Below are positions 1 to 64,000 of a DNA stretch of 64,000 nucleotides, in pieces. Below the pieces are notes generated by a model, which made no database searches, was not told the origin of the DNA, and worked only from the letters and a program-made list of their open reading frames with translations. This DNA comes from Malacoraja senta. Taxonomy: Eukaryota. The first letter of the stretch is position 1, and every line of letters starts with the position of its first letter. The position numbers and the translations under genes were made by a program. The stretch covers positions 18,230,001-18,294,000 of the forward strand of contig CM075988.1 of assembly GCA_038087875.1 (NCBI GenBank), given 5' to 3'.

Positions 1-3000
1 GTCTGTGTGCGAGAAGTAGTGTAACAGAATGAGAGTGAGAAAGATTGTGTGGGTGAGTGTGACTGAGTTGTGAAATACGGGGTCCAGCATCAAGCAATGC
101 CCCTGGTTACAGGTTAAGATGGCGCCCACCCCATGTGACTATTTGCGAGCTAGCCACAGAAGCAGATCTAGTCACATACTACAATCGCTCCACACTTTTA
201 AATCTCTCCTCCTTCAGCAACATTCCTTACTTTAACTACGATCTTCTTAAACTAAACGCTATTCCCTTATCATCTATCTTTACACTGTAAATGGCTCGAA
301 TGTAATCATGTGTTGTCTTTCCGCTGACTGGTTAGCACGCAACAAAAGCTTTTCACTGTACCTCGGAACACGTGGCAATAAACTAAACTGAACTGAGATT
401 CCTTCAGGATGGGTTGAGGGGGTGATCAGGTGCCTGTGTGTACCACTACCTCAGTGTGATTGTAATCCTTGTTGTAGTTGCCTCCACATCACTAACATAC
501 ACATCATATGTTAGTGACCCAGCCATTTGCTCTCCAGTACCCATAGATGCATCGAGGCATTCCGTAACTCATAACGATTTTGTTCATCAACATTACTGAA
601 TGATAAATGGACACGAACAGCCTGCAATAATGCTTTGTGTGTTTGACAGAATCCAAATTACATTGGATTGGACTCTTCAAGAGAGAGAACACTTGGCACT
701 TTTATGGTTCTGCTGTTTAATGAGACATTTGCAGTTTGATGACTTCTGCTGTGAGATAACAACGTGATAATACTAAACGCATTAGGGGCTGAAGTTGGTT
801 AGTTTGCTCTTGAAGTGGAAGTTTGGTTTAGTTTAGTTTAGAGATACGGCGTGGAAACAGGCCCTTCGGCCCATCCAGTCTGCGCCGACCAGTAATTCCC
901 GCACACACATAACACTATCCTAAAACAGACAAGGGGCAATGTACCATTTAAAAAAAATCTAAGCCAATTAACCTACAAACTTGTACATCATTGGGGTGTG
1001 GGAGGAAACCGGATCACCAGGAGAAAACCCACGCAGTTCACGGGGAGAACGTACAAACTCTGTAAAGACAGCACCCAGTAGATTTTAACAGCATTTAGAA
1101 AGAATGTAATTGTTGCCACAGATATAACGGAGAAAACTGAGGCTTCAGTCAGGATTTAAGGACATGATCTAATTTATGGGGCGTGCACCCATTTAGCATT
1201 CACATTTTCATAACCAGTCTGACGACTTTGACAGCTGTACTTACTGGATTGGATCGACTTCATGAATCCTTCTTCACCAGACATGGACAGAGATTAAATT
1301 TGACATTTGGATTTGATCCAGAGACAATTTAAACATTTTAAATGGAATGGCAATTGTGCGTGGGTACGGATGGAATATTTTAAAAGTTGAACACACAGCA
1401 GGAGCTGCCTCATTGTAATTGCCCTGGGTGGAGAGTGACTCACTAACTCAATGGAGAACTGCTCAAAATGCCTCAGGATGGAGTTTTGTCTGCCACTTCT
1501 CCATTAGTACGGGTGTCAGCGGTACCGGGGCCAAGGCAGGAGAACGGGGTTGGGAGGAAAAGATCGATCAGCCATGCACTTGATCAAGTCGAGATGATGG
1601 GCCGAATGGCCTCTTCTGCTCCTAGAACTTATGAACATTAACTTGCCCAAGGGTAGACAACAACGGGAGTTGAACCGTTCAAGAAACTTCAGAACCACTG
1701 CTTGCATCTGTGCATGTTGGTGTTGAAATTCCCGACCAAAAACAGAAAACACACTGCAAATACTCAACAGGTCAGGCGGCATCTGTGGAGCAGTGGAATT
1801 AAAATCCTGAAGCATTAGTACGGAGATTGGTCTCCCGTTGGGTTGTGAAATGTACATTGCAATAATATGTGCGATGTACGTCTCACGTCCAGTTTAGCCA
1901 AACTCTGATGGAAAGTTAGCCCCCGTTAGCCACTCTGCAGAGGTTGGAGATGAACTGTGTCCCTCAGTGCCCACACCGTTCCTGGCCTGGTGAGAATGTC
2001 CAGCATTAACTGGCCTGTCGTCTCTGCAGAAGACAACAAGCTAGATGTTTCAGCTGCGACCTCCTCTGCCCGAACATGAAAGGCATGTGGCACTCCTGAT
2101 CCTGAGCCGGTGACTCTGGATCTAATCAAGGATCCATGCCCAAAATGGCCAAGTGTTGGCTCTCTCCAGAGGTGAGCTGCTGCCTGACTTGCCAATTACA
2201 GTCTGTTATTTTTAGTTCATATTGACTTTTGTTATTCAGGCACAAAGGCCCGCCAGTCAATTTTCAAAGCCTGAAACAGCACTTAATTTACAATGCTTCC
2301 TCCGGCACTTCTGCTCACGAGCTTCCGCTTGAACAATATACTCCGAGCGTGGAGGCTGGGGGGTCATGCCTTGCCACTGCAATGGAGTAATTAGGCACAA
2401 GATGTCTGGAATGGCCTGAGCTAGCTTGAAGTGGCAGCTCATGGAGCAGGGACGTTACAGCCTGCAAACCTCTCTGCCGCAAATGGTGGCAAAGAGCCCT
2501 AAAGTGAGAACCAACATTTGCAGGTGTTAGGTTGGAAACACATCTGCACTCAGGCCAGTGGGAAGTGTGGGAATCCCTTCCAACGGCAATGCCGGCTGGT
2601 TGGAAAACCTAAGAAGACACACAGAGTGCTGGAGTAACTCAGTGGCCAAGCAGCATCTCTGGAGAACATGGATAGGCAACGTTTTGAGTCGCCTCCACCC
2701 GCCCCCCCTCTACAGAAGGCTGTAGAGGCCAAGTCAATAGATATTTTTAAGGCAGAGATAGATGCATTCTTGATTAGTGCAGTTGTCAGGAGCTATGGAG
2801 AGAAAGCAGGAGAATGGGATTAGGAGAGATAGATCAGCCATGATTGAATGGCGGAGTAGACTTGATGGGCCGAATGGCCTAATTCTGCTCCTATCACTTA
2901 TAACCTTATGACCGACCTTGTTTTATCGATTTCAAATATATCTGATTTGATACTGCTTTAAAACAAAATTATCATTGACATCGACAATTAACTTCTTTTC

Positions 3001-3199
3001 ATTTCAGGATTCACATCAGATTGAAATACTAATTTACCAGGTTAATAGGTGTCCCTCTGCAGTCAGTCTCTGGACACATGCTGGGTGGAGAAACCATTTT
3101 AGTTAAGAATAACTTAACTTTTCTCTTAAATCAGATCATCAGAGGGGAAGGGAACTTTGTGAAAAGCTGAACTTTAAATTGTGGTGAGACCTGTTCAGC

Positions 3200-3462
3200 G
3201 ATACGGCGTGGAAACAGGCCCTTCAGCCCACTGAGTCCATGCTGACCATCAATCACCCTAGTTGCATGTTATCCCACTTTTGCATCAACTCCCAACAGAC
3301 TCCTGGCAATTTACAGAGGGCCAATTAACCTACAAACCCGCACGTCTTAGGAATGTGGTCACAGGGAGAATGTACAAACTCCACACAGACAGCGGCCGAG
3401 GTCAGGATCGAAGCCGGGTCTCTGGTGCTGTGTGAGGCAGCAGCTCTACCGCTGTGCCACTG
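3200..3462 (-). mobile_element. V-SINE (HE1-like)
   Basis: Reverse-complement head, core and tail. Other minus copies at about 825-1080, 9755-9915, 17755-17997, 22675-22960, 43515-43703, 48850-49115 and 63305-63585. Confidence 0.78.
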
Positions 3463-4134
3463 TTGATCAGCGATAAAACTCATTCCAGGGAAAGTGCAAT
3501 CTTTCGTTTGCTGAAATGAGCAACGACTTTTCTGCTTTTAACTTGTAAATTGTGTGAAAACTTTAGAGCTATCTGGAGCTGGAAGGATAATGGCTGAGCC
3601 AAATTGTCTGGGGAAAACTTCAATCAGCAGATTAGAAATTAGGCTTGAAGAAACAGTTATTAAATCGGGCTTTCCTTGCATGCATCATTTGGCAAATTAA
3701 AGAGAAAGTTTTTGGAAGCCAGTTGACTTTGTACAGGCATCCTGTTTAATGTAATGGATGGGGTAATATTTGGATTCCTTCGAAAGAATAATTAAAAACA
3801 TACATTTCTGCCTAATTTACATTACCGCATCCAGTTATTGCAAAACTTTATCAAAATAATTGGATAAATTATTAATGGCTTGTATAATAAGCTTGGGCAC
3901 GAAGACCTAGCCTAAATATTTATTTTCTCTCCTTAAAAAATCAATCCATTTATAAAGTAAATTAGATTCGCGGAATATATTTTGCTTGGCTTAATTTAAT
4001 AATGAAAAACATTTAAAACACAATCAAAACCTGAGCTACAATCAGAATTGTACAGAATTTGTAATAAACCACATTGTCTGTGTGGTTCAAGTCTTGTTAG
4101 TGTATATTAAATGCAGCACCAGAGATATCATGTC

Positions 4135-4590
4135 ATGAGGAACAGGAGTAGAATTAAGCCATTCGGCCCATCGTCTACTCCGCCAATCAATCGTGGTGAT
4201 CTATCTCTCTCTCCTAACCCAATTCTCCTGCCTTCACCTCATAACCTCCGACACCCATACTAATCAAGAATCTATCTAGCTCGGGCTTAATAATATCCAC
4301 TGACTTGGCCTCCACAGCCCTCTGTGGCAAAGATTTCCACAGATTCACCACCCTCTGACTAAATGAATCTCTCCTCATCTCCTTCCGAAAAGAATGTCCT
4401 TTAATTCTGAGGCTATGACTTCTAGTTCTAGACTCTCCCACTCAAGGAAACATCCTCTCCACATCCACTCTTACCTTTCACTATTCTGTATGTTTCAATG
4501 AGGTCCCCCCCTCATTCTTCTAAACTCCAGCGAGTACAGGCTCAGTGCTGACAAATGCTCATCATAGATTAACCTACTCATTCCTGGGAT
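4135..4590 (-). mobile_element. CR1 LINE 3' fragment
   Basis: [11 protein letters not shown]...TRSHSLRIKG ORF2 tail and 3' UTR. Confidence 0.85.
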
Positions 4591-4690
4591 ATTGCAATAT
4601 ATTAATGCAGGCTTGCAGCAGGAACTCATAAACCTGAGCATTGAGAGCGGCATTTGATCAGAACGTCGTGGAGCCACATTAATGCATTAA

Positions 4691-5006
4691 ACCCCTGTCC
4701 CACGGTACGAGTTCATTCCAAGAGCTCTCCCGAGTTTGCCCTGATTCGAACTCGGAGATTGACGGTAATGGCCACTCGTCGGTACTCGGGGCTCTCGTGG
4801 ACATTTTTCATCATGTTGAAAAATCTTCACGAGTCTTCCCGTGCTTACCTGCCGTTAGCGAGTCTTCCCGAGTACCTGCCGTTAGCGCTGAGACGTCCCC
4901 GAGCTCCGACGTACCCACTAAGTTCATTCTCCGTGCTTACCACGAGTTTGATTTTTTTAAAACTCGGGAGAGCTCTTGGAATGAACTCGCCCAGTGGGAC
5001 AGGGCT
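4691..5006. mobile_element. PIF/Harbinger-type MITE
   Basis: TIRs ccctgtcccac...gagttcattccaagagctctcccgagttt; interior homologous to 57850-58158. Confidence 0.83.
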
Positions 5007-6044
5007 ATTAGGGTTTGAGATTAATGTTTCATTTTCCACTTGTAAAGCATCATTAATTGCAAAACAGTTAACTACCATGCTCACGGCTTTAAATGATGAG
5101 CCACATTTTTAGTTTCCTTAAAAATGATGGAACAGATCACATCAGTCCTCAACGTGCCAATAAGATGGAATCTCACTATTGATCTGTCTCCTTTAGGTGG
5201 ATTGGATAACATCTCCATCATCAACAATTATCAGCTCAATGACATCCCAGGCAGTTGGGTCATGCTTAGCTCTTTCAGTTTGACTGGGGGAATGTTTCCC
5301 CGTGTTACTGTTTGGGAACTTTGCACACAGAAGATGTTTTAATGAAGGTTGTGCTTGGGAACGGAGCTGGGTGAATTATGAGTCCCGATACAACTTCGGC
5401 ACTCATCCTACACAAACTCCCGCCTTTGGTATTTGTTCCATATGTAGGACCCTCACCGAGAGTCACACTGGCTGGGTCGATGAAGAGGAGGTGATGTCAC
5501 TGTGAACACTGTTTCCTCAAACATCCATTCCTCAACGGGGAAACTCTGAAGCAAGAAGCACTCTTCCAACTCGGCTTCACAACCAAGGCAAAGAAATGCC
5601 AGTGGCTTTGTGGCTTCCTTCTCATCAGTTCATAAGTGACTGGAGCAGCCATTCGGCCCATCAAGTCTACTCTGCCATTCAATCATGGCTGATCTATCTT
5701 TCCCTCTCAACCCCATTCTCCTGCCTTCTCCCCATCACCCCTGACACCCGTAGTAATCAAGAATCTATCTATCTCCGCCTTAAAAATATCCATTGACTTG
5801 GCCTCCACAGCCTTCCTTCTCACCTCTGTCAATTTTATTTAAGAGACACAGCAAAGCTGGTTCAGCGCCCAGGCACTGGCTGGTAAGAAGTTCAATGACT
5901 GAAGTTAAACCTACAACTTTCCACCACGACATGTTCACCACGTCAGCCGTGAATGGGAGCCTCAGGAGCGAACCCAAGTCCACTCTCTGTGGCACCATGC
6001 ATTGGAATAGATCTGCACTGTCCCACACGCGCAAGAGGGGCTAC

Positions 6045-6785
6045 TTCATTGAAACTTACCCAATAGTGAAAGGCCTGGATAGAGTGGGTGTGGAGAGGAT
6101 GTTTCCACTAGTGGGAGAGTCTAGTGCTAGAGGCCATAGCCCCAGAATAAAAGGATGTAGAACAGAGAAGAGGAGGAATATCTTTAGTCAGAGGGCAGTG
6201 AATCTGTGGAATTAATTGCCACAGACGGCTGTGGATATCAAGTCAATGGATATTTTTAAGGCGGAGATTGACAGCTTCTTGAATAGTATGGGTGTCAGGG
6301 TTGATGGGGAGAAGGCACGAGAATGAGGCTGAGAGGGAAAGATAGATCAGCCATGATTGAATGGTGGAGTAACCTTGATGGGCTGAACGGCCTCATTCTG
6401 CTGCTCAAACATATGATTGTTAAGGGCTTGGACACGCTAGAGGCAGGAAACATGTTTCTGATGTTGGGGGAGTCCAGAACCAGGGGCCCCAGTTTAAGAA
6501 TAAGGAGAAAGCCATTTAGAACGGAGACGAGAAAACACTTTTTCTCACAGAGAGTGGTGAATCTGTGGAAATCTCTGCCTCAGAGGGCGGTGGAGGCAGG
6601 TTCTCTGGATGCTTTCAAGAGAGAGCTAGATAGGGCTCTTAAAAACAGCGGAGTCAGGGGATATGGGGAGAAGGCAGGAACGGGGTACTGATTGGGGATG
6701 ATCAGCCACAATCACATTGAATGGCGGTGCTGGCTCGAAGGGGCAAATGGCCTACTCCTGCACCTATTGACTATTGTCTATTGAA
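6045..6785 (+). mobile_element. Two adjacent CR1 LINE 3' fragments
   Basis: Two successive ORF2 C-termini (RGHSPRIKG...; TRGPSLRIR...GEKAGTGY), each with a 3' UTR. The second is nearly identical to 44308-44682. Confidence 0.88.
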
Positions 6786-8009
6786 CATATTGCAGTGACG
6801 GGGTCCAAGCCTAGATTGGGGCCGTACAGACTCATCCTCGGTTCCGCACCCCGACTGACGGGGAAGAGATGGGAATCACGGATTCCCAACGTTCCCAGCC
6901 CTCGCTGCCTTGGACAATCAGTGGATTCCGCAGGTTCGGATTAATGGAACACGACACAAGAGGCAGCCAGGCTGGGCTTGAAAACTGTCAACTCGTCGGC
7001 TGAGAGCTGAATCCCATTATTCTCAGCACCACAAGGACATGGAATGAATATGCCATCAAGCAATTTATAACGACAGAAATGTTTTTCAATTTTTTTTTTT
7101 ATTAACCCAATTCAAAACTTGGACCAACAGAAGTGTGAAGGGAACAGAGCTGCTGGAAGGAAGGTAACCGCTGGGTGAGAAGAGGGCTGTGACAGTGTGA
7201 TTTGCACAGACACAGATGAATCACTGCAATCTCAAAAAGCACAAAATTATCCTGTCATAACATTCTTGCTCATAATGAAGTGGGCGACAGGGATAAAGCA
7301 CGCCTCGCAAATGATCACCAAACCATCCTGGCCGGAGTTGGAGGTGCATTGCAGGGGTTGCGATGCAGCAAGCGGAAACGACGCAACGCTGCCGCCCGCC
7401 CACACCTGCCCAGGGTCGACACGCAGAGAACGGACACAGTCCACGGGGATCGGGCAAGCTCACCAGTTTGTACGAAAAAGAGAGAGAGAGAGCGAGCAGC
7501 CCTGTGAATTACGCCCCGGTAATTAGCGTGAACGAAAACGGAGTTTGTTTCACACCGGGTTGCATTTCCTCCTTGTGTAGGAAGGAACTGCAGATGCTGG
7601 TTTACACCAAAGATAAAATATAAAATGCTGGAGTAACTCAGCGGGCCAGGCAGCATCTCTGGAGAGAAGGAATGGGTACATACCTTCTGAAAGCAAATTG
7701 ACATCAACTTGCCAAAGCTTCCATAACATGACTGCCTCCCCCACCCTAATTCTCCAACTAGTTTCCCTGTCCTCCTGATTAATTTTACTGATTGTAAGCC
7801 TCCTTGTCACCTTCCCCTCTGCTGACAATGAACAATTCTACATTTCCTTTAGCATTGTCTGCTTTGATCTGTCGTTTTCACACTTTACCCTTTCATATCT
7901 CTAAGAAGAAGGGTCTGAAGAAGGGTCTCGAACCGAAACGTCGCCTATTCCTTCGCTCCATAGATGCTGCCTCACCCGTTGAGTTTCTCCAGCATTTTTG
8001 TCTACCCAT

Positions 8010-8500
8010 CATAGAAACATAGAAAATAGGTGCCGGAGTAGGCCATTCGTCCCTTCGAGCCTGCACCGCCATTCAATATGATCATGCCTGATCATCCAAC
8101 TCAGTATCCTGTACCTGCCTTCTCTCCATACCCCCTGATCCCTTTAGACACAAGGGCCACATCTATCTCCCTCTTAAATATAGCCAATGAACTGGCCTCA
8201 ACTACCTTCTGTGGCAGAGAGTTCCAGAGATTCACCACTCTTCTGTGTGAAAAATGTTTTTCTCATCTCGGTCCTAAAGGATTTCCCCTTTATCCTTAAA
8301 CTGTGACCGCAACATCGGGAACAATCTTCCTGCATCTAGCCTGTCCAACCCCTTAAGAATTTTGTAAGTTTCTATAAGATCCCCCCTCAATCTTCTAAAT
8401 TCTAGCGAGTACAAGCCGAGTCTATCCAGTCTTTCTTCATATGAAAGTCCTGACATCCCAGGAATCAGGTCTGGTGAACCTTCTCTGTACTCCCTCTATC
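8010..8500 (-). mobile_element. CR1 LINE 3' fragment
   Basis: [33 protein letters not shown], 3' UTR and tagaaaca tail. Confidence 0.88.
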
Positions 8501-8954
8501 ATATCTCTATGTCACCCTCTCCAGGGGAAGAGTCTCGACCCGAAAACATCACCCATTCCTCCTCTCCAGAGATGCTGCCTGTCCCGCTGAGTTACTCCAG
8601 CATTTTGTGTCTATCTTCTGCATCTGATCCTTGATAAGTTGGAGAACATGCCAAATAACAGGAGAATCGTTGGATTTGTTGTCCAGACTAATTCACCCTC
8701 AAGCACAACGCAGCAGCAGAGCAGGTTCAGGGTTGTCTGCACAATGAGTCTGCTGCTGACAATCAAGAGCTTCAGGATTCAAGCTAATTTCCCTGTGCAA
8801 CGTGACCCCACTTGTAAACCAATTCCTCCCGCAGCAGAGAGATCGAGGGAGCGCGCACCTGTCTTAAGTGATAGGAGTAGAATTAGGCCATTCGGACCCT
8901 TCTACCAAGTCTACCCCGCCATTGAATCATGGCTGATCTATCTCTCCCTCCTAA

Positions 8955-9160
8955 AGGGCCTGTTTTCAAAATGTTCAACATGTTGAAAATCCAGCGGTGA
9001 CCAGAAAAAGGCACGACTCTTTGGGCGACTACTCACTACCAAACAGGCGTCACCCCACGCATCTTTTTCTGGTCGCTGCTGGATTTTCAACATTTTGAAT
9101 TTTTCGGCGACCTGCTGCGACTATGACGCCGAAAACAATCGCATAAGTGGGACTGGCCCT
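8955..9160. mobile_element. Degenerate Harbinger-type MITE
   Basis: Termini agggcctgt.../...gtgggactggccct; inserted at the TAA of a CR1 3' UTR (ctccctcc-taa-cccc). Confidence 0.6.
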
Positions 9161-9260
9161 TACCCCCAGTCTTCGGATTGTGGGAGGAAACTGAAGTTCT
9201 CGGAGAAAACCTACGCGGTCACAGGGAGAACGTACAAACTCCGTACAGACAGTACCGGTA

Positions 9261-9745
9261 GGACCAAATGGCCTCTGTGTTGCAAACTTTTATGATAGAG
9301 TCATACAGCATGGTGACAGACTCTTTGCCCAATATGTCTATGCCAACCAGATTTTATAGCTGGGATAGTCACATCTGCCTGTGTTTGGTCCATATCACTC
9401 AAAACCCTTCCTATCAAGTACCTCCAAATGTCTTTTAAATGTCACCATTGTACCCAGCTCAACAAGTTTACTCTGGCAGCTCGTTCCATGTACCCATCTC
9501 TGTGCAAAGAAATTGTCCCTCTGGTCTTTTTTAACCTTTGCTCTCTTAGCTTAAAGCCATGCCCTCTAGCTCTGAACTCCTCCACCCTCGGACCAAAGAC
9601 TGTGACCATTCACCTTATCCATGCCTCTCATCATCTTGTACATCTCAATAAGATCATGATCGTAACTTATCGGAGCAGAATGAGTCCATTCTGCCCATCG
9701 AGTCTACGCCATTCAATCATGGCTGATCTATCTCTCCCTCCGAAC
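9261..9745 (+). repeat. Copy 1 of a ~480-bp direct duplication (partner ~16165-16640)
   Basis: Shares private sequence such as cagattttatagctgggatagtcacatctgcc and the same TE-TE junctions with 16165-16640. Confidence 0.85.
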
Positions 9746-10922
9746 CCCATTCCTTGGATTGTGGGAGGAAACCGAAGTTCTCGGAGAAAACCCACGCGGT
9801 CACGGGGAGAACGTACAAACTCCGTGCAGACAGTACCGGTAGTCAGGATCGATCCCGGGTCTCCGACACTGCAAGCGCCGTAAGGCAGCAACTTTACAGC
9901 TGTGCCACTGTGCTGCCCTTTGACACCTGCAATGCCCAGAGATGTGGTTAAGTCAGGTCAGTAAAGAAACCTCACTACTTCTGTTCTGCATCTAGACATC
10001 GGGCAAACCTTCCCTCCAGATTCAGGACAATTTCTTCCCAGCTGTTATCAGGCAACTGAACCATCCTCTCACCAACTAGAGAGCGGTCCTGAGCTACTAT
10101 CTACCTCAATGGAGACCCTCGTACTATCTTTGATCGGACTTTATCTTGCATAAAGTTATTCACATTATTCCCTTTATCACGTATCTGTACGCTGTGGCTC
10201 GATTATAATCGTGTATTGTCTTTCTGCTGACTGGTTAGCATGCAACAAAAGCTTTTCACTGTACCTCGGTACACGTGACAATAAACTAAACTCAAACCTG
10301 GCTTTACACACTGGTTTGCAGTCTCACAACAGAGGCCATTTGGCCCATCATGTTTCCACCTCTAATATTCCTGAACTTCCCGCTTTCTCGGCAATATAGG
10401 CTGGGGAAAGTGAAGGAGACCCGAGTTTTTGTTTGCACCGTAGTCACCCAAAACCATACCTGTCCTTCAACATGGCTTCTCCCGTCCCCAATCCACCCCT
10501 AGTTCATGTTCATAAGCGATCGGAGTAGAATTAGGCCATTCGGCCCATCAAGTCTACTCCGTCATTCAATAATGGCTGATCTATCTTTCCCTCCTAACCC
10601 CATTCTCCAGCCCTCTCCCCATAACCCCTGACACCCATACTAATTAAAAATCTATCTATCTCCGCCTTAAAAATATCCATTGACTTGGCCTTCACAGCCT
10701 TTGTGGCAATGAATTCCACAGATTCATCACCCTCTGACTCAAGAAATTCCTCCTCATCTTTCTAGAAGGTATGTCCTTTAATTCTGAGGCCTCTGGTCCT
10801 AGACTCTCCCACCTAGTGCTGCTCTCCACGTTACAGATGGGAGAGTGTTTCGGAAAAAAATAATCTGAAGTTTTGACATTGTTTACAAATATTTACATTT
10901 TGACAAAATGTAAATATTTTGT

Positions 10923-11963
10923 AGGTATGTTACAATACTTACCTTCAAAGGCACTGTAATTCTGCCACTGGCTGTGTGCGCGATTTTGGCGCCTTTAAGG
11001 GGGGGGCGGGCTTAAAACGCGGGTTTCTCCTACCTTGTCCTGTATTATATTTCGTTGGAGTACAAGCGTTTGCTGAAAAATCGTTCCTAGGGGCTTTTTG
11101 TGAATTTTTTATTTTTATTAAATCGACAATGTCAGCCCTGGAGTCATTTTAAAATCAGCTCCTGAAGCCGTCAACGCCGATAACGGGGACGGATTTCACG
11201 TACGGGACAGGTAAACGAAAGTGGTATCTTTTAATGTATAAAAGTGCTTCTTAAGAAGCCTTTAATTCTCATTTTTTCATGCGAAACGGTGATTTTATTC
11301 CCCGAACTAACGGCAGTATTTTTCATGCCGATACGGGGTTAAATTCACCGCAAATCAACGTTCCAAAAGATCGCGTTCCAGAAATCCTCACTCGCAAAAT
11401 GATTTAAATGCCCATTAATTTACAGGTATTAAACATTCAATTCCTTCCATTTGGCCTGTAAATTCATGACAATGAGATTTTAAAATTATGTTATATTGTG
11501 AATTCTTGTGTGAATGTTATTTGGACACTTAGGCTATTTAAAAATGTTAATCTATTCTTAAGAAATTGATAGATGTTTAGATCTAGTAATTGAATTTTGT
11601 AATTAGCTACAATTAGGTAACTAACTAATTATATGCTTTAATTTCATGTCTTCTAAGTAAGATTGTTTCATATTTGTTTCAGAATGCTTCAATCTATAAT
11701 AACTGAAAATTTCTTTCAGTTCTCTTAATTTTTAAGAAAGTTATGGGCTTTTGACTGTCCTCGATCACAGCTTTTGTGTTGAGTCAAGGGAAAAGCAATA
11801 GGGAACAAGATGCTAATTTCCGAGTATGAAAATGGCCATAACTTTTTTAATACTGAAGATATGAAAGTGAATTAGGTGTCAAATTAAACTTCTTTTTATG
11901 CTTTATCTGATGGGATAAATTGCAGACTTTATTTTTTAAATCTCAAAATGTTGTAACATTGCT
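10923..11963. mobile_element. Non-autonomous DNA transposon, ~1.04 kb, superfamily uncertain
   Basis: Imperfect TIR aggtatgttacaa / ttgtaacattgct, flanked by the exact 9-bp direct repeat atattttgt (10914-10922, 11964-11972). No ORF of 60 aa or more inside. Confidence 0.7.
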
Positions 11964-12356
11964 ATATTTTGTCACAGTGTTTTCCATTTAGGAAGTAGTT
12001 GAAAACTTGGGAGAGGAGGGGGGGGGGGACTTGGAAGGCCGCAAGAAATGGTCTCCAATCAAGCTCCCTCAGTGAATAATGCTCTAAGGTTCTTTGAGGA
12101 ATTATTGTTCTGTTTACAGTTTGCCTGCAGATGTAAGCTCAGATTTGAACGTGGCGTTGGATACATGTAAGGAACAATCAAGTTTAACGTTTATGGTTAA
12201 TGGCTTTTTGTATTGACTTGAAACTGCGCTGAGTGTGTGCGTGGAGTATTGTTCCTCCCACAAAAGTTTTCTGACCAGAGGCTCACCAAGAACATAGACA
12301 CAAAATGCCGGAGTAACTCAGCGGGTCAGGCAGCATCTCTGGAGAAAGGAATAGGT

Positions 12357-12648
12357 GATTCTTAGAATAAAGGGGAGGCCATTTAAGACTGAGGTGAGAA
12401 GAAACGTTTTCACCCAGAGAGTTGTGCATTTGTGGAATTCCCTGCCACAGAGGGCAGCGGACGCCAAATCACTGGATGGATTTAAGAGAGACTTAGATAG
12501 AGCTCTAGGGGCTGGTGGAGTCAAGGGATATGGGGAGAGGCAGGCACGGGTTATTTATTGGGGACGATCAGCCATGAATGGCTGTGCTGGCTCGAAGGGC
12601 CGAATGGCCTCCTCCTGCACCTATTTTCTATGTTTCTATGTTTCTATG
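12357..12648 (+). mobile_element. CR1 LINE 3' fragment nested in a Penelope-derived repeat
   Basis: LRIKGRPFKTEVRRNVFTQRVV plus (tttctatg)n tail. The host repeat reads ggaataggtga| before it and resumes gtgatctttcgggtcgagacc after it. Confidence 0.85.
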
Positions 12649-15376
12649 TGATCTTTCGGGTCGAGACCGTTCTTCAGACTGAGAGTCAGGGAGAGGGATA
12701 GTAGAGATATGACAAGGTACAAGGAACAAATGAATGAAAGGTAATGAACAGAACAAATCGCAAGGCCATTGATGATCTCCTATTGTTGACCAAGAATATC
12801 CTGGAGAATGTGAGCGGGCGCTCAGCAGCCAAGGCAAGTCCAAGTCACCTCTCAGTAGCAGTCAAACAAGGTCAAATGTGGTGAGTTAACCATGCTACAC
12901 TCCGACGCGGAAACTCTGTTCCCATACCTTCATTGAAACCAGTGAGGCAAGTTCAACATGCATACCTCACTCCATCAGTGGACCGACTGACTTAAGGAGG
13001 CCATTCGGCCCACAGGGTCCTTGCCAGTTGCCAGAAGAGCAATCTGGTTTGTCCTCCGGCCTGTTCCCTTTCTCACCTGCCACAACTCCCTTTTGATTCT
13101 TTGCCACCTACCTACATCAGGAGCACACCATCGTGGAGCCTACAGGAGGCGCCTGCCTCTAAAAGGCTGCCAATATCATCAGACCCACACCACCCTGGCC
13201 ACGCTCTCATCTCACTGCTACCCTTGGGAAGAAGCCTGAAAACCATGAATGCCCACTTTTGACGCCAGGTCTTGAACATAGGTTCAATGTGAAGGGGAAA
13301 AGAATTAATAGGAATCTGAGGGGTAACTTTTTAACACAAAGGTTGGTGGGTGGAACAAGTTGCCAGAGGAGGTAGTTGAGGCTGGGTCTATCCAAATGTT
13401 TAAGAACCAGTTAGACAGGCACATGGAGATAGGATAGGTTTGGAGGGATATGGACCAAGTGCAGGCAGGTGGGACTAGTGTAGCTGGGACATGTTGGCCG
13501 TTGTTGGGCCAAAGGGCCTGTTTCCACACTGCATCGCTCTATGACTATAAAAAACAAAAATGTTAACCGCTTCTCTCTCCACAGTTGCCGCCTGATTGGC
13601 GGAGTTTTTCTGGCATTTTTCTGTTTCTATTCAGAATATCCAGCATCTGCAGTATTATTTATTTTTCATTTACCAATTCTTAGAATCTGAGCATTAAATT
13701 ATTAGACAGGGTTACAGAATAATTGGGAATTTAAGTTGGAAGATTGATTCTAGATTATGTGATATTAAGGTAAATTTGTTGAGTGGCCAGGGAGAAATTA
13801 TTTTATCGGTTGGGAGTCTGGGTGAGAAACACTGAGAAGATGGTAGAACGCTGTGACTCTCTTCTACATGCAACCATGGAGAAAGCTCATCAGTACTCTA
13901 CTCACTTAGATGATTGAGGAGGTTCAGTATGTCAACTAATCATCTATCGCACCTTTATAGCTGCACAGTGGAAAGCATCACGGCCTGGTTTGGCACCTCG
14001 AGAACAGAGAGCGGTGAACACTGCCTGGTCCGGAACGCGGGCACTTAGAGGGCCTAGGCCTCGAAAAGGCGCAAGGATCAACAGAAGGCACTGCACGAAG
14101 GCCGCCAATATCATCAAAAAGCCTGCCTATCACCAAATCAGGAAGACGGTACAGGAGCCTGGAACCCTAACCGCCCGTTCATCAGAAGCAGCTTCTTCCC
14201 TCTAGAAAGGCCCTTGAACATGGCACAACACTAACCTCAGCCGACTGTGATCTTCTAGGATCGACAATCTTTAGTTGCACTGCGACTTTTGCCTTTTAGC
14301 AGCATTCATGAGTCACAGTAAAGCTTCGCAACAACGGACCTACGCACAGCGGACTCCGGTTCGAGCGGACCCAGGCTGCCGTTGCACCCGCCCCCACTTC
14401 CGCCAGTTACCCAACCAGCCCGCTCCGCTCGACGTGCATCCGGTGACGAAAGCGGGGAGAGCGAGCAGCAAAGAAGGCAGCGTGGGCACCGGGTCCGACC
14501 CCGGAGCCTCGCGTGTGGGGCCTGGGGCTCTGCGGCTCCCCGGCCTGGCAATTCCCACGTGTTCATCCCACTCCTCCCCAACCAACTCCCCTCACGCGGT
14601 TGTAGCGGACAATCGGCAATAACGGACACCATCCCCCTCCCCCCCCTCGTGGTCCGTTATTGCCAGCGTTTACTGTACTTAATATTACTGATTATTAATG
14701 TATTCTATTATTGATTATTATACATTTATCTGTGTGTTAAGAGTTCATGGGCCTGTTAAACTGCAGCAAGTAAGAATTACATGTTTCTGTTGCTGGTATG
14801 AATGATAATAAACACTCTTTGACTCTTGATTCAATGCACGCTGCATCTTTTAAATCCACGATTAACTGGCTTCTGTTGACGACTGATACAAACGGACATG
14901 GGGAAAGTTGTGTCATGGGTTATGCCAGTGCGGTGATCGATGGGCCAGGCTGCCAGACCCTGTTTCTGGCTGTTCCCCGCCCATGGGAATTACTAATGGC
15001 TTCCTTGGATTTCACAAACTCCAAGGGAATGCCTTAAAAGCATAATTTTCATAGGGCCAGCAACCTAATTATTAAAAACAAGACCTGGTCGTCTCTCTGC
15101 TCATCGACTCAATCTTCCTCAGATAAAAACAATATGCTGATGGAGCTGGACAGGTTTCAAGATTACATTTCTGTGCTAATATCTACTCGATGCCTTACTG
15201 AGAGTTTAGCTGAGTCTTGTATTTGTCAGCTTCCAGTGGCCCCAGCGATTACCACAGAACTGCCACCAATGCTCTGCTAGCCCCAGATATCTACAAAAAT
15301 GCCTCCTCCCCCCCAGACATGCTCTGTAACTCCTGTCGCAGTGGTGAAGGGGGAGGGGGGACCCCTTTCACAAAGA

Positions 15377-15958
15377 CAAGGGTCAGTAACTAAAGGCAAG
15401 GGTCAGTAACTAAGGGCAAGAGTGAGTAACTATAGGCAAGGGTCAGTAACTAAAGGCCAGGGTGAGTAACTAAAGGCAGGGGTCAGTAACTAAAGGCCAG
15501 GGTGAGTAACTAAAGGCCAGGGTGAGTAACAAGGCAAGGGTCAGTAACTAAAGGCTAGGGTGAGTAACTAAAGGCAGGGGTCAGTAACTAAAGGCCAGGG
15601 TGAGTAACTAAAGGCAGGGGTCAGTAACTAAAGGCAGGGGTCAGTAACTAAAGGCCAGGGTGAGTAACTAAAGGCAGGGGTCAGTAACAAGGCAAGGGTC
15701 AGTAACTAAAGGCCAGGGTGAGTAACTAAAGGCAGGGGTCAGTAACTAAAGGCCAGGGTGAGTAACTAAAGGCCAGGGTGAGTAACAAAGCAAGGGTCAG
15801 TAACTAAAGGCTAGGGTGAGTAACTAAAGGCAAGGGTCAGTAACTATAGGCAGGGGTCAGTAACTAAAGGCTAGGGTGCGTAACTAAAGGCTAGGGTCAG
15901 TAAGGCAGGGGTCAGTAACTAAAGGCTAGGGTGAGTAACTAAAGGCTAGGGTGAGTAA
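15377..15958. repeat. 20-bp minisatellite, about 29-30 units
   Basis: Unit GGGT(C/G)AGTAACTAAAGGC(AG/CA/AA/TA), with occasional shortened units. Confidence 0.97.
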
Positions 15959-17548
15959 GTAAAAGGATCTGTAAGCATTTCAGATCAGATCCTGTGTCTC
16001 TGAAGAATGGTCTCCAAGTGCACAGCGACTCTGCTTATCGCTCACAGCTGGAGACCGACCTGCTGAGTATTTCCCGGGTTTCCCATTTTTATTTTAGATT
16101 TCCAGCATCTGTAGTTGACTTTCATGAGTTTGAAAAAATCAATTTCTGCTGGGATGGATATGATGGACCAAATGGCCTCTGTGTTGCAAACTTTTCTGTT
16201 AGAGTCATACTGCATGGCGATAGACTCTTTGGCCCAATATGTCCATGCCGACCAGATTTTATAGCTGGGATAGTCACATCTGCCTGTGTTTGGCCTATAT
16301 CACTCGAAACCCTTCCTATCAAGTACCTTTGGACATTTGGTCTTTTAAATGTCACCATTGTACCCAGCTCAACAAGTTTGCTCTGGCAGCTCGTTCCATG
16401 TACCCGTCTCTGTGCAAAGAAATGTCCCTCTGGTTCTTAACCTTCCCCCTCTTAGCTTAAAGCCCTCTAGCTCTGAACTCCTCCACCCTCGGACAAAAGA
16501 CTGTGACCATTCACCTTATCCATGCCTCTCATCATCTTGTACATCTCAATAAGATCATGTTCATAACTTATCGGAGCAGAATGAGACCATTCTGCCCATC
16601 AAGTCTCATCCGCCATTCAATCATGCCTGATGTATCTTTCCTTCCTTCTCAACCCCATTCTCTTGCCTTCTCCCCATAACCCCTGATACCCATACTAATC
16701 AATAATCTATCAATCTTCACCTTAAAAATATCCATTGTCCTGGCCTCCACGGCCTTCCGTGGCAACGAATTCCACAGATTCACCATCCTCTGACTAAAGA
16801 AATTCCTCCTCTCAGGATAACCTCTCAGCTCCATGGAAAAACATCCCTGCCTATACAACCTCTCCTTACATCTCAAGCCCTCGATTCCAGGTAATACCAG
16901 GTGAATCTTCTCTGCACCTTTCCAGCTTAATGACATCCTTCCCATGGCAAGACAACCAGAACTGCACCAACACTCCAAATGTGGCCTTTGATCTCGAGCT
17001 TATTATCTTTTAAAGGAGTGCGGATGCTCTATTTTTCAGATGGCTGCACATTTCCCTCGCAGGAAGGAAGGAGAATCATTCCGGACATTTGATTTTGCAA
17101 TCCTGAAGCCCTGACAGCCAGGTCTCCATTTAGCGAAAAACACAAAGCGCTGGAGGAACTCAGCGGGTCAGTCAGCATCTGTAGAGGGAGTGGGCTGATG
17201 ATGTTTTGGGTCTGGACCCTTCTTCAGATTGGTAAGAGTAGTGGGGAGAAGCTGGAAAGGACTCCCCTTAACTTCATCATTCTGACGAAGGATACCGACC
17301 CGAAGCGCCATTATGTCCATTCCCTCCATAGATGCTGCCTGACCCGCTGAGTTCCTCCTACCTGGAGTTCCTCCAGCACTGTGTGTTTTTCGTCAAGATT
17401 CCAGCATCTGCAGTTCCTTGTGTCTCCATTTTAGGGCTCACTTTAGACTCGTACAAACTGCTGAGCTTTCATTGCACAGAAAGAGTTCAAAGAAAGTCAA
17501 GAGCAGCATTGAGGACAAAAGCAAAATGGCTGTGGGTACTGTACCTTC

Positions 17549-17748
17549 NNNNNNNNNNNNNNNNNNNNNNNNNNNNNNNNNNNNNNNNNNNNNNNNNNNN
17601 NNNNNNNNNNNNNNNNNNNNNNNNNNNNNNNNNNNNNNNNNNNNNNNNNNNNNNNNNNNNNNNNNNNNNNNNNNNNNNNNNNNNNNNNNNNNNNNNNNNN
17701 NNNNNNNNNNNNNNNNNNNNNNNNNNNNNNNNNNNNNNNNNNNNNNNN
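17549..17748. other. Assembly gap (200 N)
   Basis: Run of 200 N; the round length suggests an arbitrary scaffolding gap. Confidence 0.99.
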
Positions 17749-19891
17749 GACTGGAATGGAGACCAGCGTGGAAACAGGCCCTTCAGCCCATTGAGTCCCT
17801 GCTGGCCATCAGCCACCCATTTACATCGACCCTACAGTACACTAATTCCGCCTATTTTATTTCTCCAATGTTTGGGGTGATACTGGAGCACCTTGGAGAA
17901 ACCCATGTGATGTGCAAACTCCACACAGGCAGCAGGGATTGAACCCGGGGTCACTGGCGCCGTGAGGCAGCGGCTCTACCAACTACGCCACCGTGCCACA
18001 GCACTAAGAGAGGCCGATAGTTTTAGGGGGTTGGATTTTGTCAAACTCTTCTTTCATCGTGATTACTGAGCTGGGTTTCGCTTGCAACACCCAGCACACA
18101 TACAACAACCAGCGTGCGTGAGGGGAGAGTCGAGGCTCCGTATCAATCCCGAGAGGCTGGGAAAACATCAGACATTAAAATGTTAAAACGCTGTCGACAG
18201 GCTCAGTGCAAACTCCCGCTGATCCTGGGATAAACGGTGGAGCAAGTGGGTGACTGACGTAAGTGGCAATCTCAGCTTGCAGGCTGGTTTTGGTGGGGAA
18301 GTGGAGAGGTGAGTTTGCAATGGTTCGGCAGTGCTCTCTCAGCCGGCTATGAATGACAAGAGATCACAGCACAGCAGCACAGAGCCTCATTTATACTCGA
18401 CGTTCCAGCTGAAACTGACGGCAGGAGAACTCTGGTCAATTTTACAGAGACACGTTGACTGAACACTTACATAGCGAGGCAGCAACCTGTGGCAGGGGGA
18501 TAGTACATTTGCAACAATATCAAAACCACAGCCTTTCTCACCTTGCTTCGGACAACAGAAGGAACAGATTATTTTTTAATTGGAAAGAAATGCCGTCGGA
18601 ATATAGATTCTGTAGAAACCAAATGAGCTCACAATGCGTGTTAGACAGTACATTGCAGTCAACGAAGGAAGACTCAAATGAAAATCAGGACAGTTTGAAC
18701 CCAGCTGCAGTTAGGTTGCCACATTAAATTTGAGAAGCCGTTGCCACAATACCGCCGGATTGCGTAGTCATACAGCGTGGAAACAGGCCCTTCGGCCCAA
18801 CTTGCCCATACTGGCCAACATGTCCCCGCTACATTAGTCCCACCTGCCTACATTTGGCCAATATCCCGCCAAACCAGTCCTATCCATGTACCTGTCTAAC
18901 TGTTTCTTAAACGTTGGGATAGTCCCTGCCTCAATTACCTCCTCTGGCAGCTCGTTCTATAGACCCACCACCCTTTGTGCGAAAACGTCACCCCTCAGAT
19001 TCCGATCAAATCTTTTCCATCGCAGGGCGTGAAGATGCCAGAATTGCCGCGATCCGTAATGTGCAAGAATTTCCCCTTCCTGTTATAGAGATCAGAGCAG
19101 GACGGATGTCACCAATTACCAGTCTGACAGCAGCCAGCTGTTAGTGAGGCAGAGTGAGGTAGTTTTAGCTGGAAATGGCCATTTTCCAGAGCGGGCTGAT
19201 GGTGCCTGTTCAATAACGGGGCCCAACCACTTGACGCACAGGACTTCATTTGCACAAAGTGCTCCAGTAATAGGCTTCATCTGAAGTGCTGGCACTAGAA
19301 GCCACGAGGCTAAGATGCAGAATCCTCGACATCAGAAATGCCACTGGGGTGCAGGCAATTACTGGCAGCGATTGTTCAGAGAAGGCAATTTAGGGTGAGC
19401 GCTCTCCAACTCAGGTATTTTCTGTTTCGTTCCACTAACAAATTGGGTCTCTTTCAGATGTGTAGGGAGGAACTGCAGATGCTGGTTTAAACCGGAGACA
19501 GGCACAAAAAGCCAGAGTAACTCAGCGGGTCAGGCAGCATCTCTGGGGAAAAGGAATAGCTGACGTTTCAGGTCGAGACCCTTTTTCAGACACTCACTCA
19601 TTCAGATGTTGAGTGCTTCCTTTGCCAGCAGCAAACTTTTGGGGGTGATGTCACGGGAAGTGCATGACTTCAGGCCGATTTCCTTACTGTGAATCAGACA
19701 CGGTTTGCGATTACCGCCTCCCTTTCACTGACAAGCCACAGCCCAGTCTGCCTGGGACACCTCTGTGTACAGGAGGGGGCAAAGTAGTGTTCCGCTGTAG
19801 GTATTACTTAGCAGCACAGTCTGAGTCATCTTCCGCTCAGCGCCGGAGGCCTGGGTTCGATCCTGACCAGGGGTGCTGTCTGTACAGACTT

Positions 19892-20300
19892 CACTGTGGA
19901 TTGTCACCTTGTCGTGGCGGAGAAGCTTGTGTGGTCCTGAGATCCTGAGAGCGATGCCGTCTGGAGCTATGCTCCTGGTAGGGTCACCCATGGCGGTAAG
20001 GTCGAGGGGGAGGTCTCTGACAAAGAGCGATCCAACCAAGACCTCGACGGTGGAACAGGTGGAGGACGATGGCTGACTTTAGTGGAGCGTCACAACGGCT
20101 GGGAAGGCGGATGAAGGCTGCAGCAGAAAAGGGTCTCCGGTTGTCTTGGATTCCATGCCACTGGATCCTGAGCCAGATCTGTCAAGGACCATGGGGTGGC
20201 TGTCTGTGCACCAGTCTCCCCACGTTTAACAAAGTCACGCACAGGCGTCCTCCACGAGAGGACAGTCATACTCGTTTCGAGTGACCGCCGATGATGAAGA
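19892..20300 (+). mobile_element. RTE-clade-derived short non-autonomous retroelement
   Basis: The 5' part (tcaccttgtcgtggcggag...cctggtagggtcacccatggc) resembles BovB/Expander 5' UTRs from memory. It ends in a gatgatgaaga tail and has a 15-bp TSD tgtctgtacaga(c/g)tt at 19877-19891 and 20301-20315, inside a V-SINE. Confidence 0.7.
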
Positions 20301-20399
20301 TGTCTGTACAGAGTTTGTATATTCTCCCTGTGACCGCGTGGGTTTTGTCCGCCTGCTCCGGGCAACAGGACATGTCGGGACTCACCGACTGCCTGATGC

Positions 20400-20880
20400 C
20401 TGCTCTAGTAAAGATGTCATGAAGATGGAGATGGAGCAGAGGATGTCTACGAGGATGTCGCCAGGACTTGAGGGCCTGAACTACAGGGAGAGGTTGTGCA
20501 GGCTACGTCTTTAATTCTTGGAGCACAGAAGGCTGAGCGGTGATCTTATAGAGGTGGATAAGATCACGAGGAGAATAGGCAGGGTGAATACACAGAGTCT
20601 TTTGTCCAGGGTAGGGGAATCCAGAACCAGATGACATGGGTTAAGGTGAGAGGGGATAGATTTTATAGGGACAACTTTTCCACACAGGGTGTGGTGGATA
20701 TGTGGAACATGCTGCCAGAGGAGGTAGTCGAGGCAGGTGCTATCACAGCATTTACAAGGCATTTGGACAGGTACATGGATCGGAAAGGTTTCGAGGAATA
20801 TGGGCCAAACCCTGGCAGGTGGGACTAGCGTAGCTGGGACATCATGGACGAGTGGGCCGAAGGGCCTGTGTGACTGCGAC
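20400..20880 (+). mobile_element. Older, diverged CR1 LINE 3' fragment
   Basis: GLEGLNYRERLCRL...WNMLPEEVVEAGAITAF..HLDRYMDRKG motifs. Similar fragments occur at about 13285-13545, 22300-22610, 34015-34480, 40555-40838 and 62635-63008. Confidence 0.8.
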
Positions 20881-21573
20881 TACGGGGTCATCGCAGAAAT
20901 ATTCCGTTCACCAGAACAGGGTGAGGATCATCTTGGAATCTAGCTCTGCGTCTGACTGAAGCTCGATGTGAAGAGCCCTGCAGCAGATTGCATCGATGAT
21001 GGCTCTCCATAAATGTAAGTAGTTTTGTCAAATGCTGCGGTGAGTTCCACCCTGTTCCTGCAGTACTGGAGGATCTACGCTGTGGTGTAAGAATGCTTCA
21101 GTCTCTGAGGGCCCCCTGCGACTGATGTCACCCCAGAGAATCCGCTGCAGAGATTACTGAGAAAAACGAATGGTTCTCAGACTCACGATGAAGAGAAACG
21201 TTTTGAAAAAGCATTTTTCCCCAAAAATGAATCCCGCGGAGGAATCCCTTAAGGTCATAAGAAATAGGAGTAGAATTAGGCCATTCAGCCCATCAAGTCT
21301 ACTCCACCATTCAATCATGGCTGATCTATCTCTCCCTCCTAACCCCATTCTCCTGCCTTCTCCCCATAATACCTGACACCCGTACTAATCAAGAATCTAT
21401 CTATCTCTGCCTTAAAAATATCCACTGACTTGGGCTCCAAGTGGCAAAGAATTCCACAGATTCACCACCCTCTGACTAAAGGAATTTCTCCTCATCTCCT
21501 TCCTAAAAGATCATCCTTTATCGATCGAGTTGATTACACTCGTCCTTCTTTGCATTGGCTTATAACATGAGCC

Positions 21574-22150
21574 TTGCCCAGGATTGAGGTGTATTTTGTG
21601 TGCGTGCTGCGTTTCGTTTGGACCTGGTGGTTTGCAGTGAGTCTCCCAGCATTGCTGCAGGGACCTGTTGCAACATGCCACGGAGAGGGAACTGCAGTGG
21701 GGCCCATGCATCTCACAGCGCCCGCAATACAAACATGCATGTACTCCGTGCAATACAACGCATGCAAGCGGTTTCAAGGCTCAGATTATTATAAACCACT
21801 TCATCTTTGAATATGAGTGTGACTGCTGTCCAACTCACAGGGCAAGCACCTTTTGGAAGAAAAAGGTGTATGACCAGCGACATAAATGACTTTCATTAGT
21901 GGTTGTGTTAAACGGCAGATTGGGTTTGGTAACCTGGTGGTTTAACCGGTGCGAGACCACCACGCGGACAGCTGACGGGTGATTTCCAGGGTGCCCATCG
22001 TGGGTTCTCCTTAGGCTGAACCTGGTACATCCTCAGCTGGCCTGTGGCCATTTCATTTCAACTGGGGAGGGGGAGAGGGAGGTGGATTGGATGGGGTGCG
22101 TAACGTCCCCTTGCCAGAGGGAGTCAGGGAGCAGGTCACAACCACTCCAA
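21574..22150 (+). repeat. Arm A of a ~575-bp inverted repeat (partner 28505-29077)
   Basis: Collinear reverse-complement similarity, also visible as paired ORF-track peptides (e.g. CISQRPQ.KHACTPC.TTHA..FKAQI.INHFIFEYECDCCPTHR). Confidence 0.92.
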
Positions 22151-23412
22151 CCATGCTGTGGACCGCTGTTTCTATATCAGGGGCAAGAGGGGCAGATAAT
22201 GCCTGTAATGCTGCTTGGGTTCTAATTGGAATTCACAGATTCAATCCATCTTCACGGCACCTAATATTTAATTTTATTTTGCCGGTGTGATGGGGGGATA
22301 GATGGGGTAAATGCACATTTACCCAGAGCAGGCGAATCAAGAACCAGAGGACATAGGTTTAAGGTGAGGGGGGAAAGATTTAACAGGAACCTGAGGGGCA
22401 ACTTTTTTTACAGAAATGGTGATGGGTATATGGAACAAGCTGCCGGAGGAGGTAGTTGATGGAAGTACAATCACAAGATTAAAAAAAAAACATTTGGACA
22501 GGTACATGGATAGGAAAAGTTTGGAGGGATATGGGCCAAACACAGGCAGGTGGGACAAGTGGAGATGGGGCATGGGCAAGTCGGGCCGAAGGGCTTGTTT
22601 CCACACTGACAGACGCTATGGAAAGGAGTGGAAGTGCTCTCACAAATTGTATTCATTGATTGAAATGTACAGTGCAGCATGGAAACAGGCCCCACTGAGT
22701 CCACGCTGACCATCGATCATACATTCACACTAGTTCTATGTTGTCCCACCTGCTCATCCACTCCCCCCCCCCCCCCCCCCCGCCCGCACACTAGGGGCAA
22801 TTTACAGAGGGCCAATCAACCTACAAACCCGTATGTTTTGGGGTGCGGGAGGAAACCGGAGCGCCCGAGGAAACCCACGTGGTCACAGGGAGAACGTAGA
22901 AACTCTGGACCGAACTCGGGTCTCTGGCGCTGTGAGGCAGCAACTCTACCGCCGTGCCGCCCCTTTGTAAAATGACAACAATGGCAATGTTTGAAGGTGG
23001 AATTAAACTTCCACCATTCAGTCGCAGAAGCAGCTCGGATATGGAGCCTTAAAAATATTAAAGGTCCCACACATCGTGTCTTGGATGTTCAAGGTTCAGT
23101 GGTACACAAAGCATTAGCATCCACATCGAAATCACACACAAACAGTTCAGCTGAGTTAATGATTTGTGAGTAAAAGGATCTGCAAGCAATTTCCAATGCT
23201 AAATTGCAATCATTTACACTCATTCCATGACACTTCTTCTCATTTACTCTACATTTAAAAGGCAAAAAAAACAACCCATTTAAATCATGCAAGCAACTGG
23301 CGGCAGCGATGAACAGCCGGAGGAGAGAATGGTTCGCCAAACGGCTAACAGCTGAGAGCGAGAGAGAGAAAGAAACAAGTTGCGGCAATGTTGTTGGAGG
23401 AGTGCTACGTAC

Positions 23413-23582
23413 CGTATACGTGGAGGAGGTAATCATCGTACGACTCTCCGATCTCGTTGAACGCCCTGCAGCGATACGTTCCGTTGTCGGATTTATTTAG
23501 CGATTCGAGGACTAAGTTCTCGACGGATATAATGGCTCGCTCGGGCATTTCCTCATCTAGCCGCTGCCAGGTGAGGGCCGGC
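23413..23582 (-). CDS. CADM1: CADM1 exon 7 (rest of Ig3)
   Basis: PALTWQRLDEEMPERAIISVENLVLESLNKSDNGTYRCRAFNEIGESYDDYLLHVY. Acceptor ctccacag|, donor |gtacgt, 170 nt, phase 2/1. Confidence 0.95.
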
Positions 23583-24313
23583 CTGTGGAGCAACACGTGT
23601 TAGGCTGAGTCCTCCAGCTTCCCATTCCAGTGTCGTTAACAAAGAACATTCTAGTCTAGTTTAGTTGATTGTCCCATGTACCCGAGATACAGTGGAAATC
23701 TTTTGTCGTGCGCTAACCAGTCAGTGGAAAGAGAATACGCGATTACAATCTAGCTGTCCACCGTGTACAGTTACCGGATAAAGGGAATAACGTTTAGCCC
23801 AAGGTAAAACCAGGAAAATCCAATCTAAGATAGTCTGAGGGTCACCATTGAGATAGATAGTAGTTCAGGACTGCTCTCTGGTTGTGGTAGGATGGTTCAG
23901 TTGCCTGATTACAGCTGTGAAGAAAACTGTCCCTGAATCTGGAGGTGTGCAGTACAGCACAGGAACAGGCCCTTCGGCCCACAATGTCCATGCCGAACAT
24001 GATACTAAGTTAAACTAATCTAGTCTGCCTGCACATGATCAACCCCCCTCCTTTCCCTGCATATCCATGTGCCCATCTAAAAGCCTCTTTAACGCCACTT
24101 TCGAATATCTCTCCACCACCACCCCTGGCAGCAGGTTCCAGGCTCCCCAACACCCTAAAGTGTCCCTAAAGACAGCACCCATCGTCAGGATGGAACCCGA
24201 GACTCTGGCGCCGTGAGGCAGCAGCTCAGCCGCCCAGACCAGAGATCTCCATGGGAAATTGAGTGGATGGACCATGTACTGGGATGGGCACGTTGGTTGA
24301 AGTGGACACTTAC

Positions 24314-24410
24314 TGTGGCTTGCCGTTGGCTATGCAGGTCAGCTCCAACGTGTCACCTTCTCGTGTCGGGCCTTGCGGGTAGCTCACTGTCACCTGTACC
24401 TGGGGCTTAT
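24314..24410 (-). CDS. CADM1: CADM1 exon 6 (first part of Ig3)
   Basis: Read by hand; not in the ORF track in this frame. (Y)[31 protein letters not shown](Q). Acceptor tttccccag|, donor |gtaagt, 97 nt, phase 1/2. Confidence 0.94.
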
Positions 24411-25913
24411 CTGGGGAAACAAGCAGCAACATCAGAACACTCTCCGAATGCAAAGCCCTCCGTATCTTACCGGGTCAGTGCACAGCCAATGATTCACTCA
24501 TTCAATGATACTTCACTGTCACATGTACCTAGCTAGAGTGACATTCTTTGTTGTGTACACAGCTCATCTCACCTTGGCAGAGTACACAAGGAGTCGCCAT
24601 GTTTCTGGCAGCGACAAAGTTCAATGAACAATCTCATCTACGACCAGGCCCGCCGCTGTATGTGGCTGGTTGCCCCTTCACTCACAGCCCCACCCCCCTT
24701 CATTCTCCATAGCCCCTCCTGCCGGGTCCCCTGATGTTCTCGTGCCCCCCCCCCCCCCCGCCTGCTCGCACTTGGCGTCTCTCCCCGCTGTCGACGGCCC
24801 ACCCGCTGGGGCACGGGTTGTTTGGCTCCGCGACGCACCTCGGGAACCATCTGCCGAGACTCGGGATGACACTGACTCTAGTCGTAGTTGGCACCCACAC
24901 TGAACAGCAGCAGGTCCAAGCGGTACAAGTCATTGTGTGACCACAGTTGGAGCACTACGGGCAGTTCTAGGCGCCCAGCTACAGGGAAGGTCATTAATTG
25001 GAGAGGGCAAAGAAGAGATTCGCCAGGATGCTACCTGTCCTTGCGAGCTTGAGTTGTTGAGAGAGGTTGGATAGGCGTGCTCTCTTTCCTTTGGAGCATT
25101 GGAGGCTGAAGGGTGACCTTATTGAGGTGCGGGGCATGGATAAAGTGAACATTCTCTGAACGCCCACACCCATTGATTACACCCATTGATCTGATCAGTA
25201 AATCACATCCACCACTATCCTCTGTCTCCTATCACCAAGCTAATTTTCGATCCAGTTAGCTCACACAGCTTTCATCCCATGTGCTCTAACCTTCTGGACC
25301 AGCCAACCATACAGGACTTTGTCAGCAGCTTTGCTAAAGTCCATATGTACCTCGACTCATCTTATTTTACTGGTTACCTTCCAAAAAAATGCAATCAGGA
25401 GTTGTTACTCGGGATGGCCCCTGCACAAAACCATGCTGAGTCTGAGTCAGTCCATGCCTTTCCTGGTGAATGTAAATCCTGTGCCAATGCTTTTCCTATG
25501 TCCATGACGATGTGGACCCAAGATCAAAAAGTTGCAAAAAAAACACAAACAAAAATAGAAACACAAAAGATGCAGGGTTATGAATCTCTGGATTTCTCTG
25601 CTGTCAATACTCAGTCTTTACAAGGACTTTGAAGGACGGGTCTGTCATGGGACAGAGAGAATGGGCAGGAGAGTGGATGAACTTTATGATTAGCTATGAT
25701 CTATTGGACACCACCACAAGCTCAAGAGGCTTAATCCTGTTGAATGTCTGTGGTTCAATGGTTCAATGATGCTTTTATTGTCACATGTGCGAAGTTCAAT
25801 CACACGGTGAAATTATTTTCTTACAAGCAGACCGGTAGAGTATCACCAGACCATCCCCGATTAGCAGTTGTACAGAAATAGTCCACAGAGCCCGCATGCA
25901 AGAGATGCCACGT

Positions 25914-26147
25914 GTAGGAAAGTACTGTAAATGATGGCTTACTCCAAAGATAGACACAAAAAGCTCAAGTAACTCAGCGGGTCAGACAGCATCTCTGGAG
26001 AGAATGAATAAGTGATGTTTTGGATCGAGACGCTTCTTCAGAAGAAGACCTGTCTGAAGAAGGGTCTCGACCCGAAACGTCACCTATTCCTTTTCTCCAG
26101 AGATGCTGTCTGACCCGCTGAGTTACTCCAGCTTTTTGTGTCTATCT
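25914..26147. mobile_element. Penelope-derived fold-back insertion with ~16-bp TSD
   Basis: Inverted arms 25948-26042 and ~26053-26147, flanked by gcaagagatgcca(c/t)gt at 25898-25913 and 26148-26163. Confidence 0.8.
26054..26081 (+). ncRNA. Minimal type I hammerhead-ribozyme-like motif (representative + copy)
   Basis: CUGAAGA-A-GGGU(CUCG)ACCC-GAAAC-GUC: hammerhead core boxes, stem II and a palindromic minimal stem III. Stem I is only about 2 bp, so activity is unproven. Confidence 0.55.
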
Positions 26148-26629
26148 GCAAGAGATGCCATGTTTGGCTCTGGTTACTAACTAGAAACAAGGAACTGCAG
26201 ATGCTGCTTTACCAAAGTAAGACACAAAATGCTGGAGTAAGTCAGCGGGTCAGGCAGCACCTCTGGAGTTAATGGATAGCTGGGTGTTTTGGTAATTTCT
26301 CCTCAGTCTGAAGAAGGGTCCCGACCTGAAATGTCACCCATCCTTGTTCACTGCCTGACCTGCTGAGTTACTCTGAGTTTGTGTCTTTCCCTGGCCTTGG
26401 TTACAAATTTACAGCAGAACATCACGGCAATGCTCAGAGAGACGGATACATTGCAAAGCACAGGTCGCAGGAGGTCTCACCTCGCCAGTGTGAGTAGAGA
26501 CCACCTCTGCTTCCCGCTTACCGATCACAGCAGTGAGCAATGGTCATCTCAGGAAGGACCTGGGGTTCCACTGAGTCAAGTAAGCATCGCGCTGACACAT
26601 CCTGTGACCACCCATGGGTTTCTGCTCCT

Positions 26630-27150
26630 AGTTTAGTTTAGTTTAATTTATCGTCACGTGTACCGAGCTACAGAGTAAAGCTTTTGGTGTGTGCTATCCA
26701 GTCAGCGGAGAGACAGTACATGCTTACAATTAAGCCATCCACAGTGCACAGACACGTGACAAGGGGAATAAGGTTCAGTGCAAAGATAAAGTCCAGTAAA
26801 GTTCGTTCAAAAATAATCTGAGGGGTCTCCAATGAGGTAAATAGTAGCTCAGGACTGATGCATCCTCTAGTTGTTTGTAGGATGGTTCAGTAGCCTGATA
26901 ACAGCTGGGAAGAAACTGTATCTGAATCTGGAGGCGTGCGTTTTCAAACTTCTATATCTCTTACCCGATGGGAGAGGGGAGAAGAGGGAGTGAGCAGGGA
27001 TTGACTCATCCTGGATTATGCTGGTGGCCTTGTCGAGGCAGCGTGAGGTATGAATGGAGCCAATGGGAGGAAGGTTGGCTTGTGTGATGGCCCGGGCTGC
27101 AACCACAATTCTTTGCAATTTCTTGCAGTTTTGGATGGAGCTGCGCCAAT
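26630..27150 (-). mobile_element. Rex1/Babar-like LINE 3' fragment
   Basis: KKLQRIV..A..ITQANLP...HSLFSPLPSGKRYRSLKTHASRFRYSFFPAVIRLLN, plus 3' UTR and (taaac)n tail. Confidence 0.8.
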
Positions 27151-27887
27151 AAAACGCTTTAGAAGCTGCTCTAGGCAGTGACTGAAGGAGGCACGTTGAC
27201 CAGAAAGTTGGCGCCAAGCCTCCGCTCTAGCTGGTGCAACTTGTAGTGTGCAGTTGCTGGAGTCCTTCGCCAATGACAATGCAATCTGTCCTTCAATGTT
27301 GCTGGGCAAACTGCTCCACACCGGGGAGCCGTGAGACTCTGCAGTAAATGAGCATCGGGCACATGGCAGACCACTGATGCTGCACATCCAATTAATGAAG
27401 GGCTTCCAGGGAAGTGACGAGCACCAGCGACAGATGGCTCTTGCTCAGAAGCCGTAAGTATTCTTTCTCCTCGTTCCCCTTTCTTCCGTCAGTCCCCACC
27501 AATGTTTATCGCGGTATCTTCGTTCCACACCGCCTTTGCCGTGGCTGCTCCACAATGGATAGTGCCCATCGATGGACATCTTGGACACAGGTTTCCTGCC
27601 ATCTCCAGTCAGTTGTAACACCCCCTTTTCACCTCCAGGAGACAGAGGTGGTTCAGTACGTCTACCTGCATGGGGACTTATCCTTGCAGTTTATTGTTTC
27701 GACCTGAGGCACACTGTCTTCAAGCTTGCCCAAGCATGGAGACAAGCTGCTCTCATTTTGGCCGCGTGGGCTTACCCTTGTGTTTATTCCACCAAAGTCA
27801 ATGACCAAAGTCAAAGTACTTGAGGCTGGTGCAATAACAACATCTAGAACACACTTGGACAGGTACATGGATAGGAAAGGTTTAGAG

Positions 27888-28061
27888 CAGTGGTTCGTAA
27901 CCTTTTTTGGCACCAGTACGAGTATACGCGAATAAAATACTGTGTGTGGTATGTACCTTTGTTAGGTTCCTAAACATGGGCTCAACAAATCGATATGTTA
28001 TTTGTGTCCCCTTCATGACCCCTGGCAAAGCCCCAAACGACCCCCAGGTTAAGAACCACTG
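27888..28061. mobile_element. hAT (Charlie-like) MITE
   Basis: TIRs cagtggttcgtaacct / aggttaagaaccactg and a perfect 8-bp TSD gtttagag, inside a CR1 3' fragment. Confidence 0.88.
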
Positions 28062-28504
28062 GTTTAGAGGGATGTGGGAAAAACGTGGGCAAATGGGACT
28101 CATTTAGATGGGGCATCTTGGTCGGTGAATCCCAATTGGAACCCAAGTAGCATCACAAGCATTATTTGCCCCTGCTGCCTCTCTTGCCCTGATATGGAAT
28201 CCTGTGGTCCACAGCAAGGTTATAGAGTCTTACAGTGTGGAAACAGACCCTTCGGCCCAACCTCCCCATACCAGCCAACAAGTCCCATCTACATTAGTTC
28301 CACCTGCCTTTGATTTGGCCCATATGCCTCTAAACCTGTCCTATCCATGTATCTATCTAAATGTTTGTTACTCATTGTGATAGCACCTGCCTCTTCCGGC
28401 AGCTCGTTCCAAACTCCCACCGCCCTCTGCATGAAAAAGTTACCCTTCAGGTTCCTATTCAATCTTTCCCCCCTCACCTTAAACCTCTGTGCTCTGGCTC
28501 TGTT

Positions 28505-29077
28505 TTAGAGTGGTTGAAACCCGCTCCCTGACTCCGTCTGACAAGGGGATGCCAATCCATCTCCCTCCTTCATTCCCCAGCTGAAATGAAATGGCCGCAG
28601 GCCAGTTGAGATGTACCAGGATCAGCCCAAGGAGAACCCGCGAAGGGCACCCTGGGGAACAGCCGTCAGCTGTCCGCGTGGTGGTCTCACACCGGATAAA
28701 CCACCAGGTTACCAAACCCAATCCGCCGTTTGATATGCTTTAACGCAATCGCTAATAAAAGTAATTTATGTCGCTGGTCATCCACTTTTTTCTTCCAAAA
28801 GGTGCGTGGCCTGTGAGTTGGACAGCAGTCACACTCATATTCAAAGATGAAGTGGTTTATGACAATCTGAGCCTTGAAACTGATTGCATGCGTTGTATGG
28901 CATGGAGTACATGCATGTTTGCATTGAGGGCGCTGTGAGATGCATGGGCCCCACTGCAGTTTCCTCTCCATGGCATGTTGCAACAGGTCCCTGCAGCAAT
29001 GCTGGGAGACTCTCTGCAAACCGCCAGGTCCAAACGAAACGCAGCGCGCACACAAAAGGCACCTCAATCCCGGGCAA
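28505..29077 (-). repeat. Arm B of the ~575-bp inverted repeat
   Basis: Reverse complement of 21574-22150 with scattered substitutions and small indels. Confidence 0.92.
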
Positions 29078-30304
29078 TAAGAGTTATTTGTGTAGCTAGT
29101 TGTATATTCTTCTCCCAAAAGGTGTTTGGGCTTTGTTTCGGGACAGTTGTCCTGAGGCATGGAGACTGACGATGGAAACGGCCGAGATTGTAAAAATAGC
29201 CAAGCAGCAACTGGGAGAAACTGGAGCAGAGAGAACGGGCCGGTTTCAGTAACCATTTGCAGCTCCTGAAACCTCCAACAAATGCTTAAAATGTGCTGCA
29301 TACCAGACATAATTTCAATCTGTTCCCCAGCATGCCGTCTGCCTGGGTGACAGCTCACACAGCACGATATTAGCAAGTCAGTAAGAAGTGTGATGAATGG
29401 AAGCGTTGCCGCAGCATCTGTGGCCGTTGGCAGCGAGTACGCTGCGCTTTCTGGCTGAGACCAAACGTGGACCACCATGCCCCCCCCACCCCCACCCACC
29501 CCGGCATTAGACAGCGGCTAAAGATGTTGTATCTTCCGTCTTCTAACGGGGAACCTCCCATCCGCCATCGCTCGGCTGTGGACGCGGTGACGAGATATAC
29601 GGGTAATCGCTGGATAGACCCTCATTCTCAGGGTTCATAAGTGATAGGAGCAGAATGAGGCCATTCGGCCTATCAAGTCTATTCAATCATGGCTGATCTG
29701 TACCCCATTCTCCAGCTTTCTCCCCATAACCTCTGATACCCGCACTAATCAAGAATCCATACCTCTGCCTTAAAATTATCCATTGACTTGGCCATCCATT
29801 GACTCAGACTTCTGTGGCAATGAATTCCACAGATTCACCACCCTCTGACTAAAGGGTGCATTCATGCAGACTGGACCCTCTCTCTGGATGTGCACGAATG
29901 CACCTAGAACATGGAGCAAATGAGTATCATTGATGCCGTCAATGATTATAAGGTGGCGCAGCGGTAAAGTTGCTGCCTTACCGCGCCAGAGTCCTGGGTT
30001 AGATCCTAACTACGGGTGCTATCTGTATGGACGTTCTCCCTGCCACCTGCATGGGTTTCCTCCGGGAGCTTCAGTTTTCTCCCAGGATGTACTGGTTTGC
30101 AGGTTAATTGGCTTGGTATAATTGTAAATTGTCCCCAGTGTCTGTAGATATTGTTAATGTGCGAGGATAAAGCCAGTAAAGTCCGATCAAGGATAGATTA
30201 GTCCAAGGGTCTCCAATGAGGTAGATGGCAGTAGATGGTTCAGTTGCCTGATAACGGATGGGAAGAAACTGTCCCTGAATCTGGATGCCTCTACTTAGAG
30301 GTTT

Positions 30305-30744
30305 GAGGAATACATTTCAAGATCCTCCTTTATGTTTACAAAGCCCTTAACGGGCTTGCCCCCACCTACATCAAAAGTCTGCTTACCAACCACACCACGT
30401 CCAGGTCCCTCAGATCGGCCGACTTGGGGTTACTGAACATCCCGCGGTCTAGGCATAAGCTCAAGGGCGACTGCGCCTTTGCGGTTGCAGCTCCTCGACT
30501 GTGGAACAGCATCCCTCTTCCCATCGGAACTGCCCCCTCCATCAACTCCTTTAAGTCGAGACTTAAAACTCATCTTCACTCTCAAGCCTTTCTTGACGTC
30601 CTCTGAGGGCTATATGTAGGTATTTATGTATGTACTTAATCTGTATAACGTTAGTACCTCCACCAATGTAAAGCACTTTGGCCAACGAGAGTTGTTTTTT
30701 AAATGTGCTATAGAAATAAAAGTGACTTGACTTGACTTGACTTG
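30305..30744 (+). mobile_element. L2-clade LINE 3' fragment
   Basis: FKILLYVYKALNGLAPTYI...AFAVAAPRLWNSIP..I.TAPSINSFKSRLKTHL, then the L2-type 3' end tgtaaagcactttg...tgctatagaaataaa(gactt)n. Confidence 0.85.
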
Positions 30745-31300
30745 AGGAGATTCGGTATGTCGATGAATAACTCTATCTAACTTCTACAGGTGTCAGATAA
30801 AAAAACCATAACGACCGCTTGTATCACCATCTGGTTCGGTAACTCCAATGCCCAGGAATGAAGGAGTGGTGAACGCTGCCCGGTGCATCGCAGGTACCGA
30901 TCTCCCCACCATTGAAAGGGTCTACAGGAGGCACTGCATCAAAGAAGTTAGCCAATATCATCAGAGACCCACACCACCCTGGCCACGCTCTCTTCTCGCT
31001 GCTACCATCGGGAAGAAGATATACGGGAGCCTAAAAGCCGTGACCTCCAGGTTCAGGAGTAGTTTCTTGCCAGCAACCATCAGGCTCTTGAACACTGCAC
31101 AACACTAACCTCAGCAACTGTGATCTTCTATGGACTGTGACATTGGTTTTGCACTATTATGGTTAGTTATTGAGTTATTGTATTCTTGACTATTATATAT
31201 TTATCTGTGTGTTATTGGGGTTATAAGATTGTTATTCTGTAGAAAGTAAGAATTTCATCGTTGCAATGCCAGTACACATGACAATTAAACACTCTTGACT
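30745..31300 (+). mobile_element. Rex1/Babar-like LINE 3' fragment (second subfamily)
   Basis: VVNAARCIAGTDLPTIE...TSRFRSSFLPATIRLLN, ending aaacactcttgact. Related pieces at about 13880-14830 and 57555-58290. Confidence 0.7.
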
Positions 31301-32237
31301 TCTATACTTGTGTATATGGATCAGAAGACAGACACAAGATGCTGGAGTAACTCAGCGGGTCAGGCACCACCTCTGGAGAAAAGGAATAGGTGACATTTCG
31401 GGTAGAGACCCTTCTTCAGACAGGGAGTCAGGGGAGTAGAACTCACATCGGAGAGAGGAGGAGAACATCTTGAGAGTAGGCATACCTTGAGGAGAATTCT
31501 CAGTGGAGCAGACAAACTGTGTAGGAAGGAACTACAGGTGCTGGTTTACCAACGGAGAAAAAACTTGCCCCAGCCTCAGCAATATCTCTTCAAACCAGCA
31601 CAAGATGTCTCAGCAGATAAGTTTTAGATTTTTGCAATAGACACATTAAAACACGACAATTTCTGCAAGATATTTGAAATTGATGAAGAGAAACTGAAAA
31701 AGAATTAGAATTTTTTTCTGGAGGAAGTATTATATGGTCAATAGGTTTATGGAACAATGCTCACACTTAGTGCTGAGAATGGCGTTAACACAACCCTGGT
31801 GTGGTGCTCGAGTTACTTAATGAGATCAGAGAACAACGGTTAAGTCTGTGCCTTTCACTCTCAGCGGAAATGCTTACACAAAGCTTTGTTAATGAGTTTG
31901 CAAATGAGCGGCCAACTGGGAAATAGGACAACTAGAAACAGCTAATGCACCAGAAAATCAACTGAAGGCACCAGGCTGCCAAGGGTGCTGTTAGCCACAG
32001 GCTGTGATCCAAAGAATGAATCCCCACACTTTCATTTAGCATTAATTGTTTTTAAAAGCATTCTGCCGTTGACTGACATGGATCAATCCTCTGTGGGGCT
32101 CCGCAGAGTGGTGGTGACCAGAACCCCAAGCTCCAGGCCACTGGGGAGGTGGGACCATCAGGACAGTAACACTTCCGGCACGACTCCTAACCCCGGCATC
32201 ACCTGTAGATGCAGAGCGCTGCGGCGATGGCGGGATT

Positions 32238-32565
32238 GGTTTAGTTTAGTTTCGGAGATACAGCGCGGAAACAGGCCCTCCGGCCCACCGTGTCCGCGCC
32301 GACCAGCGATCCCCGCACACTAACGCTATCCGACACATTGCAGGATTGAAGCAAACATGAAGCAGAGCGCGTGTGTTTTGTCCGGGCGCTCCGGTTTCCT
32401 CCCACACTCCAAAGACGCCAGGTTTGTCGGTTAATTGGCCTCTGTAAAATTGTATATTGTCCCTAATGTGTATGGGATAGTGTTAGCGTGCGGGGATCGC
32501 TGGTCGGTGCGGACTCAGTGGGCCGACGGGCCTGTTTCCGCTCTGTATCTCTAAGCTAAACTAAT
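32238..32565. mobile_element. Two V-SINE 3' halves in inverted orientation
   Basis: 32238-32335 (minus tail) is largely complementary to 32475-32562 (plus tail). Confidence 0.7.
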
Positions 32566-32573
32566 CTCTAAAC

Positions 32574-32926
32574 CAGGGGTGGGGAACCTGCGGCCTTAAG
32601 GCCATTAAGTGCGGCCTTTTGAATGAATCCAAATTTTGTAGAACAAATCCTTTTATTTTTATTAATATCTTTTTGTTCGTCTTTTATTAATTTTATTTTA
32701 ATCTTAAAATGAACGTATTTAAAATACCAAAGAGTAAAAGAAGATTCAACGAAATAATCCTCCCCGATTGACGGCCACAATTAAAACATCAGTAAGTCAC
32801 GAGGGCTATTTTAACAAAATAATGCACATTTTGAAGTGTATATAATTGAGGTTTCTTGGATGCGGCCTTACTAGATTACAGCTAACTTAACGCGGCATTC
32901 GAACATGAAAAGGTTCCTCACCCCTG
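32574..32926. mobile_element. hAT (Charlie-like) MITE
   Basis: TIRs caggggtggggaacct / aggttcctcacccctg; 8-bp TSD ctctaaac/ctcaaaac (1 mismatch). Confidence 0.85.
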
Positions 32927-33040
32927 CTCAAAACTAAATTAAAATGAAACCAATTCAACTGAAAGCATTATTACACTGGAAGAGATTCTGCTGGTCATGC
33001 TGGATGCATTGAACGGGAGGCAGTTGTACTTTCTACTCAC

Positions 33041-33223
33041 ATTGCACATCCAGGTATCGCTGAGTTTGCAAATCTTTCATGGCCTGCAGGTCCCTCACGG
33101 CTGGATGGTGCACCTGGCAGGTAACTGGTAATCCATCATCCAGCCGGCTCACCCGCAGCACCAGCGTACTCGTGACATTGAACAGCTTCTCCTTCGGGTC
33201 CTCTTCAAAGTTACTTGTACTTT
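33041..33223 (-). CDS. CADM1: CADM1 exon 5 (second half of Ig2)
   Basis: (E)STSNFEEDPKEKLFNVTSTLVLRVSRLDDGLPVTCQVHHPAVRDLQAMKDLQTQRYLDVQ matches CADM1 DDGVPVICQVEHPAV..LQTQRYLEVQ. Acceptor ccccctgctctgaag|, donor |gtgagt, 183 nt. Confidence 0.92.
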
Positions 33224-34664
33224 CTTCAGAGCAGGGGGGAAATTTGAATGAATGAATATGTTTATTGGCCAAGTACGTACACATACAAGGAATTTGCCTT
33301 GCTGCTCCGCCCGCAAGTAACAACAACAATTAAGAATAAAACATGAAAACATTACGAATAAAACATTGCATTTTAAACATGGGAATGAAATAAAATACCA
33401 GAGCAAAAGCTCTGATATTAGAAACATTATGTAAATATTATTCATTAAAATACTGCAACTGCGCCACTGCTACATAAAACATTCCCATAAATGCACGCAA
33501 CAGAGGAGGTAGTTGAGACAGGCACAATAACAGCATTTAAAAGACGTTTGTACGGGTGCACGTGTAGGAAGGAACTGCCGATGCTGGTTTATACCGAAGA
33601 TAGACACAAAATGCTGGAGTATCGCAGCGGGACAGGCAGCATCTCAGGAGAAAAAGGAATAGGTGACGTTTCAGGTTGAGACCCTTCTTCAGAGTGAGGG
33701 TCGGCGAAAAGGGAAATGAGAGATATAGATGATCATATAGAAAGATATAGAACAAAGGAATGAGAGATATGCAAAGAGTAACGATGATCAAGGAAAGGTG
33801 GTTTCTGAAGAAGGGTTCCGACCCAAAACGTCACCTATTCCATTTCTCCCGAGACGCTGCCTGGACAGGTACATGGATGGGAAGGGTTTAGAGGTCTATG
33901 GGCCAAACGAGGGCAGGGGGGCATCTTGGGCGGCATGCGTGAGTTCCTGTTGAGCTGGCACTCCATTCTTCCACCGTTCAGAGTGGACACATAAGGCCCA
34001 AAGGTGGACTGTCATAGTACGCGGAGACAGGCCCAGCAGCCCAGCTTTCCCACACCGACCATCAATACTAGTCCCACCTGCCTGCATTTGGCCCATATCC
34101 TTCTATCCTGTCCATATAACTGTCCAAATATTTTTTTAATGTTCTGATAGCACCTGCCTCATCTACCTCCTCTGGCAGCTCGTTCCATACACCCACCACC
34201 CTTTGTGTAAAAAAATGTTACCCCTCAGGTTCCAATTAAATCTTCCCCCCCCCCCCCCCCCTCACCTTAAACCCATGCCCTTCCTTTCTCCATTCCCCTA
34301 CTATGGGCAAGAAATCCTGTGTGTCTACCCGATCTATTCCCCTCATGATTTTGTACACTTCTATAAGATCTCCCCTCATGCTCCTGCGCTCCAAGGAACA
34401 GAGTCCTAGCCTGCTCAACCTCTCCCTACAGCTCAGGCCCTTGAGTCCTGGCCCACATCCTCGTAAATCTTCCCTGCACCCTTTCATCAGTCAGGAACTT
34501 ACTTCAAGAATGAAACCCATATCCATCATAACAGGAGGCACCGTCCTGACTCATGGTCTAAGCACCAGAGAACGCACAATGTCAGCCCATGTTCTGTCCC
34601 ATTCACCCATCACCAATGGCCAATTCCCCATTAAACAACACCTCGAAGAACATAGAACATGTAC

Positions 34665-35056
34665 AGTGCAATTGGAGGAACAGCATCTCATATTTCGCTT
34701 GGGCAGCTTACAGCCCAGTCGTATGAATATTAATTTCTCTAACGTCAGGTAGCTCTGGCGTTCCCTCTCCCTCTATCCCTCCCCCACCCAAGTCGCACTA
34801 GCTTCTCGTTTTCCTTACAAACAGCTAACAATGGCCTGTTTCAGTTATCGCCGTTACTTTTGCGTTCATTCACTGTTCTTTATCTCTCTACATTATCGCC
34901 TCCAGTATGTCTCTCGTTTTCCCTTATCCCTAACCAGTCTGAAGAAGGGTCTCGACCCGAAACGTCACCCATTCCTTCCCTCCAGAGATGCTGCCTGTCC
35001 AGCTGAATTTGTGTCTATCTTTGGTTTAAACCAGCACCTGCAGTTCTTTCCTACAC
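34665..35056 (+). mobile_element. Penelope-like element 3' end (ORF C-terminus plus terminal repeat with hammerhead-like motif)
   Basis: LEEQHLIFRLGSLQPSRMNINFSN is a typical Penelope GIY-YIG C-terminal tail. It is followed by the repeat containing CTGAAGA-AGGGTCTCGACCC-GAAACGTC (34939-34966). Confidence 0.8.
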
Positions 35057-36224
35057 GGTACAGCACAGAAGATGGCCCTTCAGCCCGCAATGTCTGTGCC
35101 GAACATGATGCCAAGTAACCTCATCTACCTGTACATGATTCATATTCCTCCATTCCCTGAATATCCATGTGCCTATCTAAATGTCTCTTAAACACCGCTG
35201 TCGTATCTGCCCCCACACCACCCCTGGCAGCATGCTCCAGGCCCTCACTACTCTCTGCATTAAAATCTTGCTCCGCACATCTCCTTCATACTTTGCCCCA
35301 CTTACCGTAAAGCTCCGCTCTCTAGTCCCAAAATTCAATTGTTCCGTCGGAAGCTCCACATCCTTCTCAGGTCTTGCCCAACCCATCTCTGCGACCTCCT
35401 GCAGCCCTATCACTCTTCTGCATATCTGTACCTTCCACTGATGGAGTCTGGAGAACCCAAGCTTACTGCTCCACTGAGGGAGCTGTGAAAGGTGCTATAG
35501 AAATGCACAACCTTTCTGATTCTTTTTCCTGAATGTGGACGTTGTCCCACCTCCCGTGGGCCAGTGGGGTCACACCAGAGGTCGGGGGAAGATGGTTGAT
35601 AGAATGCTGTCGGCAGGTGTGAATGGTGTGGGAGGTTGGTGCGGGTTTGGCCTGCGTGCTGGACCATAGATGGGGCGAGGTGCCGTGTGTGGTAGTGGTG
35701 AGTTCACAAGTTCATACTGTAGGTGATAGGAGCAGTTAGGCCATTCGGCCCATCAAGCCCACTCTGCCATTCAACCATGGCTAATCTATCTCTCCTACCT
35801 AACCCCATTCTCCTGCTTTCTCCCCACAACCCCTGACACCCATACTAATCAAGAATCTATCTATCTCTGCCTTAACTTTTTCCATTGAATTGGCCTCCAC
35901 AGCCTCTGTGGCAAATAATTCCACAGATTCACCCACCCTCTGACTAAAGAAATTCCTCCTCGTCTCCTTCCCAAAGGACCGTCCTTTAATTCTGAGGCTA
36001 TGAAGAAGGCTCCCCAACAGACGGTAATGGGCCATTATGGGCTCCATTCTTCCTGAGCTCATCTGTTGCCGGCCCTGATTTGTTCTGGCCTTTTCTTGCA
36101 TCCAGTTTATTTCCGCCTCCCTCCCACCTCGACTTTCAGCCTGAAGAAGGGTCTCGACCCATGAGGGTCCCACTGGTGGAAACATCCTCTCCACATCCAC
36201 TCTATCCAGAGGGGGTGTCCGTAC

Positions 36225-36362
36225 CTTCCATCTCCTCGTCGCCCTTCAGCCACTTGATGGCAGCAGCCGGCTTGCTCCCGGTGGTGGTGCAGGTGAACTC
36301 CACCTCCTCCCCTTCTTTCACCACATCCTTGTTGGCGTCGATGGTCGGCATTTCTGGAGGAA
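36225..36362 (-). CDS. CADM1: CADM1 exon 4 (first half of Ig2)
   Basis: (V)PPEMPTIDANKDVVKEGEEVEFTCTTTGSKPAAAIKWLKGDEEME. Pyrimidine-rich acceptor ...ccccgacag|, donor |gtacgg, 138 nt, phase 1/1. Confidence 0.93.
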
Positions 36363-36716
36363 CTGTCGGGGAGAAAGAACAGCCTGAGAAGAGGCAGCGA
36401 GCGGATGGGAGGCGGGGAGATACGGTGCGACGCACATACTGGTGCCGCCGGGGTAACTGGCACAGCGGAAACGGAAGCATTTGGCTCATTTATACTCTTA
36501 CCTTTACAGTCCCACGAAGCCGCTCCATCCCCGGCCCCTGGCCGTTTGTCACTCAGTGCGGCGGGCTGGTCGGCTTCACATGCTGACGGGTGTTTCACTG
36601 CCAGGGGTCACCCAGTTGTGCCTGACGGGCTGCCCCCCAAAGCGGGCACCAAATGCAGGAATATCCCGCACCCCCAGTGCCCCGACTCACTGACCCAGCT
36701 CCCCCACTCTCCCTGT

Positions 36717-37520
36717 GCACACACACTCACACTCACACACAAACACACACTCACACATGCACAGACACACACTCTTATACTCACTCACAAACACACACTC
36801 ACTCACACTCTCACACATACTTACACACTCACTCACTCACAAACACACACCCTTTCTTATACTCACACACATTATAACACTCACACTCACACACACACAC
36901 AAACACACACTCACTCACTCACACATGCACAGACACACACTCTTATACTCACACACATAACACACACTCACTCACAAACACACTCACACTCTCACACATA
37001 CTTACACACTCACTCACTCACAAACACACACCCCTTCTTATACTCACACATTATAACACACTCACTCACACACTTATACTCACACTCACACACTTATACG
37101 CACACACACACACTCACACACATTGTCATACACACTCCCTCACACTTATACTCATACTTTCACACTCACACACACTTATATTTACACACTCACACACACA
37201 CATACTCGCACTCACAAACACACACACACACACACACACTTATACTCACACACACTCACTCACACACACACTTATACTCACACACTCACTCACACACACG
37301 CACACATGCACAAACACACAAACACTCTCACGCACTCACGCACACCTATGCACACTCACTCACTCACATAAAAACACTCTCTCACGCACACACTCATACA
37401 TATGCACACACACATGCACACACATACACACAAATAAACACCCACACACATAAACACACACACACACACACACACAAACACATACTCTCACGCACACACT
37501 CACGCACGCACACACCACAT
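36717..37520. repeat. Degenerate (CA)n-rich tract with an internal higher-order duplication
   Basis: CA/CTCA/TA mosaic; the blocks acacatgcacagacacacactcttatactcac and ctcacacatacttacacactcactcactcacaaac each recur about 170-180 bp apart. Confidence 0.95.
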
Positions 37521-38190
37521 GATCAACACCCTACCTAAAGTTATCCTGCCTGGCAACTGAGGCAGTTTACGGAACCAGTGAACATTCCAACCCGCACCTC
37601 CATGGGATGTGGGAGGAAACCTGATTCACCGCGGTGAAAACCAACGCGGTTACAGTGTGAGTGTGAGGGTACATTTGTGCCGAGACTCCACCAGCAGTCC
37701 CAGAGTGCTACCTAAACTGGTGAGCTCTGCAACTCTCTCCGTGCCTTTCTCCTTTAAGACGTGCTTCAGTGCTTTTCCCAACTCTGATCTCTCTAACGCG
37801 GTTTGATGTCAACATTGGTCCAAAAAAAGCTCTGCGAAGTACCTTGGGATTTTAAGGACCTGCAAGACTTGACATATTCATTAATAAGCCGGCTATTTTT
37901 AATTCTCTTCTCTCCTCAGATTAATAGGAGCAGAAGTTCTGTGCCTATTATCGAGGCTCTCTAGCTCTGAGCCCTCGGAACAGCAGGCTGGTAGGTGTGT
38001 GATCCAGGTACACAGTTGCATACTCCAGTGATCCAAGGTAGCCTTGGAAAGCCACAGTTGTACAAACACCTCAAGAACAGTCACAGAACCGCAACGCATT
38101 TAGCTGATCTAACACCAACACCATCCACAAGGACAAAAGCGGCAAACAAGTCATCCACCACTCTAATGACGTCAACAGCAAGACAACTAT

Positions 38191-38700
38191 GGCACGGTGG
38201 CGCAGTGGTAGAGCTGCTGCCTCACAGTGCCAGAGACCCAGGTTCGACCCCAACTACGGACGATGTCTTTGCAGAGTTTATATGTTCTCCCTGTGACCAC
38301 GTGGGTTTCCTCCGGGTGCCCAGGTTTCCTCCCACTTCCCAAAGATGTGCAGGTTTATAGGCTAATTGGCCCTCTGTAAATTGCCCCTAGTGTGTGAGAT
38401 GTGAAAGTGGAATAACATAGAACGGGTAGACAAAAATGCTGGAGAAACTCAGCGGGTGCAGCAGCATCTATGGAGCGAGGGAAATAGACAACGTTTCGGG
38501 CCGAAAAAAACCCTTCCCCCGAACGTTGCCTATTTCCCTCGCTCCATAGATGCTGCCGCACCCGCTGATTTTCTCCAGCATTTTTGTCTACCTTCGATTT
38601 TCCAGCACCTGCAGTTCCTTCTTAAACATAGAAGGGGTGATCGCAGGTTGGTGTAGATTCGGTGGGCGAAAGAGTCTGTTTCCACGCTGCATCTCTGAAC
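38191..38700 (+). mobile_element. V-SINE (HE1-like), interrupted by the fold-back insertion
   Basis: Head ggcacggtggcgcagtggtagag...ggttcgacccc; the 3' tail resumes near 38635. Confidence 0.8.
38427..38624. mobile_element. Penelope-derived fold-back insertion inside a V-SINE
   Basis: Inverted arms gtagacaaaaatgctggag.../...ctccagcatttttgtctac, flanked by the direct repeat aacatagaa(c/g)gggt. Confidence 0.75.
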
Positions 38701-38869
38701 TCTTTAAACTCTCCCATCACTGGCTCACTAGCAACTCTCTCAACCAGGACAGCAATCACTTCAAAAGCCACGGGAACTACCCCAACACCTGATTACATCT
38801 TTTACGTCTGTGGAATCTGCTATTAACAGTGTAACTTATCTAACTCCAAAAAATCTACAACAACCAAAG

Positions 38870-39155
38870 CTGGTGCCACAGAACCAGGTTCAATCCTGAC
38901 CTCGGTGGCTGTCTGTGTGGAGTTTGTACGTTCACCCTGTGACCACGTGGCTTTCCTCCAGGCGCTCCGGTTTCCTCCCACATCCCAAATTTGTTGATTA
39001 ATCGGCCTCTATAAAGTTGCCCCTAGTGTGTAGGGAATGTGTAGGGGTTGAGAAAGTGGGATAACAGAACTAGAGGAACGGGTGATCAACGATCGGCCTG
39101 GCCTTGGTGGGTCGAGGGGTCTGTTCTCCACGCTGTATCTTTCAATCGATCAAAC
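38870..39155 (+). mobile_element. V-SINE (HE1-like)
   Basis: B box ggttcaatcc, V core and 3' tail. Confidence 0.75.
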
Positions 39156-39441
39156 AATCCACAGTTAGGGAAACTGGATTTATTTACAGACACCCTAGAT
39201 GTTTCCCACTGCTAGCAACATTCACAGGACACACGTTAGCATGGCGGTGGAACTGCTGCCTCCCAGCGCCAGAGACACCAGGTTCAATCCTGATCTAGGG
39301 CCATGGCTGCACGGAGCTTGTACGTTCCTCCTGCGACCATGTGGGTTTCCTCCGGGTGCTCCGTTTCCACCCACTAGACGTGTCCACTGCTGACTGTCTG
39401 CCATTACTGTCTGCCCGAGAGTGGGGGTGGGTGGGAGAATG

Positions 39442-40028
39442 AAACATAGAAAATAGGTGCGGTGGAGGCCATTCGGCCCTTCTAGCCAGCACTGCCATTC
39501 ATTGTGATCATGCTGATCGTCCCAATCAATAACCCGTGCCTGCCTTCTCCCCATATCCCTTGATTCACCAGCCCCTAGAGCTCTATCTAACTCTCTCTTA
39601 AATCCATCCAGTGATTTGGCCTCCACTGCCCTCTGTGGCAGGGAATTCCATAAATTCACAACTCTCTGGGTGAAAACGTTTTTTCTCACCTGAGTCCTAA
39701 ATGGCCTCCCCTTTATTCTAAGACTGTGGCCCCTGGTTCTGGACTCGCCCAACATTGGGAAAAATGTTCCTGCATCTAGCTTGTCTAGTCCTTTTATAAT
39801 TTTATATGTTTCTATAAGATCCCCCTCATCCTTTTAAACTCCAGTGAATACAAGCCTAGTATTTTCAATCTTTCCTCATATGACAGTCCCGCCATCCCAG
39901 GGATCAATCTCGTGAATCTACGCTGCACTGCCTCAATCACAAGGATGTCCTTCCTCAAATTAGGTGACCAAGACTGTACACAATACTCCAGATGTGGTCT
40001 TACCAGAGCCCTATACAACTGCAGAAGA
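39442..40028 (-). mobile_element. CR1 LINE 3' fragment
   Basis: LVRPHLEYCVQSWSP...[18 protein letters not shown]2 tail and 3' UTR on the minus strand. Confidence 0.9.
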
Positions 40029-41021
40029 ATGGAGGGAGATCGATGGGTATCGGAGACAGAGCTAATGGTAAACAGCTGGAGGTTGGGGATGGGATTGTTC
40101 TGAGGGCCAGCAGAAACAGGAAGGGCAGAGTGGCCAAATACAAAAACAACGATTGTGGTGTTTATCTCTGTAATCTGAAAGGGGAAATTATGGATTTATG
40201 ACATTTTGGACAGCTACGTGGGTAGGATAGGTTTTGAAGGATTTGGGCCACATGCGGGTAAAAGGGACTAGGTTAGATGGAACATCTTGGTCGGCATGGA
40301 CAAGTTGGGCCGAAGGGCCTGTTTCCGTGCTGTATGATTCCATGACTATTAATAAAATATCCCAAACCAGTTTTTTGTATGACGGCATGTGCCTCTAAAA
40401 AGTTAAAAATTAGAATTTCACATTTTTAGAATTGTTATTGATTCTCTAGTTTCTAGTTATTATTTTTAATTAAATTAGAAGTTAATTGGTTACAAAATCC
40501 AAACAGGTAGGGTTTATTGATGGGAAAAGATTGTTGATTAAGGCAGCTTAATTGAGTCATTCAGTGTGGAAACAGTCCCTATGGCCCAACTTGCCCACAC
40601 ACCGACCAACATGTCCCAGCTACACTAGTCTCACTTGCCACTTGGCATTTGGCCCGTATCCCTCTAAATCAGTCCTATCCATGTGCCTGTCTAATTGCTT
40701 CTTAAACGTTGCGATAGTCCCTGCCGCACCTACCTCCTCTGGCAACTCCTTGCATAGGCCCACCACCCTTTGCGTGAAAAAGTTACCCCCCGGGTTGCTA
40801 TTAAATCTTTTCCCCTTCACCTTAAACCTGTGCCCTCTATGTAATGTTTAGTTGATCTGTGCACTGGCACCATTTTGTTTCCAGTGGGAGGCCGTTCCCG
40901 TTCCCACAACCTCTCGACCCCTCTGCCCGAACAGGGGAGGTGGGTGGGAAACGGCAGGTTGGCAGCGGACGTGGATGAAAGGCGGCGTTTTGCCGTTCGG
41001 ACGGCCGGCGCTGGCACTCAC

Positions 41022-41174
41022 CGAGCACGGTGATGGTGGTGAAGGCTTCCTGTGGGGGGTCGGTGTAGAGCTGGCACACGTACCTCCCTTCATCCACCAA
41101 CGACACGTTGGACAACGACACCCGCAACTCACTACTGGAGAAGTTTACCAGCTGGAACCTGTTGTCCTTCAGCG
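41022..41174 (-). CDS. CADM1: CADM1 exon 3 (C-terminal half of Ig-V domain)
   Basis: (P)[50 protein letters not shown]; the [10 protein letters not shown] motif is typical of CADM1. Acceptor ccgcag|, donor |gtgagt, 153 nt, phase 1/1. Confidence 0.96.
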
Positions 41175-41375
41175 CTGCGGGATGAAAGATGAGAAGTGTT
41201 TCACATCAACAAGGGAGCAGCAATGAACGTTCAACGAAGGAAATAAAACACAAGCGCGTGACCGTCGGCCGGGTGCAGGCGCGTGTCTGTATTGGACTGG
41301 GACGCACAGGCGTGTGTCTCCGTCGGTCAGGGTGCCCGCGCGTGGCAGAGCGTGACTGGAGGAGCGGACACTTAC

Positions 41376-41522
41376 GCCGGACTTCGCGGAAGTAGATGGT
41401 CTGGCGGCTGGGGTTGAGCAGCTGGATGACGGAGTCGTCGTTGTTCTTCACGCGGCAGCTGATGGTGGCCACCTCGCCCTCCACCACCACCACGTCGTTC
41501 GTCACCAGGTTCTGGGCGTCCA
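41376..41522 (-). CDS. CADM1: CADM1 exon 2 (N-terminal half of Ig-V domain)
   Basis: Translates (V)[48 protein letters not shown], closely matching human CADM1 [38 protein letters not shown] (from memory). Acceptor tgcag|, donor |gtaagt, 147 nt, phase 1/1. Confidence 0.95.
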
Positions 41523-42404
41523 CTGCACCGGAGCAGAGAGATGGGTTAGACCGGCCGGTCACCCGGCAAACCCCCCACACCGACCAGTAACCGACCCCGG
41601 TCCCCGCCCCTCCCCTCCCCCACAGCCCACCCTGGCCCACCCCTCACTGCCCTGCAACCGCTCCGGCCCACCCCCCTAGCACTTAGCCCACCTCCCCCTC
41701 AGCTAACCCACACCCTCTCCCGATCCCCCGGCCCTCCCCTCCCCCCCAGCCCCATGTCCCCGCACCCCTCCCTAACCGCCCCCAGAGCCTGCACCCCTCC
41801 CCGGCTCATGGCCCTGCCAAAGGCCCCAACACTGGCTCTCCGTCACTTCACTTCATAGCCTCACTGCACCACCTGTGTTCAGCACATCGTATAAACTCTC
41901 CCACCACACATCGCCTGGAGCGGGTACGTTTACAGACAAGGATAATGTCAAGTTAGGCTGCAGCCCTTTATTACAAGAGGCAGTCGAGCTGTGTGGGTGG
42001 ATATGTGTACTTGGGCCTACTGCGAACGCAGCTTTACAACCTCCGACACGTTAGGGTTTACGACTCAATGAGCAAGAGACTGATTTCTGCAGCACTTCAC
42101 TCAACAATTGCGGGGAGATGGGGTGAGGGGGGGGTTTGAGTGAACCAAGGAGTACTTTGTTAGTTCGTCCCTCACTGGTTCATTCATCCCTCCCCTCTCC
42201 CGGGCAGTTTCTCCTGTAACACCGCTCCCTATACCTCCTCCCTCATCTCCATCCAACCAGGAACCTTAACAGCCCTTCCAGGTCTGTGCCCAACATGATG
42301 CCAAGTTAAACCAGTCTCCTCACCTGCACGCGATCCATTTCCATCCATCTCTGCATATCCATTGCCGATCTAAATGCCTCTTTAAGGGTGCTGACCTTTA
42401 AGCT

Positions 42405-42885
42405 TTTAGCCTGTCCCAAAATCCATAAGCAGAACTGCCCTGGCAGACCCATTGTTTCTGCCTGCTCCTGTCCAACTGAAATTATTTCCACATACCTCGA
42501 TTCTATCCTATCCCCTTGTCCACTCCTTTTCCATCTAAGTCCAAGACACCTCACACACCTTTTGACTCTTTAATAACTCTTGGTTCCCTCATCTTTACTA
42601 TGGTTCCCTCATCCATGATGTAATATCCCCACCAGGAAGGCCTTAAGGCCCTCCGGTTCTTCCTTGACCCAGCCAATTCCCTCTTCAAAAACTCTCCTCC
42701 ACCCTAGCAGAACTGGTCCTCGCCCTGAACAACTTCTCCTTCGGCTCCTCCCAGTCTGAAGAAGGGTTCCGACCCGAAACGTCACCTATTCCTCTTGCCC
42801 AGTGATGCTACTTGACACGCTGAATTGCTCCAGCATTTTGTGTCCATCTTCGGTATAAACCGACATCTGCAGTCCCACTCTACAC
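42405..42885 (+). mobile_element. Internally deleted Penelope-like element (RT fragment joined to terminal repeat)
   Basis: PKIHKQNCPGRPIVSACSCPTEIISTYLDSILSP and downstream IPHQEGLKALRFFL/LAELVLALNNFSF are Penelope RT motifs. They join directly to the hammerhead-like repeat at 42756. Confidence 0.85.
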
Positions 42886-44307
42886 TACTCTTATCTAGGC
42901 CTCTCTTGACATTGCACACTTTTCTAAAAATTATAGACAGTCAAAACCATGTTCTCCACGATGGAAATGTCAAAGACTGGAGGGCGAGGCTTTAAAGGTG
43001 AGAGGGGCAAAGTTTAAAGGAGATGCGCGGGAAAACGTTTTGTTTTAACAGAACGTGGTGAGTGCATAGAATGCGCAGCTGGAGGTGGTGGTGGTGATAC
43101 AACAGTAGGGTTTAAGAAGCTTTTAGATACACACATGGAGGTAGTGCAGGGATATGGATTAAGCGAAGAGATGAATTTCATTCAGCATCATGTCCAGCAT
43201 GGGCATTGTGGGCCGAAGGGCCTGTTCCTGCACAGTACTGTTTTATGATGTATGTCTAATGGTTTGTGGGTCATTATGTACACTCCAAGTAATAATAGTA
43301 ACGTATATCTTTCATTAACTATCTCCAGAAGCTAGTGAGTGGCCAATTAATAAGCACCCTGTCACAGCTGCCCGTTTCCACAGCTCCCCCTCCCCCTCCC
43401 ATCGAACGGGGCAACTGTTGACCCCCGCGGGGTCAGTGTGAGAGTCAGGGTCAACCACGGGGTGCACTGCGGGCTGCGGGCCAGCAGAGGGAGTTTCATT
43501 ACCTCCCCGCCGTGACTGAAGCCAATTGACCTACAAACCTGTACGTCTTTGGAGTGTGGGAGGAAACCAGAGCACCCGGAGAAAACCCACGAGGTCACGG
43601 GGAGAACGTGCAAAACTCCATACAGACAGCACCCGTGGTCAGGATTGAACCTGGGTCTCTGGCACTGTAAGGCAAACAACCCTACCGCTGCGCCACCGTG
43701 CCACCTCTTTTTTATTGAACGCTGCTAACTTTATCTCTACGTACATCCGATATGTCTTAGATATGGGATATATGTAGGATATACATCCCATATATGTATA
43801 GATATTCCATATATATGTGATATGTCCTACATATATCGACATACATCGATATATATCCTCTGAGCTTTTTGAGGAAATATACCCTGAGGAATACCTCGGC
43901 CTCAGCAAAAAGATATTGGCAATCCCTGCTTTGAGCGTGAGAATGAAGTGCAGGAGGAAGAATGGCAAAGAGAAAGGGACGTGTAGGACGCAAAACATAA
44001 GTGAAAGTTTGCAGTGGTGGCCTCAGCAAACCGACAGAGTCTCGAGATCAAAGTTCGATTTTCTCCACTGGTGTCAGTAAGTATAAATGAGTTTGTGATC
44101 AGGGCCTTGCTCCAGAGCTGGAGACTTTGTCCGCCAAGCCTCTACCCAGCTGCAAGGGGATCTCACACCCCGAACACTTAAGGCTGCAATGATTGGAAAT
44201 TTGGCAACCTCACAAAAGAATCTTAAGGTGAGAGGGGAAAGATTTAATGGGAACATTAAATAGGTAAAATGTGTAAGAAAGAACTGTAAATTCTGGTTTA
44301 CACGGAC

Positions 44308-44682
44308 ATATAAGATTGTTAAGGGCCTGGACACACTAGAGGCAGGAAACATGTTCCCGATGTTGGGGGAGTCCAGAACCAGCGGCCACAGTTTAAGAAT
44401 AAGGAGTAAGCCATTTAGAACGGAGACGAGGAAACACTTTTTCTCACAGAGAGTGGTGAGTCTGTGGAATTCTCTGCCTCGGAGGGCGGTGGAGGCAGGT
44501 TCTCTGGATGCTTTCAAGAGAGAGCTAGATAGGGCTCTTAAAAATAGCGGAGTCAGGGGATATGGGGAGAAGGCAGGAACGGGGTACTGATTGGGGATGA
44601 TCAGCCATGGTCACATTGAATGGCGTGCTGGCTCGAAGGGCCAAATGGCCTACTCCTGCACCTATTGTCTGTTGTCTATTGT
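44308..44682 (+). mobile_element. CR1 LINE 3' fragment nested in a Penelope-derived repeat
   Basis: ORF 44351-44590 plus a (ctattgt)-type tail; it interrupts the Penelope-type arm that starts near 44270 and resumes near 44683. Confidence 0.88.
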
Positions 44683-45851
44683 CGACACAAAATGCAGGAG
44701 TAACTCAGCGGGTCAGGCAGCATCTGTGGAGAAAAAGAACAGGTGATGTTTTTGGGTCGATACCCTTCACATCAGTCTGATGAAGGATCTCGACCCAAAA
44801 CTTCACCTGTCCCTTCTCTCCAGAGATGCTGCCTGACCCGCTGAGTTACTCCAGCATTTTGTGTCTATCTGCCAGAGGTAGTTGAGACAGGTACAGTAAC
44901 AGCATTTAATATACAGTTGGACAGGTACATGGACAGGAAAGGTTTGGAGGGAGATGGACAAATGGAGGGAGATTGGCCAAATGCAGGAAAATGGGACTAG
45001 CTTAGAGGCGGCATCTTGGTTGGGCTGTTGGGCCTGTTTCCGTGCTATGTGACTCTCTCACCCTAAGTGTGATAGAGATGCACGTTGCAGTGCAGAGCTT
45101 ATCTTTAACATGGAAAGGCGACATAAAACGCACAACTAACAGTAACCAGTGACGTGAGTTAATCCCAGGAGTCATTAACTTACACAGTGTGTAGGGAGAG
45201 AAAAACAACTGAAACGTTCCCACGTCTTAGCCTCACAATCCTCGAACCTAGTAAATCAAAACAAGTCTATATTCCAAATCAGCAATCAGTTTTTAATTTT
45301 CCTGGATTAAAGCAAATGCCAGGATGGCAAGGAAGGTTTAAGAGATCGTGATGGTGACCATCCAGTTTTGGTGGGTGTCATTATCAAAGGCGACTTTGAT
45401 CATCACGACTTGCACTGATTGTAAAGGTTCCGTAACCTCCCCTTCGCAAGCAGTCCCTCCCCCCCCCCCCCCCCCCACACCCCCGTGAGACAAAGTTTGT
45501 GCAGGTAAAATGCATCTGGTCATCTCTACCTTCGATCTCTTGTGCAGAGCCTGTGAGCAGCCGGTGGTCGAGCAGAAGCAGAGAGAGGGAGGGAGGGAGG
45601 GAGAGAGAGAGTGAGTGAAAGAGAGAGGGAGAGAGACAAACAAGTTTAGAAGTCAGCATTGGCAGCATGCAACTACATCCCTTAAACAAATACATCGAGG
45701 GGGGGGGGGGCGGGAGGTGAATGGCGTCTATGACCAACTGTGCAGAGAGAACACTCTGCATCCTTCTGTGTATTAACGTGATGAAGTACTTAAACACCTC
45801 TACACAGCTCCAAGACCAGACAGCAGCAAGTGGGGACAGTGCAGTGCTAAC

Positions 45852-46465
45852 AAGGAGCAGGGAGGTTCTACTGCAGTTGTACAGGGTCTTGGTGAGACCA
45901 CACCTGGAGTATTGCGTACAGTTTTGGTCTCCTAATCTGAGGAAGGACATTATAGCCATAGAGGGAGTGCAGAGAAGGTTCACCAGACTGACTCCTGGGA
46001 TGTCAGGACTTTCATATGAAGAAAGACTGGACAGACTTGGCTTATACTCGCTAGAATTTAGGAGATTGAGAGGGGATTTTATAGAAACGTACAAAATTCT
46101 TATGGGGTTGGACAGGCTAGATGCAGGAAGATTGTTCCCGATGTTGGGGAAGTCCAGGACAAGGGGACACAGCTTAAGGATAAGGGGGAAATCCTTTAAG
46201 ACCGAGATGAGGAAAAACGTTTTCACACAGAGAGTGGTGAATCTCTGGAACTCTCTGCCAAAGAGGGTAGTTGAGGCCAGTTCATTGGCTATATTTAAGA
46301 GGGAGTTAGATGTGGCCCTTGTGGCTAAAGGGATCAGGGGGTATGGGGAGAAGGCAGGTACGGGATACTGAGTTGGATGATCAGCCATGATCATATTGAA
46401 TGGCGGTGCAGGCTCGAAGGGCCGAATGGTCTACTCCTGCACTTATTTTCTATGTATCTATGTAT
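45852..46465 (+). mobile_element. CR1 LINE 3' fragment
   Basis: SREVLLQLYRVLVRPHLEYCVQFWSP...GYGEKAGTGY plus 3' UTR; nearly identical to 51869-52483. Confidence 0.93.
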
Positions 46466-47102
46466 CCCTCTCTCTCCCTCTGCCACAGGTTCAGGCTGAA
46501 CGCTGGAGGATTTCATATTTTGCCATGCGGTAGTCATCTCAATTATTGATCAACATGCTGACATGCACAAGCATAAAATGGCCAGAGGTCTTGCAACGTC
46601 CGATCACAGCATTGGCACTTTTTATGTCTTGTAGAAGAACGGTGTCAAAAATATAAATGAAGCAGTTTTTAACTTCGAGAAATTGCATTAATGTTCAGAG
46701 ATCAACAGCCCACCTTCTCATGTAGAGTAAACCCAGCCCATGCACTGGTTGAATTGATGAGTTACCAGTTAACCAACATAACAACTTGGCACTGCAGATG
46801 CTGGTTTACAAAAAAAAAGACACAATGTGCTGGAGTAACTCAGCGAGTCAGAGATGCTGCCTGAGCTACTGAGTTCCTCACGGCATGTTTTTTGTTGCCA
46901 TAAACATCAGTCAGGTGTAACAGTGTGTGGCCTGGTCACTGGAGCAGAGCAGGAACAAGAGCCAGCAATGGAGCTGAAATTGTCCACTGCAGCTCGGAAG
47001 TCAAACACAACTCATTACCGGCGCGGCACAGTGGAGCAACGGTAGAGTTGCCACCCTACGGCGCCACAGACCAGGGTTCCATGTATCTGTCCAACTGCCT
47101 TT

Positions 47103-47395
47103 TAGAAACATAGGTGCAGGAGGAGGCCATTCGGCCCTTCGAGCCAGCACCGCCATTCATTGTGATCATGGCTGATCATCCCCTATCAATAACCCGTGCC
47201 TGCCTTCTCCACATATCCCTTGACTCCACTAACCTCTAGAGCTCTATCTAACTCTCTCTTAAATCCATCCAGTGACTTGGCCTCCACTGCCCTCTGTGGC
47301 AGGGAATTCCATAAAATCACAACTCTCTGGGTGGAAAAGTTTTTTCTCACCTCAGTCTTAAATGACCTCCCCTTTATTCTAAGACTGTGGCCCTG
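47103..47395 (-). mobile_element. CR1 LINE 3' fragment
   Basis: Same 3' UTR and ORF2-tail sequence as 39442-39730. Confidence 0.82.
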
Positions 47396-48148
47396 GCCTT
47401 TTGAATATTGTTATAGTACCTGCCTCAACCACCTCCTCTGGCAGCTCGTTCCATACACCCACCACGCTGTGTGTGGAAAAGTCACCCTCAGGTTCCTATT
47501 AAATCTGTCCCGGTTCACCTTAATCTATGCCTTCTGATTCTTGATTCCCTTAGTCTGGATAAAAGACTGTCCATTCACCCTATCTACCCCTCCCCCCCCC
47601 GTCCTGATTTGATACACCTCTATAAGATCATAAGATCATACCTTGGGAACTCTGGTGCTCCCAAGGAATAAATACAATACAATACAATACTGTTTATTGT
47701 CATTTGAACCTCAAATGAAGTTCAAACGGAATTTGGTTTCTGCAGTCATACAAACAAGTAAAAAGAACCAAGACACAACACAATGTACACAAACATCCAT
47801 CACAGTGAATCTCCTCCTCACTGTGATGGAAGGCTAAGTCTTATCCCTCCCCTGCACTCCCCGTTCTCCTCCCGATGTCAAAGTCAAAGCCCCCGGCGGG
47901 CGATGGTAAATATGTCCCGCGGCCATTAAAGCCGCGCCGGGCGATGCAGCTTAACCGTTTAAATACCAGCTTAACCGTTTCTTGTCGTGATTTACACTAC
48001 TGGTACAAGGCTGGGAACAATCAGAGTCACACAGAGGATCTCAGCTCTACACATATTGAACTCCACCCACCCATGGCTCAGTGCAGAGGGGCATGGGTAG
48101 GACGGGTTTGGAAGGATATGTGCCAAGGGCAGGCAAGTAGCTCGGTTA

Positions 48149-48377
48149 AGGGCCTGTCCCACTTTCACGACCTAATTCACAACCTCTGCCAATGTTTGCC
48201 CTTGACTCATACTCGCAGCATGGTCGTCACGAGGTTGTAGGTAGGTCGTAGGCAGGTCGTGATGCTAGTCGTAGGTACTCGTGACATCAAGTCGGTCGGG
48301 GTGTTTTTCTAGCTTGATGAAAAATGTCCACGAGTAAAAAAGGTCGTGAATTAGGTCGTGAAAGTGGGACAGGCCCT
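48149..48377. mobile_element. PIF/Harbinger-type MITE
   Basis: Long TIR agggcctgtcccactttcacgacctaattcac and a TTA TSD. Confidence 0.87.
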
Positions 48378-49831
48378 TTAGGGAACTTGGTCATCATGGA
48401 CCTCTATGGTTTACGAGAATGATCCGGGGGATTATTGGGTTAACGTTTGACGTCTCTAGGCCTGTACTTGCTGGAGTTTAGAAGGACGAGGGGGAACTCA
48501 TTGACATCTACTGGAAAATGCCTAGATAGAGTGGACGTGGAAAGGATGTTTCCAGTAATGGAAGAATCTAGAACCAGAGTACACAACCTCAGAGTAAAAG
48601 AACATACCTTTAGATGAGGAGGAATTTCTTTATTCAGAGGGTGGTGAATCTCTGGAATTCATTGCAACAGACGGCAGTGGAGGCCAAGACATTGGGTATT
48701 TTATAAATCGGAGATGGATCGGCTGGTGATTAGTAAGGGCAGCAAAGGTCAGGAGGAGAAGGCAAGAGAATGGGGTTGAGTGGGAACAATACATCAACCA
48801 TGATTGAATGGTGGTGTAGACTAGATGGGCGAATGGCCTACTGCAGACTTTAGAGATAGGGCGTGAAAACAGGCCCTTCGGCCCAACCAGTCCGCGCTGA
48901 CCAGCGATCATACACTAACACTATCCTACATACCAAGGACAGAGAACAGTTTTGACGATGCCAATTAACCTGCAAACCTGTACATCTTTGTGACGTGTGG
49001 AGGAAACCGGAGCACGTGGAGAAAACCCACGCGGTCACGGGGAGAACGTACAAACTCCATACAGAGCAGCACCCGTGGTCAGGATTGAAACCGGGTCTCT
49101 GGCGCTGTGAGGCAGCAGCCACCCTGGTCTTGTGGTCTTATGGTTACACCTTATTACGTCAACTTAATACTGTGCGTTGGGGAGGGCAGTAAACGAGGAG
49201 GAACCGGACTGTTTCCTCGATTAATGGACGCTCATCACAGGAACACAAAGAGGGGAAAAAAACACAAGCAATATCAAGATAATTCTCTGCCTTTCCACTT
49301 GGATCACATTCACCCTTCAACAAAGCCCTTATAGACAGAAGCTTGTTCTGTGGAACAAACACACACTGCCGAGCTTACATTTTGAGAGACCTTTTTGCAA
49401 ACACATTTTAAAACAGAAAGGACAAATCTAAAAGTCAAGAGACAATGCGATTTCGCTGATAAGATTTCTGACCTCTTCTATTCAAACATGCACACCGTTT
49501 CCATAGCAATGACTTGATAAGGTTTGCCAATAAGTAACGGAAAAGTCAAAAGTCTGCTATTACAATAAGGTCAATGCGGGCAGTTAAACACTTCAACCAT
49601 GTAATTTTGTTTTTCTGAAGAGCACCAGCTACATGATATTTAATGTTCAGTTGTGTTGCAGGTGCAATGGTAATATAATGCAGCAAACTCGAGAGATCTT
49701 GCAATCCGCAGAACACAGAGCAGCCTCCCCTCCCCTCCCCACCCATTCCATCCTCTTCCCTCTCCTCCCATCCATTACCCTCTCCTCCTGTCTCCTCCGC
49801 CCTCCCTCCCTTTCCTTCCTTCCCTCACCTC

Positions 49832-52725
49832 TCACCAACTTCTACAGATGCACCACAGAAAGCACTTTATCAGGATGCATCACAGCTTGGTTTGAGGACA
49901 GCTCCATCCAAAAAAAATTGCGGCGAATTGTGGATACAGCCCAGACCGTCGCACAAACCAACCTCCCTTCATTGACTCCATCTATAAACTTACGCTGCCT
50001 CAGCAAGGCCGGCAGCATAATCAAGGACGAGTCGCACCATGGCCACTCCCTCTTCTCCCCTCTCCCATCAGGCAAAAGGTATAGAAGTGTGAAAACACAC
50101 ACCTCCAGATTCAGGGACAGTTTCTTGCCTGCTGTTATCTGGCAACTGAATCATCAACGAGAGAGCAGGCTATTCTAGACTGGGTATTGAGTAATGAGGA
50201 AGGGTTAATTAGCAGTCTTGTTGTGTGTGCCCCCTTGGGCAAGAGTGACCATAATAATGTTGAGTTCTTCATTAGGATGGAGGGTGACATTGTTAATTCA
50301 GAAACAATGGTTCTGAACTTAAAGAAAGGTAACTTTGAGGGTATGAGACGTGAATTGCCAAGATTGACTGGCAATTAGTTCTAAAAGGGTTGACGGTGGA
50401 TATGCAATGGAAGGCATTTAAAGACTGCATGGATGAACTACAAAAATTGTTCATCCCAGTTTTTGGCAAAAGAATAAATCAGGGAAGGTAGTGCATCCGT
50501 GGATAACAAGGGAAATCAGGGATAGTATCAAAGCAAAAGATGATGCGTACAAATTAGCCAGAAAAAGCAGCATACCAGAGGACTGGGAAAAATTCAGAGA
50601 CCAGCAAAGGAGGACAAAGGGCTTAATTAGGAAAGGGAAAATAGATTATGAAAGAAAACTGGCAGGGAACATAAAATCTGACTGCAAAAGTTTTTATAGA
50701 TATGTGAAGAGAAAGAGATTAGTTAAAACAAATGTAGGTCCCTTGCAGTCAGAAACAGGTGAATTGATCATGGGGAACAAGGAAATGGCGGACCAATTGA
50801 ATAACTACTTTGGTTCCGTCTACACTGAGGAAGACATAAATAATCTGCCGGAAATAGCAGGGGACCGCGGGTCAAAGGAGATGGAGGAACTGAGTGAAAT
50901 CCAGGTTAGTCGGGAAGTGGTGTTGGGTAAATTGAATGGATTAAAGGCCGATAAATCACCAGGGTCAGATAGGCTGCATCCCAGAGTACTTAAGGAAGTA
51001 GCTCCAGAAATAGTGGGTGCATTAGTGATAATTTTTCAAAACTCTTTAGATTCTGGAGTAGTTCCTGAGGATTGGAGGGTAGCAAACGTAACCCCACTTT
51101 TTAAGAAGGGAGGGAGAGAGAAAACGGGGAATTACAGACCAGTTAGTCTAACATCGGTAGTGGGGAAACTGCTAGAGTCAGCTATTAAAAATGGGTTAGC
51201 AGCACATTTGGAAAGTGGTGAAATCATTGGACAAAGTCAGCATGGATTTACGAAAGGTAAATCATGTCTGACGAATCTTATCGAATTTTTCGAGGATGTA
51301 ACTAGTAGAGTGGATAGGGGAGAACCAGTGGATGTGTTGTATCTGGACTTGCAGAAGGCTTTCGACAAGGTCCCACATAAGAGATTAATATACAAACTTA
51401 AAGCACACGGTATTGGGGGTTCAGTATTGATGTGGATAGAGAACTGGCTGGCAAACAGGAAGCAAAGAGTAGGAGTAAACGGGTCCTTTTCACAATGGCA
51501 GGCAGTGACTAGTGGGGTACCACAAGGCTCAGTGCTGGGACCCTAGCTATTTACAATTTATATTAATGATCTGGATGAGGGAATTGAAGGCAACATCTCC
51601 AAGTTTGCGGATGACACTAAGCTGGGGGGCAGGGTTAGCTGTGAGGAGGATGCTAGGAGACTGCAAGGTGACTTGGATAGGCTGGGTGAGTGGGCAAATG
51701 TTTGGCAGATGCAGTATAATGTGGATAAATGGCCGATTAGGAAAAGGGGAGATGCAGCGAGACCTGGGTGTCATGGTACACCAGTCATTGAAAGTAGGCA
51801 TGCAGGTGCAGCAGGCAGTGAAGAAAGCGAATGGTATGTTAGCTTTCATAGCAAAAGGATTTGAGTATAGGAGCAGGGAGGTTCTACTGCAGTTGTACAG
51901 GGTCTTGGTGAGACCACACCTGGAGTATTGCATACAGTTTTGGTCTCCAAATCTGAGGAAGGACATTATAGCCATAGAGGGAGTGCAGAGAAGGTTCACC
52001 AGACTGATTCCTGGGATGTCAGGACTTTCATAAGAAGAAAGACTGGATAGACTCGGCTTATACTCGCTAGAATTTAGGAGATTGAGAGGGGATCTTATAG
52101 AAACTTACAAAATTCTTATGGGGTTGGACAGGCTAGATGCAGGAAGATTGTTCCCGATGTTGGGGAATTCCAGGACAAGGGGTCACAGCTTAAGGATAAG
52201 GGGGAAATCCTTTAAGACCGAGATGAGAAAAAACTTTTTCACACAGAGAGTGGTGAATCTCTGGAACGCTCTGCCACAGAGGGTAGTTGAGGCCAGTTCA
52301 TTGGCTATATTTAAGAGGGAGTTAGATGTGGCCCTTGTGGCTAAAGGGATCAGGGGGTATGGAGAGAAGGCAGGTACGGGATACTGAGTTGGATGATCAG
52401 CCATGATCATATTGAATGGCGGTGCAGGCTCGAAGGGCCGAATGGCCTACTCCTGCACCTATTTTCTATGTATTTATGTATGTATCCTACCACAGCCAGA
52501 GAGTAGACCTGACCTACTATCGACCTCATTGGTGAGCCTCGGACTCTCTGGCTTTGCCTTGCACTAATTCCCTTATCAAGTATCTGTACACTGTAGATGG
52601 CTCGATTGTAATCATGTATTTTCTCTCCACTGAGTGGATAGCATGCAACAAAAGCTTTTCACTGTACCTCGGTACACGTGACAATAAACTAAACTGTAAC
52701 TGTGAACTAAACTAAACTAAACTAA
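49832..52725 (+). mobile_element. Rex1/Babar-like LINE 3' fragment split by the CR1 insertion (parts 49832-50155 and 52484-52725)
   Basis: LTNFYRCTTESTLSGCITAWF...HHGHSLFSPLPSGKRYRSVKTHTSRFRDSFLPAVI; 3' UTR ends gtgacaataaac(taaac)n. The uninterrupted junction is seen in the copy at 10011-10295. Confidence 0.8.
50156..52483 (+). mobile_element. CR1-clade LINE (HER1-like), 5'-truncated, ORF2 disrupted
   Basis: Endonuclease C-terminus (LGKSDHN), then RT motifs KSPGSDRLHPRVLKE, NYRPVSLTS, QHGFTKGKSCLTNL, YLDLQKAFDKVPH, GVPQGSVLGP, KFADD. In-frame stops and a deletion; 3' UTR ends in a (tatg)-type tail. Confidence 0.95.
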
Positions 52726-53283
52726 TCCTCGTGTGGTGTAGAAGGCTTTTGGTACATGGCCTTCATCAGTCAGGGTTTGAGTAAAGAAGGTGGGATGTCA
52801 CAGTTGGTGAGGCTGCATTTGGAATTCGCTGTCCAGTTTTGGTCATCTCTTCTTCTCGTTTTCACGCCGTTACTTCCATTAGTCTAAAAACAACCATCAT
52901 CCGTCCATTCCCTCCACTCCCTCCACAGATGCTGACTGACCACTGGGTTCCTCCGCGCCCTGGGGGATTTCTGGGACCGCTGGGCACCGTGGGGGGGTTG
53001 AATGCATCCTTGACCAGGAGTGTAAGATAGTTGTATAATAGATTATCGTTTGTCGTGTATTATGGTGGTGGGATCTGTTTCGTTTTTACTGTAATGTATA
53101 TAGTATTTTAATATTTTAATAAATATTTTTGATTAAAAACAAGCTAGGTTCCTCCACACTTTGTGTTTTGCTGAAGATTCCAGCGTCTGCAGTATCTTGT
53201 ATCTGTCACAGACTTGTTCTTTCCTCATTGTGTTTTGCATTACTGTTTTGTTTAATTCTTTTTATGTGTGAGTTATGTGTAGA

Positions 53284-53432
<149 letters not shown>

Positions 53433-53616
53433 TGCGTCTATGTGCAAGTGATGCTGCTAACAAGCCAGGGTTTCATTGCACCAGGACCTCTCCACACTCG
53501 TGCATCTGACAATAAACTCAACTTAAGAGTCAAAGACTCATCCGGCAGGCAAACAGGCCCTTCGGCCCAACTCATCCATGCTGTCCAAGGTGCCCCATCC
53601 TAGCTAGTCAAACTAA

Positions 53617-53800
53617 TGTGCATGAAAGAACTGCAGATGCTGGTTTAAATCAAAGGTAGACACAAAATGCTGGAGTAACTCAGTGGGTCAGGCAGCATCT
53701 CTGGAGAGAAGGAATGGGTGACGTTTCGGGTCGAGGCCCATTCCTTCTCTCCAGAGATGCTGCCTGACCCACTGAGTTACTCCAGCATTTTGTGTCTACC
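53617..53800. mobile_element. Penelope-derived fold-back insertion inside a CR1 3' end
   Basis: Near-perfect inverted arms ggtagacacaaaatgctggagtaactcagtgggtcaggcagcatctctggagagaaggaatggg and its reverse complement; flanking repeat agtcaaact at 53606 and 53802. Confidence 0.78.
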
Positions 53801-54307
53801 AAGTCAAACTTAACTGTATTTGGCCTAATTCCCACTAAACCTTTCCTAACCATGTACCCTTCCAAATGCCTTTTAAGTAATGTCATAGTATCTACCTCAA
53901 CTACCTCCTCTGGCAGCTTGTTCCATACACCCACCACCCTCTGACTAAAGTTGCCCCTTGGGTTACTATCAAATCTTCCCCCTCTCACCTTAAACGATGT
54001 CCTCTGGTTTTATGATGCCCCTAACCTGGGTAAAAGACCCTTTGCGTCCACCCAATCCATTCCCCTCATGATTTTATACACCTCAGCCTCCTGTGCACCA
54101 AGGAATATTGTCATAGTCTGTCCAACCTTGCCCTCTAGCTCGAGTCTTGGCAACATCCTGATAAAGCCTCAGAATAAAAGGACGTCCCTTTAGAAAGGAG
54201 ATGAGGAGGAATTTCTTTAGACGGAGGGTAGTGAATCTGTGGACGGATGTGGAGGCCAGGTCAATTGATATTTTTAAGGTTGGAATTGACAGATTCCTGA
54301 TTAGTAA

Positions 54308-54554
54308 AGGGCCTGTCCCACTTTCACAAGGTAATTCACGAATTCTCCCGAGTTTTCCCCTGATTCAAACTCGCAGAATGTTCGTAACAAGTCCGTAGGA
54401 GTTCGTAGATATATCGTAGCGGCCTGTTATGCCAGCCGTAGGTACTCGTGGCATCAGGTAAGTTGGGACGTTTTTTCCAGCCCGATAAAAAATGTCCACG
54501 AGTAAAAAAATGGTCGGGATGAAAGAATTAAATCGTGAAAGTGGGACAGGCCCT
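54308..54554. mobile_element. PIF/Harbinger-type MITE
   Basis: TIRs AGGGCCTGTCCCACTTTCAC / GTGAAAGTGGGACAGGCCCT and an exact TAA TSD; removing the element restores the CR1 sequence attagtaaggatgtcagggg. Confidence 0.88.
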
Positions 54555-55635
54555 TAAGGATGTCAGGGGTTATGGGGAGAAGGCAGGAGAATGGGGTTGA
54601 AAGGGGAAAATAGATCAGCCATGATTAAATGGTGGAGTAGACTTGATGGGCCGAATGGCCTAATTCTGCTCCTAGAACTTCTGTTGGCTTGGTGGAGGTG
54701 CTGACGAACTGCAGTGTCTGCGGCACTCTCTGAGCCTCCCAGGCAAGAGCAGAAGGAACAAAAGCTCTTTGACAAACAGCCGATGCCAAATGCAGACCGC
54801 AGTAATTGTGAATGATAGGAAGCTATGATTGAATGGCGGAGTAGAGTTGATGGGCCGAATGGCCTAATTCTGCTCCTAGAAGTTATGAACCCTACTGCCA
54901 ACCTTCCCATTCGAGGCCTGGGTGAAGGAATTTATTCCCAGTTACACTCAACCTCTTCGGCCGAGCTCACTTGGATCAAATTCTAGATGTGAGCCCCATT
55001 AGTTGTCGTGACTGCACCGTGCATTTAGAATAAGTGAATGAAGACTGCGATGGTGGATGGATTCTTGGTTCTTTGGTTCGACGTCTACATGTACGTTTAA
55101 TCTTCTGCAGAGAGCAGAGCGGGAATTGGAAGAAAGGTTCTAAGCAACAAAACACAACAAAAATGGAATTTAACGTGATAAGAATAATCTCTTAATAATA
55201 TCTGCAGAAGACGTCAGCCTTTGAGAACAATAAAAACGCTCTCTCTCTGATCAGGTAACTACGCCACCATCTCCTCTTCCTCTGCAACCACCATTAATCA
55301 AACGCAAAAGATTGCATCAACCTTCCGCAGTTAGACCCTCTCTACACACAGGGGGAAACACACAGAGACCCGTGGACACAAGTACTATCCACCGCCTCAA
55401 GGCTGCAAACCTTCCCTCTCAAATGAAAAATGTACAAATATCCAAAAACTGTTGTTGCTGAAAAACTGAAGACAGAGAGAATTCTGGAAACACTCAGCTG
55501 TCCGGGCAGCGTCACAACATTGACTCGGTTTCCCTTTCCACAGATGCTGCCTCGTCTGCTGGGAGCTTCCAACGTTTTCTACTGCTATTTCGACCAACAT
55601 TTGCTACAAATGAGTAATGGAGAAATAAAATAAAA

Positions 55636-56024
55636 GCACACACATATGTACATACACATATGTAAACATGCACATACCTGTGCATGCGCATATACACACA
55701 TGCATATACTCACGAGTGTGCACACTGAGACACCACACAGTCAGTCACACATACACAAATACACTAACAGACACTCACCTGTAAACATGTACACAGACAT
55801 GCGCACTCACAAGCAGACACACACTCACACACATCACACACAGACACACACCACACAGACACACACACAGTCAGACACACACTCACACAGAAACAGACAC
55901 ACGCACACAAAGGCAGACACATGCAGTACCTACACACAAAAACATAAACACAGATAAATAGAGAAACACACACACACACACACAAGTACACACTCACACA
56001 CAACTACACACACACGTACACACA

Positions 56025-56055
<31 letters not shown>

Positions 56056-56533
56056 GTACACAAGTACACACTCACACACAACTACACACACACACACTCA
56101 CACACAACTACACACACACACACACACATACACACACACACACACACACATGTACACACACACACACACACACGTACACACACACACACGTACACACACA
56201 CACACTCACACACAACTACACACACACGTACACACACACACTCACACACAACTACACACACACGTACACACACACACACGTACACACACACACACTCACA
56301 CACAACTACACACACACGTACACACGTACACACACACACACTCACACACAACTATACACACACACACACACACACACGTACACACACACACACACACACG
56401 TACACACACACACACGTACACACACACACACTCACACACAACTACACACACACACACACACATACACACACACACACACATGTACACAAGTACACACTCA
56501 CACACAACTACACACACACACACTCACACACAC
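55636..56533. repeat. Compound (CA)n tract
   Basis: CA repeats punctuated by recurring cgta, ctca and aacta motifs. Confidence 0.97.
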
Positions 56534-57849
56534 CAGTGAAGTTGAGACTAAAGACAGACAGTGGCTTCATTCTGCCGCTGGCTGCTTGTGACCGTATCCT
56601 GCAAGCAGCGACCAACATTGGCACGGTGTACAGCGGATGCCTGGGCTACCACTGAATCAAGGGCACCAGTGGATGGCACACTGTGCCACAGCATGCTGGC
56701 AATTTTCAACTTACAATTCTGTGCACAGTAAAATGTCCAGCTCAGGCAGGGTGGCAGAGGACTTAGGAAATCAGAGGATGTGTAATAAGCAAGCAGTGAG
56801 CATTTAGTGCCGAGATAGAAGGGCCGCAGGGGACCAGGAACAAATACACTGGCCAGGTTGCTCTTGGATAACTGTGTTCAGTTTCACTCACCCTGCTGTT
56901 GGAAGGATGTCGTTAAATTGGAAAGAGTAGAGAGAAAATTTAAAAGGATGCTGCCAGGGCCTGTGCTAAAGGGAGAAGCTAGGCAGACTAGGACTTTATT
57001 CCTTGGAGCGCAGGGCGCTGTGCGGTGATCTTACTGAGGTGCATAAAATCAAGACGGGGATAGAATGAATCTTTTCCATTAGTCTTTTAGGGTAGGTCTT
57101 TTTTGAGAGAGGCAAGAACTAGAGGGCATAGGTTTAAGGTGAGAGAGGAAAGATTTAATATAAATCTTTAAGGGGCAACTTATTTACACAAAGGGTGGCA
57201 AAAATGCTGGAGAAACTCAGCGGGTGAGGCAGCATCTATGGAGCAAAGGAATATGTGACGTTTCGGGTCGAGACCCTTCTTCCGACTTACAACTTATTCA
57301 CACGAAGGGTGGTGGTTGTACTGAAGGAGCTGCCAGAGGAGGAGGTAAAAGACAGACACTAAAACAACATTTAAAATACACTAGGACAGGTACATGGACA
57401 GGAGAGGTTTGGAGGGAATTGAGTCAAACACGGGGAAATGGGACTAGCTTCGATGGAGCATAGATGTGTTGGGTTCCTGGTCAAGCCACCTCCATCGACA
57501 CTCTCTCAGGCAGGACTTGTGGATTCCACTGAAAATGTACATTTTCATGACTGCTGTACAGATACTGATCTGGCCATCGTCGAAAGAGTCTTCAGAAGGC
57601 GTTGCCCCAAAAGGGCTACCTGTACCATCCGCACCATGGCCCACACCACCCTGGCCACGCTCTCATCTCACTACTACCATCGGGAAGAAGGTACAGGAGC
57701 CTGAATACCTGGTTCAAGAACAGCTTCTTCCCAGCGACCAGCAGGCTCTTGAACACTGCACGACACTAACCTCAGCAACTGTGGTATTCTATGATCTCTG
57801 TCTTTGGTTGCACGACTTATTTCGTTTTTTGCACTATTATAGTTACTTA

Positions 57850-58158
57850 AGGGCCTGTCCCACTGTACGAGGTAATTCAAGAGTTCTCCCGAGTTTCCCC
57901 TGATTCGAACTCGGAGAATTATGGTAATAGCCGTTCGTAGGTACTCGGGGCTCTCGTGGACATTTTTCACAGTGGTGAAAAAACTTCACGAGTTACCGCG
58001 TTTCCCCGAGTACCTGCCGTTAGCATTACGAGCCGCTACGAGACATCCACGAGCTCCGACGTAGCCGCTACGTACATTCTACGTACTTACCACGAGTTTG
58101 ATTTTTTTTTAAACCTCGGGAGAGCTCTTGAATTACCTCGTACAGTGGGACAGGCCCT
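57850..58158. mobile_element. PIF/Harbinger-type MITE
   Basis: Near-perfect TIRs of about 40 bp (agggcctgtcccactgtacgaggtaattcaagag...); flanks are TTA and TAA. Confidence 0.85.
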
Positions 58159-59332
58159 TAAGTATTACTGATTCCAAACTTGTGGTAGCATTGATTAGTG
58201 AACATTGATCTGTGTGTATTTTGCATTAATGGCCCTGTTAAGCTGCAGCAAGTAAGAATGTATTCTTCCTTTGCCTGTAGGTATGACAATTAAACAGTAT
58301 TGACTCTTGAAATAACTGAAGAGCTGGCTCCAGTGGCCAAGGCAAACAGCCCATGGACATGTACTAAACCCAAGCGATCCTATGCTTTGACTGGGATCGG
58401 TTGCAAAATATAAAACTCTCAGCTCGTTAGTTCTGTGGCCTTTACTGAAAAACAAATCGAAGTAATCAGCTGGTGGGGTTCTAGGTTGGGTTTATGCATT
58501 AGACAAGCTCCACCACAAGAACAGTAAACTGTTGGAATATCTTCATAAAACCTGCATCACGTCTCCAGAGTATCCAAAGTGGAATTCTTTGCCACAGAAG
58601 GAACTGGAGGACAAGCCAGTGGATATTTGTACGGCAGAGATAGATAGATTTTGGATTAGTACATCTGTCAGAGGTTATGGGGAGAAGGCAGAAGAATGGG
58701 GTTCAGAGGGAGAGATAGATCAGCCATGATTGAATGGTGTAGACTTGATGGGCCGAATGGCCTAATTCTACTTTCCCTTATGACTCTTTATGACAATGTT
58801 TGATCCCATATTTATTGATACAGAAGGGAAAGAGTTACCTGAGGGGTAACTTTTTTACACAAAGGGTGTACTTTGATTTATTTCTCAGTAAAGGCCACGG
58901 AACTAAAATGGTGGAAGGAGGCATTTGGAGCCAGCTGCTGGAGGAGATAGTTGAGGCAGGTACTAATGCAACGTTTAAGAAACATTTAGACTGGTAGTGT
59001 AGGAAGGAACTGCAGATGCTGGTTTACACCGAAGTTGGTCCCAAAAAAGCTGAAGTAACTCAGCGGGTCAGGCAGCATCTCTGGAGAAAAGGAACAGGCG
59101 AGGGTTCGGGTCGAGACCCTTCTTCAGACTGAGAGTCAGGGGAGAGGGAAACGAGAGAAAAGGTACATCAACAGGTACATAGGATAGGTTTAGAGTGATA
59201 TGGGCCAAACGCAGGCAGGTGGGGTTAGTGTAGATGGGACATGCTGGCCGGTGTGGGCAAGTTGGGTCGATGGGCCTGTTTCCACGCTCCACGACTATGA
59301 ATAAGTGAATCATAGGACACAGAGTTTGAGCA

Positions 59333-59640
59333 GGTGGCGGCCGCAGTAGAGTTGCTGCCTTACAGCGCTTGCAGCGCCAGAGACCCGGGTTTGAACCCGA
59401 CTACAGGTGCTGTCTGTATGGAGTTTGTACTTTCTCCCCGTGACCGCGTGCGTTTTCTCCGAGATCTTCCGTTTTCTCCCACACTCCAAAGGCGTACAGG
59501 TTTGTAGGTTAATCGGCTTGGTGTACGTGTAAAATTGTCCCTAGTGTGTGTAGGATAGTGTTAATGTGCGGGGATTGCTGGTGGGTGCGGACTCGGTGGG
59601 CCGAATGGCCTGTTTCCGCGCTGTATCTCTAAACTAAACA
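59333..59640 (+). mobile_element. tRNA-derived V-SINE (HE1-like), near full length
   Basis: Degenerate A box, B box gggtttgaaccc, V-domain-like core ttctccccgtgaccgcgtg...cccacactccaaag...aggttaat, and a CR1-derived 3' tail ending ctctaaactaaac. Confidence 0.85.
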
Positions 59641-59723
59641 CATGGTCGAGAGTCAAGAGAGTTTTATTGTCATATGTTCTGAAACAGAACAATGACAATA
59701 AAACAACATATACGTGAACATAT

Positions 59724-61481
59724 TAGAAACATAGAAACATAGAAACATAGAAAGTAGGTGCGAGAGTAGACCACCAGGCCCATCGAGCCCGCACCGCCAT
59801 TCGCTCATGGCTGAACACTAAACAGACACCCTTACCCACAAACAGTAGACACAAGACACAGAACACAAGACACTACCCTCCCCTTTATATCGCTATCACC
59901 CCTCTCCACCCCAAGAACCGCGTGATCTCCTGGGGGAGGCAAAAAACCGGATAAAAACCCAGGTCCAATTCGGGAAAAAAATCCGGGAAATTCCTCTCCG
60001 ACCCCAATCCAGGCGATCGACACTTGTCCAGGAGATCACTCAGGTCTTACTATACTAACCATACCTAGGTCCATATCCCTGCCCTCTCCCCGTAGCCCCT
60101 TATCCCCTTGGCAGCTAAAAAAACATCTATTTTAGACTTAAATATATTTAATGTTTCTGCTTCCACTGCTCCCTGGGGCAGTGAATTCCATAAATTAACC
60201 ACCCTCTGGGTGAAGAAGTTCTTCCTCATCTCAGTTTTAAAAGAGCCCCCTCTTATTCTACAACTATGTCCCCTAGTTCAAGTTTCCCCGATCATTGGGA
60301 ACATCCTCGGTGCATCCACCCGATCAAGGCCCCTCACGATCTTATATGTTTCAATGAGATCGCCTCTCATTCTTCTAAACTCCAAAGAGTAGAGTTCCAG
60401 CCTACTTAACCTTTCCTCATATGTCAATCCCCTCATTGCAGGAATTAATCTTGTAAACCTTCGCTGCACTGCCTCCAGGGCCAGTACATCCTTTCTTAAG
60501 TATGGACCCCAGAACTGTACACAGTATTCCAAATGTGGTCTCACTAATACTGTGTACAGCTGCAGCAAGACCTCCGTGTTTTTATACTCAATCCCCCTAG
60601 CAATAAAGGCCAAAACTCCATTGGCCTTCCTGATTGCTTGCTGCACATGCATACTAACTTTTAGTGATTCATGTACTACTACCCCTAGATCCCTTTGCGT
60701 TGCATTACAACGCAGCTCCACCTCATTTAGAAAATAACTTGCCCTATCATTTTTTTTCCCAAAGTGAATGACTTCACATTTATTAGTATTAAATTTCATC
60801 TGCCAAGTTGTTGCCCACTCACCTAGCTTATCTATATCCTTTTGCAGACTCTTCCTATCCTCCTCATCCCCTACTTTTCCTCCCATTTTTGTATCGTCCG
60901 CAAATTTTGATATATTACACTTGGTTCCCTCCTCCAAATCATTTATATAAATTGTGAACAACTGGGGTCCCAGCACCGACCCTTGCGGAACCCCGCTAGT
61001 TACCGGTTGCCATCCCGAGTATGAACCATTTATCCCCACTCTCTGCTTCCTATTTGTTAGCCAATCCTCTACCCATGCTAATATATTACCCCCAATCCCA
61101 AGTATACCACATCCACCGGTTCCCCTTTATCCACCCGGGTTGTTACTTCCTCAAAGAATTCGAGCAGATTCGTTAAACAGGACTTCCCCTTCACAAAACC
61201 ATGCTGGTTCTGTCCGATGAAGTCATGTTTATCCAAGTGCCCCGTTAGTGTTTCTTTAATAATTGTCTCTAACATTTTACCCACCACCGATGTTAGACTA
61301 ACCGGTCTATAGTTACCCGCCTTCTGTTTACTTCCTTTTTTAAATATAGGTGTTACATTGGCCATTTTCCAATCCACTGGGACCGTTCCTGCCTCCAGGG
61401 AGTTTTGGAAAATTATCACCAATGCATCCACAATCCCCCCCGCTATCTCCCTCAAGACCCTTGGATGTAATCCATCAGGCC
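59724..61481 (-). mobile_element. CR1-clade LINE, second subfamily, 5'-truncated with internal deletion
   Basis: ORFs 61078-61566 and 60278-61039 carry GPDGLHPRVL, NYRPVSLTS, GVPQGSVLGP, KFADDTK. Tail is (tagaaaca)n on + at 59724-59753. The 3' UTR is longer than and different from that of the 50-kb copy. Confidence 0.93.
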
Positions 61482-61607
61482 CATAACAAACAACAACAAA
61501 AAGTGCAGACGAAAGGAACTGCAGATGCTGGTTTACACCGAAGATAGACACAAAGAGCTGGAGCAACTCAGCGGGACAGGCAGCATCTCAAGAGAAAAGG
61601 AATGGGT

Positions 61608-61635
61608 GACGTTTCGGGTCGAGACCCTTCTTCAG
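61608..61635 (-). ncRNA. Minimal hammerhead-like motif on the CADM1 sense strand
   Basis: The reverse complement of gacgtttcgggtcgagacccttcttcag is the intact motif CUGAAGAAGGGUCUCGACCCGAAACGUC. Confidence 0.5.
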
Positions 61636-64000
61636 AGGGATATATATATATATTTTAAAAAACAGACAAATAAATAGACATTAGTAGTGCAAAGTCAAAA
61701 ATAATGTCCCCATGTTCAGTTGAGTTTAGTTTATTGTCAGGTGTACCGAGGTACAGTGAACAGCTTTTTGTTGCCTGCTAACCAGTCACCAGAAAGACAA
61801 TGTCTATAGAGTTTGGAGCCTCTTTGGAGACTGTAGTGTTTAATAGCCTGATGGTAGTAGGGAAGAAGCTGCTCCTACCAGTAGATGGTATTAGGGAAGA
61901 AGAGTTAGATAGAGCTCTTAGGCCGAATGGAATCAAGGGATATGGGGAGAAAGCAGGAATGGGGGTACTGATTTAGGATGATCAGCCATGATCATATTGA
62001 ATGGCCGTGCTGGATCGAAGGGCCGAAAGGCCTACTCCTGCACCCATTTTCTATATTTCTGTTTCCCACTGACCAGTTGGCAAGGCATGACGAGCCTGCT
62101 TCAAATTCTCACCCCCACCCACGTATACTTGTGTCTCATTTGGCCAAGGAGTGTCTCGTAAATTAGGCGACACTTCATGTAATTTATTCAGAATGCTTAG
62201 CACCAATTTAACACAAAGCCCGGAGTCAAATTTTAACACAGGACTGTTCTGGTTTACTGAAGGGGCTCAGCCAGAACACACTGTACAGCATTAGTTCAGG
62301 ACGAGAAATCAACACTTGGTCTGGGCCAGAGGGGGAATGCAGAAATCCCAGGATAATAGGGAGTTGTACAACGGCAAAACTGAAGATCTCGGAGAAAACA
62401 CACGCGGTCACGGGGAGAACGTGCGGACAGCACTTGTAGTCGGGTTCAAACCCCGGGTCTCTGGTGCTGCAAGTGCTGTAAGGCAGTAACTCTACCGCTG
62501 CACCACTGTGGCCGCCACCTGCTCAAACTCTGTGTCCTATGATTCCCTTATCCATGGCTAATCTCCCTACTCCTGCAGCCCAGTGCACTGTGCCGATTAC
62601 AATATAAAGAGAAAAATATCCACGCCCCACCAAAGGATCTTACAGAGGTGGATAAAATCATAAGAGGAATAAATTGGGTCGACACATGGCGTCTCTTGCC
62701 CAGACTGGGGGAATCGAGAACCAGAGGGCATAGGTTAAAATGAAGGGGGAAGATTTTACAGGAATCTGGGGGGTAACGTTTTCACGCAAAGTTTGGTGGG
62801 TGCATGGAACAAGATGCCAGGGGAGGTAGTTGAGGCAGGGACTATAGCAACGTTTAAGAAGCAATTAGACAGGTAGATGGATAGGACAGCTTTAGAGGGA
62901 TATGGGCCAAACACAGGCAAGTGGGACTAATGTAGATGGGACATGTTGGTCGGTGTGGGCAAGTTGGGCTGAAGGACCTGTTTCCACACCGTATGATCTA
63001 TGACTCTAAGATGCAATACGAAGCAAAACAAATTCACAGCCGGGAATGAAGAATGATGTTATTAAAAATAATCATCCACATATTAACAGGCCCTTTGGGC
63101 CAAGTAATCCATGCCAAGCAAGATGCCCCATCTAAGCTCGTCCGATTTAACTGAGTTTGGACCATAGACCTCTAAACCTTTCCTATACATTGACCAGCTC
63201 AAATGTCTTTTAAAATGTTGTTATTGCACCTGCGGCAGTTCAGGGAGCAGCCAATTAGTGGTTTGTGCTGTAATGTTACTCTGAGACCAAAGCACAGGTT
63301 TTAATTTTAGTTTTAGGGATACAATGCAGATCCCTTTGGCCAACCGAGTCCATGGTGACCAGCTACTACCCCATACACTAGCATTATCTTATACACCAGG
63401 GATAATTTACAATTTTTACTGAGGCCAATAAACCTACAAACCTGCACATCTTTGGAGTGTGAGGGGAAACACACGTGGTCACAGGGAAATGTACAAACCC
63501 CGTACAGACAGTACACATAGACGGGATGGAACCCGGGTCTCTGGCGCTCTAAGACCACCGCTCTAAGGCTCTACGCCATCGTGCCGCTCAAAGAATTGTA
63601 TTGATGAAGTTGGTGCTGGTTGTCATTTTTGGGTCTGTATCCAACCACTAAGGCAGGTCTGGGAGGGAGTGGCCCAGCAGTAAATGCCGTTCCCACCCGG
63701 ACAGCGGTTTGCAGAAAACCCACGTGGTCACAGGGAGAACATACCAACTCCGTACAGACAGCACCCAGGACTCTGGCGTTGTAAGGCAAGAACTCTACCG
63801 CTGCGCCACCATGCCGGCCCCTTGTGTACGGGTGATCGTTAGTCAGCGTAGACCCCGTGGGCCGAAGGGCCTATTTCCACGCTCTATCTGTGATGTAAAG
63901 TCTATACGAGATACCCACTCAGTGTTTGTCTCTCCCAGCATGGGGCAGACATCATCCCAGACACTGAAGGCTGCGCACTGCATTCACTTGTCAGCGTTTT

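Follow-up and report, generated by a model that had tools for sequence, protein, structure and literature searches.

Hammerhead-like repeats in CADM1 introns of the skate Malacoraja senta stem from a Penelope terminal repeat and are very probably passengers

The introns of CADM1 in Malacoraja senta carry many copies of a short repeat that resembles a hammerhead ribozyme, which raises the question of whether these copies act on the transcript in which they lie. The window, that is, the whole stretch of DNA analysed here, comprised 64,000 nt (GCA_038087875.1, CM075988.1:18,230,001-18,294,000, forward strand), and all positions given below refer to it. An earlier note on this DNA had listed 15 copies, ascribed them to Penelope elements and proposed that the minus-strand copies cleave the CADM1 pre-mRNA or pair as dimers. 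The answer reached here is that the repeats very probably arose when the terminal repeat of a Neptune-type Penelope element inserted in short form, and are decaying passengers that do not act on CADM1 RNA.

CADM1 was located on the minus strand, with six exons inside the window, by tblastn with skate CADM1 proteins, phmmer and spliced contigs. These are exon 2 (first half of the Ig V domain; 41370..41525, approximate ends; tblastn with skate CADM1 proteins), exon 3 (41023..41172; tblastn, and phmmer to PDB 4h5s_B, CADM1, E 1e-18), exon 4 (36225..36363; tblastn, spliced contigs), exon 5 (33044..33223; tblastn, spliced contigs), exon 6 (24313..24408; tblastn) and exon 7 (23414..23587; tblastn). 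The joint between exons 4 and 5 (33223/36225) was present in four of four runs, in spliced RNA contigs from related organisms; these contigs are assembled, their ends and strand are not readable, and skate insertions may be absent from them. DNA contigs of related organisms, searched for orthologous sense copies, never bridged the CADM1 copies. Exon 1 was not found by tblastn over 220 kb to the right of the window or by a genome search with a 40-aa query, and for this reason we only infer that copies to the right of 41.5 kb sit in intron 1.

A profile search of the window gave 36 matches, of which 26 reached 50 bits or more (11 on the plus and 15 on the minus strand; hereafter strong), and the pattern CTGANGA..GAAAC occurred nine times compared to 1.43 expected from shuffling. 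All of the 15 copies in the earlier list were recovered at, or a few bases from, their positions; the list itself was incomplete, and most of its members are broken. Sixteen of the 26 strong copies form eight head-to-head pairs.

Only three of the 26 strong copies are fully intact (C3 at 26054, 34939 and 42756), and all three are on the plus strand, antisense to CADM1. The first is the plus arm of a head-to-head pair (25912..26147) whose minus arm is broken, and folding predicts it to be locked in a long hairpin. The second belongs to the 3′ end of a Penelope-like element (34645..35056, plus, antisense to CADM1), which consists of a GIY-YIG tail, a pyrimidine-rich UTR, an intact putative minimal hammerhead with a predicted cut after 34966, and a tail. 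The third (42385..42885, plus, antisense to CADM1) is joined to a Penelope RT fragment and also followed by a tail. Because they are antisense and lie outside the gene's RNA, the three intact copies are likely without effect on CADM1.

None of the 15 strong sense copies is fully intact. Four sense copies keep the core letters: 12648..12683 (C3 12677; minus), in which stems II and III are broken and the 3′ part is another repeat; 31327..31423 (31419; minus), with U-G in stem III; 33562..33697 (C3 33692; minus), with a tail and intact stems II and III; and 61513..61640 (C3 61635; minus), the best sense copy, with core and stems II and III intact and misfolded by prediction. Stem I, given as about 2 bp in most copies by the earlier note, is 1 bp in 33692 and 61635. 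Sense stubs with a broken core include 19460..19592 (19589; minus; with tail; G8 to A), 57198..57289 (57284; minus; U4 to G; bordered by a near-exact duplication) and 58997..59132 (59127; minus; with tail; A15.1 to C). Other minus-strand pieces are 2617..2691, a 5′-truncated pLTR stub without the hammerhead core, 12294..12363, also without core, and 7575..7677, which begins at the predicted cut site and lies head-to-head, across a 234-nt gap, with the plus copy 7911..8006 (C3 7915; core intact; three of four pairs in stem II). On the plus strand, 8524..8616 has a broken core, 33804..33864 (33805; G12 to A) is head-to-head with 33697, and 36135..36160 is a short 5′ piece beside exon 4. Further head-to-head pairs occupy 17136..17389 (17232 minus, 17276 plus; both cores broken, the plus copy at 17282 with A15.1 and U16.1 changed), 26218..26388 (plus arm C3 26308, U-G in stem III), 44682..44870 (plus copy 44777; G12 to A in both) and 53618..53800, which is joined inside the hammerhead, one arm running from stem II and the other from just past the cut site. 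The fold-back pair at 38425..38592 belongs to a second subfamily (UUCG loop, GUU triplet) and lost its cores at the junction.

In agreement with the origin given in the earlier note, the repeat corresponds to the pLTR and tail, i.e. the terminal repeat, of a Penelope-like element of Neptune type. The GIY-YIG tail (34645-34749) and the RT fragment (42385-42668) of the window match a Penelope ORF of the same genome (tblastn E 2e-8 and 8e-16, respectively), and alignment showed that the repeat follows the ORF stop in 14 of 20 endonuclease-bearing loci. It lies on both sides of the ORF in L191, L193, L194 and L207, with a 3.87-kb tandem unit and partial tandems. The full-length parent ORF encodes a 1,226-aa RT/GIY-YIG protein, and intact young ORFs exist in the genome; that of L191 (1,226 aa) matched RVT_1 (E 2e-5) and GIY-YIG (E 0.0015), both below the curated cut-offs. 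The ORFs of L041 and L191 contain a C-X4-C-X-X-C linker between RT and EN, and a CX2-5CxxC linker is a trait of Neptune and also of Nematis (PMC8557442); assignment to the Neptune clade is by this shared linker motif and not by an RT tree. Genome-wide, exact 33-mers numbered 10,212 (5,062 and 5,150 per strand). A sample scan of 1.139 Mb gave 609 profile matches, 429 of them strong, from which a total of about 7 x 10^5 hammerhead-bearing stubs is extrapolated; 56 of the 609 (~9%) are fully intact, and the core is kept in 140 of the 609 and in the parent.

Judged by its letters, the motif belongs to a known kind, the minimal hammerhead of Penelope-like elements, and its fit to the minimal type I form described in metazoan Penelope-like pLTRs by Cervera and de la Pena (2014; PMC4209133) is supported, as the earlier note had held. 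The parent has the core C3-A9, G12-A15.1 and U16.1-H17, a stem II with G10.1-C11.1, an extra base after A9 and a palindromic stem III, ACGU, whose C-G is found in 188 of 343-plus aligned copies, the rest being mostly CpG decay. Stem I is 2 bp only, with a predicted pairing probability of about 0. Rfam, searched up to an E of 5, returned no match to a hammerhead family. The earlier note had also looked to covariation across copies, which was absent from stem II within this one genome (11 double Watson-Crick changes observed versus 10.2 expected); between the subfamilies the stems differ only in a pair that goes from U-A to U-G.

Cleavage of the CADM1 pre-mRNA by sense copies, as monomers or dimers, with modulation of the gene, is nevertheless hardly credible. 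Apart from the four core-bearing sense copies, of which 31419 and 33692 lie 2.3 kb apart, its appeal comes from further intact sense copies to the left and right of the window and from the intronic hammerheads known in amniotes (PMC6765202). It conflicts with the lack of any fully intact strong sense copy in the window and with folding predictions, in which stem II had a probability of 0.00-0.03 in five of six folded copies (0.01 in the best sense copy) and the core is buried by a competing hairpin. A distance of 28 kb separates the two best sense copies, 33692 and 61635, which sit in different introns, and the minimal hammerhead is reported to be inactive as a monomer and weak as a dimer in vitro (PMC4209133). 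The catalytic G12 was changed in 25% of 240 copies compared with 18-24% at flanking CpG positions, that is, it decays at the CpG rate. The comparison of core with flank depended on ascertainment: the core was better kept in one (6.4% versus 8.9% changed, p 0.0006) and worse kept in the other (13.5% versus 9.0%).

The earlier note had also proposed a test for depletion of intact sense copies from introns and had counted a lack of strand bias against its proposal. Across 16 gene regions (fibronectin-III, spectrin and CADM1 genes, with spans inferred from domain matches), intact copies showed neither strand bias nor sense depletion: 18 of 33 were sense within confirmed gene spans (95% CI 0.36-0.72; Fisher p 0.47 versus other copies), and 27 of 51 within a wider span including the region right of exon 2 (0.38-0.67; Fisher p 0.66 versus other copies), figures that rule out strong depletion only (below ~36-38% sense). 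The same figures bear on the idea that intact intronic copies are latent, silent until the element's protein is expressed, when they would be refolded and cut in trans, to the harm of host transcripts in tissues where the element is active. In the anole, cleavage by the ribozyme requires its protein (PMC11167929), and both intact young ORFs and the ~9% of intact copies would supply the parts, but sense copies are not depleted despite plain germline activity of the elements, and the anole protein-binding region lies within the first 172 nt of the ORF, an equivalent of which the stubs may lack; we regard this idea as highly improbable.

The likeness to a hammerhead might also be vestigial, with no cleavage even in the active parent and the motif retained for a role in promotion or priming. 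A stem I of 2 bp, the lack of covariation, the predicted dominance of the alternative hairpin, the scarcity of 5′ ends at the cut site and the success of Naiad elements without hammerheads (PMC8557442) all speak for it. However, although the subfamilies differ in downstream columns, both have the complete set of core letters, G10.1-C11.1, the additional base ahead of stem II and a palindromic stem III, and on balance we consider a vestigial motif unlikely, though worth serious consideration. As regards CADM1, it is compatible with the passenger explanation.

The ends of the copies bear on how they arose. The 5′ ends heap up 0-5 nt before the core, with a maximum at an initiator-like A, and the loss per base in solo copies was 7.8% at columns 5-10 versus 0.38% around the cut site; the pile-up is partly inflated, as some UTR types are absent from the references. 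The cut site as the main 5′ end was rejected in the sample, with 4 of 671 profile starts there. That the 5′ ends lie just before the core instead suggests that mostly uncleaved RNA served as template. It is possible that some stubs were copied from cleaved templates: a genome-wide pattern designed to catch copies whose first base is at the cut site had 340 matches versus 84 at a control column, a confounded contrast, in that among 100 listed about half resemble direct-repeat deletion and ~17 inversion joints, and an upstream control was swamped by another element. A spliced template of the D. virilis kind (the core being preceded by a pyrimidine tract and CAG) is disfavoured; the listed flanks share no common upstream exon, and target duplications abut some junctions, although host read-through RNA could still fit.

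At the other end, the copies stop in two clusters, 0-7 and 33-41 nt before the end of the tail, matching the parent's two tail sites. Close head-to-head pairs involved 187 of 505 copies compared to a random mean of 14.6, tail-to-tail arrangements numbered 8, and target duplications of at least 7 nt flanked 11 of 118 copies versus a shuffled mean of 0.8. On the preferred explanation, the element's enzyme would start reverse transcription at the two tail sites, ~95 and ~135 nt past the core start, mostly on uncleaved RNA, and would usually come to a halt on reaching the hammerhead or shortly before it. Insertion of the product would leave a solo stub with target duplication, and priming by both target strands would yield a fold-back pair joined via microhomology. 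If the ribozyme is active at all, it would act for the RNA of the element, as a dimer or with protein, and not for the host gene.

That the stubs amplify independently, as a non-LTR retrozyme or SINE and not as by-products of the autonomous element, is improbable. Tandem arrays of pLTR-derived units do exist outside the window (e.g. L232; a 384-nt unit with an intact motif), and retrozymes have been reported in one chondrichthyan (bioRxiv 10.64898/2026.07.22.740005). In the scanned sample, however, same-strand neighbours within 160 nt showed no tandem excess (42 versus 42.7 at random), retrozyme-type tandem units being confined to those outside arrays; the junctions of 93 pairs were heterogeneous, and the 3′ ends are those expected from the parent.

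A tentative reading of the 5′ ends, which we put at somewhat less than even, is that the element RNA starts at the A of the initiator-like TCAGTCT, 3 bases before the core. This would place the ribozyme at the very tip of the 5′ end, where it could act as a switch that removes the cap, and would account for a stem I of 2 bp; the many stubs of ~100-135 nt and the fold-back pairs would represent 'strong-stop' cDNAs that were primed internally close to this end and then integrated. This A is the commonest start (26 of 119 unique-flank solo copies; 16 of 86 inverted arms), and target duplications occur at some junctions. Against it, about half of 46 5′-pLTRs running toward the ORF extend into the UTR, a cap-derived extra G at column 7 was not clear (6 G, 7 A and 1 T of 14), and the ends at this place could instead be due to a palindrome or a 3′ splice site. 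If true, the opening step of Penelope replication has been recorded in this genome as tens of thousands of fossils.

For CADM1 the repeats are most likely irrelevant, and their value lies in the element. Here a vertebrate genome puts up with hammerhead-bearing stubs in its introns, 10,000 exact ones or more, and no selection by strand is visible; this speaks for motifs that are silent in host RNA. With sharp ends and intact young ORFs, the role of the Penelope hammerhead becomes testable in vitro.

Among known systems, the hammerheads of Penelope-like pLTRs (PMC4209133) share with the skate repeat the CUGANGA and GAAA boxes, the extra base between A9 and 10.1, G10.1-C11.1, a loop-less palindromic stem III, thousands of dispersed single copies and opposite-strand pairs. 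The skate repeat differs in its 4-bp stem II, in a copy number above the 4,000-9,000 quoted for coelacanth and Xenopus, and in the absence of covariation within its genome; its 2-bp stem I resembles that of D. virilis and not the 4-5 bp of S. mansoni. Neptune-type EN+ elements (PMC8557442; PMC3846280) likewise have an RT with C-terminal GIY-YIG, the CX2-5CxxC linker, partial tandems, an adjacent inverted 5′-truncated copy, an optional 30-40 nt tail, 8-15 nt target duplications and microhomology joins, whereas most skate insertions are the terminal repeat alone and the 1,226-aa skate ORF has a long proline-rich N-terminal part. Non-LTR retrozymes (bioRxiv 10.64898/2026.07.22.740005) are also pLTR-derived, hammerhead-bearing and non-coding, but are defined by tandem units each with a hammerhead, while those of the window stand alone or in inverted pairs. 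The conserved ribozymes of introns (amniote hammerheads, CPEB3; PMC6765202) share the intronic position and are single host-maintained loci, in contrast to the extrapolated hundreds of thousands of decaying copies here; a slow intronic hammerhead left splicing unblocked, as reported in PMC2995048. Finally, the Anolis Poseidon element PAc (PMC11167929), whose ribozyme needs its protein and whose main template is unprocessed RNA, also has two internal start sites that yield a tail, extends both target strands and uses uncleaved RNA; its ORF starts inside the hammerhead, whereas the first ATG of the long skate ORF lies ~165 nt downstream of the core.

The earlier note named 15 copies of a hammerhead-carrying repeat in the window, and a profile search showed that all of them are present. 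The core pattern occurred 9 times in the window compared with 1.43 expected, and the repeat profile gave 36 window matches, 26 of which scored at least 50 bits (11 plus, 15 minus). When copies were scored as intact on the basis of a full core, a 4-bp stem II, a palindromic stem III and a 2-bp stem I, three window copies (26054, 34939 and 42756) were intact, each antisense to the minus-strand gene CADM1; this 3/3 bias is, taken alone, not significant. The CADM1-sense copies showed changes at G8, U4 or A15.1, broken stems, or a single stem I pair. A 200-N assembly gap (window 17549-17748) adjoins the 17232/17276 pair. LINE-type retroelement reverse transcriptase fragments, other than Penelope, were found at window 50437-51546 (+) and 60278-61587 (-) (RVT_1 E 4e-22, 3e-14, 2e-7).

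The best PDB match of a minus-strand window exon was human CADM1 (E 1e-18), and the top protein relatives were cartilaginous-fish CADM1 (window at G000:C12:18,230,001-18,294,000; genome 1.94 Gb). Mapping with two skate proteins and one sawfish protein located six CADM1 exons within the window; the transmembrane exon and the stop exon mapped 20-24 kb to its left. The exon 4-exon 5 joint was present in contigs from four sequencing runs on related organisms. As exon 1 was not found by tblastn in the 220 kb right of the window or by a genome search with a 40-aa query, window sequence to the right of 41.5 kb is assigned to intron 1 by inference. An island-like GC-rich stretch on the upstream side of CADM1 (L010:1640-1900), some 32 kb beyond the right edge of the window, showed no match to exon 1 of the skate CADM1 proteins. 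A repeat fragment together with another repeat (window 36135-36225) lies at most 90 nt from the exon 4 splice donor.

Selection on copies in host genes was assessed in 1.139 Mb from 16 regions, namely CADM1 plus 15 stretches bounded by fibronectin-III or spectrin hits on the same strand; one of the 16 held no copy, and six loci picked for holding the repeat were excluded from all counts. Intact copies made up 56 of 609. In confirmed gene spans, 18/33 intact copies were sense (CI 0.36-0.72) compared with 153/322 of the others, and inclusion of the region right of exon 2 gave 27/51 versus 254/521. Strong depletion of intact sense copies was excluded, while mild depletion is compatible with these counts. 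G12, which lies inside a CpG, was altered in 25% of 240 copies compared with 18-24% at flanking CpG positions. Non-CpG change in core versus flank was 6.4% versus 8.9% in copies picked by alignment reach, which is biased for the core, and 13.5% versus 9.0% in copies picked by an upstream anchor, which is biased against it. Even an intronic cut need not matter, since PMC2995048 reports that splicing was possible with an intronic hammerhead but not with a fast HDV ribozyme. Taken together, the hammerhead repeats are real and ordinary in kind, and the proposed action on CADM1 pre-mRNA, by cleavage or as dimers, is unsupported.

The Penelope RT and endonuclease fragments reported in the window were confirmed. 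A first look at the genome gave 113,931 candidates for the C-terminal ORF fragment beside the window, and one 33-mer of the repeat had 10,212 exact matches genome-wide. Young full-length copies contain a 1,226-aa ORF that matches RT and GIY-YIG, each below its Pfam cut-off, and has a C-X4-C-X-X-C linker. By this linker motif, a trait described in PMC8557442, the parent element is provisionally classified as Neptune- or Nematis-type. The ORF stop is followed by about 110 pyrimidine-rich bases and then the repeat, which occurs on both flanks of the ORF; locus L207 is a 3.87-kb tandem. Loci L191, L193, L194 and L207 are near-identical young full-length elements with open frames of 1,224-1,247 codons, and were probably active recently.

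Head-to-head neighbours within 60 nt accounted for 187 of 505 copies (random 14.6, maximum 29), tail-to-tail for 8, and no tandem excess was seen among the 505. The 93 head-to-head junctions were heterogeneous, many with microhomology, and at 239 loci the copies meet in an exactly symmetric join at the palindrome that precedes the core. Penelope elements are already known for inverted copies, tails and target duplications (PMC3846280, PMC8557442). The 3' ends fell into two groups about 35 nt apart. The core was reached by 288 of 433 copies, of which 83 continued into the UTR, 86 were inverted and 119 had unique flanks. Per-base loss among solo copies was 7.8% at profile columns 5-10, just before the core, versus 0.2-0.4% across columns 31-50, where the predicted cut site (37/38) lies. 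The 5' ends peaked at the A of TCAGTCT (column 7), a sequence that agrees with the initiator consensus. Among 46 5'-pLTR matches running on toward the ORF, about half had upstream UTR and 11 began at columns 2-15, so a start near the initiator-like A is common, not the rule. The Penelope promoter is internal and TATA-less (PMC2377424), and an initiator-like motif is present in a rotifer pLTR (PMC3846280). A genome-wide pattern for copies that begin exactly at the cut site showed some excess (340 versus 84 at a control column), most of it due to inversion joints and a direct-repeat deletion. At L270, L253 and L258, partial tandems were seen in which a first copy that ends about 200-290 nt into the element is linked, sometimes via an A-run, to a second that begins at the initiator-like A; these look like template jumping.

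In an anole element, according to PMC11167929, cleavage occurred only with the element's own protein and the template was unprocessed RNA. From this work and the copy ends, we infer that the element's RT is most likely primed at a nicked target, begins copying uncleaved RNA from either of two tail sites, and stalls or ends at the RNA's 5' end. The products would be stubs, or fold-back pairs when both strands prime. Once inserted, the copies decay.

Elsewhere in the genome, tandem arrays of pLTR-derived units of 138, 384 and about 275 nt were found at G000:C1:27,817,321-27,818,734, 28,902,543-28,907,184 and 256,829,079-256,831,592. The 384-nt unit is retrozyme-like with an intact hammerhead, and dimers could form in its array; the 138-nt unit has no hammerhead. 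Another type (L141-L146; G000:C1, e.g. 37,246,601-37,248,900) has inverted ends of about 400 bp holding a pLTR piece, separated by 1.0-1.7 kb of internal DNA. Of 1,484 pattern matches, about 90 among the first 100 belong to this type. In L142, a 215-aa open frame spans almost the whole pentraxin domain (PF00354 E 1e-55). These loci are possibly a gene-capturing DNA transposon, or gene-family flanks.

The association of hammerheads with Penelope is already published; literature searches listed no paper on this repeat family in skates, though a 2026 preprint (bioRxiv 10.64898/2026.07.22.740005) describes retrozymes from one chondrichthyan. In a second subfamily of the repeat, the loop is UUCG, the closing pair U-G and the triplet GUU. 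In the predicted fold in context, core purines pair with pyrimidines past the cut site, and predicted stem II probability was 0.00-0.03 in five of six folded copies and 0.49 in the sixth. In published work (PMC4209133), monomers were inactive and dimers weak. Rfam gave no hammerhead match to the motif at E up to 5, and double Watson-Crick changes in stem II (11 versus 10.2 expected) showed no covariation among copies in this genome. Cervera and de la Pena (PMC4209133) describe hammerheads with covariation, large families, a palindromic stem III, G10.1-C11.1 and an extra base after A9; apart from covariation, each of these is shared by the repeat motif.
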